Source: Methanocaldococcus jannaschii DSM 2661 | GTDB taxonomy: Archaea > AGJL01 > Methanococci > Methanococcales > Methanocaldococcaceae | Reading direction: 5' to 3' | Assembly (NCBI RefSeq): GCF_000091665.1 | Contig: NC_000909.1 | Coordinates: 443,581-475,580, forward strand | DNA: 32,000 bases | Shown here: in pieces, positions 1 through 32,000 of the stretch | Position numbering within the stretch: position 1 is the stretch's first letter | How the letters are laid out: every line of letters begins with the position of its first letter | Notes under the pieces: model-generated | Told to the model about the DNA's origin: nothing | Seen by the model: only the letters and a program-made list of their open reading frames with translations | Database searches by the model: none | Position numbers and translations under genes: made by a program

Positions 1-1
1 A

Positions 2-868
2 AAATTAGATGGAACTGCACCAATAATAGTTAAAAGTGGGAAAATTTATGGAAATGTGGTAAAGATTAGAGGAGACATTAGCTCTCAGTTTATAACCTCT
101 TTGATGATGCTCCTTCCATTTAATAAAGAAGATACTGAGATAATTCTAACCTCACCACTAAAATCAAAGCCATATATTGATATAACATTGGATATATTAA
201 ATAAATTTGGAATAAAGATTGATAAAACTGATAACGGCTTTTTAGTCTATGGAAATCAGAAGTATAAACCAATAGATTATATTGTTGAGGGAGATTATTC
301 TTCAGCTTCATACTTAATAGCTGCTGGAGTTTTAATAAACTCAAATATAACTATTGAAAACCTATTTGCCAACTCAAAGCAAGGAGATAAAGCTATAATC
401 AATATTGTCAAAGAGATGGGAGCAGATATTAAAGTTAAAAAAGATAAAGTAATTATTGAAGGAGAATACAGCTTAAAAGGAATAGATGTTGATGTTAAAG
501 ATATTCCAGATTTAGTCCCAACAATTGCAGTTCTTGGATGCTTTGCAGAAGGAAAGACTGAGATTTACAATGGAGAACATGTTAGATTAAAGGAGTGCGA
601 TAGATTAAGAGCTTGTGCTGTTGAATTAAAAAAGATGGGTGCTGATATTGAAGAGAAACCAGATGGTTTAATTATAAGAGGAGTTAAAAAGCTAAAGGGG
701 GCTAAGCTAAACACCTATCACGACCATAGATTGGTTATGGCATTTACTATAGCTGGTTTAAAGGCAGAAGGAGAAACAATTATTGAAGGAGAGGAGGCCG
801 TTAAAATCTCTTTCCCAAACTTTGTTGATGTTATGAAGAGCTTAGGGGCTAATATAGAGGTAAAATAA
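2..868 (+). CDS. aroA: 3-phosphoshikimate 1-carboxyvinyltransferase (EPSP synthase), N-terminus upstream of window
   Basis: The frame is open from position 2 (KLDGTAPIIVKSGKIYGNVVKIRGDISSQFITSLMML...), and the ORF track covers 56..868. C-terminal motifs such as DHRLVMAF and GETIIEG are typical of EPSP synthases. Confidence 0.9.
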   Translation, partial: KLDGTAPIIVKSGKIYGNVVKIRGDISSQFITSLMMLLPFNKEDTEIILTSPLKSKPYIDITLDILNKFGIKIDKTDNGFLVYGNQKYKPIDYIVEGDYSSASYLIAAGVLINSNITIENLFANSKQGDKAIINIVKEMGADIKVKKDKVIIEGEYSLKGIDVDVKDIPDLVPTIAVLGCFAEGKTEIYNGEHVRLKECDRLRACAVELKKMGADIEEKPDGLIIRGVKKLKGAKLNTYHDHRLVMAFTIAGLKAEGETIIEGEEAVKISFPNFVDVMKSLGANIEVK

Positions 869-976
869 AAAGTAAGTGAATAAATCAATCTCTTCATATT
901 GATATTTTGATTAAAAAATAATAAAAAAATTTATACAGGTAATAACAACTCTATGACAAAAGTGCTGGTGATGTTT

Positions 977-2173
977 ATGGATTTCTTATTTGAGAACAGC
1001 TGGAAAGCAGTTTGTCCCTACAATCCAAAGTTGGATTTAAAGGACATTTATATTTATGACACAACCCTAAGAGATGGAGAGCAAACCCCAGGAGTTTGCT
1101 TTACCAAAGAACAAAAATTGGAGATTGCAAGGAAGTTGGATGAACTTGGATTAAAGCAGATTGAAGCTGGCTTCCCAATAGTATCTGAAAGAGAAGCAGA
1201 TATAGTTAAAACAATTGCTAATGAAGGGCTAAATGCTGATATCTTAGCTTTATGCAGGGCTTTAAAGAAAGATATAGATAAAGCAATAGAGTGCGATGTA
1301 GATGGGATTATTACCTTCATAGCAACATCTCCTCTCCACTTAAAATATAAATTCAACAACAAAAGCTTAGATGAAATATTAGAGATGGGAGTTGAGGCAG
1401 TTGAGTATGCAAAGGAACATGGCTTATTTGTTGCTTTCTCTGCAGAGGATGCGACAAGAACACCAATAGAGGACTTGATTAAAGTGCATAAAGCCGCTGA
1501 AGAGGCTGGAGCAGATAGGGTTCATATAGCAGACACAACTGGCTGTGCTACCCCCCAAAGTATGGAGTTTATATGTAAAACATTGAAGGAGAACTTAAAA
1601 AAGGCACATATTGGAGTGCATTGTCACAACGACTTTGGATTTGCAGTTATAAATTCAATATATGGTTTAATTGGAGGAGCTAAGGCAGTTTCAACAACAG
1701 TTAATGGTATTGGAGAGAGGGCAGGGAATGCAGCTTTAGAAGAGCTAATTATGGCTTTAACTGTCTTGTATGATGTTGATTTGGGATTAAACTTGGAGGT
1801 TCTTCCAGAGTTATGCAGAATGGTTGAGGAATACTCTGGAATAAAGATGCCAAAGAACAAACCAATAGTTGGAGAGCTTGTATTTGCTCATGAAAGTGGA
1901 ATTCACGTTGATGCTGTCATAGAGAATCCATTAACCTATGAACCCTTCCTTCCAGAGAAAATAGGGCTTAAGAGAAATATTTTGTTAGGGAAGCATTCTG
2001 GATGCAGAGCCGTTGCCTATAAGCTAAAACTTATGGGAATTGATTACGATAGAGAGATGTTGTGCGAGATTGTTAAAAAGGTTAAAGAGATTAGAGAGGA
2101 AGGTAAATTTATAACTGATGAAGTCTTTAAGGAGATTGTTGAAGAAGTTTTAAGGAAGAGAAATAAAAATTAA
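977..2173 (+). CDS. aksA: homocitrate synthase (short isopropylmalate/homocitrate/citramalate synthase family member)
   Basis: DTTLRDGEQ and HCHNDFG motifs of the DRE-TIM metallolyase family. At about 400 aa it lacks a LeuA-type regulatory domain, as in methanogen AksA. The ORF opens at 953, but GGTGAT at 967-972 favours ATG 977, and the TATA-like ATTTATAC at 929-936 is too close to 953. Confidence 0.8.
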   Translation: MDFLFENSWKAVCPYNPKLDLKDIYIYDTTLRDGEQTPGVCFTKEQKLEIARKLDELGLKQIEAGFPIVSEREADIVKTIANEGLNADILALCRALKKDIDKAIECDVDGIITFIATSPLHLKYKFNNKSLDEILEMGVEAVEYAKEHGLFVAFSAEDATRTPIEDLIKVHKAAEEAGADRVHIADTTGCATPQSMEFICKTLKENLKKAHIGVHCHNDFGFAVINSIYGLIGGAKAVSTTVNGIGERAGNAALEELIMALTVLYDVDLGLNLEVLPELCRMVEEYSGIKMPKNKPIVGELVFAHESGIHVDAVIENPLTYEPFLPEKIGLKRNILLGKHSGCRAVAYKLKLMGIDYDREMLCEIVKKVKEIREEGKFITDEVFKEIVEEVLRKRNKN

Positions 2174-2203
2174 CAAATAAAATTATCATGGAGGGAAGGA
2201 ATA

Positions 2204-2794
2204 ATGAAACTCTTTGACTATCCAGGAATTCAAAATACAGATGAGACATTAAAAATAGCTGTTGAGAGGGCTAAGAAGGGAGATATTAAAAGTATAGTTG
2301 TAGCTTCATCTACTGGATACACTGCTAAAAAATTGCTTGATTTGTTGGAGAAAGAGGGATTAGATTTAAATGTTGTTGTAGTTACATATCATCAAGGATT
2401 CCATGGAGAGGATACAATATCAATGGATAAAGAGGTTGAGGAAGAGCTAAAGAAAAGAGGAGCTAAGGTATTTAGAGGCAGTCATGCATTAAGTGGAGTT
2501 GAGAGAGGAATTTCAAATAAATTAGGTGGTTATGGTCCTGTTCAAGTTATTGCTGAGACATTAAGAACATTTGGACAGGGAGTTAAGGTTTGCTATGAAA
2601 TCACAATTATGGCATGTGATGCTGGTTTGATAAAGGCTAAAGAAGAGGTTATAGCCATTGGAGGAACAGGTAGAGGGGCAGATACAGCGATGGTTATAAA
2701 GCCAGCTAATATGAATACTTTCTTCAACATAGAGGCAAGAGAGATTTTATGCATGCCAAGAATTAAAAAGAAAGTGAAAGAAGATGATGAATAA
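2204..2794 (+). CDS. conserved hypothetical protein, resembling stand-alone pyruvate-kinase C-terminal (alpha/beta) domain proteins
   Basis: 196-aa ORF with a GGAGGGAAGG SD before the ATG and codon usage like its neighbours. The functional assignment rests only on remembered family resemblance. Confidence 0.6.
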
Positions 2795-3539
2795 ATTTAA
2801 ATATTTGTTATTTCTTGTTGTATTTGCAGTATTTTTCTTAACATTTGCTTTTTTTGACAACAGTAGTAAAAGTCATCAGGATGATGATGAACAAAAACCA
2901 ATAATTTTAATTCATGATGTCTCACCAGTGTATTTTAAAGAACTAAAGGAAATAGTAAAAATTATAGATAAATATCATTATCAAAATAGGAGCTATCTTT
3001 TTTTAATTGTCAATCATGCAAATAAATATAATTTAAAAAATTATCCTGAATTTGTAGATTATCTCCATAAATTAGAAAAAGAAGGTTACCATATAGAGTT
3101 CCACGCCTATAATCATATAGATGATGAGTTCAACTGTAACAAAACTGTGGCAGAGGAAAAATTAAATAAATCATTTAAAATTTTAGAGGAATGTGGTTTT
3201 AATCCTAAAAAAATAAAATATTTTATTCCACCAAGATATAAATTGTCAGAAGATGCTGAAAAACTGTTTTTAGGGAGAAATATTACAATAATCCTTGAAA
3301 ATAAAATGATAACAGAAAAAGATGGGAAAATAGTTGAAATTAGTATTACAAACAGAGAATATACTTGGTATCTTCCAAAACCATTAGTAAAAGTGGCTGA
3401 AAAAATAGCAACAACTGATTATAAATTAAGTATAAAAGAAAATAGAAAGTTTTTTCTCTCAATTCATCCAAAGGCAGTTAATTATGGCAGTGGATTAGAG
3501 TTTTTAGATTATTTCTTAAATGAAACGTCAAAAAATTAA
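2784..3539 (+). CDS. membrane-anchored hypothetical protein, DUF2334 / polysaccharide-deacetylase-like
   Basis: N-terminal TM helix ([18 protein letters not shown]) followed by a [10 protein letters not shown] motif reminiscent of DUF2334. It overlaps the upstream gene by 11 nt. Confidence 0.6.
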
Positions 3540-4136
3540 TTATAACAACTCAACAAAATTTTCTATAATCTTTAAACCAATTTTTCCACTTTTTTCTGGG
3601 TGGAATTGGGTGGCAAAGACATTATCTTTGTTTATAACGCTTGGAAACTCTCTTCCATATTCAGTTTTTCCAACTATACAATCTTCATCTGGATTTACAT
3701 GATATGAATGAACAAAGTAAAAGTAACTATTGTTTTTTATTCCTTCAAACAGTGGGCAATCTTTAACTATTTTTACACTATTCCAGCCCATATGTGGAAG
3801 TTTTTCAACATCCTTAAACTTGATTACATTGCCTTTTATTATCCCTAAACCTTTGATTCCTCTTTTCTCTTCGCTCTCTTCAAATAAAATCTGCATTCCT
3901 AAACATATTCCTAAGAATGGAACTCTATCATCAACAATTTTGTATATTGTCTCTTTTAATGGAGCTAAATTTTCCATTGCACTACCAAAATTTCCTACAC
4001 CTGGTAGAATTATCTTATCACAAGCCAATAACTCCTCACTGTTGTTTGTTATTATTACCTTATCATAGAGTTCAACTGCCTTTTGAATACTTCTCAAATT
4101 CCCTGCGTTGTAATCAATTATTCCAATCATTTTCAT
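3540..4136 (-). CDS. hisH: imidazole glycerol phosphate synthase, glutamine amidotransferase subunit
   Basis: Class I GATase signature GICLGMQ (nucleophile Cys) and C-terminal QFHPEKS. Size is about 198 aa. Confidence 0.9.
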   Translation of the reverse strand: MKMIGIIDYNAGNLRSIQKAVELYDKVIITNNSEELLACDKIILPGVGNFGSAMENLAPLKETIYKIVDDRVPFLGICLGMQILFEESEEKRGIKGLGIIKGNVIKFKDVEKLPHMGWNSVKIVKDCPLFEGIKNNSYFYFVHSYHVNPDEDCIVGKTEYGREFPSVINKDNVFATQFHPEKSGKIGLKIIENFVELL

Positions 4137-4145
4137 CCCTAAAAT

Positions 4146-4688
4146 TTAGAGTTCTTGAACTTCTTTTATTGTATCTAAAATCTTCTTTAGAGCTCTTTTG
4201 GCATCTTCCTCACTCTTTAAACCAGTAATAACGACCTTACCACTACCAAATATTAAAACAACAACCTTCGGGTCATCCAACCTATAAACTAACCCTGGGA
4301 ATTGTTCTGGCTCATATTCAGTTCCTTCAACCATTAAGGCAATGTCATCTAAATTTGGCTCAATTCCTAAATCAGCTGTTGCGACCATATTTTGGATTTT
4401 AATTTCAGGGTTTTCAATAACATCAATTCCGGCATCTTTTAACTCTTTTATAATCTTTTTAATGGCTATTTCTGCCTCTTCTTTGCTCTTAGCTCCAGTA
4501 CAATTTACCTTTCCACTTCTAAATATTAATAAAGCAACTTTTGGCACTGATAATCTACAAACTAACCCTGGGAATTGTTCTGGCTCATATTCAGCATTTT
4601 CTAAAATCATAGCAACCTCTTCTAAATCAATATTGTCTCCAATTTTTGTTGAGACTACAACATTAACAATCTTAATTTCTGGTTCCAT
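4146..4688 (-). CDS. tbp: TATA-box binding protein
   Basis: Two internal TBP repeats, each ending in EQFPGLVCRL or EQFPGLVYRL, followed by ...IFRSGKVNCTGAKS in the first repeat and ...IFGSGKVVITGLKS in the second. The ORF-track start (GTG 4697) lies inside SD GGTGA, so ATG 4688 (MEPEIKIVN) is preferred. Confidence 0.93.
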   Translation of the reverse strand: MEPEIKIVNVVVSTKIGDNIDLEEVAMILENAEYEPEQFPGLVCRLSVPKVALLIFRSGKVNCTGAKSKEEAEIAIKKIIKELKDAGIDVIENPEIKIQNMVATADLGIEPNLDDIALMVEGTEYEPEQFPGLVYRLDDPKVVVLIFGSGKVVITGLKSEEDAKRALKKILDTIKEVQEL

Positions 4689-4719
4689 GATTTTCACCTA
4701 TTTAACAACTAACTTAGAT

Positions 4720-4765
4720 ATTATATAAAAACCCCATATATAAATACTTTATATATAAATACTTT
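4720..4765 (-). promoter_or_regulatory. tbp promoter region with three TATA-like boxes, two of them in a perfect 15-bp tandem repeat
   Basis: The minus strand reads AAAGTATTTATATAT twice (4765..4751 and 4750..4736), then TTTTTATATAAT (about 4731..4720). The proximal box lies about 34 nt upstream of ATG 4688. Confidence 0.45.
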
Positions 4766-4811
4766 TAAATATTACATAAAATTTGTATATTTAACTTAAT
4801 AAATGTAATAT

Positions 4812-4839
4812 TTAAAAATAAAAAAAGAAAGTAGAAAAT
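4812..4839 (-). terminator. oligo-T archaeal terminator after rpl12
   Basis: The minus strand immediately after stop 4842..4840 reads ATTTTCTACTTTCTTTTTTTATTTTTAAA, containing several T runs. Confidence 0.5.
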
Positions 4840-5148
4840 TTATCCGAATAAAGCTGCCAATCCAGCAACTGCAGCTGTATCTTCTTCCTTCTTCTCTTCT
4901 TTTTTCTCTTCTTCTTTCTTCTCTTCAGCAGCAGCTGCTGGAGCTGCAGCAGCTGGAGCAGCTGCAACAGGCATTGCAGCGTTTGCAATAGCTTCTTCAA
5001 TATCTACTCCTTCCAATCCAGCAACTAATGCTTTAACTCTTGCATCATCAACTTCTACACCAGCAGCTGATAAAACTGCCTTAATTGCATCTTCTGTGAT
5101 TTCTTTTCCTGCACTGTGCAATAATAAAGCTGCATATATGTATTCCAT
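4840..5148 (-). CDS. rpl12: 50S ribosomal stalk protein P1 (aL12)
   Basis: [19 protein letters not shown]... with an Ala-rich hinge and acidic [11 protein letters not shown]...LFG tail. SD GGAGGTG sits 6 nt before the ATG. Confidence 0.92.
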
Positions 5149-5258
5149 AATTTACACCTCCAAATGTTCTCCTTTGTGTTTTATTTATTTGTTTTAACCG
5201 TAATATCTAAACAATATTAATTTGAAGTAGAGTTTGCAATTCACTATTTATAATTAGT

Positions 5259-5274
5259 TATTTATATTTTTCGG
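5259..5274 (-). promoter_or_regulatory. possible internal BRE/TATA promoter ahead of rpl12
   Basis: The minus strand reads AACCGAAAAATATAAATA, overlapping the P0 stop. It shares the AACCGAAAA + TATA motif seen at 7156..7136 and 11375..11351. Confidence 0.35.
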
Positions 5275-6291
5275 TTAGAACAATAGGGCTAATCCAGCCG
5301 CTCCTGTATCTTCTTCTTTCTTCTCTTCCTCTTTTTTCTCTTCTTCTTTCTCTTCCTCAGCTGCTGGAGCAGCTGAAACTTCTACTGAGGACAACTTAGC
5401 TTTAATGTCTTCATCCAATGCTTCGTCAGGCAATTTTGAAGCTAAAGCTAATGCCTGAGCCTGAGCTTTCGCTAATATGTCTCCAGCTGTTTCTTTTGTT
5501 ACGAATGCTGTCTCTACTGATAAAGCTCTTGCGTTTATGAATGCCTTCTGTATTAAGAATGGCAATACTTCTTTTGCTGGATATGCTGTGTTAAATGCCA
5601 AGTTAAATGCGTTTTGGTATGCAGCTTGTATGTCAGCTAATAACTTCTCTTCATCAACCTTTAAGACATCTGGTGTGTAGATAATTCCATCTTCATAAAC
5701 AGCTAAGATATTTAAACCAACTTTTATTGGCTTGATTCCTAATCTGTCTAAGACAGCTGCCAATTTTGGTGAAACAACTTCTCCTTTTTTAACAACAACT
5801 TTATCTTCTTTAATTGCAATTTTACCTTTTTCTATCGCAGCTGGAATACCAACACTTTTAAGCTCTCCTAAGAAAGGTCCTGGAGGCATTCCAGTTGAAC
5901 CTTTCTCAACTTTAATGTCACAAGGAGCTATTTGTCCTCCTCTTACAGGAGCAGGACTTTTGTTCTCTTCTAATAATTTGTATAACTTGAATGGGTTCAT
6001 GTCTGTAACTAATATAGCCGCCCCTCTCTCAACGTAGTTTGCTAACTCAGCTAATTTTGGATTGTTTAATTCTTCAGCAGCTTCTTTTAAAGCTCTTATA
6101 ATTAAGGTGTTTCTTGACATTCTTAATTTAACTTTGTCCCTGATTTTATCTCTAATCTCTTGCAATTGAGGGGCAGGAACGTCCATCATATCTACAATAG
6201 CCACTACAGGCTTACTTTTAATAAGCCCCTTGAGTGTTTTAACTTCTTCAATTTTCCATGGGGCTACGTGTGCTTTCACTTTTGTTTCCAT
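5275..6291 (-). CDS. rplP0: 50S ribosomal stalk protein P0 (uL10)
   Basis: [17 protein letters not shown]... with the same acidic [22 protein letters not shown] tail as P1. ATG 6291 is preferred over GTG 6306. Confidence 0.92.
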
Positions 6292-6316
6292 TTCTATCCC
6301 CTTCACTTATTATTAT

Positions 6317-6982
6317 TTATTTTTTCTTAGCCTTCTCTTTCTTAACCTTTACAGCAGGACCCATGGTTAGCTTGACATAAGCATCTTTTATGTGGTAGAG
6401 ACCTTTTTCATACTTCTTAGCAACAACGTTTAAAACTGCCTCTATGTTATCAACTATCTGCTCATCTGTCATTTTTTCATTTCCAACTAACACTTGGAAG
6501 TATGGCTTATCTCTTGTGTTTATAACAACTGTTTTCTTTAATCTTTCAACTAATGGTTTTATGTTTGCGTTAGCTGGAACTGGTTTTGGCATCTTTCCTC
6601 TTGGCCCTAATATAACCCCCATATATCTACCAATTAATGGCATTAAATCTGCCTGTGCTATAAAGAAGTCATGGGCTTTAGCTATTTTTCTTAATTTTCT
6701 TTTGTTTTTACCTAATTCTTCAATTTCTTCTTTTCTAATAACAGTTAATCCTAATTCTTCTGCCTGTTTAGCTAAATCTCCAGTTCCAATAACTGCTATT
6801 TTAGCTTCTTTCCCTCTTCCATGAGGAAGCACTACTTCTGTTTTTATTCTGTTCTCTGGCTTCCTCATGTCAATCTCTTTGAGGGTTGCTATGAATTCAA
6901 ATGACTGTGTGAAGTTTCTCGGCTTCGCGAGTTCGCGAGCCTCCTTCACCGCTTGCAACAGTGCTTCTCTGTCCATAGTCAT
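6317..6982 (-). CDS. rpl1: 50S ribosomal protein L1 (uL1)
   Basis: [30 protein letters not shown]... is typical of L1. SD GGAGG lies immediately upstream of ATG 6982, and ATG 6976 is also possible. The ORF-track start at 7015 is probably spurious. Confidence 0.92.
6909..6949 (-). promoter_or_regulatory. L1 autoregulatory mRNA structure (mimic of the 23S rRNA L1 binding site) inside the 5' end of rpl1
   Basis: The RNA sense strand reads GUGAAGGAGGCUCGCGAACUCGCGAAGCCGAGAAACUUCAC. This is an unusually GC-rich helix-loop-helix about 30 nt downstream of the start. It matches my recollection of the Methanococcus L1 mRNA operator fragment. Confidence 0.7.
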
Positions 6983-7135
6983 CCTCCTTTCTTTTTTATA
7001 TTTAACAAAAAGCATCCATATTATATGGTATCTGATATAAATATTTTACTTAAAAAAGATGAGGCTATTTTATAAATCTTTAATAGCAAATTTCAGGAAA
7101 TTTTGAAAAATTTTATATTGCTAAGATATCAGAAA

Positions 7136-7156
7136 CCATATATAAAATTTTCGGTT
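7136..7156 (-). promoter_or_regulatory. BRE/TATA promoter candidate for the L1-P0-P1 operon
   Basis: The minus strand reads AACCGAAAATTTTATATATGG (a purine-rich BRE-like CCGAAA followed by TTTTATATAT). A second TATA-like box (ATTTATATC, 7042..7034) lies closer to the gene. Confidence 0.5.
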
Positions 7157-7185
7157 GAGTGAAAATGAGAATTAAATAGTAGAAT

Positions 7186-7507
7186 AAAGTCTCAAAATCC
7201 GTAGATTTTATAAGATTATAGGAAAATAATTCTATTCTGACTTTATATAGTAAATTCAACTGGCTAAAATAGTTTTATTTTCTATGAAGCTAATTTTATC
7301 TCTATATGCTAAATAAACAAAAAAGCTTCAGAAGTTGAGTTTCATTCCCTTAGAGTCTGATTTTGGTATCTATCTAAATAAGATTTCTTGAAAAGTGTGC
7401 TTTGATAAAGTTTTCATCCCAAATCGCTGATTTTAATATAGTAGATATTGAGTGGAATATACAAAAAGAAAAAAAGATATTTCATTTCGAATGGGTCTGA
7501 TTTTAAT
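7186..7507 (-). CRISPR. decayed CRISPR remnant (about 6 degenerate 29-30 nt repeats)
   Basis: Plus-strand repeats are at 7479-7507 ATTTCATTTCGAATGGGTCTGATTTTAAT, 7409-7437 AGTTTTCATCCCAAATCGCTGATTTTAAT, 7338-7367 AGTTTCATTCCCTTAGAGTCTGATTTTGGT and 7271-7300 AGTTTTATTTTCTATGAAGCTAATTTTATC. Weaker copies lie at about 7221-7249 and 7186-7214. Spacing is 67-71 bp for the best four, and decay increases leftwards. The reverse complement ends in ...GAAAT, so the array is oriented on the minus strand. Confidence 0.5.
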
Positions 7508-7700
7508 CATTCAACGAGACAAACCACAAACCATAATAACAAAAATTAAAAACCCAACTGCCCAAAATTATCAACAGACACAATATAAATATAATACATA
7601 TTTTATCACCCTATCAATGTAAATATGCATGCTAACAGAATGATGCACATAACTTCTTAATTGAGTATTTGTCTTTTCAGCCACAATTCTCCTAAATTAA

Positions 7701-7863
7701 TTAGTGTGGTACTTTAATAATACCTTCTTTTTGTAAACATCTTTTTACTGTATTAAAATCTCTGCCAATCCTTTTCCTTATTTGATTAATGTTATAACCT
7801 TCGTTATACAATTTTATTATTTCATTCCTTTCTTTGTCTGTTAAGTAGTTCACTCTTTTTCAT
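7701..7863 (-). CDS. small helix-turn-helix ORF, possibly a remnant N-terminal domain
   Basis: From GTG 7853 the translation is VNYLTDKERNEIIKLYNEGYNINQIRKRIGRDFNTVKRCLQKEGIIKVPH (50 aa). The ATG at 7863 is one frame off, suggesting a possible slip in an AAAAAG run. It is below the ORF-track size cutoff. Confidence 0.4.
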
Positions 7864-7898
7864 ATTACATACAATATACATTTTGTCGTATTTTCTTT

Positions 7899-8695
7899 TT
7901 ATTGAAGTTCCAATTTTTCTCTGAAATCGTTAAAACTATGTGGTTTTATAAATATTTTCCAAACATCCCTTTGATTTTCGTTTTTTCGTTTCCTGAATTC
8001 TAATCTATATTGTATATCTAAACTTTCTAAAAATTTAAAACACAAATCTATTAGTTTCTCGTTAGTATTGGAAATATGGATAAATGCACTTTTTGAATTT
8101 CCTCTTTTACTATTATTATTTACTATATAATTATTTCGACGCATCCTTCACTGTCGAACATCCCTTTCAAAAACATTGCTATATAATCATGATTACTTTT
8201 GAACATTTTTATGTAACCTTCATATTTGTCCAAATTCCAGTACCAATCGTAGAAGTATTTTGAGTATGCTCTAACAACATATTAGTTTTTTCTCCCTCCA
8301 TTATCATACTTAATAGTAGACCTTTGAATTTTTGTAAGGCCTATATTTCTAAGATGACGTTCAAACTCATCGACAAAATCTTTATCTATTGCATTCAGAT
8401 TAATATAGTGATGTCTACTGTTTTTATTTTTAGTAACACATCCATCTCCTTCTATTACTCTAAGATATATGCTAAACTTTCAGAAGGTTCAAGATTTAGT
8501 TTTAGTCCGTTTCTAATAACCCTACTTTCGTTATACTGTCTCAGGACTATATTTCTTTTTTTTCAAATGATATCTTACTGTCTCATGATGTAATCCAAAA
8601 TAATTTGCTATTTCCGAAATAGATCACTTCTCGTCTAAATATAATCTGATAAATTCATTAATCATTCTGTCACTTACCTTTTTCCTAACACCCAT
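7899..8695 (-). pseudogene. disrupted HTH + double-motif LAGLIDADG homing-endonuclease-like gene
   Basis: My own translation gives MGVRKKVSDRMINEFIRLYLDEK, then an in-frame TGA (8626..8624), then SISEIANYFGLHHETVRYHLKKK. A frameshift follows in an A8 run (about 8555). A 1-nt deletion interrupts LAGLIDADG motif 1, so that ...SLAYIL and VIEGDGCV fall in different frames. An in-frame TAA sits at 8284..8282. The second motif FLKGMFDSEGCV is followed by another frameshift (about 8140) into the ORF-track fragment 7899..8144. Confidence 0.7.
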
Positions 8696-8701
8696 TTTCA
8701 A

Positions 8702-9370
8702 TCACCACAAATATTTCAAACATTCAGGGAAGTATTTTTTAATATAGTCAAAATCCCGGTCAACATAAATATGCATTGAAATAGCATGATGAGTATAAGT
8801 ACCATAACCAACGCCAACCTTTTTTGCTATATACTCTCCCAACGTTATCAGACCTATCGCATTACTTACGAAAGCCAGTAGTGCGTCATTGCTTCTGAAG
8901 ATAACAGTTTGATACAGTTTCCCATTTCTAATTAAGAATTGAACAAGTTGCAAACAAGGGACGCTTCCTCTTTCATCCCTACTAACCTCAATATCAATTT
9001 TTGGATTCCAAGTAATTGCTACAGCTCTCCTACTATTTTTTTGTTGATTTAATTTTTCAATAATATAATCTATTTGGTTAATTTTTTCATCAGCATAAGG
9101 ATATTCAAACAACCTCTGATGATAATCATAGCTGAAAACATTTTTAGAGCCATATAAAAGATTTTTTGTGTATTCTTCCACAGCTTTCTCTCCCAACGGA
9201 TATTTTTCTGGAACTTTTTTTAATTTTGGATTTGTAATTTCTATAATCGTATTTCTAATTTCTTTAGTCCTCTCTTCAAACTCTGTCTCAACTACTTCGC
9301 CATCTTTCAATATTTTGGGAATTAATTCATTAAAAGCTGAGGCTACAGAAGGCTTTTTTATACATAGCAT
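8702..9370 (-). CDS. thyA: thymidylate synthase (short archaeal ThyA type)
   Basis: RRAVAITWNP and VPCLQLVQF (catalytic Cys context comparable to PCH..FQF of ThyA), then FRSNDA. Length is 222 aa. Confidence 0.85.
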   Translation of the reverse strand: MLCIKKPSVASAFNELIPKILKDGEVVETEFEERTKEIRNTIIEITNPKLKKVPEKYPLGEKAVEEYTKNLLYGSKNVFSYDYHQRLFEYPYADEKINQIDYIIEKLNQQKNSRRAVAITWNPKIDIEVSRDERGSVPCLQLVQFLIRNGKLYQTVIFRSNDALLAFVSNAIGLITLGEYIAKKVGVGYGTYTHHAISMHIYVDRDFDYIKKYFPECLKYLW

Positions 9371-9450
9371 ACTCTCCCTTTGTAATTGTATTTAATTATG
9401 ATAAAAAATAGATACAACAAGTATAAAAATTTGATGAAATATAAAAAAGA

Positions 9451-9738
9451 TTTAAATATCTTCCATTTCAATTATATATAACCATAGAGGGGGCGTAGCC
9501 CCCTCTATTGGGATACTCCCCCAAATCTTGCTTGGACATTAATTGGGGCTGAAAGCCCCAACTTATAACCAATTATCAAAGAAAATATTATTTACTATGG
9601 AATTTAGAAGCCCAAAGGGCTTCTATAGTGCCTTATTTAATTAAAAACTTTGATAATTGGTTAAATGGACGTGAAGTATCCCAATAGAAGGTTTCCTCCT
9701 ATGGGAGTTAAATGTCTTCCATTTCAGTTATTATATAA
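9451..9738. repeat. palindromic modular element E1 (core 9482-9706) with flanking about 31-bp direct repeats
   Basis: The terminal inverted hairpin modules are CCATAGAGGGGGCGTAGCCCCCTCTATTGGGATAC (9482-9516) and GTATCCCAATAGAAGGTTTCCTCCTATGG (9676-9704). Module D is inside, together with a nested segment bounded by the inverted repeat AACCAATTATCAAAG / CTTTGATAATTGGTT. DR 9451-9481 and DR 9707-9738 each copy the last codons (EMEDI) plus the stop of the 9708 gene. Confidence 0.85.
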
Positions 9739-10412
9739 TTTCCTTCCTTTCCTTCAAATCCTCTAACTAAGAATGTTTTTCCATTTAATTTTAAGCAGAT
9801 TTCTCTAATTGTATCGTCAATTCCATACTCTTCAAGCATATCTAAAATTCCTGGCATAAATTGCTCTAATGTTGCTGGCGGGATGTAGCATCTTTTTGAA
9901 GATGTTCCAAAGTGTATCTTTCCAAACACCTTAATTTTTACATCTACATCTTCTGGGTCTATTTCTCCACAATTTCTGCAAATATAAACTAAACCTCTTG
10001 GTTTAATCTTAGTATCAACAATTCCTCTACATATTTTACAGTAATAATTTACAAATATTGTTGATTGTGAAACCTCCAATATGGCTGGAACTTTCACATC
10101 TAAAACTTCTCCTCTATTGTATAGTTGTTCTTTAGGAATTTCTGGAATTTCTCTTGGATATTTTACACCTTTAATAACTTTTTCAACTATTCTAACGCTC
10201 TTTTCTTCTGTTATTCTACCAAATATCTCGTAACATTTTCCTCTCTCTAAAGGAATTGTTGTTATAAAATTGGCTACTCCATCTTTATCAACCATAGTTC
10301 CAATGTAAAATATTGAACCTTCTTCACTCTCCTTCCTTCTGATATCTACAATTTTAACTTTTGTTAAAATTTGAGAATTTGGTAGTAGTGATTTTATCTT
10401 TCCTAATACCAT
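9708..10412 (-). CDS. hypothetical protein with OB-like N-domain and CxxC...CxxC zinc ribbon
   Basis: MVLGKIKSLLPNSQ... with CKICRG...CRNCGE motifs. ATG 10412 follows SD GGTGAT, and the ORF-track GTG 10421 lies in the SD. Confidence 0.7.
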   Translation of the reverse strand: MVLGKIKSLLPNSQILTKVKIVDIRRKESEEGSIFYIGTMVDKDGVANFITTIPLERGKCYEIFGRITEEKSVRIVEKVIKGVKYPREIPEIPKEQLYNRGEVLDVKVPAILEVSQSTIFVNYYCKICRGIVDTKIKPRGLVYICRNCGEIDPEDVDVKIKVFGKIHFGTSSKRCYIPPATLEQFMPGILDMLEEYGIDDTIREICLKLNGKTFLVRGFEGKEGNYIITEMEDI

Positions 10413-10544
10413 AAATATCACCTGATTATTAATTGGATTGAATTTACACCTCCGCCATAAGGCGGAGGTGTTAGGGTGTGTCCCAATAGAGGGTTTCCCC
10501 CTATGGTGGTTTTATTTTTCCCAATACCATAAAATATCACCTAA
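10398..10544. repeat. palindromic modular element E2 (core 10426-10515: module B + module A) with about 27-bp direct repeats
   Basis: Module B is AATTTACACCTCCGCCATAAGGCGGAGGTGTTAGGG (10441-10476) and module A is GTCCCAATAGAGGGTTTCCCCCTATGG (10480-10506). DRs are CTTTCCTAATACCATAAATATCACCTGA (10398-10425) and TTTTCCCAATACCATAAAATATCACCTAA (10516-10544). Each DR carries the SD, the ATG and the first 5 codons of the downstream gene. Confidence 0.85.
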
Positions 10545-10564
10545 AAAATCAATTTATTGATAAT

Positions 10565-11281
10565 TTAACTATTTATTGTTTCTTCATCAGTCTCTTCCTC
10601 TTCTTTATCCTCTTCTATCAATTCAGGAGCAACTCTTGGCAATACAACCTCATCTATAAACTTTTTATGGACAATGTATTCCTTAGGTTGAACAATTACA
10701 GGTATATCATTTAGCGTTAAAGATATTGCTTTCCTTAATTCTCCTTCCTCAGTTCTAAATTCAACAGCTCCAAATCTCACAAATCCTCTGATAAACATCC
10801 CCGTAAATATTTCTGGATTTGCTTTAATTCCAAACAGTCTCAATCTTCCCCATCCGTATCCATCAAATATTCTAAATATGGTGTAATCTTTACCCGTAGA
10901 TGTTCTTTTATGTTGAACACCTACAACAATTCCAACTATTATCCCTCTCTGAATAGGGACTCCATTAATATCCAAGTAAGTTATTCTTTCATCATCTTCG
11001 TCAATTCTTTTCAAATACTTGGCTCTACACAGAGACAATGGAATTGGAACTGCAGTTCTCATTTCTTGCCCTTTAACAACCTTCAAATCATCTAAATTTC
11101 CAACAAACCTTACATCTTTTTTTGGATATGGTTCATATATACCCAATATGCTTTCATAATCATCAGCCTTAATTTGCAAATAGATTTCCTCTAACTCCTC
11201 AACACCTTCATCAGTATAGACGGTTGAGTATCTCACAATCTCTACTCTATCATCCTCAATTTTTATCCCATATTTTACCAT
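10565..11281 (-). CDS. hypothetical protein, OB-fold-like core with acidic C-terminal tail
   Basis: MVKYGIKIEDDRVEI...GIIVGIVVGVQHKRTSTGKDYTIFRIFDGYGWGRLRLFG... ending in EEDKEEEETDEE. ATG 11281 follows SD GGTGATG. Confidence 0.7.
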   Translation of the reverse strand: MVKYGIKIEDDRVEIVRYSTVYTDEGVEELEEIYLQIKADDYESILGIYEPYPKKDVRFVGNLDDLKVVKGQEMRTAVPIPLSLCRAKYLKRIDEDDERITYLDINGVPIQRGIIVGIVVGVQHKRTSTGKDYTIFRIFDGYGWGRLRLFGIKANPEIFTGMFIRGFVRFGAVEFRTEEGELRKAISLTLNDIPVIVQPKEYIVHKKFIDEVVLPRVAPELIEEDKEEEETDEETINS

Positions 11282-11350
11282 AATCATCACCTGTAATAAT
11301 TGGTAATAATAATTTATGTGACTATATGACTATACAAATCTTTATATATG

Positions 11351-11375
11351 CCCATATATATACTTTTCGGTTAAA
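11351..11375 (-). promoter_or_regulatory. BRE/TATA promoter candidate for the 10565..11281 gene
   Basis: The minus strand reads TTTAACCGAAAAGTATATATATGGG, about 70 nt upstream of ATG 11281. It is nearly identical to the motif at 7156..7136. Confidence 0.5.
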
Positions 11376-11553
11376 CCAACTTGATGCTAAAAAAAAATCA
11401 ATACTTAATATAAAAACAGAAATCTCAATAGATTCATCAAAAATAGCTTAAAAATAAATTTATTATTGGGACTTCTGCAGTTTATATATCAACTTTGGAA
11501 TTTAGATGCCTAAAAGACATTAATTTCCTTTAAAGATTTATTCTTGTATTATA

Positions 11554-12306
11554 TTATTTCTTTTCCCACATCTTTATGGCATTAGTTGGACATACATCTA
11601 CACATCTTCCACACAATATGCACTTATCCTTATTAATCTTAACTTTATCTCCATCTTGATCAATTGCGTTGATAGGACATTCTTCAATACAAACTAAACA
11701 TCCAACACATAGATTTTTATCAACTTCAATGTCTCTGGTTTTTATTACCTCTCCAAGCTCTCTCTCAACCTTTATACATTTTTTTGGGCAGACCTCAGCA
11801 CAAGCACCACAACCCATACATAAATCTAAATTAACCTCAATGCTCTTTCTTCTAACTGCCTTTATAGCATTTGTTGGACAGAATCTTGCACAAATTCCGC
11901 ATTTTATGCAAGTATTTTCATCAAGCTCATATTTTTTTAACCTAATCTTTCTGTGAGGGATTGATTTTTCTTTTATTGTATAATGAACTTCGCTATCTTC
12001 AATCTCTGCCCTTCCCTCTATAACATATATTGCTCCAACAGGGCATGTTTGGGCACAAATTTCACATTTAACACATTTATCTTCAATTATCTTTGCAGAT
12101 TTTTTAACCTTCGCTTTTTCAATTGCATCTACTGGGCATTCTTTGTAGCAAAGATTGCATCTAATACATTTAGTTTCGTTGATATATAACAATTTATAAG
12201 TTATGGGAGTTATTTTTTTGGCTACCTCATTAATATACTTTTTATCCCCATCTATCTTTGATAATATCTCATCCAATGACTTTTTTATCTCAATCAATGT
12301 AATCAC
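11554..12306 (-). CDS. polyferredoxin, six CxxCxxCxxxCP motifs (third ferredoxin gene of the eha cluster)
   Basis: Motifs: CIRCNLCYKECP, CVKCEICAQTCP, CIKCGICARFCP, CMGCGACAEVCP, CVGCLVCIEECP, CILCGRCVDVCP. Confidence 0.85.
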   Translation of the reverse strand: MITLIEIKKSLDEILSKIDGDKKYINEVAKKITPITYKLLYINETKCIRCNLCYKECPVDAIEKAKVKKSAKIIEDKCVKCEICAQTCPVGAIYVIEGRAEIEDSEVHYTIKEKSIPHRKIRLKKYELDENTCIKCGICARFCPTNAIKAVRRKSIEVNLDLCMGCGACAEVCPKKCIKVERELGEVIKTRDIEVDKNLCVGCLVCIEECPINAIDQDGDKVKINKDKCILCGRCVDVCPTNAIKMWEKK

Positions 12307-12349
12307 CTTTCAATGCAAACTATTATGACTTTTTATGAAATAGTATTTC

Positions 12350-12841
12350 TTATCGTAATATTATAGCATTTAACGGGCAAATTTCTTCACACTTTCCACA
12401 AAGCTCACACTTATTTATATCAATCCTTATTTTACTTCCATATTCTTCAATAGCATTAAATGGGCAATTCCTTAAACAAACTAAGCAAGATGCACATCTC
12501 TCACTTATATAATCAATAAATTCATACTTATCTACTTCAATAATCCTTGCATCTTCGTTAATTTCGCATCTCAATCTTATTATTACAATTGCATTTGTTG
12601 GACAAACTTTTTTGCATTTTCCACAAAACACACATTTTTCTTTATTAATAGTTATATATAACCCATCACTACTGTAGGTTATTGCATTCACTGGGCAGAT
12701 TTCAATACATTTTCCACAGCTAATGCATTTATCCTCTTTAACGATAATCTCTCTTTTATTTAAAATAATATTAAATTTTGGGAGTAATTGGATATTTTTA
12801 TCAGCTAAATTGAAATGTTTAGCTATTATTTCCTTTATCAT
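12350..12841 (-). CDS. polyferredoxin, four CxxCxxCxxxCP motifs
   Basis: Motifs: CISCGKCIEICP, CVFCGKCKKVCP, CASCLVCLRNCP, CELCGKCEEICP. The start overlaps the end of the upstream gene by 23 nt. Confidence 0.85.
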   Translation of the reverse strand: MIKEIIAKHFNLADKNIQLLPKFNIILNKREIIVKEDKCISCGKCIEICPVNAITYSSDGLYITINKEKCVFCGKCKKVCPTNAIVIIRLRCEINEDARIIEVDKYEFIDYISERCASCLVCLRNCPFNAIEEYGSKIRIDINKCELCGKCEEICPLNAIILR

Positions 12842-14036
12842 ACAGCTCCCTCTTTTTTTCCATTATTCTTTTATTTTCTTCATAAACTCTCCTTTTTAGC
12901 TCTTCTTTCAACTTTTTGAGGGATAACTTTTCAATCTCTTCTTTAACCTTTCCATACTTCTCAGTGTATAAGACTAAATCCTTCTCAATGCTCTCAATTA
13001 TCTTATCCTCTATTATTCTAACTTTAACCGCCTCTTCTGCCTCTTCTGGCTTAACAACTTTTATAGCTCCAACAGGACATTCTCTTGCGCATGCTCCTCC
13101 TCTAACACACAACTCTGGAACAATATATGGTAGTTTTGTCTCTTTGCTAATTTTAATAGCCCCTGACCCACACACTTTCTGACAAATTCTACAGCCAATA
13201 CACAAATCCTCATCAATAACGTAGCAAATATCCTTCCTCTTTGGTATAATTGGTTTATAAATCCTTATTGCAGTAGTTGAACAAACTTCTATACATAAAC
13301 CACACTTTACGCACTCAACAACCTTTTTTTCATTTAAATCAATCTCTCCTACGCATACATCTTTACATATTCCACAACTTACACACAAGCCACTAACAAT
13401 ATGTGGAATTTTTTCAATAACGTTCTCCTTAATTTCCAACTTCCCAGTAATTTTTTTATTTTTAATTTCAAAGGCTTTATCTATCTTCTCTTTCAATGTT
13501 TTTTCATCAACAACAACTATTGCATTCTCTATAGGACAAACTTTGATACATTCTTTACAAGAAATACATAAAGCCATATTTATTACATATTTCCCTTCTT
13601 TACGCTCAATTACATTGATTGGGCAAGCTCTTTCGCAATTTCCACATCTAACACAGACTTCCTCGTCAATTATAAGATTGCTATATTTAGGTTTATCAAA
13701 AAATAAGCCCTCTGTCTCAACCCTATGCTTATCCATCTCTAAAACTCCTGTTGGACAAACTTCAATACAGTTGGCACATGCTACACAAGAACCTTCATCA
13801 ATCACTGGAAGTTTTTTGTTATACTCTTCGTTGTATATCATTTCAATTGCAAAGGCTGGACAACTTTCCTTACAACCTTCACAGGATATACATTTCTCAG
13901 GAAATTTAACAATTGGAGGTATTTTTCTATATCTTTCTGGAGGAATATAGGAGCTTTTATCTGATTTTGCATCAATAAATCTTTTAATCCACTTTTTTCT
14001 TGCAAATTCATAAAGATACCATAGCGAAGATGCCAT
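12819..14036 (-). CDS. ehaP: polyferredoxin with eight cluster motifs (one degenerate) and a charged coiled-coil-like tail
   Basis: Seven CxxCxxCxxxC motifs plus CVRGGACARECP. ATG 14036 follows SD GGTGA, which contains the ehaO stop codon. The gene symbol is assigned by position after ehaO only. Confidence 0.8.
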   Translation of the reverse strand: MASSLWYLYEFARKKWIKRFIDAKSDKSSYIPPERYRKIPPIVKFPEKCISCEGCKESCPAFAIEMIYNEEYNKKLPVIDEGSCVACANCIEVCPTGVLEMDKHRVETEGLFFDKPKYSNLIIDEEVCVRCGNCERACPINVIERKEGKYVINMALCISCKECIKVCPIENAIVVVDEKTLKEKIDKAFEIKNKKITGKLEIKENVIEKIPHIVSGLCVSCGICKDVCVGEIDLNEKKVVECVKCGLCIEVCSTTAIRIYKPIIPKRKDICYVIDEDLCIGCRICQKVCGSGAIKISKETKLPYIVPELCVRGGACARECPVGAIKVVKPEEAEEAVKVRIIEDKIIESIEKDLVLYTEKYGKVKEEIEKLSLKKLKEELKRRVYEENKRIMEKKRELYDKGNNS

Positions 14037-14041
14037 AACAA

Positions 14042-15184
14042 TCACCTAAATTTAATACTAATTGGAATCTCCTTGCCATCCTTTACTGCAACTATGCATC
14101 TCTCTGTGCATGAAACGCAAGGGTCGATACTTGTATAAGCAGATACAGCATCAGCTACAGTTGGACAAGTCTTTAGCATATATTTATACGCCTCCAAGTT
14201 CATAACTGTAGGAGTTCTAATCATTATCCTCTTTATTATCCCTCCATCAGTTATTTCCATCCTATAAGTTACCTCTCCTCTTGGAGCTTCATTCCTCCAC
14301 TCTCCTTTTCCTCCTTTAATCTCTGCCTTAACCCTTATATCTCCAGAACACTCTTCATAATGCTCTAAAGCCTCTCTAATTAATCTAACGCTCTCAATAA
14401 TCTCTTCATGCCTAACCATCATCCTTGCAAAGTTATCTCCTTCCTCCCTCCACACTGGCTTAAATTTCAACTCTTGATATGTTGAATGTCTTAACCTCCA
14501 ATCACTTTCTGGCAATCCAGAACCTCTACAAATTGGCCCAACAGCCCTCGTCCTCATAACTTCATGATATGGCAAAATACCAATTTCTTTACTTCTTAAA
14601 GCTATTAAAGGCCCTGTTTCAAAAACCTCAATAATATTTTTTAGTTCATCTTCAAAGATATCGAGTTTTTTATATATCTCATCCATCATCTCTCTATTTA
14701 TGTCTCTTCTAACTCCCCCAATTACATTATAACCCATATTAACCCTATTTCCAGTAATCATCTCCATTAAATCCATAATTATTTCCCTAACATTCAAAAG
14801 CCACATAGCAAGTGTTTCATGTTCAATAGATAAATTATACACTGCTGAAGCAATTAAATGGCTGTGTATTCTCTCTAATTCACAAGTAACTACCCTAAGA
14901 TATTTTGCCTTGTCTGGAATCTCTATCTTTGATATATGCTCAATGCATTCAGCAAACGTCATCGTATGCACATAGGAACAGATACCACAAACTCTTTCTG
15001 CTAAGTGAATTCCTTTATGGCAATGTTTTCCTTCCATAATTTTTTCTATTCCTCTATGAACATAACCCATTTCAATTTCAGCATCAACAGGTTTCTCTCC
15101 ATCTAAAACAAGTTTAATCCTTAACGGCTCTTTCAATACTGGATGAATTGGTCCTATAGGAATTGTTGCCATATTTTCACTCAT
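14042..15184 (-). CDS. ehaO: energy-converting [NiFe] hydrogenase A large subunit
   Basis: N-terminal RVCGICS and C-terminal DPCVSCTER Ni-Fe ligand motifs. Size is that of NuoD/HycE-like proteins (380 aa). Confidence 0.9.
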
Positions 15185-15623
15185 CTTTATTTTTTAATCT
15201 CTTTTCTCTCATTGCTATTGCCTTAGGAGCTACCTTTAAGATTGTTTCAATAATCTCAGAAGGTCTTGGAGGACATCCAGGGATTTTTGCATCTACAGGA
15301 ATAACTTTATCAACTCCTCCAACAACATGTCCTTCCTTAAAAATCCCTCCACTCAATGCACAAGCTCCAACAGCAACAACTATCTTTGGTTCTGGTGTTT
15401 TTTCATAAATCTCCTTTAATCTCTCTGCCCATTGTAAAGTTACTGGCCCTGTAACTAATAAAACATCCGCTTCTCTTGGGTTATTATGGACGTAAATCCC
15501 ATACTGCTCAATATCGTATCTTGGAGCTAAGCAGGCAACTATCTCAATATCGCATCCATTACAACCCCCAGTATTGACAACACAAACATGTATTGACCTT
15601 TTTCTGAATAATTCTTTCATCAT
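15177..15623 (-). CDS. ehaN: energy-converting hydrogenase A small subunit (NuoB-like)
   Basis: [17 protein letters not shown] and IPGCPPRP motifs. The ATGATG start at 15623 follows SD GGAGG. Confidence 0.9.
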
Positions 15624-15746
15624 GGCTATTCCTCCCAATAAATTTTAAGAGGCATTGCTTCTTTGCAGAAGCAATGCATCCTGGGTATCCCAATAGGGCG
15701 AAGCCCTATGGTTTCTGAATAATTCTTTCATCATGGCTATTCCTCC
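15601..15746. repeat. palindromic modular element E3 (core 15636-15711: module C + module A) with perfect 35-bp direct repeats
   Basis: TTTCTGAATAATTCTTTCATCATGGCTATTCCTCC occurs at both 15601-15635 and 15712-15746 (35/35 identical by eye). The core contains GAGGCATTGCTTCTTTGCAGAAGCAATGCATC and GTATCCCAATAGGGCGAAGCCCTATGG. Confidence 0.9.
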
Positions 15747-16150
15747 TTTAACAATTTGATAATCATCTGCCTACCTTCCTCCAACGCCTCTTTATATGGC
15801 TTTTTATACAGCAAATAACTTTCAACTACCTTTTTTCTAATTAAATCTGCTTCTTCTTTTTTTATAAGTCCAAAGAAATCACTAAGCCAGCACAGCCCTA
15901 AATCAATATCTACCTTCCTTCCTAAACAGCCCATCTTTGCCTGCTCTGCATAAGCATGGAGTTCATAACAAGATGCAAAATCCAATTTTTTTGCAAATAT
16001 TTCAATAACTTCCTCAACCTCTATCTTTAAAGCTTTAGCTATTGGAATAAATACATCATCCATTAAAAATCTATTATCCTTAAGAACATTCATCTTCTGT
16101 TTTAATGAATTCTCAACATATTTTTTGTCAATATCAACAATCTCAGTCAT
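15737..16150 (-). CDS. ehaM: Eha hydrophilic subunit
   Basis: Soluble protein of about 137 aa between the membrane subunits and ehaN. Named by colinearity with the published ehaA-T gene order. ATG 16150 follows SD GGTGG. Confidence 0.65.
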
Positions 16151-16152
16151 AA

Positions 16153-16437
16153 TTACCACCTCAAGAAATAAAGAAACAGGGCAACTGCTAATCCAACAAC
16201 AAATTCAACTCTTCCATATCCAGGTCTCATACCTAAAGGAAATCCAATTAATAGACATCCAAGCATATACAACGGAGAATTAATTAAAATCCCCCCAAAT
16301 ACTGAAATAGCTAAGGCAAACTTATCAATACCTTTTTCTACATAAGGAGAGGAGTATTTTCTATAGCTATATTCCAATCCAATAAAGTTTCCAATGATAA
16401 ACAATATTATAGCCAAATTTAGCTCAAATAATCCCAT
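16153..16437 (-). CDS. ehaL: Eha small integral membrane subunit
   Basis: 94 aa, about 3 TM helices. Named by operon position. Confidence 0.65.
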
Positions 16438-16448
16438 GATTTCACCAT

Positions 16449-16694
16449 TTACACAGGAATGTAGAGTTTATAAATTGCATATGCAAAGAAAGCTAAAACT
16501 AAGAGCATAAATAAAACCTCAATATCTTCCATTTTATGGGCTATTTTTTTGTTTATGGTTGAGATTGTTAATATCAAGATTAAGCTAAATGCTAAAACTA
16601 CTGGAATGACATTTATTTGCAATAGATTAACCAATACACAATAAATCACGGCAATAATGCATGCAATTGTAAAGAAATAAATGTAGCTTTTCAT
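16449..16694 (-). CDS. ehaK: Eha small integral membrane subunit
   Basis: [18 protein letters not shown]..., about 3 TM helices. ATG 16694 follows SD GGTGG. Confidence 0.65.
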
Positions 16695-16914
16695 TTTATC
16701 CACCCACTGTTAGTCTGTATAAGACCCATAGAGGGGCTTCGCCCCTCTATTGGGATACTCCCCAAATCTTACTAATTTACACCTCCGAGCGTAAGCGAGG
16801 AGGTGTTAGGTTTTGGTGAAGCTTTTACTAAAAGGTTCATCCCAATAGGGGGTTTCCCCTATGGATACAATGTAGCTTTTCATTTTATCCACCCACTATT
16901 AATCGATATAGGAC
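16680..16914. repeat. palindromic modular element E4, full-length composite (core 16726-16868: A + B + E + inverted A) with 46-bp direct repeats
   Basis: The left terminal copy of module A, CCATAGAGGGGCTTCGCCCCTCTATTGGGATAC (16726-16758), is inverted relative to the right terminal copy, CATCCCAATAGGGGGTTTCCCCTATGG (16838-16864). Module B is at 16774-16810. DR 16680-16725 versus 16869-16914 is 41/46 identical. The DR covers the ehaJ C-terminus and stop (VLYRL[I/T]VGG*) plus the ehaK SD, ATG and first 4 codons. Confidence 0.9.
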
Positions 16915-17763
16915 ATCACACAATACAAGTCCAGCAATTGTCATTTGAAGCATGACTGAATGATGAGGAGCTAATAATGGTGTTAATCCATTAACAAATG
17001 CTAAAATCACTGTCATTACAACCATTACAGCCAATGTTAATACAGGGCTGTTTATTACTAAAGGACCAATAAATACAGCTATAAAGAGCCAGAGCAATAC
17101 AAAGTATGCTATTGCCTCTGCAATGTAGATTATAGCCCCTAATAAACCATAATGCTCTGTCATATATCCGCTAACAATATCTTTACCCTTAACTATCCCA
17201 AATGGACTGTTTGGAGCTTTTGAAACAAGCAATATAAAGAATGCGAATGCACAAATTGGCATTTTAAACAATAAACTGCCGTGTATTTCTTGATAACTCA
17301 ATATATCTGAAATTAAAACTGAATGTGTTGTTAAGTATATGGCAGCAACAACTGCAAATAATGGCACTTCTGCAGCTGCTGAAAAGACACTTCTAACCCC
17401 TCCTATCTTTCCATAAGGAGACCCAGATGACAAACCACAACCATGCTCCACTATTTTTTGCAATACATAGATTCCTATAATTATAAGGAGGGATGACTTG
17501 AAATCAATAGCTATAATTAATGCAGCTAACCAAATAGCAATATCCAATAAAGCTACAAATATATAGAGAGGATTTCCAGCAGTTATTGGGAAAGTTATTT
17601 CCTTTACATAGAATTTTAGTGTATGCAATAGATATTGGATTATTGGAGGTCCTGGTCTTCCTTGAATCCTTGCCATTATTTTTCTATGTAATCCAAGTAA
17701 CAGAGAACCAACAAGAAATGCATGGATTGTTAAGTTTATAGCTCCGATAAGTGAAGTATCCAT
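16885..17763 (-). CDS. ehaJ: Eha membrane subunit, NuoH/HycD-like
   Basis: About 292-aa polytopic membrane protein with an RPGPPIIQ-type loop typical of the NuoH/HycD family. ATG 17763 follows SD GGGTGA. Confidence 0.8.
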   Translation of the reverse strand: MDTSLIGAINLTIHAFLVGSLLLGLHRKIMARIQGRPGPPIIQYLLHTLKFYVKEITFPITAGNPLYIFVALLDIAIWLAALIIAIDFKSSLLIIIGIYVLQKIVEHGCGLSSGSPYGKIGGVRSVFSAAAEVPLFAVVAAIYLTTHSVLISDILSYQEIHGSLLFKMPICAFAFFILLVSKAPNSPFGIVKGKDIVSGYMTEHYGLLGAIIYIAEAIAYFVLLWLFIAVFIGPLVINSPVLTLAVMVVMTVILAFVNGLTPLLAPHHSVMLQMTIAGLVLCDVLYRLIVGG

Positions 17764-17953
17764 AAGCATCACCCAGATTTTATCAGTTGTAAATTTACAC
17801 TTCCGAGCGAAGCGAGGAGGTGTTAGTTTTTGATGAAATGGAGAGCTATGCTTTCCAGCTATGAAAACTCTAAGAGTTTTCGTTCAACTTTTTCTAAAAG
17901 TTTCGTTTATAGTCCCTATCAGTGAAGTATCCATATCCTCACCCAGATTTTTA
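17746..17953. repeat. palindromic modular element E5 (core 17784-17916: module B + AT-richer hairpins + truncated A end) with about 38-bp direct repeats
   Basis: Module B is AATTTACACTTCCGAGCGAAGCGAGGAGGTGTTAG (17792-17826). Hairpins are GAAAACTCTAAGAGTTTTC and AACTTTTTCTAAAAGTTT. DR GATAAGTGAAGTATCCATAAGCATCACCCAGATTTTAT (17746-17783) pairs with TATCAGTGAAGTATCCATATCCTCACCCAGATTTTTAT (17917-17953). Each DR carries the SD, ATG and first 6 codons of ehaJ. Confidence 0.85.
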
Positions 17954-17964
17954 TTTTAATATTT

Positions 17965-18165
17965 TCAATATCCTCTAAATGGCAATTTTCCAGCATCTTT
18001 TCTTCTTGTTTTTGGAATTATAAATGCTCCAATTCCATATAGGAGAGAAGGAACTGCAATAATATATAGGACATAGCAAATCAACCCATTAAGCATAACA
18101 ATCCCAATAACACACAACAAACCAATAATCAATGAATATAATCCATATTTTCTCTCTTCATCCAT
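17965..18165 (-). CDS. ehaI: Eha small integral membrane subunit
   Basis: MDEERKYGLYSLIIGLLCVIGIVML..., 2 TM helices. ATG 18165 follows SD GGTGA. Confidence 0.65.
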   Translation of the reverse strand: MDEERKYGLYSLIIGLLCVIGIVMLNGLICYVLYIIAVPSLLYGIGAFIIPKTRRKDAGKLPFRGY

Positions 18166-18184
18166 GTTTTTCACCTAAAGTATT

Positions 18185-18841
18185 TTAAATTGTCAATAGA
18201 ATCTCAACAGTCCTTACAATCAACAACAGTGAGGAGAGGTGTATCATCAATATGTATGGTGAGCCAGGAGCTCTAAACATCTCCGCCTTTGCAGCATAGA
18301 AGGGAGCTATCCCAGTTTCTCCAGCCATTCCAGCGGCAAATATAATTTTTTCAAATAATAGGGATGTTTGTATTTTTGGCAGTTCAAAGATTGATAATGT
18401 CCCTGTTTTAGCCAATATCATCCCTGCAGAACCAAATAATGGAAGGGTGGCAATCATCGCTATAAGTCCATACTGATAACTTGCATTTAACACCCATTCT
18501 CTTTTAACTGCTGAGACAATACCTATATTTGCAATCCCAACTAAAGTTAAGAATAAGGCATAATCAAACAAATCATAAGTTAGCATAGCTCCAGCAGTTG
18601 CTATTCCGCAGACAATAGCCATCATTCTCCTAATTTTTAACTCATTTAGTGTTACTACCTCTAATTTATCTTCAATTTTAAATTTTTGAGCTTCTAACTG
18701 CTTTTCTGGCTTTGTTAAATAAACTATGATGGTAAATATTACTGCAGTGATAAATCCAATAATTGAAAATTCTGAAAAGCCAAATACAATGTCTCCAAAT
18801 GGAACAATTCCAAATAGATAGCCAGTTATTGATTCAATCAT
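18185..18841 (-). CDS. ehaH: Eha integral membrane subunit
   Basis: 218-aa polytopic membrane protein. Named by operon position. Confidence 0.7.
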   Translation of the reverse strand: MIESITGYLFGIVPFGDIVFGFSEFSIIGFITAVIFTIIVYLTKPEKQLEAQKFKIEDKLEVVTLNELKIRRMMAIVCGIATAGAMLTYDLFDYALFLTLVGIANIGIVSAVKREWVLNASYQYGLIAMIATLPLFGSAGMILAKTGTLSIFELPKIQTSLLFEKIIFAAGMAGETGIAPFYAAKAEMFRAPGSPYILMIHLSSLLLIVRTVEILLTI

Positions 18842-18968
18842 TTTATCTCACCTAATTTTATTAAATAATGGACATTAATTAGGGCTGAAAGCCCTAACTT
18901 AATGGACGGGTGGTATAGCAATAGGAGGTCTCCTCCTATGCTTTGTCAATCATCTTACCTCACCTATA
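18835..18968. repeat. palindromic modular element E6 (core 18857-18946: module D + degenerate module A) with 22-bp direct repeats
   Basis: Module D is GGACATTAATTAGGGCTGAAAGCCCTAACTTAATGGACG, and module A is GTATAGCAATAGGAGGTCTCCTCCTATG (18913-18940). DR CAATCATTTTATCTCACCTAAT (18835-18856) pairs with CAATCATCTTACCTCACCTATA (18947-18968). The DR is the ehaG-stop / ehaH-start ATGA overlap with its SD. Confidence 0.85.
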
Positions 18969-19645
18969 TATCCAATAAGTCCAAGTTTTGAGCCAACCTT
19001 TATAACTAAACCTAAACCAGCCATCAATAGACACAGTAACCATTTATCTGGGAACACAAAGAAACCTATAAATCCAAATATCCACAAAGCCCATGCAATT
19101 CCAGATAATCCAGATATTCCCTCCCACATTGTTTTTAATTCCTCTGAAATCTCCACGCCAATAACTCTCTGAGATAGTGCATAAAACAGCAATCCAGTAG
19201 CTATAACCGCCCCTCCAGTAAATCCACTCAATATAGCTCCATAAACAATTAAAATTATTGCCAAAAATTTTGGTGAGGTTTTTAAAATTTCCATATGAAT
19301 ATCATACTTCAATTCTCCTGTATATAGTGGAAGTTTAAACTCTTCAAACAACTTGTAGCTTTTTGGCTTAGGTCTTTTTGATTTTAGATATTTTCTTGTT
19401 ATTAAAACCTCTGAAACTGCTAAAAGTTCAGCTAAACTAACAACTAAACCTGGCAAAATTAACGCTTCAGCTAAATCTGTTCCAACACCTGCTATAATTA
19501 TAAGCATGGCACACTCAACAACATCAGTCAATATTAAAGCATGTAAATCATTCTTTTGAAATCCAATAGCCAATAATGACAAAATTCCAATAGCAAATCC
19601 AACCAATATCGTTGGATGGTATATACTGTAGATGATGTTCTCCAT
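18950..19645 (-). CDS. ehaG: Eha integral membrane subunit
   Basis: About 231-aa polytopic membrane protein. ATG 19645 follows SD GGTGGGAG. Confidence 0.7.
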
Positions 19646-19654
19646 CTCTCCCAC

Positions 19655-20116
19655 CTAATCCTTGTTGAAGAATAACCAGCTAAATATTATGAACGATATT
19701 AGCAGTATAGAACTTTCAAGCACTGTATCCATTCCTCTTGTATAGTATAGGATTTCATCCAATATTCCTCCAGGTGTTGAGACTATTGTTGTCCCAAAGT
19801 AGTAGGTTTTATCTTTAATCCATTCAGCTATTGGAGTTAGATAGGCAGTTATCTTTCCAAGATTAGGTTCATATTGTGGATATTGAGCTTTTAACTCTGC
19901 AGGTTCTTTTAATGGAATCCCTCCTCTATCATAAGGTGCTAATGGTGTTTTTAGTGTTTGAGAGTGAGGAATTGGTTTTGGATAAAGTTGATTGGGATTT
20001 AAGTAATGAGGCATCAATAACCCAAATATAAAGACTAAAGCTAAGAATACAGAGAATATTCTTGGGACAATTTCTGGCTTTGATAAATAGTTCCATATTT
20101 TACCAAGTTTTTTCAT
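19655..20116 (-). CDS. ehaF: Eha membrane-anchored subunit
   Basis: [34 protein letters not shown]... with TM helices at the N and C termini. ATG 20116 follows SD GAGGTGGG. Confidence 0.7.
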
Positions 20117-20253
20117 TATTACCCACCTCAAATTTTTCCAAACAAATTAATCAAAATTAATTTACACCTCCGAGCGTAAGCGAGGAGGTGTTAGGGTGTA
20201 TCCCAATAGAGGGTTTCCCTCTATGGTTTCCAAGTTTTTTCATTATTTCCCCC
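20101..20253. repeat. palindromic modular element E7 (core 20128-20226: module B + module A) with about 26-bp direct repeats
   Basis: Module B is AATTTACACCTCCGAGCGTAAGCGAGGAGGTGTTAGGG (20159-20196) and module A is GTATCCCAATAGAGGGTTTCCCTCTATGG (20198-20226). DR TACCAAGTTTTTTCATTATTACCCACC (20101-20127) pairs with TTCCAAGTTTTTTCATTATTTCCCCC (20228-20253). Each DR carries the SD, ATG and first 5 codons of ehaF. Confidence 0.88.
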
Positions 20254-20254
20254 T

Positions 20255-20517
20255 TTATTGATTATTTTCTTTATATTCGGCATCTAATATCACTGCTCTA
20301 ATCAAAATTAAACTCAAAACTGCATTAACTGCAATAAATGTCATCAATGCAAGGGCTTCATCATAAGCTAAGAATATTAAAGAAACGCCTATTGTTGGTA
20401 CTTCAACATTTAACATCCTAATTAGGGGATTATCAACTTCGGCCCTATAACAGTTCCAAGAGTTCCAATAATTAATAGTGCATATCCAATATAGAGAATA
20501 TATTCAACGAGTTCCAT
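20255..20517 (-). CDS. ehaE: Eha small membrane subunit, reading frame interrupted by an apparent 1-nt deletion
   Basis: ATG 20517 gives MELVEYILYIGYALLIIGTLGTVIGPKLIIP* (stop 20424..20422). The next frame continues AEVDNPLIRMLNVEVPTIGVSLIFLAYDEALALMTFIAVNAVLSLILIRAVILDAEYKENNQ* (stop 20257..20255). Adding one G to the GGG run (plus-strand CCC 20443-20445) gives a single 87-aa TM protein of the size expected at this operon position. Confidence 0.6.
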
Positions 20518-20538
20518 AAATATTCACCATACTTTTTC

Positions 20539-20817
20539 TTATTTAGACAATATTGGCAAATTTCTACCATATCTTTTCTTTTTCTTTACTGTTGTTAGGT
20601 ATTTCAAATATCCAAGTAATAAAATTACTGTGCAGATTGGTTCGCAGAGTGATGAGACTATAGCAATATCCAGGTAATAACATGAAACAATTAAACCAAT
20701 CATCCCTATTTCTAACAAAGCAAGCATAATAATTTTGTTTATTGGATTTGTATGTAAGATAACTCCAATTCCTCCCAATATGCAACATATTCCAGATACT
20801 AATGGTAAAACCTCCAA
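20539..20817 (-). CDS. ehaD: Eha small integral membrane subunit
   Basis: 92 aa, 3 TM helices. The TTG start lies 4 nt after SD GGTGA. Confidence 0.65.
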   Translation of the reverse strand: MEVLPLVSGICCILGGIGVILHTNPINKIIMLALLEIGMIGLIVSCYYLDIAIVSSLCEPICTVILLLGYLKYLTTVKKKKRYGRNLPILSK

Positions 20818-20825
20818 ATTTTCAC

Positions 20826-21074
20826 CTATTCAATATGTTTTGTTTGCTCTATTGTATAGGCAATTGCATTGGATGAGATAGTTGAGCATATAAAGTATGT
20901 TATAGCCACTATACCTCCCATTGGTGAATCCACATATAGAGCAATTAATGCAGAGATACAGAAGCTTAAACAACAAAGGTAAAGCAATTTTCTTGCTCTA
21001 CTTCTTTCTAAGAATATCCTTGCTGTCATTAACAATGCTATAAATCCAATAATTATCTCTACAATATCCATCAT
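20826..21074 (-). CDS. ehaC: Eha small integral membrane subunit
   Basis: 82 aa, 3 TM helices. The start forms an ATGA overlap with the ehaB stop. Confidence 0.65.
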
Positions 21075-21565
21075 TCCCCTCTATTCATCTTTTTAGCTAT
21101 TTTTCCAAGTAATATAGAGGCATATCTGTGCTCAAATCCTTGAATTGTAAATATTGCCAAGACCATTCCCACAATGAAATATTTTGCTTCAATTATTGGA
21201 TTTAGGAGATAGATAATAGCAGTTATTGTTAAAGCTCCAATAGTTCCAGCATAACCTGGGTCTGCACATAGACGATTACCAATCCAAACCAATAAAGCCG
21301 CTATAAACCCTCCTTCAATTCCCATTAGGTAGTTCATTATTGAAGCCAATAATGTTCCTGCTGAGGCATCTGGAGAGCACACAATATTTCCCATAAAGTA
21401 GCCTCCATTTAAATTTCCACCGATATCTCTAATCTTCTCTCCTATTGTCTTAGCTCCTAAAACTCCTGGCTTTTCTGGAAGTCCAAAATAAGTATCGATA
21501 AGAACAAAGTTAAGCCAGCAGATAATCCCAGCAATAATTATTTTTACAATTTCAACAATCTCCAT
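21071..21565 (-). CDS. ehaB: Eha integral membrane subunit
   Basis: 164 aa, polytopic. The start forms a TAATG overlap with the ehaA stop. Confidence 0.7.
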
Positions 21566-21828
21566 TACGGCTCACCAAATAACTTATCAGCATATTTTGA
21601 TAATAGAGCTCCAAACAGCCCAGCAAAGAATGCCAAGCTTATATAATCCCCAAATAAATTCCTAAATATTGCCTCAATGCCTAAAGCTAAGATTGGTGTT
21701 GGAAATATAATAGATGTCTCAAAGCTAAACCTTATAGGCTTTTCTTTTGGGATTATTGGAAGTTTTAGGACTAAAGCAACAATTACTGATGTTATTAGAG
21801 CTATTAGATATAAAATAATAATATCCAT
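21565..21828 (-). CDS. ehaA: Eha small integral membrane subunit, first gene of the operon
   Basis: [21 protein letters not shown]... ATG 21828 follows SD GGTGAG. The ORF-track ATG 21861 is created by the CCATAG end of element E8 and is rejected as the start. Confidence 0.65.
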
Positions 21829-21833
21829 CACTC

Positions 21834-21960
21834 TCACCAGCAATGAATTATTATACACCATAGGGCTTCGCCCTATTGGGATACCCAGAGCGGGGCTTCA
21901 CTACGTTCAGCCCCACTTTCTTTTATTTCCCTGATTTACCAGCAATGAATTATAACACAA
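21834..21960. repeat. palindromic modular element E8 (core about 21859-21935: module A + a unique hairpin) with about 25-bp direct repeats
   Basis: Module A is CCATAGGGCTTCGCCCTATTGGGATAC (21858-21884), followed by hairpin GCGGGGCTTCACTACGTTCAGCCCCAC. DR TCACCAGCAATGAATTATTATACAC (21834-21858) pairs with TTACCAGCAATGAATTATAACACAA (21936-21960). Each DR carries the last codons (IHCW) plus the stop of the HTH gene. Confidence 0.85.
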
Positions 21961-22634
21961 TCTTTATTTATTGAATAAATTGGTGGAACTTCATCTTTTG
22001 GAAATACTTGGATGATAACCTTCTTCCCAGTTTTTTTCATGAATTTTTTTTCTAATCTCCTAATATCTGAGCAATCTAAGAATATCTCAACATATTTATT
22101 GTCAAGATGTTTTCCTATGACTTTTATTCTCCCTCTTGATAGTTCTATCCTCTCAATATCCATAACTTCTAACCTACTTCTCATCTCATTTAATAAGTTC
22201 TCCTTACTTATTATTAATACAGGGTAGTTTTCAATTAACCTAAGATACCCCTTATCACCTTTTTCAATAATTTCAGATACAAATTCTGCAAAAGTATCTT
22301 CAAACTTTAAAAGGGAGAGTGCATCTAAAAGTTCAATTATTGGATTTTCAACATTGTTTGAGGAGAAACATTTTAATAAACCAAGAGTTACAGCAGTTGC
22401 TATAAGTTTAGTTGCTGGTCTTTTTCCTTTCTCTAACATGCTGAGATGAGATTGACTAATTCCACTTTCTTTAGCTAATTTTGATTGGGTAATTTTTAAT
22501 TTTTCTCTAAAAGCCTGGATATATTGAGGATTTAATAGTATTGCCCTTTCAATAATCTCTAATTTTTTATACATGTTCTCACGAAATTGATATTTGATAT
22601 CTACCAAATAAATTAGGAAAACATATTCCGCCAT
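21936..22634 (-). CDS. XRE-type helix-turn-helix protein with an uncharacterised C-terminal domain
   Basis: The HTH is [28 protein letters not shown]. The start is uncertain: ATG 22634, or ATG 22574 ([11 protein letters not shown]...). Confidence 0.75.
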
Positions 22635-22766
22635 TTTTCATAATCAATCATTATATTATCGCCATGGAATAACATTATCCTCTGGGAAATATATAAAAGT
22701 TACCCACAAAAAATAAGACGAAAAGTTTATATATTAGATTGATTAAAAGTTCCCATAGGTGATAAA

Positions 22767-23363
22767 ATGGAAAATGTGCAAAGGTTAGACTGTCCAGTAT
22801 GTGGAGGTAAAGGCACTTTTGTAATAACCTCTCACCAAATAGATATCCCATACTTCGGCCCTGTGTTAGAAACAACGATGATTTGTGAAAAATGCAACTT
22901 TAGAAGAAGTGACGTGTTTCCATTAGAAGTAAGGGAGCCGAAGAAATATATATTAAAAATTGAAAGTGAGAGGGATTTAAATAAAAGAGTTGTTAGAAGT
23001 TCTTCAGCATATATACAAATTCCAGAACTTGGAGTTGAAATTAAGCCTGGTCCATTAGCTGAAGGGTTTGTTAGCAATGTTGAGGGGGTTTTAAACAGAG
23101 TTGATAACATTTTACAGACTTTAATTAGATGGGCTGAGACAGAGGAACAGAAAAAGAAAGCTGAAGAGCTTAGAGAAAGAATAAAGAAATTAAAAGAGGG
23201 TAAAGAAGAAGCAACTTTAATACTGATAGACCCATTAGGACATAGTGCCATTATTGGAGAAGGTGTTGAAGAAGAGATATTAAGTGAGGAAGAAGTTGAA
23301 AAACTAAAAGAAGGCATTGTAATTATGGACTTAGATAAAGATAAAGAGAAAGAAAAAGAATAA
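22767..23363 (+). CDS. ZPR1-type zinc-finger protein
   Basis: CPVCGGKG...IPYFG...CEKCNFR arrangement typical of the ZPR1 zinc-finger domain, with a charged C-terminal tail. SD GGTGA precedes the ATG. Confidence 0.75.
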   Translation: MENVQRLDCPVCGGKGTFVITSHQIDIPYFGPVLETTMICEKCNFRRSDVFPLEVREPKKYILKIESERDLNKRVVRSSSAYIQIPELGVEIKPGPLAEGFVSNVEGVLNRVDNILQTLIRWAETEEQKKKAEELRERIKKLKEGKEEATLILIDPLGHSAIIGEGVEEEILSEEEVEKLKEGIVIMDLDKDKEKEKE

Positions 23364-23583
23364 AAAATAATGGCTCAGTTCGGGTAAGTATCATCACAGT
23401 TCAGCTAACCCTCTTTTCATCATTGCCATATTTATATATATTTTCAAAATTAATGATTTTTATTAGGAGTTAATAGGGTTTATATGTGTATTATCATGTT
23501 GATAATCACTAATGAAAAAGGTTTTTATTTTATTGGCACTTAAATATTATATACTAAATTCAATAATAAGAAATGGTGAAAAC

Positions 23584-24024
23584 TTGTATAAAAAAATAGT
23601 CATCCCAACTGATGGTTCAGATGTTTCACTTGAAGCTGCAAAGCATGCAATCAATATAGCTAAGGAGTTTGATGCAGAAGTTTATGCAATATATGTTGTC
23701 GATGTCTCTCCATTTGTTGGACTTCCTGCAGAGGGAAGTTGGGAACTGATAAGTGAGCTTTTAAAAGAGGAGGGGCAGGAAGCATTAAAAAAAGTTAAAA
23801 AAATGGCTGAAGAGTGGGGAGTTAAGATTCATACAGAGATGTTAGAGGGTGTCCCAGCAAATGAGATTGTTGAATTTGCTGAAAAGAAAAAGGCAGATTT
23901 GATAGTTATGGGAACTACTGGAAAGACAGGATTGGAAAGAATATTATTGGGAAGTGTAGCTGAGAGAGTTATTAAAAATGCACACTGTCCAGTTTTAGTA
24001 GTTAAAAAACCAAAGAAAGAATAA
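23584..24024 (+). CDS. universal stress protein (UspA family)
   Basis: YKKIVIPTDGSDVSLEAAKHAI...DLIVMGTTGKTGLERILLGSVAERVIKNAHCPVLVVK. The TTG start at 23584 lies 4 nt after GGTGA. The ORF-track N-terminal extension from 23512 looks non-coding. Confidence 0.8.
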   Translation: MYKKIVIPTDGSDVSLEAAKHAINIAKEFDAEVYAIYVVDVSPFVGLPAEGSWELISELLKEEGQEALKKVKKMAEEWGVKIHTEMLEGVPANEIVEFAEKKKADLIVMGTTGKTGLERILLGSVAERVIKNAHCPVLVVKKPKKE

Positions 24025-24026
24025 AA

Positions 24027-25205
24027 TTATAATAAATCCTTAAAGTATTTTAAAAGTGATGGTTTTTTAGTTATTATTCTCTTGACAAATTTTTTCAAGT
24101 CAATGCCGTCTAAACTTTCTCCTAAAGCTTCTGCTAAAGCATCTAACTCATCATCACTCATTTTCTCTAAGATTTTTCTATACTTTAAATGGCTCATTAA
24201 ATATTCATAATGCTTTTCTTTCCATCTTCTTTCATATTCTTTTAGGGTTTCTTCACTCCAATCATTTAATTTTATAGCTTTACTTGCTACTTCTCCAGCT
24301 ATTAATCCACAATCCATAGCTAAATAAATTCCTCCACCAGTTAATGGGCTTATCTGCCCAGCAGCATCCCCCACAACTAAAAGACCATCAGTATAGGTTT
24401 TTTCTATAGGGCCAGAAACAGGAGCTCCTCCAACTTTGAATTCTATTGGTGTTGCATCCTTTAACCTATCTTTAGCTAAACCATTTTCTATGAACTCTTC
24501 TAAATATTCTATTGCCTTCTTCTTTTTATCTCTAACTCCCAAACCAACATTAGCTGTTTCTCCTTTGGGGAATATCCAAACATACCCTCCTGGAGCCACT
24601 TCATTACCAAAATAGAATTCCATCATATTTTTATCCAACAATTCAACATTTGTCATCTCATATTCAGCACAGGAGCAAATCTCCAATGGCTTTTTCTTTG
24701 CCTTTAAACCAGCATATTCAGCTATATTGCTCTCAACACCATCAGCAGCTATAACCACTTTAGTTTTTATAACATACTCCTCTCCTAAAAATTCAACTAT
24801 AACATTCCAATAATCTCCGTCCCTCTCTAAACCAATAGCTGTTGTTTTTACTGCTACTTTAGCTCCTGCTTTAGCTGCCCTTATAGCCAAATATTTATCA
24901 AAAATTTTTCTCTCAACTACATATCCTTGAGCCTTATCTTGAGTTACTGTAACTTTTTTTCCAGAAGGAGAAAATAAAATTCCTCCCTTAATAATGTTTC
25001 TAACAAACTCTGGTTCTGGTTTTAATCCAAATTCCTCTATTGATGGAATTGCCTCAGCACACCTAACTGGCTCACCAATCTCTTGAGATTTCTCAATTAA
25101 TAGTGTTTTAGCTCCATTCTTTGCTGATGCATAACTTGCCATACTTCCTCCGGGACCTGCTCCAACAACCACTACATCATATACATCATTTAACTCTCTC
25201 ATCAT
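24027..25205 (-). CDS. FAD-dependent geranylgeranyl reductase family protein (digeranylgeranylglycerophospholipid reductase-like)
   Basis: [31 protein letters not shown] dinucleotide fold and ...[16 protein letters not shown] motif. ATG 25205 overlaps the ferredoxin stop (ATGA). Confidence 0.85.
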
Positions 25206-25384
25206 TCCCCCTCTAATGCATTTAATGGACATACTATTGTGCATAACTTACAGTTATTACACTTTTTTTCATCAATAACTATAATATGTTCTATCAAATT
25301 GATAGCTAACTTTTCACAAACTCCAACGCACGCTCCACAATAACCACACTTTTTGTAGTCTATTTTTACCATAATTTCCCTCAA
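25202..25384 (-). CDS. small 2x[4Fe-4S]-type ferredoxin
   Basis: 60 aa with [12 protein letters not shown] and [12 protein letters not shown]. Confidence 0.8.
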
Positions 25385-25547
25385 TCTATGCTGTTAATCA
25401 AACTAAAACATTTATAAAGATTACTTAGTTGTTATTTTACTTAAATTAACATTGGACATTTATTATATATTACTATCGCCAGAATATTTAATGTTGTAAT
25501 CTTTAGAGTTTTGGGTTCTTATAATTAATATTTTTGTGGTGAAATAT

Positions 25548-26711
25548 ATGGTGCTTAAAATAAAAGATAATATTTACTGCATGAGTTTTATAGAATGGAA
25601 AATTAAAGAGTATAGGGGATTAGACATTGAAAAAGGGACTACATATAACTCATATCTAATCTTAGATAAAAACAATGTTATAATCGATACTACAAGAATA
25701 AAGTATTTTGATGAATTATTGTCATATTTGAAAGACGTAGCTAATTTGAAATTAGATTATATTATCTCAAACCATATTAGTCCTGACCATAACGAATGCA
25801 TAGAAAAACTTATTGAGCTTACAGAAGCGAAGATTGTGACTACAAAAATTAGAAAATATTATTTAGATGCTCAATTTAATACAAAAGATTGGGAATTTGT
25901 CATTGTAAAAAATGGAGATGAATTAAATATTGGAAATAGAACATTAAAATTTATAACTGATGACAAGTGTGAATATATGCTAACATACTGTGTAGAAGAT
26001 AAAATTCTGTTTTCAAATGATTTATTTAGTCAACATGTGGTTTATAAAGAGAAAATAGACAGTGATATTGGTCATAAAATTATGCTGGATGCTAAGGAGT
26101 ATTTTGCCAATATTTTATTACCATATAGAAAAAGCATCTTAAAAATTCTAAATATCTTGAAGGATTTGGATTTAGAGTATATATGTCCATCACATGGTGT
26201 TATTTGGCATATAATGATTGATGAAATTTTAACAAAATACCGTATGTGGTGTTCTGATTCATATAAAAATACTGCAGTCATTGTATATGCAACTATATAC
26301 TCTTCAACAGAAAAAATAGCCAAAGCCCTTGGAGAGGGATTATCTGAAGAAGGAGTTGATGTAATATACCACAGATTAGATACTTCCCCATTGAACATTA
26401 TAATGAGAGATATCTTAGACGCAAAATACGTATTGGTTGGTTCTCCAACAATAAATATGAATGTGCATCCAAAGGTTGGAATGTTATTAACTTATATAGA
26501 AGGATTAAAGCCAAGTAATAAAAAGATTGGCGTAGCCTTTGGCTCCTATGGTTGGAAAGAATGTGCGACTAAAAAAATAATTGAGGCTTTTAAAAGGTTA
26601 GGGTTTAAAATTGTTGATGATAAGATATTGACATTTAGATTTGCTCCAAAAGAAAATGATATTAAAAAAATTAAAGAGTTTGGTAGAAAGTTAGCAAAAA
26701 TTAACGTCTAA
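25548..26711 (+). CDS. FprA-family flavoprotein (metallo-beta-lactamase-like + flavodoxin-like domains), divergent paralog
   Basis: The domain order and motifs TTYNSYLI, NHISPDH, FSNDLFSQH and PSHGVIW parallel flavodiiron proteins. ATG 25548 follows SD GGTGA. Confidence 0.75.
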   Translation: MVLKIKDNIYCMSFIEWKIKEYRGLDIEKGTTYNSYLILDKNNVIIDTTRIKYFDELLSYLKDVANLKLDYIISNHISPDHNECIEKLIELTEAKIVTTKIRKYYLDAQFNTKDWEFVIVKNGDELNIGNRTLKFITDDKCEYMLTYCVEDKILFSNDLFSQHVVYKEKIDSDIGHKIMLDAKEYFANILLPYRKSILKILNILKDLDLEYICPSHGVIWHIMIDEILTKYRMWCSDSYKNTAVIVYATIYSSTEKIAKALGEGLSEEGVDVIYHRLDTSPLNIIMRDILDAKYVLVGSPTINMNVHPKVGMLLTYIEGLKPSNKKIGVAFGSYGWKECATKKIIEAFKRLGFKIVDDKILTFRFAPKENDIKKIKEFGRKLAKINV

Positions 26712-26745
26712 CTACTTATTATAATATATAAACTGCGGAGTCCTA

Positions 26746-27765
26746 TTAAAAAATATCCAAATACTCCCCAATTATCTTTTTAACATTTTTAACCATTGAT
26801 TTAACTTCATTAGAATTAATAACTGTATAATCCTCTAAATTATCCAACACATCTTTAGCATCAACATATCCATCTAAAAATGCTGGTGGAGCATACTTTA
26901 AACCTATACTGTATCCTCCTTCTAAAACTGCTGTAACACTATATCCGCTTAGCTTAGCTCCTACAAATCTATAAAATGTTTCAGTTAAGTCCATACTTGC
27001 AAGGCCATCATTTATAAATGCATCAAAACCTGCAGAAACTAAAACAGTATCTGGACTAAAGTAATTTAAAATTGGCTCAACAATCTCATTCCATGCAAAT
27101 ATATAATCAGCATCAGTTGAATGTGCTGGGAAAGGAAGATTTATTTTAGTCCCTTTTGCCTCTTCTCCTCCAATATCTAATATATCTCCAGTTCCTGGAT
27201 AGATGCCTCTTTGGTGGAAATCTATATGAATAACTCTATTATCATTCCAGAAGATTTCTTGAGTGCCGTTTCCATGATGCACATCAAAATCAATTATTAT
27301 GACTTTTTTCATATAATTTTTAGCTAATCTTGCAGCTCCTGCTATATTATTAAATATGCAAAAACCGTTTGACATTGCTCCTAAAGCCCTTCCAGAAATT
27401 CCAGCATGATGTCCTGGAGGTCTTGTTAATGCAAAGTATAAATCCCTATCTTTTAATGCTAATTTTACAGCTTCTTTTGCCAATTTAAAGGCAGTTAATG
27501 CTGCGTCTAAGGTTCTATCACAGAGATATGTATCACCATCATAATAGTTAAATGATTTGCTTAGATTTATAATTGAATATACATAATCTCTACTATGAAT
27601 CTCTAAAATCTCATTAATTGTAGATTTTCCTTCAATTAAAACTATATCATCAAAGCCATTAGATTTTAAGCTGTTTAAAATGGTTAAAACTCTCTCTGGA
27701 TTTTCAACATGGTAGGATTTTGGTTTATGCCCTAAAACCTCTGGATTGTATAAAATTTTTGGCAT
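26746..27765 (-). CDS. histone deacetylase / acetoin utilisation (AcuC) / acetylpolyamine amidohydrolase family protein
   Basis: RPPGHHA and DFDVHHGNGTQEIF motifs, then EGGY near the C-terminus. ATG 27765 (MPKILYNPE). Confidence 0.85.
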   Translation of the reverse strand: MPKILYNPEVLGHKPKSYHVENPERVLTILNSLKSNGFDDIVLIEGKSTINEILEIHSRDYVYSIINLSKSFNYYDGDTYLCDRTLDAALTAFKLAKEAVKLALKDRDLYFALTRPPGHHAGISGRALGAMSNGFCIFNNIAGAARLAKNYMKKVIIIDFDVHHGNGTQEIFWNDNRVIHIDFHQRGIYPGTGDILDIGGEEAKGTKINLPFPAHSTDADYIFAWNEIVEPILNYFSPDTVLVSAGFDAFINDGLASMDLTETFYRFVGAKLSGYSVTAVLEGGYSIGLKYAPPAFLDGYVDAKDVLDNLEDYTVINSNEVKSMVKNVKKIIGEYLDIF

Positions 27766-27855
27766 AATGGACACCAAAAAATAGGTTTTTAGTTTAATAT
27801 TTCTCTTTTGGGATATAAAAAATTATTTAGGATATTTTAGAGTGGATAAAAAAGA

Positions 27856-28106
27856 GTTTTTGATACAATATTGTTCTTCTTAAACACGAAATATAGGGTT
27901 GGACAAAAATCGTGGAAAAAGAGAGGAGGTGACTATGATGGGTTTCCATACAATACTGTTCTCCTTAAACAATTTTAGAGATTAGGGGGGAGCCGCCCTC
28001 ACACCTCCCGTTTCCATACAACAATGTTCTTCTTAAACAGACTATCAGATGTAACCGATATTATCGATAAACGTTTAGTTTCCATACAACAATGTTCTTC
28101 TTAAAC
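27856..28106 (-). CRISPR. orphan mini-CRISPR array, 4 repeats and 3 spacers
   Basis: Plus-strand repeats: 27856-27885 GTTTTTGATACAATATTGTTCTTCTTAAAC (degenerate), 27942-27970 GTTTCCATACAATACTGTTCTCCTTAAAC, 28010-28038 and 28078-28106 GTTTCCATACAACAATGTTCTTCTTAAAC. Spacers are 56, 39 and 39 nt. The minus-strand repeat GTTTAAGAAGAACATTGTTGTATGGAAAC ends in GAAAC, and the degenerate repeat is distal to the AT-rich leader on the right. Confidence 0.85.
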
Positions 28107-28695
28107 CCTTTATATTTAGATATATTATAACTAATATTTATACTTTACTATTTAAAATTATTAATAACCAATATTAACATTCAATAAAAACCTTTTATTT
28201 TATCTAATAAATTAACAAAAAACCTCTAATCAAATAATAACCTAAAAATCATATCTTACATCTAAAAAATCTCCCCTATTCATTCAAATCTAAATTTTGA
28301 GTAATACTTTTTTAGTGATAATGATTATTTCAACCAAATAGAGAATTTTTAACTAATAAAATTTAAAATTTTCATTTAAAAATCTTTAAAATCAAAATCT
28401 GATAATGTAATCATTGGATAAATTTTTATCAATTTTTCATATACAAATAAAACATATAAAACCAAAACTATAGAAATCTATTTTTTAATTATCTAAAATT
28501 TCAAAAGTTTTTATTAGTTTTACTCAATTTTAAAGATTATTTTTATAACTCCGATTATTTGATTCTATAAAATTATCTCCATAATAAAATCTTTCATAAA
28601 ATCCCTTTAAATTAAAAAAATCTCAAAAATTAGAAAGTTTTTTATTAAAATAATAATTTTCTATTTGTAGTCCATAAAATCAAATATTCAGATAC
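28107..28695 (-). promoter_or_regulatory. CRISPR leader (about 590 bp, ORF-free, very AT-rich)
   Basis: There is no ORF in any frame. The region abuts the best-conserved repeat, with TATA-like TTATAATATAT / AAATATAAAGG just upstream (minus sense) of the first repeat. Confidence 0.6.
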
Positions 28696-28831
28696 TTACA
28701 ATTTTCCAGCAACTTCATAACCCTTACTAACCATAGGGCTTCGCCCTATTGGGATACCTGGATGCATTGCTTCTTTACAGAAGCAATGCCTCTTCTTTAT
28801 AACTCCTTTGCAACTTCATATCCCTTACTAA
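28696..28831. repeat. palindromic modular element E9 (core 28731-28796: module A + module C) with 25-35-bp direct repeats
   Basis: Module A is CCATAGGGCTTCGCCCTATTGGGATAC (28731-28757), followed by GATGCATTGCTTCTTTACAGAAGCAATGCCTC. It is the reverse complement of the E3 core. DR 28706-28730 CCAGCAACTTCATAACCCTTACTAA pairs with 28806-28830 TTTGCAACTTCATATCCCTTACTAA. Weaker similarity extends to include both stop codons. Confidence 0.85.
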
Positions 28832-29339
28832 ATGCCAATAAGTTTTTCTCTTCAGTTCCCTTTGGAACACTATCTAAAATTGCCTTTTCCATACTTTCCT
28901 TTGAAACAATATTTGTTAATCTTGTTAAAGCTCCTAACATAACTATATTTGCAACAATTGGAAGTTTTATCTCCTCTGATGCAATCCTTGTAAATGGGAT
29001 TTTATACATCGTTACATCAACTTCTGGCATTTTATCTGTTGAAACTAAATCCTCATCAACCAATACAACTCCTCCCTCTTTAATATCATCCTTATACTTA
29101 TCATAAGCCTGCTGTGATAAACAAACCAATATATCCGGCTTTATAACCTTTGGGAAGTCAATTGGCTCATCACTGATAACAACCTCTGACTTACTTGCCC
29201 CCCCTCTTGCTTCCGGCCCATAAGACTGTGTTTGAACTGCCTCTTTATTGTCATACAATGCTGCTGCCCTCCCTAAAATAACTCCAGCCAAAATAATTCC
29301 CTGCCCACCAAATCCAGAGAGTCTTATCTCTTTTCTCAT
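28797..29339 (-). CDS. korG: 2-oxoacid:ferredoxin oxidoreductase gamma subunit (2-oxoglutarate type likely)
   Basis: MRKEIRLSGFGGQGIILAGVILGRAAA... is the typical gamma-subunit N-terminus. SD GGAGGG precedes ATG 29339. Confidence 0.8.
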   Translation of the reverse strand: MRKEIRLSGFGGQGIILAGVILGRAAALYDNKEAVQTQSYGPEARGGASKSEVVISDEPIDFPKVIKPDILVCLSQQAYDKYKDDIKEGGVVLVDEDLVSTDKMPEVDVTMYKIPFTRIASEEIKLPIVANIVMLGALTRLTNIVSKESMEKAILDSVPKGTEEKNLLAFSKGYEVAKEL

Positions 29340-29352
29340 CTTAACCCTCCTT

Positions 29353-30165
29353 TTATTCACTCTTTAACTTCTCAATCAACTTATGCAATTCCTCAACAAA
29401 CTCTGGTTTCTCTATATCTAAAAACTCACCAACAACAATTTTTCCATTCAACTCCTCTTCACTCATATCCTTAGCTTTATTTAAGTGTATTGAGTTCTCT
29501 TTTAAGAATTTAATCATATCAGCTGGCTTTCTTGAGATGTTGAATCTTCCATAGTATGTTGGACATTGAGAGACAACCTCAATAAACGCAAATCCTTTCT
29601 TTTGAATACCCTTCTTAATTGACCTAACAAGCTGAATTGGATGAGCTGTTGTCCATCTTGCTACATAAGTAGCTCCTGCCGCAATCGCCATTTTACACAA
29701 ATCCATAGTATTTTCTATACTACCATAAGGTGCTGTTGTTGCCTTTTTACCATAAGGTGTTGTTGGTGAAACTTGCCCCCCAGTCATTCCATAGATATTA
29801 TTGTTTATACAGATGACAGTTAAATCTATGTTTCTTCTGCATCCATGGATGAAGTGATTTCCACCTATAGCTGCCAAATCTCCGTCCCCAGTAAATACAA
29901 CAACATGTTTATCTGGTCTTGCTATTTTAATTCCTGTTGCAAACGCTATAGGTCTTCCGTGGGTTGTGTGTAAGGAATCACAGTATAAATAACCAGGAAC
30001 TCTTGAAGAACAACCTATACCTGAAACAGCTATATAGTCCTCTGGCTTTATATTTAGCTCTTCAATAGCCTTTAAAAAGCAATTCATAACAATTCCATTT
30101 CCACATCCAGAACAGAAGATGTGTGGCAATCTATCTTGCCTCATGTATTTTAAAGCTGGATGCAA
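29353..30165 (-). CDS. korB: 2-oxoacid:ferredoxin oxidoreductase beta (TPP-binding) subunit (2-oxoglutarate type likely)
   Basis: FCSGCGNG, SGIGCSSR and GDGDLAAIGGNHFIH motifs. The TTG start at 30165 lies 4 nt after GGTGG; ATG 30144 is an alternative. Confidence 0.8.
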   Translation of the reverse strand: MHPALKYMRQDRLPHIFCSGCGNGIVMNCFLKAIEELNIKPEDYIAVSGIGCSSRVPGYLYCDSLHTTHGRPIAFATGIKIARPDKHVVVFTGDGDLAAIGGNHFIHGCRRNIDLTVICINNNIYGMTGGQVSPTTPYGKKATTAPYGSIENTMDLCKMAIAAGATYVARWTTAHPIQLVRSIKKGIQKKGFAFIEVVSQCPTYYGRFNISRKPADMIKFLKENSIHLNKAKDMSEEELNGKIVVGEFLDIEKPEFVEELHKLIEKLKSE

Positions 30166-30246
30166 TTTACCACCTCAAATAATTTTTAATTTATAATGGA
30201 TACCCCAAATAGAGATAGAGTTAAGCCCTATTTTAATCAAACGAAC

Positions 30247-30486
30247 TCATCTCCTCATAACTACCGCATGGCTAAGCTCAAACATTGCTCCCAACCTTTT
30301 AGTAAAAGGTTACTCGAACAACCTTTTAGAAAAGGTTGATCAAAACTTAGTTAAATAGGTATCCCAATAGGGCGAAGCTATGGTGCGTTGATCAAAACAG
30401 ATGCATTACCTCGCTACGCTCGGTAATGCCTCTTAGCATAGCTATTTCCTCATAATTACGGCATGGCTAAGTTCGAACATAGCTCC
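30247..30486. repeat. palindromic modular element E10 (core 30292-30440: two E hairpins + decayed module A + chimeric C/B hairpin) with 45-bp direct repeats
   Basis: Hairpins are AACCTTTTAGTAAAAGGTT and AACCTTTTAGAAAAGGTT. Module A is GTATCCCAATAGGGCGAAGCTATGG (30359-30383), followed by GATGCATTACCTCGCTACGCTCGGTAATGCCTC. DR 30247-30291 versus 30442-30486 is 37/45 identical. Both DR copies still read GAMFELSHAV[V/I]MR[R/K]*. Confidence 0.85.
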
Positions 30487-31224
30487 AGATAGCTCGTTAC
30501 CAATATCTTGAATATCAGCTAAACTTAATTCAATCTCATCTCTTTGGATGGATATAGCAACTGGTAAATACTTATAGGCGATTTCAAACATCTCAAAGGG
30601 ATTACATAACAAATCAACAGCCATTAGTCCATTAAAATTCTCATTATTTTCATTGAAGTTTTTAGTTATAATCTTGTTGATTATAATCTCATCCCTATCC
30701 AAAGAAATAAGCAGGTTTTTTACCACTTCATTTTCATTTTTTCCAATAGCTTCAAACACTGCCTTAACTCTTATAAACCCTTCTTCTTCAAAATCGGCTA
30801 TTTCATCTTCATCATACTTGCCTTTTTTATATCCCTCAACATCTATATCTTTTTTCTCTTTAACATATACATCAAATCCAATCTTATATGTATCCATAAA
30901 TGATTTAAACGCACTTATAACCAAAGCTAAAACTTCATTTATCTCATTAGCTGTGAGTTTTAATTTCTCTGGTTTTATAACTTCAATATCTGCCCCATAT
31001 TTTAAACAGAAGTTTATATAATCCTTAAAGTTATCAAAATTTATCTCAAATTCTCCAATTTTTGTATAAAACTTTAAATTTTCGTCTTCTTCTATGTCTT
31101 CATCTACATATTTAAGTTTAGCATTATATTTTTCTTTCAGCTCATTAGCCAAATTTTCAAATTCTTTTTCAACAATTTCTTTAGAATTTCCTTTAACTTC
31201 CTCTAATGCGTGTATTTTTATCAT
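30442..31224 (-). CDS. acidic hypothetical protein with an internal tandem duplication of an about 125-aa module
   Basis: IKIHALEEVKGNSKEIVEKEFENL aligns with IRVKAVFEAIGKNENEVVKNLLISL. FDNFKDYINFCLKYGADIEVIKPEKLKLTANEINEV aligns with CNPFEMFEIAYKYLPVAISIQRDEIELSLADIQDI. I recognise no family. Confidence 0.65.
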   Translation of the reverse strand: MIKIHALEEVKGNSKEIVEKEFENLANELKEKYNAKLKYVDEDIEEDENLKFYTKIGEFEINFDNFKDYINFCLKYGADIEVIKPEKLKLTANEINEVLALVISAFKSFMDTYKIGFDVYVKEKKDIDVEGYKKGKYDEDEIADFEEEGFIRVKAVFEAIGKNENEVVKNLLISLDRDEIIINKIITKNFNENNENFNGLMAVDLLCNPFEMFEIAYKYLPVAISIQRDEIELSLADIQDIGNELSGAMFELSHAVIMRK

Positions 31225-31248
31225 CTTACCACCAAAAAAAGTAAAAAA

Positions 31249-32000
31249 TTATTCAAATAATGAATATCTTCTTATAACAAAATCTTTTCCAAGAGTTGCT
31301 AAGAAAGCTCCTAACTTTGGCCCGTACTTTTTACCTAAGAGTATCATATACGATGCTTGGAAGGCATCTCTTGGATTTAAGCCAAGTTCTTTTGCTGTTT
31401 GATAAATCAACTCATGCAAGTTTAAAGCATCAAACTCTGCTGTTTTTAATTTTTCAGCGAAGTATTTAATCCATTCTTTTTGTTTATCCTTCAATTTTTC
31501 ATATATCTCTTTTGCCTCATCCTCACTAATTATAACCAACTTTTCTCCATACTTCAAAGCCCAGTTTCTTGCCATTAACAATCTATCTTTCAATTTTTTC
31601 ATGCTGAACTCATCAATATCATCTATACTATAGTTATTTCTTCTTAATATTTCAAATACTCTCTCCATATTAATATCTTCCTTCTCTTCATCATAAGTTA
31701 GCTGAGCAATGATTGAACAGAATCTATATGGTATAACAAACGGCTTAGTTTCAGGGATTTTTGGTGTTGATAACTCATAAATTCTTATCTTTTCTTGTTC
31801 TTCTTCACTTAACTCATCTTTATCTTTGTTGTTAAAGTAGAAATCCTCTAATCTATCATATTCATCCACTAAGTCAGGAATTTTCTTCAAATCAAAGTCT
31901 ATATGCTTTGTTGGCTTACTTCTCAACAATAAGAATCTTAAAATCTCTGGGTGGGCTATATTAGTCCAATCCTTTACAGCAAACACAACACCTTTTGAAG
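31249..32000 (-). CDS. lysK: class I lysyl-tRNA synthetase, C-terminal part (N-terminus beyond window)
   Basis: The frame is open to the window edge. ...NIAHPEILRFLLLRSKPTKHIDFDLKKIPDLVDEYDRLE... resembles the archaeal class I LysRS anticodon-binding and C-terminal region. Confidence 0.8.
   Translation of the reverse strand, partial: SKGVVFAVKDWTNIAHPEILRFLLLRSKPTKHIDFDLKKIPDLVDEYDRLEDFYFNNKDKDELSEEEQEKIRIYELSTPKIPETKPFVIPYRFCSIIAQLTYDEEKEDINMERVFEILRRNNYSIDDIDEFSMKKLKDRLLMARNWALKYGEKLVIISEDEAKEIYEKLKDKQKEWIKYFAEKLKTAEFDALNLHELIYQTAKELGLNPRDAFQASYMILLGKKYGPKLGAFLATLGKDFVIRRYSLFE

Follow-up and report, generated by a model that had tools for sequence, protein, structure and literature searches.

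Long, variable target duplications flank hairpin inserts at gene junctions of Methanocaldococcus jannaschii

The ten hairpin inserts in the 32,000-nucleotide stretch of Methanocaldococcus jannaschii DSM 2661 analysed here (the window; contig NC_000909.1, positions 443,581 to 475,580) are best explained, at a probability of roughly 0.55, as members of a genus-wide Methanocaldococcus family of non-autonomous mobile hairpin repeats, possibly copied in by host repair or replicative synthesis. Insertion copies a long and variable stretch of target, of ~12 to 94 bp; the head of the element is joined exactly at a hairpin foot, 20-90 nt within a gene, and its tail at the outer edge of the same gene, either just 5' of the SD or 0-13 nt beyond the stop. 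Small GC-rich hairpin repeats have entered the tightest junctions of an essential operon in this way, with the neighbours kept intact by the copying of 21-48 bp (elsewhere up to 94 bp). The family is probably of the MJRE class; neither MJRE1-3 nor duplication in this context is mentioned in the literature searched, to which Suyama et al. (2005) itself did not belong.

Each unit is built from two hairpins, head and tail, and a short AT-rich tail. The head hairpin is either of type A (CCATAG-stem-loop-stem-CTATTGGGATAC, with a bulged T) or of type E, and the tail hairpin is of type B, C, D or others. The end opposite CCATAG, which an earlier note on this DNA had called fuzzy, is in fact this second hairpin followed by 0-35 nt of AT-rich sequence that differs from copy to copy, conservation ending at ...GCCTCTT in module C or ...GTGTAAATT in module B. 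Our recount of modules inside the inserts (A 11, B 4, C 3 including one variant, D 2, E ~4) agrees with the earlier one, against shuffled-sequence expectations of <=0.05 for modules A-D and 0.15 for E; CTATTGGGATAC, with <=2 mismatches allowed, has 14 matches where 2.8 are expected. The inserts fold into strings of hairpins (fold z-scores -2.6 to -6.9), and 25 of the 25 distinct inner stems are self-complementary between invariant feet, with double compensatory changes (GGGC/GCCC, GAGG/CCTC, GGAG/CTCC, AGGGGC/GCCCCT, GAC/GTC); the hairpin is therefore the selected unit. Inserts measure 43-250 bp. A single A end is present in eight of the ten window inserts and in the majority of the wider set described below, while E1 and E4 are double-headed, with A modules inverted at both ends, and several contigs share a conserved A-B-A' composite. 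Mosaic elements result from nesting and from hairpin deletion.

All ten inserts described in the earlier note are present, each between direct repeats of local sequence of 21-48 bp (77-100% identity). Local-alignment scores of their flanks are 34-70, against a mean of 15.9 and a 95th percentile of 22 for 2471 pseudo-inserts placed at random in the window, and a second, independent repeat finder recovered nine of the ten repeat pairs. No ORF spans any insert, and both neighbouring genes are left intact by the duplication, as had been claimed. Judged by Pfam and NCBIfam matches, the surrounding gene set is the eha operon, with EhaA, EhaL, DUF2105/2106, NuoH-, NuoB- and NuoD-like subunits and polyferredoxins as members; the elements lie co-transcribed inside operons, in both orientations.

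Insert E1 (9482-9704, 223 bp) lies between repeats at 9449-9481 and 9705-9738 (33/34 bp, 30/34 identical) that hold the last 8 codons, the stop and 3 further nt of gene 9708-10421 (-), the right copy being functional. Module A at 9482 and an inverted A ending at 9704 enclose module D, within which a 98-bp MITE (9566..9663) with terminal inverted repeats TAACCAATTATCAAAG / CTTTGATAATTGGTTA and TA/TTA flanks is nested; module D is uninterrupted in E6, and the same E1-type composite occurs in L084 and L075. This nested MITE is a mobile element of another kind than the hairpin inserts. At the other end of the same gene, E2 (-) (10424-10505, 82 bp, A+B; repeats 10388-10423 and 10506-10542, 36/37 bp, 33/37 identical) duplicated the SD, ATG and 8 codons, its head lying against the decoy copy (right on the + strand) and its tail against the functional one. 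In E3 (-) (15636-15711, 76 bp, A+C; repeats 15601-15635 and 15712-15746, 35 bp, 35/35 identical) the segment comprises the ATG and 7 codons of the NuoB-like EhaN gene, plus an SD that encloses the upstream gene's stop (TAG). The double-headed E4 (16726-16868, 143 bp; A, B, E, inverted A) is flanked at 16680-16725 and 16869-16914 by 46 bp (41/46 identical) spanning the NuoH-like gene's 7 C-terminal codons and stop together with the next gene's SD, ATG and 5 codons. E5 (-) (17782-17904, 123 bp; repeats 17734-17781 and 17905-17951, 47/48 bp, 41/48 identical) carries an E-type head hairpin, two more hairpins and a B tail hairpin, and copied the SD, ATG and 10 codons of the NuoH-like gene 16885-17772. 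E6 (-) (18855-18945, 91 bp, A+D; repeats 18834-18854 and 18946-18966, 21 bp, 19/21 identical) occupies an ATGA stop/start overlap. For E7 (-) (20128-20226, 99 bp, A+B; repeats 20100-20127 and 20227-20254, 28 bp, 24/28 identical) the duplicated segment is the SD, ATG and 5 codons of the DUF2106 gene, with the upstream gene's stop just outside it.

The last three inserts copied 3' gene ends. E8 (+) (21858-21935, 78 bp, A plus an unnamed hairpin; repeats 21834-21857 and 21936-21959, 24 bp, 21/24 identical) duplicated the stop of gene 21936-22634 and the 7 codons that precede it, a segment that overlaps the ehaA SD, and its tail abuts the stop codon. E9 (+) (28731-28796, 66 bp, A+C; repeats 28696-28730 and 28797-28831, 35 bp, 27/35 identical) did so with the stop and the 10-11 codons before it in the 2-oxoacid:ferredoxin oxidoreductase gamma gene 28797-29360 (-). 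E10 (+) (30292-30440, 149 bp; repeats 30246-30291 and 30441-30486, 46 bp, 39/46 identical) copied the final 14 codons, together with the stop, of gene 30442-31224 (-), a member of Pfam family MJ0538. Its head is formed by two E hairpins and its tail by a C-like hairpin with CTCTTAGCATA; between them, 12-bp direct repeats GTTGATCAAAAC (30335-30346 and 30387-30398) surround an inverted, truncated A (30335..30398, -), as if a further insertion had nested here, in non-coding DNA, and made a short duplication.

Nine of the ten junctions (E1-E9) are empty in related Methanocaldococcus with the segment in single copy, and junctions are likewise single-copy in the outgroup M. indicus (L006, L007); the duplications therefore arose with the inserts, which bears out the earlier reading of the flank repeats as target duplications. 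Empty sites were found for E1 in L002 and L003, E2 in L001 and L003, E3 in L002, L016, L006 and L007, E4 in L001, L003, L004 and L016, E5 in L002, L006 and L007, E6 in L001, L002 and L006, E7 in L001 and L002, E8 in L001, L002, L003 and L005, and E9 in L001. Elsewhere the same junctions are occupied. The E3 insert has orthologues in L001, L004 and L005, and L003 carries an independent, inverted insert there; E4 is common to the window and L002, with shared derived changes and the same ends, lacking B and E in L002, and it is missing from L001, which is 94.5% identical to L002. At the E5 junction, L001 and L004 hold inserts with the head junction 9 nt deeper in, and L003 keeps the duplication with its hairpins gone, best read as a deletion footprint since the junction holds elements in three relatives. 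L003 and L004 share the ends of E6, with other modules nested within, and at the E9 stop codon the duplication is 35 bp in the window, 54 bp in L024 and ~57 bp in L002, its outer edge constant and its inner edge different. The absence of E4 from L001 and the states of E3 and E5 in L003 show precise element loss and junction reuse. As the clearly old E3 has identical duplications (concerted evolution), repeat identity is unable to date these events.

Beyond the window we assembled 47 non-redundant CCATAG hairpins from genomes and vent metagenomes. An abutting flank repeat accompanies 35 of the 47, against 2-3 of 47 in controls. Both outcomes that the earlier note had named as refuting its reading, copies elsewhere without flank duplications and empty sites already holding two copies, were looked for, and neither was observed. 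The 33 duplications measured run continuously over a ~4-fold range, from 22 to 94 bp (median 41), and the gap between repeat and CCATAG is zero in 27 and 3-6 nt in six; at the E4 site of L002 the gap is a GTAT extension of the element's own stem, and the other five look like filler. No CC/CCA microhomology was found at the head junction, the next two bases at empty sites being simply A/T (25/27 each). The earlier note held that the repeat is always a functional gene end; across the wider sample a gene edge lies inside the duplication in only roughly 70-80%.

The two junctions differ in a manner that the earlier note missed: the tail lies against the cistron edge, the head falls within the gene, and it is on the tail side that the gene stays intact (tail side only in ~14 events, head side only in 1). 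The outer edge of the stop codon has a mean fractional position of 0.14 along the duplication (p<1e-5 vs uniform), and typically lies 0-13 nt from the tail edge (of the exceptions, two lie beyond the repeat by 11-12 nt and two are at 20 and 45 nt); in single-headed cases the SD is -3 to +5 nt from the tail-side edge, which falls 8-17 nt upstream of start codons. In a genome of which 88% is coding, the gene-end overlaps would largely be what selection spares among duplications this long, so such overlap alone is not evidence of targeting. There is good support for the view that only insertions with an edge-spanning duplication survive in this compact genome, which would account both for the resemblance of the repeats to functional gene ends and for the persistence of elements in overlapping eha junctions. 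Selection accounts for the inclusion of gene ends, but not for the closeness of the tail to the gene edge. A constant-hazard template-switch model expects equal spread on either side of that edge, whereas we observe ~40 nt inside against ~5 nt outside, even where the outside is coding, at operon junctions; something specific occurs at the cistron edge, beyond the present model.

Judged purely on junction anatomy, the copies may derive from host break-repair or replicative synthesis, and not from a cut-and-paste transposase; no intermediate, donor-recipient pair or enzyme was seen. A break would occur at the inner point, and repair synthesis would proceed outward as far as the gene edge, there changing template, by microhomology at a boundary motif, to the tail of a donor element located beside another gene. 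Copying would then run from tail to head until halted by snap-back of the new hairpin, whose end would be joined to the other end of the break. In the closest alternative version, synthesis would be primed at the target and templated by an RNA or single-stranded DNA copy.

Ordinary transposase-driven MITEs, for which an IS-encoded enzyme would read module A as a terminal inverted repeat, cut with a wide, loose stagger and leave single-headed copies by one-ended events, seem unlikely to us. The double-headed E1 and E4 do resemble ordinary terminal-inverted-repeat MITEs and could be transposase products; the recurrent A-B-A' composite fits too, as does the invariant foot with its bulged T, since the hairpins of IS200/IS605 and REP (repetitive extragenic palindrome) elements are bound by transposase. 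IS200/IS605-type enzymes, however, make no target duplication. Most copies have one A end, duplication lengths differ at the same site, and a two-strand-cutting synaptic complex leaves both the tail at the cistron edge and the 0-35 nt variable end unexplained. Variable duplications do have a precedent in the YPAL elements of Yersinia (PMC2229807). The IS200/IS605 type is the only TnpA-Y1 class reported in Archaea (PMC6006769), and 706 kb of low-GC loci, which are fragments of genomes, contained no HUH-Y1 transposase motif. Searches of viral contigs, plasmids and Rfam gave no true viral, plasmid or Rfam match.

An RNA-mediated, SINE-like insertion is less probable again. The template, copied into DNA at a cistron-edge nick, would be either element RNA whose 5' end is processed at CCAUAG and whose 3' tail is AU-rich, or such RNA joined to a cleaved mRNA end; the second strand would be cut at a variable distance. 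Target-primed reverse transcription, as known from LINEs and SINEs, leaves as its signature long duplications of variable length, a precise 5' end and a 3' tail that is A/T-rich and variable, and the inserts share it; their co-transcription within operons, in both orientations, also favours this reading. Zhang and Olsen reportedly found in 2009 that M. jannaschii mRNAs are cleaved 12-16 nt upstream of AUG, the distance at which tail edges precede starts. Against this, we know of no reverse transcriptase in Methanocaldococcus, the 3'-end cases require antisense element RNA or undocumented cleavage right after stops, and neither an Rfam family nor promoter evidence indicates small-RNA genes. We regard as very improbable a Cas1- or casposase-like integrase that inserts hairpin DNA and duplicates its target as CRISPR repeats are duplicated, which the earlier note had offered as speculation. 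Duplication scale overlaps CRISPR repeat length, a CRISPR array adjoins E9, and in five metagenome contigs an A-D element sits at the trailer end of an array, flanked on one side by a repeat that breaks off at ...GGTCTGAATT|CCATAG and on the other by a degenerate one. The latter is the same in all five, and two share the same nested MITE, so these copies represent one propagated ancestral event, not five. Ruler-type integrases leave a fixed duplication (repeat length for Cas1-Cas2, 14-15 bp for casposons), and a fixed ruler is disfavoured by lengths that are continuous and differ at the E9 gene end; elements 43-250 bp long are also unlike spacers. That the repeats are chance similarities, or tandem junction duplications that pre-dated the hairpins, is next to inconceivable. 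Short spurious repeats do arise in AT-rich sequence, and L003 has an E5 duplication that lacks hairpins, but that is best read as a deletion footprint, flank scores lie far above the null, the gap at CCATAG is zero in 27 of 33 cases, and the single copy at every empty orthologous site, outgroups included, refutes the proposal.

Repair-type copy-in or target-primed synthesis would fit these junctions best. Like the hairpin inserts, YPAL elements have variable duplications, of 3-26 bp where the 33 duplications measured here have 22-94 bp; CRISPR Cas1-Cas2 and casposons produce a fixed duplication, in contrast to this continuous range, and insertion in this manner has been described for no known prokaryotic mobile element.

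All ten hairpin inserts described in the earlier note (E1 to E10) are present in the window sequence and, as it had claimed, lie between direct repeats of local sequence; the repeats are 21-48 bp long and 77-100% identical. The insert flanks reach alignment scores of 34-70, compared with a mean of 15.9 and a 95th percentile of 22 among 2471 pseudo-inserts placed at random in the window, and nine of the ten repeat pairs were recovered by an independent repeat finder. The proposed vocabulary of hairpin modules is likewise real: module A is represented by 11 copies, B by four, C by three, D by two and E by about four, while shuffled sequences contain practically none, and module matches within the window are confined to the ten inserts, bar two weak matches to E. 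The inserts fold as chains of hairpins (z-scores -2.6 to -6.9). In the wider sample, inserts measure 43-257 bp leaving aside two CRISPR-adjacent alignments, and none contains an ORF running through it. Minus-strand genes from ~21861 down to ~11554 encode EhaA, EhaL, DUF2105/2106, NuoH-, NuoB- and NuoD-like subunits and polyferredoxins, a set that identifies the eha energy-converting hydrogenase operon; an MJ0538-family gene (Pfam) occupies 30442-31224, and the C/D-box small RNA sR3 (Rfam RF01133, 52 bits) lies on the minus strand at 23373-23427.

The exactly joined end of the element, its head, forms a hairpin whose foot is invariant, CCATAG paired to CTATTGG with one bulged T. For the inner stem above this foot we count 25 different sequences, all self-complementary and with double compensatory changes; conservation there applies to the fold and not to the sequence. 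An E-type hairpin takes the head position in E5 and E10. The head is followed by a tail hairpin of type B, C, D or further types, and conservation of the tail stops at ...GTGTAAATT (B) or ...GCCTCTT (C), after which come 0-35 nt of AT-rich, copy-specific sequence. The stems of module B (10447-10470, 16780-16805, 17798-17822 and 20165-20190) are CACCTCC/GGAGGTG, an anti-Shine-Dalgarno paired with a perfect Shine-Dalgarno (SD) sequence, and in E2, E5 and E7 the B hairpin lies directly upstream of the gene's real ribosome-binding site. In the window, only E1 and E4 have an A module at either end, the two inverted relative to each other; the other eight inserts pair a hairpin at one end with AT-rich sequence at the other. 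Mosaics arise via nesting and hairpin loss; the E3 element lacks its C hairpin in Methanocaldococcus sp. 16A (locus L001) and houses another element in locus L004, and E4 lacks B and E in Methanocaldococcus sp. 28A (L002). The interior of E10 carries an inverted A between 12-bp repeats, and module D of E1 is split by a 98-bp MITE (9566-9663) with 16-bp terminal inverted repeats (TAACCAATTATCAAAG) and TA/TTA flanks, which is a different, conventional element travelling with the composite. At the E9-equivalent site of L002 (1264-1534), a GC-rich and apparently structured insert of ~270 bp occupies the loop of module A, and has no Rfam match beyond a chance one.

Scanning species-representative genomes with the NuoH-like (EhaJ-like) protein gave 16 syntenic loci, from a comparison set that excludes the complete M. 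jannaschii genome, M. fervens and M. vulcanius. Identity across shared genes is 94.5% between L001 and L002 and 90.6% between L003 and L004; the window shares ~84% with each of these pairs, ~78% with L005 and L016 and 72% with M. indicus (L006), and Methanothermococcus is more distant. The BLAST segments that flank an insert overlap in a genome lacking it by the length of the repeat (21-47 bp), and, for E1-E9, which this comparison covers, reading the junctions of the empty genomes finds the duplicated segment in single copy. Such empty sites were found for E1 in L002 and L003; for E2 in L001 and L003; for E3 in L002, L016, L006 and L007; for E4 in L001, L003, L004 and L016; for E5 in L002, L006 and L007; for E6 in L001, L002 and L006; for E7 in L001 and L002; for E8 in L001, L002, L003 and L005; and for E9 in L001. 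As the segment is single in the outgroups, one copy is the ancestral state and the duplications arose with the inserts. The contrary case raised in the earlier note, of empty sites already holding both copies, was encountered neither in relatives nor in outgroups. No comparable inserts were found in the Methanothermococcus and M. indicus loci, and overlaps flagged there were rejected as low-complexity AT runs.

The association extends beyond the window. A metagenome scan with the pattern CCATAG N8-18 CTATTGGGATAC returned 120 stretches, of which some 52 proved to be true hairpins on low-GC contigs; the sampled loci contain 69 head hairpins, and metagenome, window and genome loci together furnish 47 that are non-redundant. 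A direct repeat abuts CCATAG in 35 of these 47, compared with two and three of 47 in two types of control. Measured with wider search windows, 33 duplications span 22-94 bp (median 41), and the repeat touches CCATAG with zero gap in 27. Gaps of 3-6 nt separate the two in the other six, one of which (the E4 site of L002) is the element's own GTAT stem extension; the remaining gaps look like filler.

Several elements have CRISPR neighbours. Three CRISPR-DR42 repeats (GTTTCCATACAACAATGTTCTTCTTAAAC) and one degenerate repeat form an array at 27857-28106 (plus strand), to the right of which an AT-rich leader of ~600 bp extends to ~28690; the CRISPR block of ~1 kb (27783-28795) is directly beside E9, and is missing at this locus in Methanocaldococcus sp. 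16A and 28A. A long intergenic region holds three degenerate copies of a second CRISPR repeat type (7339-7507, ~70 bp apart; compare ATTTCCATACCGAAACGGTCTGATTTTAAC), which look like a decayed mini-array. On five metagenome contigs (L134, L087, L090, L084 and L075), an element composed of modules A and D lies at the trailer end of a CRISPR array, flanked on one side by a repeat that breaks off at ...GGTCTGAATT|CCATAG and on the other by a half-degenerate repeat. The same degenerate repeat occurs in all five contigs and the nested MITE of E1 in two, which suggests that the arrays, or their trailers, were propagated along with the element.

When every element is oriented with its head to the left, three rules describe the junctions. 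The intact gene is on the tail side of the element (rule 1): the gene edge falls in the tail-side copy only in ~14 events, in the head-side copy only in one, and in both in ~9 (operon junctions), a 14:1 bias with a two-sided binomial probability of ~0.001. The tail-side end of the duplication is close against the outer edge of the cistron (rule 2). At gene ends, the outer edge of the stop codon lies at a mean fractional position of 0.14 along the repeat (p<1e-5 vs uniform), with 13 of 17 offsets within -2 to +13 nt, two edges 11-12 nt outside the repeat and two deeper, at 20 and 45 nt; at gene starts with a single-headed element, the offset between the tail-side repeat edge and the beginning of the SD is -3 to +5 nt, which places the beginning of the repeat 8-17 nt upstream of the start codon. 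The head-side end of the duplication lies 20-90 nt within coding sequence (rule 3), and bases 1 and 2 of the empty site after the head junction are each A/T in 25 of 27 cases; no microhomology to CCATAG was seen at this junction. The three rules hold in all eight single-headed window inserts. One outer edge can be combined with varying inner edges, as at the stop of the 2-oxoacid:ferredoxin oxidoreductase gamma gene, where the duplication is 35 bp in the window, 54 bp in L024 and ~57 bp in L002, and L001 is empty; similarly, the E5 head junction is offset by 9 nt between the window and L001/L004. At the E3 junction, L003 carries an inverted insert whose tail lies 4 nt past the upstream stop. 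In four metagenome loci (L018, L033, L051 and L123) the stop codon is 11-13 nt outside the duplication, in the element tail or an inverted head, and the C-terminus of the protein is consequently slightly new.

Gene starts at the inserts are easily misplaced. Mechanical calling set ORF starts (TTG, GTG, or ATG within CTATGG) inside inserts or at their edges, at 15638, 20131, 21861, 10421 and 17772, instead of at the true starts of the affected genes, which are the SD-ATG of the duplicated segment. Head-adjacent repeat copies present decoy SD-ATG starts that open short ORFs into the hairpins. A relay ORF, in which translation from a decoy start reads through to the real SD, is described for mycobacterial MIRUs; we rejected this idea here, as the decoy ORFs stop variably, some of them within CCATAG.

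The inserts also turn over. The E4 elements of the window and L002 have identical ends and, within the non-functional half of one of the repeat copies, derived changes in common, marking one old event; L001, the close sister of L002, is empty at this site, which indicates, from sequence comparison, a precise loss of E4, presumably by recombination between the repeat copies. E3 is common to the window, L001, L004 and L005, with the same tail, and its repeat copies resemble each other within a genome more than they resemble their orthologues; they thus evolve in concert, and repeat identity is no clock. At the E5-equivalent site of L003 (5608-5744), two diverged copies of the SD-ATG segment are separated by an AT-rich spacer only, hairpins being absent, and this is likely the footprint of an element loss that left the duplication behind.

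Given long duplications and a genome that is ~88% coding, an interval lying wholly within a gene destroys that gene, and the survivors are insertions whose duplicated interval spans a gene edge or sits between genes. The proposition that the repeat is always a functional gene end can therefore be recast largely as survivorship, which also explains why overlapping junctions can be occupied. Rules 1 and 2, on the other hand, are not accounted for by survivorship. Were the process symmetric, the gene would lie equally often on either side, and the overshoot outside the gene would equal the reach inside; instead, the repeat reaches ~5 nt outside the gene edge and ~40 nt inside, even where the outside is coding sequence of the upstream gene. 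Erosion of a longer duplication is an unlikely cause of this sharp tail-side edge, since the pseudo-copy is full-length and an extension of 75% identity would align; in old inserts it is less improbable, because the repeat copies evolve in concert. The pattern is that of a specific or homology-guided junction at the cistron edge combined with an exact, position-free junction at the hairpin foot, and two such unlike junctions are expected from an uncoupled two-step process. The length spread, the one-ended anatomy and the sequence variability at one of the junctions all tell against a fixed-stagger transposase complex. A Cas1 integrase of the ruler type is a still poorer match: the comparison with CRISPR-type (Cas1-Cas2) integration, which the earlier note had offered as speculation, and likewise with casposons, fails on fixed length, as duplications run continuously from 22 to 94 bp and measure 35, 54 and ~57 bp at one gene end. 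No related autonomous IS sharing these ends turned up in the window, in 706 kb of low-GC loci, in viral contigs or in plasmids; the low-GC loci also contain no HUH-Y1 motif (a weak negative), viral contigs gave ten matches to the head-hairpin pattern with no hairpin and none in a low-GC archaeal context, and the plasmid collection held no match to E3. In Rfam, at gathering and permissive thresholds and across the window and L002, the modules match no family, hits being limited to CRISPR-DR42, sR3 and a chance match to GA-cis.

We favour copy-in during host break repair, a mechanism inferred from the junctions. M. jannaschii is polyploid, and a break arising inside a gene could be followed by outward synthesis templated by a sister chromosome; at an SD or stop context, synthesis would switch into the tail of an element lying beside the SD or stop of another gene, and would copy onward through that element to its head, where the new GC-rich hairpin might fold and release the strand, whose end would then be joined to the other end of the break. 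Copy-in would explain why the duplications are long and variable, why tails differ between copies, why filler occasionally appears, how mosaics form and why no enzyme signal was seen. The same anatomy is expected from target-primed synthesis that uses an RNA or single-stranded DNA copy, and this alternative has some support: its hallmarks of variable duplication length, an exact 5' end and a variable A/T-rich 3' tail are all present, and the start of the repeat 8-17 nt upstream of the AUG matches the 12-16 nt at which Zhang and Olsen reportedly found M. jannaschii mRNAs to be cleaved in 2009. The tightness of rule 2 is explained by neither model. The most far-reaching reading, tentative and with a probability of roughly 0.3, is of an undescribed form of DNA mobility in Methanocaldococcus, in which GC-rich hairpin modules would reach new sites through a copying process that begins at cistron edges, perhaps via microhomology of SD/stop contexts, mRNA ends or ribosome-bounded structures, and 20-90 bp of the adjacent gene would be re-synthesised so that the insert brings a spare gene end. 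This mobility would operate without a dedicated transposase and be reversible by recombination between the two copies, and its product may spread as a circle to orthologous empty sites.

Selfish or semi-selfish DNA can settle harmlessly even where a compact genome is most constrained, including stop/start overlaps in an essential 20-gene hydrogenase operon, since the insertion itself supplies a spare junction. Three junction features, namely an exactly joined hairpin foot within the gene, a loose AT-rich end against the cistron edge and duplications of 22-94 bp, can be tested as fingerprints of a pathway for integration or repair in a hyperthermophilic, polyploid archaeon that is not known to have classical end-joining. 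Decoy SD/ATG starts, changed C-termini and stable hairpins in polycistronic mRNAs all result from the inserts, which may tune subunit ratios; they mislead gene callers, and their presence or absence at fixed junctions is usable as a strain marker. A mechanism that proved to be transposase-free or guided by cistron ends would raise the rank of the finding.

Among known systems, the inserts very probably belong to the class MJRE1-3, some 140 GC-rich palindromic repeats that Suyama, Lathe and Bork reportedly described in 2005 in the extragenic DNA of M. jannaschii, with a few inside genes; the likeness lies in the organism and in the GC-rich palindromic form. In the literature accessible to us, a scope outside which the 2005 MJRE paper falls, we found no 20-90 bp flanking duplications, empty sites, head/tail polarity or cistron-edge rule. 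Like MITEs, the inserts are small, non-coding and multi-copy; terminal inverted repeats at both ends are nevertheless restricted to E1 and E4 in the window, and in place of a fixed short duplication, repeats span 21-48 bp among the window inserts and 22-94 bp across the wider set, differing at one gene end. The GC clusters of yeast mitochondria are also mobile GC-rich palindromes in very AT-rich DNA, with duplications of 2-3 bp only, and MIRUs are small repeats that likewise occupy intercistronic operon gaps, as tandem minisatellites with overlapping small ORFs. Integrative elements at tRNA-gene att sites and free-standing homing-endonuclease genes (in fungal mitochondrial atp6 and cox) duplicate a gene 3' end, and similarly yield two copies of the terminus, a whole gene and a leftover pseudo-end; they carry their own copy of one specific target, whereas the inserts duplicate local sequence at each site. 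Non-LTR retroelements and SINEs likewise have a 5' end that is exact and a 3' tail that is variable and A/T-rich, and an uncoupled second-strand break gives them target duplications that are long and of variable length. Both are eukaryotic, RNA-based and partnered by a reverse transcriptase, and the likeness of the Methanocaldococcus inserts to them is one of anatomy.

In form, the inserts come close to REP/BIME sequences, with short imperfect palindromes, a conserved foot and variable stems (25 inner stems between invariant CCATAG and CTATTGG), assembled into modular mosaics. REPs and BIMEs lie between cistrons and near stop codons, and GTAG REPs can supply a TAG stop (PMC3733652; PMC12306157). 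REPs bear a GTAG/CGTC tag and go with RAYT transposases (PMC3733652), a class not found in Archaea, from which only IS200-type TnpA is reported (PMC6006769); the insert foot CCATAG (GTATCC on the other strand) resembles, but is not, that tag. In these two broad surveys of REPs, one of them covering two Methanocaldococcus genomes, the word stem 'duplicat' does not occur (PMC3733652; PMC12306157). The nearest precedent for variable duplications is YPAL/RU-2 of Yersinia, a small palindromic repeat that is not AT-rich, targets sites near dyad symmetries, has duplications of 3-26 bp and shows filled and empty sites between species (PMC2229807), with no gene-end preservation or polarity described. 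Palindromic repeats of this kind are already known, and their form resembles REP/BIME mosaics; the long gene-end duplications, the proof from empty sites, the polarity and edge rules, and precise loss appear to be new.

Follow-up and report, generated by a model that had tools for sequence, protein, structure and literature searches.

Decoy translation starts in the eha operon of Methanocaldococcus jannaschii as probable footprints of hairpin-repeat insertion

Decoy starts and hairpin inserts at the eha junctions

The window analysed here (the whole stretch of 32,000 nucleotides of the M. jannaschii DSM 2661 chromosome) carries an eha gene cluster on its minus strand, in which Pfam identifies EhaF, G, H, J, L, M, N and O together with polyferredoxins. 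At six gene junctions, E2 to E7, an insert of 76-143 nt is flanked by two copies of a duplicated stretch, the distal copy carrying the true start of the downstream gene (Table 1). The repeats lie far above chance, since randomly placed controls of identical geometry gave repeat scores with a 99th percentile of 12. GC-rich hairpins are predicted in the inserts (folding z = -1.5 to -4.5).

A sequence-only reading of this region had claimed that six short ORFs open in the promoter-proximal copy of the downstream Shine-Dalgarno sequence (SD) and ATG. Reading and translating the minus strand, we recovered each of the six peptides without a single difference, and an SD-like motif and an ATG are kept in the promoter-proximal copy at every one of the six junctions. 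Two further parts of that description hold for some of the inserts. The intra-operon setting applies to E3-E7, which have eha neighbours by Pfam, but probably not to E2: its two flanking genes have no Pfam match, and a 263-nt AT-rich gap with a TATA-like run (11291-11553) lies upstream of it, and E2 probably lies outside the eha transcript. Similarly, the ORFs run through both hairpins at E3 and E7 and through the first hairpin only at E4, but the E5 ORF stops ahead of the hairpins, and those of E2 and E6 end at a TAG within the first six bases of the element. The frames in which the upstream ORFs (uORFs) enter the element look random (two in the TAG frame, two in CAT, one in ATA).

Table 1. 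Duplicated copies, inserts and decoy uORFs at junctions E2-E7, in window positions; uORF coordinates run from the decoy ATG through the final base of the stop, and identities are those between the two copies of each duplication.
Feature	Position	Strand	Size	Content
E2 decoy copy	10506..10544	-		SD AGGTGA, decoy ATG 10530; identity 25/28
E2 decoy uORF	10530 to 10501	-	9 aa	stop to true ATG 88 nt
E2 insert	10426..10505	-		first hairpin and CACCTCC/GGAGGTG hairpin
E2 distal copy	10388..10425	-		true start ATG 10412 of 234-aa gene without Pfam match
E3 decoy copy	15712..15746	-		ehaM stop TAG, SD GGAGGA, decoy ATG 15734; identity 35/35 with 15601-15635
E3 decoy uORF	15734 to 15645	-	29 aa	TAA 8 nt short of true SD, 21 nt short of true ATG
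E3 insert	15636..15711	-	76 nt	first hairpin (CCATAG...CTATTGG), second hairpin, A/T tail
E3 distal copy	15601..15635	-		true SD and ehaN start, ATG 15623; Oxidored_q6
E4 decoy copy	16869..16914	-		ehaJ 3' end, stop TAA, SD, decoy ATG 16883; identity 41/46 with 16680-16725
E4 decoy uORF	16883 to 16806	-	25 aa	stop to true ATG 111 nt
E4 insert	16726..16868	-	143 nt	first hairpin, small hairpin, CACCTCC/GGAGGTG hairpin, second inverted first-type hairpin
E4 distal copy	16680..16725	-		true ehaK start, ATG 16694; EhaK family
E5 decoy copy	17905..17952	-		SD GGGTGAGG, decoy ATG 17934; SD-to-ATG spacer as in the G001 empty-site allele; identity 27/31, plus SD shifted by an indel
E5 decoy uORF	17934 to 17884	-	16 aa	stop to true ATG 120 nt
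E5 insert	17783..17904	-		A/U-rich nested hairpins and CACCTCC/GGAAGTG hairpin; without first-type hairpin
E5 distal copy	17734..17782	-		true ehaJ start, ATG 17763; NADHdh
E6 decoy copy	18946..18966	-		ehaG stop TGA overlapping decoy ATG (ATGA) at 18953; identity 19/21
E6 decoy uORF	18953 to 18936	-	5 aa	stop to true ATG 94 nt
E6 insert	18855..18945	-	91 nt	GCATAGGAGG... hairpin and TAGGGC/GCCCTA hairpin
E6 distal copy	18834..18854	-		true ehaH start, ATG 18841
E7 decoy copy	20230..20251	-		ancestral-type SD (GGGGG), decoy ATG 20243; identity 21/22
E7 decoy uORF	20243 to 20157	-	28 aa	stop to true ATG 40 nt
E7 insert	20125..20229	-	105 nt	first hairpin, CACCTCC/GGAGGTG hairpin, A/T filler ending in new SD GAGGTG
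E7 distal copy	20103..20124	-		true ehaF start, ATG 20116; DUF2106, named EhaF

Empty sites in relatives and the wider hairpin family

We compared the junctions across 17 genomes, M. jannaschii and 16 congeneric genomes (coded G001 and so on). For each of E2-E7, several of the 16 lack the insert and show the duplicated stretch exactly once; each site is unoccupied in some close relative, and none is occupied throughout. The E3 site is empty in G002, G006, G013, G005, G009 and G010, that of E6 in G002, G006, G013, G014, G005 and G009, and that of E2 in G006, G012, G013, G014, G002 and G005. A similar insert occupies the E4 junction in G013, nine other genomes being empty there; related inserts are found at E5 in G006, G014, G011 and G002; and the E7 insert is limited to M. 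jannaschii among the 17. Judged by the empty sites, the ancestral spacing was an ATGA overlap at E6 (in 5/6), 2 nt at E3, 1-2 nt at E4, about 12 nt at E7 and about 26-28 nt at E5 and E2. The SD of the E7 decoy matches the empty sites of G001, G002, G013 and G014.

Where relatives do carry an insert, older decoys decay. At E5 the decoy is destroyed in G011 (ATG to ATAGG), and G002 has hairpins without a duplicated start; at E3 the element of G012 is inverted and its duplication ends short of the ATG, while in G001 the uORF is shortened to 5 codons; at E6 the decoy is weakened to GTG in G016 and G007. The sequence-only reading had taken widespread destruction of decoys in older copies as evidence against a function, and such destruction was found in part, the decoy being lost or truncated in five related copies. 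Nor does the decoy ATG show conservation above the neutral level: among 18 filled start-type pairs, which are not independent, mismatches between copies affect the ATG in 1/54 positions and the next 11 bases in 7/195, the most divergent portion of the duplication being the SD and spacer. The ATG is kept in all 9 confident start-type copies of the M. jannaschii genome, an outcome with a chance probability of about 0.14 at the observed identities by a hand estimate.

Within a genome the L and R copies co-vary, so copy identity may reflect gene conversion or repeated re-insertion. This co-variation weakens a test of neutral decay in either direction.

The inserts belong to a family found throughout the M. 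jannaschii genome. Three hairpin patterns retrieve 95 element loci, mostly outside called genes, and the exact motif CCATAG-N(8-16)-CTATTGG occurs 47 times against 0 in controls. The family spans the genus (0-47 exact motifs per genome, controls 0-1), with few or none in the deep branches; we found no family in Rfam that covers these elements and saw no target-site consensus. Their architecture is asymmetric, with a conserved first hairpin at one end and, at the other, a variable A/T tail without an inverted partner, although in some composite copies another first-type hairpin is present in inverted orientation. Flanking duplications of about 13-51 nt accompany 38/53 first-hairpin copies (flanking-repeat scores 13-44, with a cut-off of at least 13 and a control 99th percentile of 12), and at nearly all loci, unrelated ones included, one duplication copy adjoins the CCATAG end at 0-6 nt. 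Start-type and 3'-end-type insertions share one polarity, in which the tail-side copy is joined to the gene and the CCATAG-side copy is an orphan. Because most of the duplicated DNA consists of gene 3' ends, tRNA 3' ends or intergenic sequence, and a gene start is covered in only about nine cases, start copies are a minority outcome of one insertion mode. The elements are unstable in evolution: sister species differ in having or lacking them, some sit nested inside others, and some have been lost again, perhaps when the repeats recombined.

Proposed insertion across a gap-free junction and its alternatives

We consider that the decoy SD and ATG sites are probably passive footprints of hairpin-repeat insertion with a long duplication, which would uncouple translation, and not a coupling device. 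On entry the element would duplicate about 14-51 nt of its target, an unusually long stretch and one of variable length. To survive in a gap-free operon, it would have to insert among the opening codons of the downstream gene, with a duplication reaching back across the downstream SD and the upstream stop; one copy would then retain the end of the upstream gene and the other rebuild a full start for the downstream gene. These two survival conditions would explain why the upstream copy always bears an SD and an ATG, as an effect of survivorship. Most likely the long duplication is what lets the insert survive, and coupled ribosomes are afterwards diverted to the decoy. At E3, E4 and E6, where the ancestral genes overlapped or lay 1-2 nt apart, terminating ribosomes would restart on the decoy, make a peptide of 5-29 aa and finish too far from the true ATG for a hand-over. 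The downstream cistron would be initiated independently at its own regenerated, accessible SD, and the inserts would uncouple translation rather than preserve coupling.

The sequence-only reading had instead proposed functional uORFs, on which coupled ribosomes would melt the hairpins and terminate ahead of the true start, so that coupling might survive the insert or the stoichiometry of the subunits be tuned. Its opening step is reasonable at three junctions, where the upstream stop lies 2 nt (E3), 1 nt (E4) or -4 nt (E6) from the decoy ATG and restart there may be expected. The later steps found no support. Both hairpins are crossed by only two of the six uORFs, and four of the six stop 88-120 nt upstream, three of those before or at the first hairpin. 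Termination-reinitiation needs a stop-start distance of about 10 nt or less and is almost abolished at ~20 nt (PMC10666635), but all six M. jannaschii uORFs stop outside the coupling range of about -8 to +10 nt (21-120 nt). The corresponding distances in relatives are 2, 14, 16, 82, 84, 86, 104 and 118 nt, and only 1/14 copies in the whole genus has its stop within 10 nt of the true ATG. Favourable geometry is seen at the E3 junction, with uORFs ending 2-21 nt before the true ATG in 3/5 genomes, and in G014, G007 and G013 (2-16 nt). Moreover, the E3 uORF stops within a tail that at 37 °C can base-pair with the true SD; this pairing, present in the centroid structure only at E3, is predicted to be gone at 85 °C, at which, with extrapolated energy parameters, the true SDs are predicted to be 62-82% unpaired. 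The invariant ATG of the M. jannaschii copies would also fit a function, but it is conserved no better than adjacent bases, decoys are lost in several relatives, the operon works in sister species without inserts, and the same duplication mode leaves behind orphaned gene 3' ends and tRNA ends that have no function. Functional uORFs are very improbable.

What the passive insertion reading leaves unexplained is the eha share of start-type insertions: 5/9 of the genome total fall within eha, at its 15 co-directional junctions (post hoc Fisher test with 1,231 junctions for comparison, P = 1.6e-8), and tolerance alone may not account for this concentration. Per 10 kb, the eha stretch ties for the highest element density (6, mean 0.57), related species carry elements at the same eha junctions, and the six inserts all read in sense, despite the greater genome-wide frequency of the antisense 3'-end type. 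Together with core hairpins predicted to persist at 85 °C, and with the reported translation-dependent effect of ERIC elements on the stability of flanking cistrons (PMC2229807), these features would suit hairpins kept in eha for the polycistronic RNA, by analogy with REP/ERIC as stabilising or processing sites or translational insulators, the decoys being incidental. Such retention seems unlikely, as the filled junctions vary by species without a nested pattern, none being filled throughout, and element content varies widely at a single junction. A related and rather doubtful idea is that eha has domesticated the inserts, the ancestral stop/start overlap being broken and ribosomes parked on a throw-away decoy ORF that serves as a translational insulator. 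If so, each block of Eha subunits would be made at a rate set by its own SD, rewiring that spares both genes would be made possible by the long target duplication, and the ten-fold enrichment, uniform sense orientation and genus-wide recurrence at the same junctions would be explained. It is likewise improbable that the duplication was not made by insertion at all, filled alleles having arisen by recombination between lineages that joined imported gene ends to resident ones, so that the copies are natural alleles. In its favour, the E5 spacer variants are swapped (in M. jannaschii the decoy has the ancestral GAGGAT and the true start GATGCTT; G006 and G012 are reversed), and distant species share the exact junction at E3 and E4 despite the lack of a target consensus. 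However, the identical copies at E3 and several other loci are what a fresh duplication predicts, the empty site holds exactly one copy, and the position of one copy within 0-6 nt of the CCATAG end at unrelated loci suggests an event linked to the element, after which alleles could have spread by recombination without having been made by it.

Relation to known repeats and coupling systems

The modular GC-rich hairpin family described here most likely corresponds to the MJRE palindromic repeats of M. jannaschii, compared by description only. Suyama, Lathe and Bork (FEBS Lett 2005) reportedly distinguished three groups, MJRE1-3, with 141 copies, and their abstract is said to make no mention of long flanking duplications, regenerated gene starts or the eha cluster. 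The two sets agree in organism and in being short, GC-rich, palindromic, multicopy and mostly extragenic, some with open frames running through them.

The mode of insertion resembles insertion with long target duplication, described by Nobusato et al. 2000 as cited in Furuta et al. 2010 (PMC2853133). In both, the insert lacks a transposase and lies between direct repeats of considerable and variable length, which frequently cover tRNA genes or gene 3' ends; where a related genome has the site empty, the repeats align to just one copy, as they do at all six junctions E2-E7. The 30-bp threshold of that work (PMC2853133) is exceeded by E3 and E4, the remaining junctions having 21-31 nt. The inserts described there are kilobase-sized bacterial restriction-modification units with repeats from above 30 to ~400 bp, and no archaeal case passed the screen (PMC2853133), whereas those of M. 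jannaschii are hairpin modules of 76-143 nt whose repeats measure 14-51 nt and whose polarity is fixed. Classical MITEs such as Correia elements are likewise small, non-coding, repeated, hairpin-forming and co-transcribed with neighbouring genes, but they are bounded by terminal inverted repeats and their duplication is short and constant in length; the M. jannaschii elements share neither trait, their ends being asymmetric and their duplications (14-51 nt) varying more than three-fold.

In placing stable hairpins between cistrons of one mRNA, the inserts recall the REP and ERIC sequences of enterobacteria, and the ERIC effect on mRNA stability depends on translation reaching the element (PMC2229807). 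Unlike the present family, to which they bear no sequence relation, REP/ERIC have no long duplications or regenerated starts. Finally, the ancestral eha junctions (ATGA, 1-2 nt spacer) fit termination-reinitiation coupling (PMC6728339, PMC10666635), and the decoy inherits that geometry, whereas the distance from the decoy uORF stop to the true start lies beyond the working range of such coupling.

Hairpin inserts and duplicated starts in the eha genes

Pfam searches matched the minus-strand genes of the locus to subunits of an Eha-type energy-converting hydrogenase: DUF2109, DUF2108, DUF2107, DUF2106 (EhaF) and DUF2105 (EhaG), followed by an NADH-dehydrogenase-N-related protein, NADHdh, EhaL, DUF1959 (EhaM) and Oxidored_q6, and at the end by the 49-kDa large subunit and three polyferredoxins. 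Because of these matches in the flanking genes, the junctions holding inserts E3 to E7 could be named. The genes on both sides of insert E2 had no Pfam match; they are preceded by a 263-nt AT-rich gap with a TATA-like run, and E2 is probably on a transcript separate from eha. An apparent 1-base deletion interrupts the ehaE-like gene (DUF2107), so that 27 N-terminal residues are read in one frame and the remainder in another. The congener G001 has one extra G at this point (GGGCCGAAGGTTGAT versus GGGCCGAAGTTGAT), and the split reflects either a genuine frameshift or a mistake in the old sequence of this genome.

At each of the six junctions, read on the minus strand, a GC-rich insert with strong hairpins predicted by RNA folding has on each side a copy of the SD, ATG and first codons of the downstream gene. 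The promoter-proximal copy, or decoy, opens a short ORF (uORF), and the six peptides listed by the sequence-only reading were all located exactly by translation. Only the E3 and E7 uORFs traverse both hairpins, and those of E2 and E6 terminate on TAG within the first six bases of the element; the frames in which uORFs enter the element appear random. The E7 duplication lacks the SD, and a new SD-like motif is found in the filler just 5' of the true start. Similarly, at the non-eha locus C1:1368192 the SD is outside the duplication and a new SD-like filler motif precedes the true start. Both cases are consistent with a shift to independent initiation.

Inserts at the six junctions, with empty-site layouts and filled sites among 16 congeneric genomes
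Insert	Junction	Repeat identity	uORF (aa)	uORF stop to true ATG (nt)	Ancestral layout	Filled in
E2		25/28	9	88	about 26-28 nt	G001, G011
E3	ehaM/ehaN	35/35	29	21	TAG, 2 nt, ATG	G001, G014, G007, G011, G012 (inverted)
E4	ehaJ/ehaK	41/46	25	111	TAA, 1-2 nt, ATG	G013
E5	ehaI/ehaJ	27/31 plus shifted SD	16	120	about 26-28 nt	G006, G014, G011, G002 (hairpins without duplicated start), G012 (duplicate without hairpins)
E6	ehaG/ehaH	19/21	5	94	ATGA overlap	G001, G011, G012; hairpin-free remnant in G016, G007
E7	ehaE/ehaF	21/22	28	40	about 12 nt	no relative

A second hairpin, with arms CACCTCC and GGAGGTG, occurs at four sites in the window. The first of these arms is identical to the anti-SD end of 16S rRNA or the second is, and the remaining arm is a perfect SD; at none of the four sites does a start codon follow the SD-like arm at a usable distance. 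Masking of SDs in trans by the CACCTCC arm, which resembles the 16S rRNA 3' end, was rejected since this arm was paired inside its own hairpin in every fold. E1, a further element immediately 3' of the stop of a 234-aa gene, consists of the first hairpin plus a TCCATTTAA segment, and no long duplication was found around it. An antisense copy just upstream of eha, between genes of 232 and 98 aa, has a perfect 16-nt duplication of the 3'-end type (holding a gene's 3' end) and no decoy ATG. No Rfam family matched the inserts; the only Rfam matches in the window were three CRISPR-DR42 repeats and a C/D-box sRNA (sR3), elsewhere and unrelated to the inserts.

Positions of features in the window
Feature	Position	Strand
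eha gene matches	~21,565 to 11,554	minus
AT-rich gap before the E2 flanking genes	11291-11553	
TATA-like run	~11366-11354	
Split in the ehaE-like gene	20417-20440	minus
E1	9660-9706	
Second hairpin	10445-10475	
Second hairpin	16778-16808	
Second hairpin	17798-17828	
Second hairpin	20160-20190	
E3 stretch affected in E3-empty contigs	15601-15746	
Antisense family copy	21836-21953	
232-aa gene	21936-22634	
98-aa gene	21565-21861	
CRISPR-DR42 repeats	27857-28111	plus
sR3	23373-23427	minus

Empty and filled sites, and the element family

We cut out the junctions between conserved anchors in the eha region of the 16 congeners. Close relatives hold empty sites at every junction, each equal to one copy of the duplicated stretch, and the filled junctions are patchy and non-nested across species. 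The element content of a single junction varies by species, with nested modules and different stems, and the left junction at E3 and at E4 falls at the same base in distant species. At E5, SD-spacer variants are swapped between this genome and G006/G012, a pattern in the aligned copies that suggests recombination between alleles or copies. In G012 (locus L026) the duplicated E5 start is found without a hairpin, and its 16-codon uORF ends on a TGA inside the true SD, 5 nt from the true ATG. At E3, all that G016 (L029) retains of the element is a remnant of its tail, within a spacer of 60 nt. G007 (L030) shares this remnant and also carries, at the same base, a second insert that is complete and has a perfect 32-nt duplication, a pattern that suggests two successive events at one site.

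Among public contigs 100% identical to this genome, E3 is filled in L042 and L043 and precisely empty in L039 and L041, from which exactly one 35-nt repeat and the 76-nt element are absent. The study behind L039, PRJEB12287, reportedly sequenced a mock community containing the same strain as DSM 2661. It is cited in an Illumina error-profile paper (PMC4787001). The empty form may reflect in-culture excision, PCR jumping between the repeats, which are perfect over 35 nt, or collapse in the Logan assembly, which uses 31-mers. Because the L039 DNA is probably that of the same strain, these origins are inseparable, and the empty contigs are not taken to show polymorphism in nature. The odd deletions in two JGI contigs (L044, L045) resemble assembly artefacts, one sign being a microhomology joint and another a stretch of N, and these contigs were set aside.

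A genome-wide search for the first hairpin (CCATAG, stem, loop, stem, CTATTGG), with scoring of the best ungapped repeat between the two flanks, gave scores of 13-44 in 38 of 53 copies, above the 99th percentile (12) of 300 random controls. The repeats are 14-51 nt long. In nearly all scoring copies the CCATAG-side repeat ends 0-6 nt from CCATAG, and the other follows a variable A/T tail. The elements themselves are 60-260 nt long and carry no gene. Many family repeats contain no SD or ATG and several are tRNA 3' ends with CCA; by a crude call of 1,794 genes, the setting is most often the 3' end of an opposite-strand gene, and only about nine duplications genome-wide contain a gene start. In start-type and 3'-end-type duplications alike, the gene is continuous with the copy on the tail side, and the copy on the CCATAG side is left as an orphan. 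These results show that long duplications are a property of the element family and not of eha. Exact matches to the first-hairpin motif number 47 in this genome and 0-46 in the 16 congeners (control matches 0-1), with few or none in the four deepest branches. The elements most likely correspond to the MJRE repeats (Suyama et al. 2005). A literature search for M. jannaschii transcript or repeat studies returned nothing usable.

Origin of the decoys and translational coupling

The decoys had been proposed as a possible means of preserving translational coupling across the inserts or of tuning subunit stoichiometry. We aligned on the ATG the two copies of 18 filled start-type pairs, from the eha junctions of all genomes and three other loci of this genome; a fuzzy decoy search of all genomes gave spurious pairs at empty sites, and only pairs seen to be filled were retained. 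Copies differed at 1 of 54 ATG positions and, over the 11 bases that follow, at 7 of 195 positions, a rate at which 1.9 ATG changes are expected, so that the decoy ATG shows no excess conservation. The 14 bases upstream, comprising SD and spacer, are the most divergent part, in part because the duplication boundary and 1-nt indels fall there. Some decoy bases are under constraint of another kind: the decoy SD at E3, E4 and E6 lies within the last codons of the upstream gene and the E6 decoy ATG shares TG with that gene's TGA. Impaired or absent decoys occur at E3 in G012 and in G001 (a 10-nt internal duplication, with a stop after 5 codons), at E5 in G011 (ATG to ATAGG) and G002 (no duplicated start), and at E6 in G016 and G007 (GTG). 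The two copies within a genome may tend to co-vary, with within- versus between-genome identities that are uneven and distorted by 1-nt indels. Since the pairs are non-independent and the two copies in a pair may co-vary, this comparison of sequences is a weak test, in which no signal of selection on the decoy start appeared.

In Haloferax volcanii and E. coli reporters, coupling operates from -8 to +10 nt and reinitiation is almost abolished at about 20 nt (PMC10666635). The uORF stops lie 21-120 nt from the true ATG in this genome, and 2, 14, 16, 82, 84, 86, 104 and 118 nt in eight related copies. Coupling by unmasking needs a sequestered SD; in predicted folds at 37 C the element tail paired with the true SD only at E3, and at 85 C, near growth temperature and with extrapolated parameters, only the GC-rich core hairpins were predicted to persist and the true SDs to be 62-82% unpaired. 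Taken together, the SD and ATG copies and their short ORFs are real, and their functional interpretation is not supported.

We propose instead that a long target duplication accompanied the entry of the inserts. Where an operon has no gaps, both genes would stay intact only if the duplication covered the upstream stop, the SD and the ATG, and every surviving insert would therefore carry a decoy. The decoys of E3, E4 and E6 would keep the ancestral arrangement of stop and start codons and probably capture ribosomes that reinitiate; the true start would then rely on its own SD.

Clustering in eha and comparison with known systems

Of the genome's 1,231 co-directional junctions, 15 belong to eha, and these hold five of the nine start-type insertions (post hoc Fisher test, P = 1.6e-8); all six inserts (6/6) are in sense orientation. 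Only one other 10-kb stretch, G000:C1:152000-160000, has six element loci, and it shares with the eha stretch the highest density in the genome. Possible causes of the clustering are low expression with tolerance, a regional hot spot, between-species exchange of filled alleles and selection for RNA-level effects. Were selection responsible for the enrichment, this energy-converting hydrogenase operon would offer a case from nature in which inserted repeats rewire translational coupling.

The case shows a way for a compact archaeal operon with overlapping genes to take up mobile DNA: because the long duplication restores the end of the upstream gene as well as the start of the downstream one, both genes escape damage. 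It also cautions that SD and ATG copies and start-mimicking uORFs beside hairpin repeats are not necessarily regulatory. The mode of insertion, in which gene-less elements of 60-260 nt make long, variable and polar duplications, is the more interesting question, and with the eha clustering it merits further work. For hairpins between cistrons, REP/ERIC sequences are the nearest functional analogue. In their mode of duplication, the elements are unlike classical MITEs and resemble the insertion with long target duplication of bacterial restriction-modification gene units (PMC2853133).

Follow-up and report, generated by a model that had tools for sequence, protein, structure and literature searches.

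A small palindromic mosaic element within a perfect 35-bp duplication at the ehaM/ehaN junction of Methanocaldococcus jannaschii: probably an old insertion with homogenised flanks

The junction of ehaM and ehaN lies in a 32,000-nt stretch of the Methanocaldococcus jannaschii DSM 2661 genome, analysed here as a whole (the window). At this junction the 35-mer TTTCTGAATAATTCTTTCATCATGGCTATTCCTCC occurs twice without a mismatch (15601–15635 and 15712–15746), the copies being separated by a 76-nt insert (15636–15711). This raises the question of whether the perfect match dates the insertion, since the first-pass annotation, which had described the 35/35 duplication correctly, took the identity of the copies as a sign of a recent event. 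There is no third copy of the 35-mer in the window, nor any further match in it with up to three mismatches, and none of 100 shuffled sequences produced a match. Independent assemblies of M. jannaschii DNA (L126 and L092) match the insert and both repeats at 100 % identity, which rules out an assembly artefact as the source of the repeat-insert-repeat arrangement.

Read on the minus strand, the repeated block is GGAGGAATAGCC ATG ATG AAA GAA TTA TTC AGA AA, and the order of the parts is upstream copy (c1), 27-nt A hairpin, C hairpin, AT-rich tail and downstream copy (c2; Table 1). The open reading frames and Pfam matches bear out the annotated content of the block, namely the ehaM stop TAG, the GGAGG Shine-Dalgarno (SD) sequence of ehaN, its ATGATG start and five codons. 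The last codons of ehaM and its stop (15739–15737) are in c1, followed there by the ehaN SD, ATGATG and five codons in a copy that is non-functional. The only ORF of the insert is a decoy of 29 codons opened by c1.

Table 1. Coordinates in the window of the ehaM/ehaN junction and of the other inserts with flanking duplications.
Feature	Coordinates	Strand	Remarks
ehaM gene	15737..16150	-	Pfam PF09218 (EhaM/DUF1959), 7.5e-53
Upstream flank copy c1	15712..15746	-	35/35 identical to 15601-15635
Decoy ORF opened by c1, MMKELFRNHRASPYWDTQDALLLQRSNAS*	15645..15734	-	crosses the element; stop 21 nt upstream of the ehaN ATG
A module CCATAGGGCTTCGCCCTATTGGGATAC	15685..15711	-	REP-like hairpin unit; CCATAG end directly against c1
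C module GGATGCATTGCTTCT-GCAA-AGAAGCAATGCCTCTT	15647..15681	-	perfect 11-bp stem
AT-rich tail AAAATTTATTG	15636..15646	-	between C module and c2; site-specific, common to all species with the ehaM/N insert
Downstream flank copy c2	15601..15635	-	functional GGAGG SD and ATG (15623) of ehaN/MJ0516; ehaM-stop relic
ehaN gene (MJ0516), hydrogenase small subunit	15177..15623	-	Pfam Oxidored_q6; cluster member AAB98505.1/Q57936
Composite insert (A…D…inverted A)	9449..9738	-	33-34-nt copies, 88 % identical
A+B insert at a gene start	10388..10542	-	36-37-nt copies, 89 % identical; M. bathoardescens filled at same site
ehaJ/ehaK junction insert (A…B…inverted A)	16677..16914	-	49-50-nt copies, 88 % identical
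Insert upstream of ehaJ (other hairpins + B, without A)	17734..17951	-	47-48-nt copies, 85 % identical; sp. 16A filled at same site
ehaG/ehaH junction insert (A+D)	18834..18966	-	21-nt copies, 90 % identical
ehaE/ehaF junction insert (A+B)	20100..20254	-	28-29-nt copies, 90 % identical
Insert between HTH gene and ehaA (A + another hairpin)	21836..21959	+	22-nt copies, the HTH gene's last 7 codons and stop
A+C insert, sibling of the ehaM/N insert	28709..28831	+	22-nt copies; within 3' end of a POR-family gene, last 3 codons replaced
Multi-module insert	30249..30486	-	43-nt copies (86 % identical) covering the 13 terminal codons and the stop of a gene

The modules of the insert belong to hairpin families that recur throughout the window, which contains 11 A modules, as well as B, C and D hairpins, nearly all of them intergenic. 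In an alignment of 17 A copies, three of the eight stem pairs covary (CG/GC 12:4; GC/AU 11:6 and 14:3) with no one-sided changes; the stems contain no G-U pairs, and the flanks of the module, CCATAG and CTATTGGKATAC, hardly vary. Relative to transcription, A can face either way, and in each of the 24 significant cases, taken from 11 genomes, its CCATAG end is situated 0–11 nt from a flank copy. In the C module, the outer GCATTG/CAATGC is kept across species and the inner stem is exchanged; a sibling with the same inner stem is found about 13 kb away (28732–28809). Rfam searches with the whole window (gathering thresholds) and with 15400–17000 (E ≤ 10) returned no family matching the element. 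The exact A unit had no match in viral contigs, and the 19 matches to a degenerate A pattern in these contigs, none of them with a hairpin, were judged to be due to chance. No transposase gene was found among the window ORFs; those in ca. 220 kb of related loci were only of the IS240 and DDE_Tnp_1 types, and the ends of the IS copies in the related loci L095 and L098, which cover a small part of each genome, do not resemble A.

Nine other inserts in the window share this architecture, with flank copies of 21–50 nt that are 85–95 % identical. All ten flank duplications score above 200 shuffles, so that the further duplications listed in the first-pass annotation do exist, although their divergence is 5–15 % and not 10–25 %. 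The duplications of the ten inserts measure 21, 22, 22, 28, 33, 35, 36, 43, 47 and 49 nt (30–57 nt elsewhere), and the inserts themselves 76–223 nt. Only two of the ten, those at 9.5 kb and at ehaJ/K, are bounded on either side by A units in inverted arrangement; in most, including the ehaM/N insert, A occupies one end only, with a variable tail opposite. No target motif is common to the insertion sites. A preference for in-frame spacing was also considered and dropped: copy-to-copy distances of 111, 171, 195 and 102 nt are multiples of three, but those of 256, 118, 188, 112, 127 and 101 nt are not.

Comparison of the ehaM/N site among related species bears directly on its age. An A+C composite is inserted at the same nucleotide (between …AGAAA and CCATAGGGC) and in the same orientation, flanked by copies of the junction, in M. 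bathoardescens, in spp. 10A and 16A, and in four vulcanius-like MAG contigs. All filled lineages share the site-specific tail TCTTAAAATTnATTn, and five lineages also match in A subtype and in the outer stem of C. Their divergence from M. jannaschii at fourfold sites is 0.41–0.84. Thus the identical arrangement in distant species, which the first-pass annotation had itself named as evidence against recency, was largely found, and the claim that perfect identity means a recent insertion is not supported. Coincidence of nucleotide, orientation, A subtype, outer C stem and tail in five lineages suggests that the ehaM/N insertion is single in origin and old; independent hits on one nucleotide are unlikely because the insertion sites share no target motif.

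Nevertheless, the filled lineages are scattered over the tree. The site is empty in the nearest relatives, FS406-22 and fervens, and in about 45 natural contigs, and it is likewise cleanly empty in most other lineages. With a single origin, this patchy distribution would need at least five to six independent precise losses (FS406-22, fervens, lauensis, 28A, M7 and MAG95). One of these sites, that of M7, is empty in name only and retains, as a footprint of the element, its tail together with the right-hand arm of C, whereas a vulcanius MAG has about two tandem units; both are signs of contraction and expansion at ehaM/N. The closest MAG, MAG95, carries a separate A+C insertion in the opposite orientation, 23 nt away and with a perfect 33-nt duplication. 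Inversion was rejected as the origin of this arrangement, since the duplicated stretch differs. Sp. 10A, unlike its sister 16A, carries a nested insertion whose 30-nt duplication is perfect.

These data have to be weighed against a very recent jump of an active A+C element into the M. jannaschii junction, with a fresh 35-bp duplication and with the other species representing independent hits on a hot spot. Such a jump would account at once for the 35/35 identity and for the empty sites of FS406-22, fervens and the natural contigs. In its favour, too, a sibling with the same inner C stem lies 13 kb away, and MAG95 shows that the junction can be struck independently. Additionally, L090 (mock-community DNA) and L091 (Logan), two contigs that match M. 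jannaschii at 100 % identity, have an insert-free ehaM/N junction. However, at least six other assemblies of the same mock DNA as L090 carry the insert, and the empty junction of both contigs could stem from PCR jumping or assembly, which is inseparable here from loss in vivo. The presence/absence polymorphism that had been proposed as a check is therefore seen at 100 % identity, but an in-vitro or assembly artefact remains a competing source for it, and we downgraded these contigs as proof of in-vivo excision on account of the filled assemblies. A recent jump would also demand that one composite had entered at least four times independently, always at one nucleotide, in one orientation and with one and the same non-family tail, in the absence of any target motif, and it leaves aside both the footprint in M7 and the diverged copies of 16A and 10A described below. 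We consider it distinctly unlikely, although the recent-insertion reading as a whole is partly supported. The related proposal that the family is active, or was so very recently, is supported by the perfect duplications in MAG95 and sp. 10A and by the ehaO/P polymorphism described below.

The flank copies themselves offer a different explanation for the perfect match. The two ehaM/N copies have diverged in M. bathoardescens and in 16A; in 16A and 10A the upstream copy retains …CTATTCAGAAA and the functional copy now reads …CTAATTAG, so that the duplication in these species must be old. In M. jannaschii and the vulcanius MAGs, by contrast, both copies have the same lineage-specific bases, which points to homogenisation, not youth. 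Sites at which the two copies of a genome agree with each other and differ from those of another genome, against copy-specific ones, were counted as 12:0 and 11:0 for ehaJ/K, 4:0 and 2:0 for ehaO/P, 3:0 for ehaI/J, and 5:0, 3:0, 2:0 and 1:0 for ehaM/N versus M. jannaschii. From these comparisons, the flank copies appear to be under concerted evolution within each genome. Relic and functional copies differ by 16 synonymous and 8 non-synonymous changes, plus two stop-to-stop changes (P = 0.0075), and c1 has accumulated none of the approximately six neutral changes expected, by a rough estimate from fourfold divergence, since the split of M. jannaschii and M. bathoardescens. Since copy-specific substitutions shared between distant lineages are almost absent, the orthology of the flank copies rests on the insert and its tail and not on the repeats. 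This near-absence is the same pattern that independent recent duplications would leave, and it is thus also consistent with the recent jump, under which distant lineages would show only a concerted pattern by site. A shared "TATACAG" in M. jannaschii and 10A at ehaJ/K, an apparent fossil, was judged to be a frame-shifted chance match.

Pairs of filled and empty alleles indicate how the insert comes and goes. The genomes L082 and L084 are 99.9 % identical, and at ehaO/ehaP they differ by exactly the insert plus one copy of 37–40 nt, the outgroup M7 being filled. The difference is likewise exactly the insert plus one copy at ehaM/N between the filled vulcanius MAGs and the empty M7 and L087, and at ehaJ/K between 10A (filled) and its sister 16A (empty). 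The ehaJ/K site is also filled in sp. 28A and empty in MAG95. At ehaO/P the second module varies as well, A+C in FS406-22 corresponding to A+D in vulcanius.

Alleles that differ by precisely this unit might instead result from homology-guided re-entry or lateral spread. The unit of insert plus one repeat would be lost through recombination of the two copies; homologous exchange at the repeat or in the adjoining eha genes would return it to empty sites or carry it to another genome copy, strain or species. One site would thus be filled again and again, and perfect repeats would mark a recent refill, not conversion in place. The patchiness of the filled sites on the tree, the precision of the empty ones and the same site, orientation and tail everywhere are all consistent with this. 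So are the preponderance of synonymous differences, by which relic copies resemble functional alleles, and the swapping of second modules at orthologous sites (A+C for A+D at ehaO/P, differing inner C stems). Nevertheless, no excised form or transfer was seen. The bases of the M. jannaschii copies are typical of its clade (ATAGCC and ATGATG, both also seen in fervens) and not foreign, and a 111-bp circle is in general a poor recombination substrate. This route is unlikely on balance; it overlaps with the explanation that we favour in assuming an old origin and recombination-driven identity, and differs from it in the route alone.

Identity could also be maintained by selection, if the hairpins and the duplicated ribosome-binding region formed a regulatory cassette acting on eha mRNA, through segmental stabilisation or processing, in the manner of REP sequences in bacterial operons, or through a decoy start whose short ORF relays ribosomes to ehaN. 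The predicted RNA hairpin of C has a free energy of −17.6 kcal/mol at 37 °C and −2.7 at 85 °C, and both hairpins of the insert are predicted to survive at 85 °C. Together with the covarying stem and conserved flanks of A and with the clustering of inserts at eha junctions, this would suit a role in the transcript. The decoy ORF remains open through the element to 2–21 nt from the ehaN ATG in M. jannaschii, 16A and a vulcanius MAG, but in M. bathoardescens it is down to five codons, and the vulcanius MAGs have a degraded SD for it; we therefore rejected a conserved leader peptide. Moreover, the insert is absent from most species and from the 45 or so natural contigs, and selection on translation signals would not keep synonymous positions the same. 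The occurrence of A in both orientations to transcription and its stems free of G-U pairs fit a palindrome at the DNA level. A scan with bacterial-type models found no terminator or promoter. A selected cassette therefore seems very improbable.

The best reading of the feature is that of a short palindromic mosaic, non-coding and of the MJRE (REP/BIME-like) kind, which lies in a long direct duplication of the ehaM-stop/ehaN-start target. MJRE1–3 are palindromic repetitive elements of M. jannaschii (Suyama, Lathe & Bork 2005, FEBS Lett 579:5281; cited in PMC2229807, PMC2996958). They are short palindromic units in many copies, found mainly outside genes and at times within coding regions that they do not disrupt, and the modules of the window are likewise short, palindromic, multi-copy and mainly extragenic. 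The insert at 28.7 kb, for its part, rewrites the last three codons of a gene. Long flank duplications, presence/absence between species and concerted evolution of flanks are apparently not reported for MJRE, with which the A, B, C and D modules are compared here by description. Long and variable duplications (21–57 bp) appear to be undescribed for elements of this type. MJRE reportedly comprise 141 copies in three groups and are said to have been judged old from their low identity, and to our knowledge no sister Methanocaldococcus genomes existed in 2005.

With REP/BIME sequences (reviewed in PMC3184786 and PMC3733652) the element shares imperfect palindromes of 20–40 nt in which the head is conserved and the stem covaries, the compensatory stem changes and conserved flanks being those found in A, as well as mosaic clusters in both orientations between co-transcribed genes and polymorphism among strains. 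It differs in its head, C(C)ATAG followed at the other flank by CTATTGGKATAC, the GTAG or CGTC tag of REPs (PMC3733652) not being conserved in the A alignment. No RAYT was found in the window or in the ca. 220 kb of related loci, and the host is an archaeon. We know of no REPs with target duplications of 21–57 bp.

Elements mobilised by transposases are less similar. DDE-mobilised MITEs are small, non-coding and multi-copy, with direct target duplications and filled and empty sites, and the two inserts with inverted A units have TIR-like ends. However, MITE duplications are short and of fixed length, those described here are long and variable (21–57 bp), and most of these inserts are mosaics with one defined end, ragged by 0–5 nt; the loci covered yielded no autonomous IS to match them. 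Elements of the IS1634/IS1549 type reportedly generate long direct repeats of variable length (Vilei et al. 1999; Plikaytis et al. 1998), as found here (21–57 nt), and are the sole class of transposons known to us with long variable target duplications (tens to hundreds of bp). Such elements, however, measure about 1.5–2 kb and have a DDE transposase and defined inverted ends, and the ehaM/N insert has 76 nt and no gene; no IS of that type turned up here. Staggered integration by Cas1-Cas2 or casposons doubles a stretch of 14–37 bp and likewise leaves an insert between repeats. Small CRISPR arrays are numerous in M. jannaschii; one is in the window at 27.9–28.1 kb, where the only matches to Rfam CRISPR-DR42 are located (27942–28106). 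CRISPR spacers are unique and of 35–40 bp, unlike the repeated hairpin element. We rejected integration of the Cas1 type because the duplicated units are local, all different and of 21–57 nt, and the inserts are repeated hairpins of 76–223 nt. A diversity-generating retroelement was also rejected, since the differences between copies are of all types and not adenine-specific, and no reverse transcriptase is present among the window ORFs.

Taken together, we favour as the probable explanation an old MJRE/REP-like insertion with a long target duplication, in which conversion or unequal exchange maintains the identity of the copies and the insert is prone to precise loss. A single insertion would have taken place before M. 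jannaschii separated from M. bathoardescens, 10A/16A and probably the vulcanius group. The two strands of the target may have been broken at points tens of bases from each other and joined to the element, repair then doubling the stretch in between. Judging from the anatomy of the junction, the insertion would be tolerated in that c1 ends ehaM and c2 starts ehaN, so that the operon survives; because the duplication spans stop, SD and start, such elements can occupy tightly packed junctions. In the comparisons among species, the whole behaves like 1.3 copies of a 111-bp tandem repeat. Its copies would be kept alike by gene conversion or by unequal exchange, one possible route being overwriting by insert-free alleles of other genome copies or strains, and recombination or slippage between the copies would remove the insert precisely. 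Both outcomes, likeness of the copies and precise loss, are shown by the alleles and flank copies compared above, and the molecular routes proposed for them are conjectural. If the copies are homogenised in this way, the 35/35 identity dates the last homogenisation and not the insertion. More tentatively, the inserts may represent a still-mobile family of Methanocaldococcus hairpin mosaics with an undescribed insertion route, by which a ragged, A-led end is joined, 21–57 bp of target are duplicated with rebuilding of the gene ends, and zero-spacer operon junctions are colonised. The result would be a reversible cassette that recombination can precisely remove, refill or double, its flanks being continually overwritten from functional alleles.

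Identical flanks are routinely read as young, and here they border an insertion shared at 0.4–0.8 substitutions per neutral site; flank identity would thus misdate mobile elements wherever short repeats are homogenised, highly polyploid archaea being likely places. Long duplications that regenerate gene ends would explain how non-coding elements invade operons with overlapping genes, and each junction would become, within an essential hydrogenase operon, an unstable indel that may be reversible. Good templates for working out the insertion mechanism are the ehaO/P alleles of L082 and L084, the nested insert of sp. 10A and the inverted insert of MAG95.

The window contains exactly two copies of the 35-mer TTTCTGAATAATTCTTTCATCATGGCTATTCCTCC (15601-15635 and 15712-15746), 76 nt apart; a scan allowing up to three mismatches found no third copy, and shuffled sequences gave no match. 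On the minus strand, where the local genes lie, the duplicated block reads GGAGGAATAGCC-ATG-ATG-AAA-GAA-TTA-TTC-AGA-AA. The repeat scan and the ORF and Pfam matches (table below) thus bear out the first-pass annotation, which had described a perfect duplication containing the stop of ehaM and the Shine-Dalgarno sequence and start of ehaN. The A and C hairpins of the insert are predicted, and would be marginally stable at 85 C as RNA; no Rfam family matched the element. The upstream flank copy opens a 29-codon ORF that crosses the element and ends 21 nt short of the ehaN ATG.

Features of the ehaM/ehaN junction and insert, and an annotated sRNA of the window
Feature	Coordinates	Strand	Sequence or evidence
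ehaM ORF	15737-16150	-	Pfam EhaM/DUF1959, 7.5e-53; stop is TAG in upstream copy (15746→15712)
ehaN ORF	15177-15623	-	Oxidored_q6 match; identical to M. jannaschii MJ0516; GGAGG and ATG (15623) in downstream copy (15635→15601)
Insert, module A		-	CCATAGGGCTTCGCCCTATTGGGATAC; predicted hairpin
Insert, linker A to C		-	CCA
Insert, module C		-	GGATGCATTGCTTCT-GCAA-AGAAGCAATGCCTCTT; perfect 11-bp stem
Insert, tail		-	AAAATTTATTG
C/D-box sRNA sR3	23373-23427	-	Rfam RF01133, 52 bits

The junction carries an insert at the identical position (between …AGAAA and CCATAGGGC) and in the same orientation in M. bathoardescens, sp. 16A, sp. 10A and four vulcanius-like MAG contigs. In M. bathoardescens the A+C insert differs in its inner C stem, and the flank copies have diverged strongly; sp. 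16A keeps A and the C tail, having lost the C hairpin, and its copies differ at four positions; sp. 10A resembles it, with an additional nested insert; and in the MAG contigs the copies are near-perfect and 55-57 nt long. The site is cleanly empty in M. fervens, FS406-22, M. lauensis, sp. 28A and the Methanothermococcus outgroup, as well as in about 45 contigs from metagenomes, belonging to FS406-like and lauensis-like lineages. M. vulcanius M7 and the sequence L087 lack the A unit, yet upstream of ehaN they retain the right arm of C together with the tail.

On the ehaN+ehaO tree the five filled lineages take scattered positions, at fourfold-site divergences from M. jannaschii of 0.41-0.58, and of about 0.8 for vulcanius. 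Occupation of the same nucleotide, in the same orientation, in species this divergent speaks against the recent insertion proposed in the first-pass annotation from the perfect repeats. A single old insertion is much more probable than four or more independent hits on one nucleotide with one tail, because alignment of the inserts shows a common A subtype, outer C stem and tail (TCTTAAAATTnATTn), the latter absent from A+C copies at other sites, and because no target motif shared among the many insertion sites was found. If the insertion predates the split of M. jannaschii and M. bathoardescens, the non-functional part of the upstream copy should by itself have accumulated about 6 neutral changes; such decay is present in M. 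bathoardescens and there is none in M. jannaschii. The suggestion of recency thus survives in part: the family is dynamic, with new inserts in other genomes, but the ehaM/ehaN insertion appears old, and we favour, with moderate confidence, homogenisation as the origin of its perfect 35/35 flanks.

For junctions that carry inserts in at least two genomes, we compared the number of sites at which flank copies agree within a genome and differ between genomes with that of copy-specific sites. The ratios were 12:0 and 11:0 at ehaJ/K, 4:0 and 2:0 at ehaO/P, 3:0 at the junction upstream of ehaJ, and 5:0, 3:0, 2:0 and 1:0 at ehaM/N against M. jannaschii, where both copies in this species have ATGATG and most relatives ATGATA. 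Across all ten duplications of the window, functional and relic copies (the latter being non-functional parts of duplicated gene ends or starts) show 16 synonymous and 8 non-synonymous differences (P=0.0075), a bias suggesting that relic parts are overwritten from functional alleles; relic copies also keep stop codons, with two stop-to-stop changes (TAG→TGA, TAA→TGA). The ehaM/ehaN site of the vulcanius MAG reads as two tandem repeat-A-C-tail units, the first decayed, and that of M7 as a contraction.

Presence/absence polymorphism, a proposed check of recency, was found among related species and also among assemblies of M. jannaschii DNA. Contigs 100% identical to the window have an empty site in L090 (ERR1254311, genomic DNA of a mock community including DSM 2661; PMC4787001; PMC4712552 Table 1) and L091 (Logan SRR30563850), and this form may represent a real subpopulation or may stem from PCR jumping over the hairpins from one perfect repeat to the other, or from the path taken in assembly. 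The site is filled in L126 and five similar assemblies from the project of L090, and in L092, L127 and L128. Compared with the window, L128 (JGI 3300014779) has a 158-nt deletion (16802-16959) removing part of the ehaJ/K insert and the ehaJ end, and L127 a gap of ~47 nt in ehaL/M (16080-16126). Both are near-identical M. jannaschii contigs, and the differences may reflect either true variation or errors of assembly.

The window contains 11 A modules and ten inserts, and all ten inserts are flanked by direct copies of their own local target (21-50 nt, 85-100% identical), each pair scoring above 200 shuffles. The duplicated stretches are gene junctions (stop, Shine-Dalgarno sequence, start and first codons) or gene tails, so both neighbouring genes remain intact. 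An A+C element at 28709-28831 lies within the 3′ end of a POR-family gene (28797-29360, minus strand) and has rewritten its last three codons: the current end, …EVAKEL*, derives from the element, and the displaced original, …EVAGKL*, lies downstream. In 24/24 significant cases from eleven Methanocaldococcus genomes, the distance between the CCATAG end of A and a flank copy is 0-11 nt (median 1); the opposite end consists either of an inverted A or of another module (B, C, D or others) with a variable tail. Stem pairs covary among 17 A copies (CG/GC 12:4; GC/AU 11:6 and 14:3) with no one-sided changes, and CCATAG plus CTATTGGKATAC is almost invariant, the signature of a hairpin that is recognised by its structure and has a conserved foot. 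Since these 17 stems have no G-U pairs and A modules occur in both orientations relative to transcription, the A hairpin probably acts at the DNA level. The B module, CTAACACCTCC-loop-GGAGGTGTAAATTA (16773-16810, 20158-20195, 17790-17827 and ~10440-10480), has a perfect Shine-Dalgarno sequence in one arm, paired with a mimic of the 16S rRNA 3′ end in the other. Its right arm and tail match a real start region, GGAGGTGTAAATTATG, at about 5150-5170, and two B copies 3.4 kb apart are 38/38 identical.

Two vulcanius-group assemblies, L082 and L084, share 99.9% identity over 11 kb, and the difference between them at ehaO/P is exactly a 115-nt A+D insert together with one 37-40-nt copy; the outgroup M7 is filled, so the loss was in L084. 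The ehaJ/K junction is filled in sp. 10A and empty in its sister 16A. Also absent from 16A is the 170-nt nested insert of sp. 10A (L098 9745-9974; inverted A+D and other hairpins), which is flanked by two perfect 30-nt copies of the resident A module; elements therefore insert into each other too, with the same type of long duplication. In L088, the MAG closest to M. jannaschii, a separate A+C lies 23 nt upstream of the ehaM/ehaN site in the opposite orientation, flanked by perfect 33-nt copies of the ehaM end; this and the nested insert are new events. At ehaO/ehaP, FS406-22 (L094 ~11600-11760) and the vulcanius group (L082/L083 ~11700-11860) share both the insertion nucleotide and the AGA linker, whereas the second module is C in the former and D in the latter; modules have therefore been exchanged at orthologous sites. 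At ehaE/ehaF, L088 has a different small element with terminal inverted repeats AGTTCTTTTCAAAA…TTTTGAAAAGAACT (~3190-3320), where M. jannaschii has an A+B insert. Near the eha operon, M. bathoardescens (L095 540-1178) and sp. 10A (L098 152-754 and 14863-15465) carry IS copies (DDE_Tnp_IS240, DDE_Tnp_1) whose ends show no likeness to A.

These comparisons show that a filled site exceeds an empty one by the insert and one copy, that the duplications are long and of variable length, that inserts are lost precisely, that one insert end is defined though ragged, and that flank copies evolve in concert. Insertion would occur at strand breaks 21-57 bp apart, with repair making the duplication; candidate agents are a template switch during replication and a nuclease or integrase that recognises hairpins. 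Flanks would be homogenised by gene conversion or unequal exchange, possibly with insert-free alleles of the polyploid cell as donors. The ehaM/ehaN element works like REP/BIME but is without their GTAG/CGTC tag, and no RAYT partner is known; the Methanocaldococcus inserts also differ from MITEs, which have short fixed duplications. Long variable duplications are shared only with IS1634-type elements among the systems compared. The latter are large and encode a transposase. The element fits MJRE elements, compared by description only (Suyama et al., 2005), and our literature search found no account of long duplications, a gene-end healing role or flank homogenisation. CRISPR-type integration was rejected as the identity of the repeat-insert-repeat structure, the duplicated stretch being a local target of variable length.

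Elsewhere in the window, 3-4 repeats make up a very small CRISPR array (27857-28111; Rfam CRISPR-DR42, 44 bits); the window has no cas genes. A minus-strand ORF (4146-4697) has a 193-nt internal direct repeat (4162-4354 and 4435-4627; 71%), and two adjacent ORFs end in low-complexity repeats coding for Glu/Lys/Ala (4866-4961 and 5283-5375), perhaps ribosomal stalk-type tails.

Follow-up and report, generated by a model that had tools for sequence, protein, structure and literature searches.

In enterobacteria and pseudomonads, REP sequences are palindromic units that, in alternating orientation and joined by linkers, form mosaic extragenic elements (BIMEs) at gene ends; they are tied to RAYT, a Y1 (IS200/IS605-like) transposase, and are inserted without long target duplications. 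The BOX elements of Streptococcus pneumoniae combine boxA, boxB, and boxC in several ways into non-coding, hairpin-forming units, for which we know of no report of 17- to 74-nt target duplications. The genome of Methanocaldococcus jannaschii contains about 80 modular non-coding hairpin cassettes. They resemble REP/BIME, as a likeness only, in being mosaics of palindromes and linkers at gene ends, but a Y1 transposase is absent from M. jannaschii and from a congeneric genome, G001; compared by description only, they are like BOX in being modular, non-coding, hairpin-forming composites without a known mobilising enzyme, whereas host and sequence are unrelated.

Other small repeats occur in the same genome. 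Two palindromic families of ~100 nt, with ~27 to 29 loci each (for example, C1:71959-72075 and C1:31121-31216), have the ends TTTGCAAAA/TTTGAAAGAC in one family and CTTTCGCAG in the other and are without long flanking repeats; from a comparison by description only, we take both to be, probably, published MJRE groups. The survey by Suyama, Lathe & Bork in FEBS Lett in 2005 reportedly counted 141 MJRE1-3 elements amounting to 14.3 kb, with units of ~100 nt, and to our knowledge neither a module grammar nor long target duplications nor allele-like copies are described in the MJRE work. The cassettes share with MJRE1-3 the host, the palindromic structure, and the lack of a transposase. The MJRE1-3 survey is cited by two papers (PMC2229807, PMC2996958). 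Like the cassettes, MJRE1-3 are small and mostly extragenic elements with many copies, some of which lie inside or against coding regions. A classical MITE of 97 to 102 nt, of which 17 such ends are found genome-wide, is nested in our cassette E1 and in the D hairpin at C1:143576, 726218, and 1248687, always at the same point of the D module (between ACTTA and ATGGAC) and with a TTA/TA-type duplication of 2 to 4 nt. This MITE and cassette E4, the main subject of this study, are both small, non-coding, and multi-copy, and E4 has inverted ends as well; the cassettes differ from it in their hairpin ends, their usually single A hairpin, and their long variable duplications. The cassettes form a modular family; they are not a classical miniature transposon.

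Of the phenomena described so far, insertion with long target duplication comes closest: its insert is flanked by variable target repeats of >30 bp that genomes with an empty site have only once (Nobusato et al. 2000; Furuta, Abe & Kobayashi 2010, PMC2853133). No other mobile-element gene is involved, and some of these repeats overlap gene 3' ends, including 46-bp cases; the inserts are kilobase-sized restriction-modification units in bacteria, and no archaeal case passed the screen (PMC2853133). The E4 repeat is likewise longer than 30 bp and single copy in genomes without the insert, whereas the cassettes are 60- to 300-nt hairpins that carry no gene and occupy dozens of sites.

Cassette E4 at the ehaJ junction

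The window is a stretch of 32,000 nt from M. jannaschii DSM 2661 (NC_000909.1, contig C1, 443,581 to 475,580), and all positions without a contig label refer to it. The features at the E4 junction are as follows.

16449-16694, minus strand: gene downstream of ehaJ; small membrane protein, 81 aa with the ATG at 16694 as start (ORF)
16680-16725, no strand: direct-repeat copy 1, single copy in relatives
16726-16868, plus strand: cassette E4, a' - L - B - E - a, absent from at least eight congeneric genomes
16726-16758, plus strand: module A hairpin, long-stem subtype, forward (inverted-repeat and module annotation, fold)
16759-16771, plus strand: linker L (CTCCCCAAATCTT), also found after the A hairpin of E1 and of two further loci, F2 and F3 (module annotation)
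16773-16810, plus strand: module B hairpin, with 21 genome copies (module annotation)
16811-16838, plus strand: module E hairpin, an AT-rich palindrome (module annotation, fold)
16839-16868, plus strand: module A, short-stem subtype, inverted, ending GGATAC (module annotation)
16869-16914, no strand: direct-repeat copy 2 (flank alignment)
16885-17772, minus strand: ehaJ-like gene for a NuoH/FpoH-like membrane subunit of 295 aa (ORF and family match)

The NuoH/FpoH-like ORF agrees with the label ehaJ. A family search with the 81-aa protein gave no match, and its gene is probably that of the next eha subunit.

The two copies of the direct repeat are, as originally reported, 46 nt long and identical at 41 of 46 positions; they are spaced 189 nt from start to start. 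The duplication is not the longest one as claimed, that of E5 being 47 to 48 nt. The flank alignment scored 67, and 1,500 pairs of shuffled flanks reached 33 at most. In minus-strand order, the repeat consists of the last nine ehaJ codons, TAA, one base, and ATG plus four codons of the next gene. Copy 2 holds the working last nine ehaJ codons and stop, followed by a spare start of the downstream gene; copy 1 holds a spare set of the last nine ehaJ codons and stop (16725-16696) and, after it, the ribosome-binding site and start that the 81-aa gene uses. With the 46-nt junction present on both sides of the insert, ehaJ has lost none of its last nine codons or its stop, nor has the downstream gene lost its ribosome-binding site or start. 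The 143-nt insert itself contains no gene-sized ORF, and the sole frame entering it, of 25 codons, is opened by the duplicated start.

In eight relatives (G006, G014, G002, G001, G012, G011, G009, and G005), the flanks are adjacent and the 46 nt are present once; alignment coordinates point to an empty site also in G007, G010, and G016. These comparisons show that the E4 cassette was inserted at the junction of ehaJ and the next gene. The site is occupied in G013, where the repeat boundaries are the same, as is the ATAC after CTATGG, and where the insert is 79 nt long and has two A hairpins only, with a different middle (a'...a). No single deletion or insertion converts one insert into the other, and the right A of G013 has a GGTAT leader that is absent in E4, the usual leader being missing there at the junction with module E. 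A common origin followed by exchange of the interior is, in our judgment, rather more probable than two independent hits.

At the right end of E4, the adjoining 19 nt are identical between the repeat copies, and the remaining 27 nt hold all five mismatches; the same asymmetry is seen in G013. In the ehaJ frame, the five mismatches comprise four synonymous changes and one nonsynonymous change; this confirms the earlier count and is typical of the cassette family. Outgroup polarity placed two changes in the spare copy, one in the working copy, and two at sites polymorphic among species, which marks neither copy as foreign.

Module grammar of the cassette family

Folded as single-stranded DNA, the E4 insert forms exactly four hairpins (A, B, E, and inverted A) at -34.7 kcal/mol (z = -6.65), and module annotation reproduced the predicted order of forward A, linker, B, E, and reverse A. 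The end units had been described as inverted copies of one hairpin unit. They are indeed inverted hairpins, with an arm pair of 14 nt at 93% and matches at 23 of 31 positions over the whole units, but they are distinct subtypes, one with a long and one with a short stem, and not copies of each other. Eleven different perfectly paired inner stems occur among 45 copies of the A hairpin; the stems covary, and pairing is kept. Module B is 97 to 100% identical across loci and across species whose genes are 80 to 90% identical, and its exact 28-nt core has matches in Methanocaldococcus records only. B and C (for example, 16773-16810 and 15646-15681) have a common centre, CGAGCG(T)AAGCGAGG, within outer stems that differ and covary. 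This centre can form tandem G-A pairs, two G-C pairs, and a GNRA-like loop, and its sequence hints at a putative recognition motif at the protein or RNA level.

Further cassettes of the window, and the nested MITE, are as follows.

9482-9704, plus strand: E1, a' - L - D - a; flanking repeat 9449-9481/9705-9738
9566-9663: classical MITE of 98 nt, nested in module D of E1; perfect 16-nt inverted ends (TAACCAATTATCAAAG...)
10441-10506, plus strand: E2, B - a (direct sequence reading); site also occupied in G001
15636-15711, plus strand: E3, C - a; perfect 35-nt repeat 15601-15635/15712-15746; site also occupied in G014 and G001
17782-17904, plus strand: E5, B - F - H - E; 47- to 48-nt repeat 17734-17781/17905-17951
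18855-18945, plus strand: E6, D - a; 21-nt repeat; site also occupied in G001
20125-20226, plus strand: E7, spacer - B - a; 25-nt repeat; empty in all five relatives compared
21858-21937, minus strand: E8, G - a on the minus strand; 22-nt repeat; empty in five relatives
28731-28809, minus strand: E9, C - a on the minus strand; 22-nt repeat

E1 has the same A...A-inverted frame as E4 and a linker, CTCCCCCAAATCTT, as had been noticed. The description of E2, E3, E7, E8, and E9 as one A plus one inner hairpin also held, as did that of E9 (a' C') as E3 (C a) in reverse. ORF 28797-29360 (minus strand) has its stop codon within the AT-rich spacer of E9 (28797-28809), and the insertion therefore replaced the last codons of this ORF. 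Positions 9449 to 30436 (C1:453-474 kb, ~21 kb) are a hot spot that holds 9 to 10 of the 78 cassette loci and 10 of the 53 A hairpins, where about one is expected. E3 to E7 occupy five successive eha operon junctions, all in one orientation. The window also contains a CRISPR array at 27942-28106 (Rfam CRISPR-DR42, three repeats called) and the C/D-box sRNA sR3 at 23373-23427, which have no relation to the cassettes.

To delimit the family genome-wide, repeats were first collected de novo, and 75 loci were then annotated for modules with blastn-short and a small hand-made module library. Other approaches were dropped: iterating nhmmer over individual modules missed too much (16 hits for A and 0 for E), a loose fuzzy-regex annotator called too many AT-rich matches (~2,800 for E), and its strict version called too few (6 for B). 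Two-hairpin inserts dominate, with >30 of the 75 loci and the inner hairpins B, C, D, and G: D-a is found at 13 loci, C-a at 9, G-a at 5, and B-a at 3, an inner hairpin plus E (X-E) at 8, and an inner hairpin plus F-H-E at 6, against only 3 to 4 A...A frames. The common independent form of the cassette is one inner hairpin (B, C, D, or G) with a terminal A or E. Genome-wide, both orientations relative to genes occur.

These counts bear on the original prediction, in which E4 was a full-length element and the shorter inserts were half elements. The two-hairpin strings outnumber the A...A frames and have flanking duplications of their own, their inner hairpins C, D, and G are absent from E4, and B-a is without E; the half-element reading thus fails. 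E4 does not stand as the full-length form, either. By blastn, its five-module block recurs in M. jannaschii at C1:1118517-1118657 (98%, F2) and C1:101696-101825 (91%, F3), and both copies extend leftward into an outer A stem and a D hairpin. In relatives, the block is present at at least 14 non-homologous loci in G001, G006, G011, and G016, seven of them in G001; most of these copies are preceded by a C-, D-, or G-type hairpin and an outer A stem, and their left and right ends vary, some starting with CCATAG like E4 and some stopping after E. Copying involves the block as a whole, and E4 is a version shortened on its left. Inverted A pairs at a consistent spacing, a feature of the predicted architecture, do exist: 6 of the 53 A hairpins form E4-type pairs, with an A-to-A distance of 80 to 91 nt at three M. 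jannaschii loci, and the block recurs in relatives.

Where several species are occupied at the same site, the repeat boundaries are the same and the interiors are different. The E3 site in G014 has only the C leader, joined directly to A; the E5 site has B-E in G006 and G014 versus B-F-H-E in M. jannaschii; and the E1 site has a'-L-G-a in G001 versus a'-L-D-a in M. jannaschii. Inner hairpins have been deleted or swapped in place at the orthologous sites of E1, E3, E4, E5, and E6. The original proposal that half elements arise by deletion at inner hairpins is thereby upheld as to deletion in place (E3 and E5 sites) but not as to the origin of the two-hairpin class. Each of the five short inserts with a site traceable in relatives has an empty site in at least one relative, and occupancy of one junction is patchy among species.

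Flanking duplications and spare gene ends

At 48 of the 78 cassette loci, the flanking repeats exceed the 99th percentile of a shuffled-pair null; elsewhere, this is so at 0 of 27 and 1 of 29 loci of the two ~100-nt palindrome families and at 4 of 82 other repeats. The repeats at the 48 loci are 17 to 74 nt long (median 33.5) with a median identity of 90%, and perfect repeats occur at E3 (35/35) and C1:1258255 (21/21). They include tRNA 3' ends (C1:97694, 402876, and 619093) as well as gene 5' ends and whole junctions such as that of E4. Mismatches are evenly distributed along them (12.5, 11.6, and 11.2% in thirds). The start-to-start spacing is a multiple of 3 at 24 of the 48 loci versus 16 expected (roughly p = 0.01, hand count).

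The cassettes have a polarity: the terminal hairpin directly adjoins the repeat (median spacer 0), and an AT-rich spacer lies on the opposite side; it is not a diverged continuation of the repeat, given that none of 29 such spacers exceeded the null. Long ORFs enter from the inner-hairpin side at 27 of 37 loci and from the terminal side at 12 of 37, gene ends being taken as open frames of at least 300 nt and not from annotation. Integration of the Cas1 type was rejected, the duplication lengths being far too variable for a molecular ruler.

No coding unit bounded by A hairpins, the partner envisaged earlier, was found among all A-A pairs within 10 kb; apart from the composites themselves, these pairs belong to separate cassettes that have repeats of their own, as in the wider pairs at 991, 1,599, and 2,895 nt. 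The transposase screen covered the Y1 family: PF01797 had 0 matches in M. jannaschii (G000) and in G001, the genome richest in composites, and is present in only 3 of 17 congeners. Between the E4 repeats, neither an integrase nor an integrated element is found, only 143 nt of hairpins, and an Rfam search gave no family match for the cassettes.

The original prediction explained the synonymous mismatches at E4 by purifying selection on one copy only. For a comparison across the family, repeat pairs that lie over a gene 3' end were combined (32 loci, 360 codons). In frame, the copies differ by 100 synonymous and 39 nonsynonymous changes (pS 0.479, pN 0.045, pN/pS 0.093), and out-of-frame controls gave pN/pS values of 1.26 and 1.31. 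Free decay of one copy, with the other under selection, predicts that about one-third of the differences are synonymous and that pN/pS is ~0.5 or more; decay of one copy therefore does not account for the synonymous mismatches, and the earlier explanation is insufficient. Read-through translation of the spare copies was rejected as well, because ehaJ stops inside copy 2 and several other spare copies are frameshifted.

One case, C1:545486-545768 (L037:237-519), is a 74-nt duplicated gene end with both copies present in six species. Its copies differ at 14 of 74 positions, with 12 synonymous and 0 nonsynonymous differences over 24 complete codons, and the spare copy of M. jannaschii is 5 to 6 positions of 74 away from the functional alleles of G012 and G001. 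The copies fall into two sequence classes common to several species. A comparison of M. jannaschii with five relatives showed that the nearest relative does not switch at E3 to E8, so large imported blocks ending at cassettes are not seen there.

Origin of the insertions

In the explanation that we prefer, E4 is a member of a family of cassettes, spread across the genus, that are non-coding and non-autonomous and are composed of a few GC-rich hairpin modules (A to H) and a linker. The insertion sites would be old, with interiors that change in place as hairpins are deleted or as the common A hairpins allow ectopic exchange; such exchange would account for the 98% identity of E4 and F2 beside an 11% diverged repeat. 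Recombination of one repeat copy with the other could remove the whole insert cleanly. Insertion itself would be due to host replication or repair and not to a transposase, through a polar copy-in. A template switch is one candidate: it would have its start or its end precisely at the terminal hairpin, and copying would run over a length of donor array that varies and would return to the target 17 to 74 nt upstream; this step is read from the anatomy of the cassettes and is tentative. Recombination with functional alleles of other lineages, whether occupied or empty, would then overwrite either copy faster than mutation degrades it, so that the spare gene ends would stay allele-like. We give this explanation as a whole (cassette family, old sites, in-place remodelling, and host-driven copy-in) a probability of roughly 0.5. 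The even spread of mismatches, in which there is no sign of crossovers within the repeats, the one-sided distribution at E4 and in G013, and the unchanged nearest relative at E3 to E8 count against it, and occupancy of the same site in distant species could also reflect site-specific targeting.

Among the alternatives, the one that survives best is compatible with this explanation: the cassettes may be selected structured elements, such as intra-operon terminators, RNA stabilisers or processing sites, or protein-binding DNA hairpins, for which mobility is secondary. Their stems covary with pairing kept, B is nearly invariant where genes are not, and the fold z value of E4 is strongly negative; five cassettes at successive eha junctions in one orientation agree with this, whereas the use of both orientations genome-wide, the patchy occupancy of the same junction among species, and the lack of an Rfam family match do not. 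We regard it as a possibility of the lesser kind.

Recombination between diverged genomes is unlikely. Here, an incoming homeologous fragment would end in the cassette, with a homology anchor on one side and an illegitimate join upstream on the other, so that donor and resident gene ends would stand in tandem from the start; the allele-like divergence, uniform along the repeats, would follow, as would the polar structure with one exact and one variable end. The orientation bias toward gene ends and the spare copy at C1:545486, which is nearer to other species' functional alleles than to its own partner, also speak for it, but the junction-spanning repeats (E4) need a donor already duplicated if both genes are to be kept intact. 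Perfect or near-perfect repeats (E3 and C1:1258255) are a further difficulty, and similarity to relatives does not switch at the window cassettes.

Still less credible is an att duplication by an integrase, with the cassette as the remnant of an integrated element that brought its own gene end, now the working copy, and the spare copy as the displaced host end. At least 48 target sequences would require an equal number of element-borne copies, even though the copies differ as two functional alleles do (pN/pS 0.093) and the repeat lengths fall within the range of att sites; the repeats lie at gene ends and also at tRNA 3' ends, as expected of att sites, but they also span gene 5' ends and whole junctions (E4), some are perfect (E3), and the inserts are 60 to 300 nt of common hairpin modules with no integrase nearby. 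The weakest reading, largely refuted, is the classical MITE, a full-length element with terminal inverted repeats moved by a transposase in trans, of which short inserts are deletion or half derivatives: of the MITE-like architecture first proposed, the inverted A hairpins at both ends of E4, F2, and F3 at constant spacing, the multi-copy block in several species, and the in-place deletion of an inner hairpin at the E3 site in G014 stand, but the duplication is 46 nt at E4 and 17 to 74 nt family-wide where the genuine MITE nested in E1 makes 2 to 4 nt, there is no A-flanked coding unit and no Y1 transposase, most cassettes have one A only plus inner hairpins absent from E4, the A ends are different subtypes, and versions longer than E4 exist.

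Our preferred explanation leads to a proposal that we offer as doubtful but worth stating: a transposase-independent polar copy-in may duplicate 17 to 74 nt of its target, and the cassettes may outlast species as fixed junctions whose 'dead' copies are kept allele-like by inter-lineage recombination. For annotation, the cassettes account for short spurious ORFs and for gene ends that look duplicated, both in the eha operon and in other parts of Methanocaldococcus genomes. If the proposal is true, they would be small mobile DNA outside the rules of transposons, with no enzyme partner, one exact and one variable end, and long variable duplications, which would allow landing in overlapping gene junctions with both genes unharmed. 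The duplicated gene ends would then be a second allele beside the working one and would serve as natural recorders of inter-lineage recombination in hyperthermophiles.
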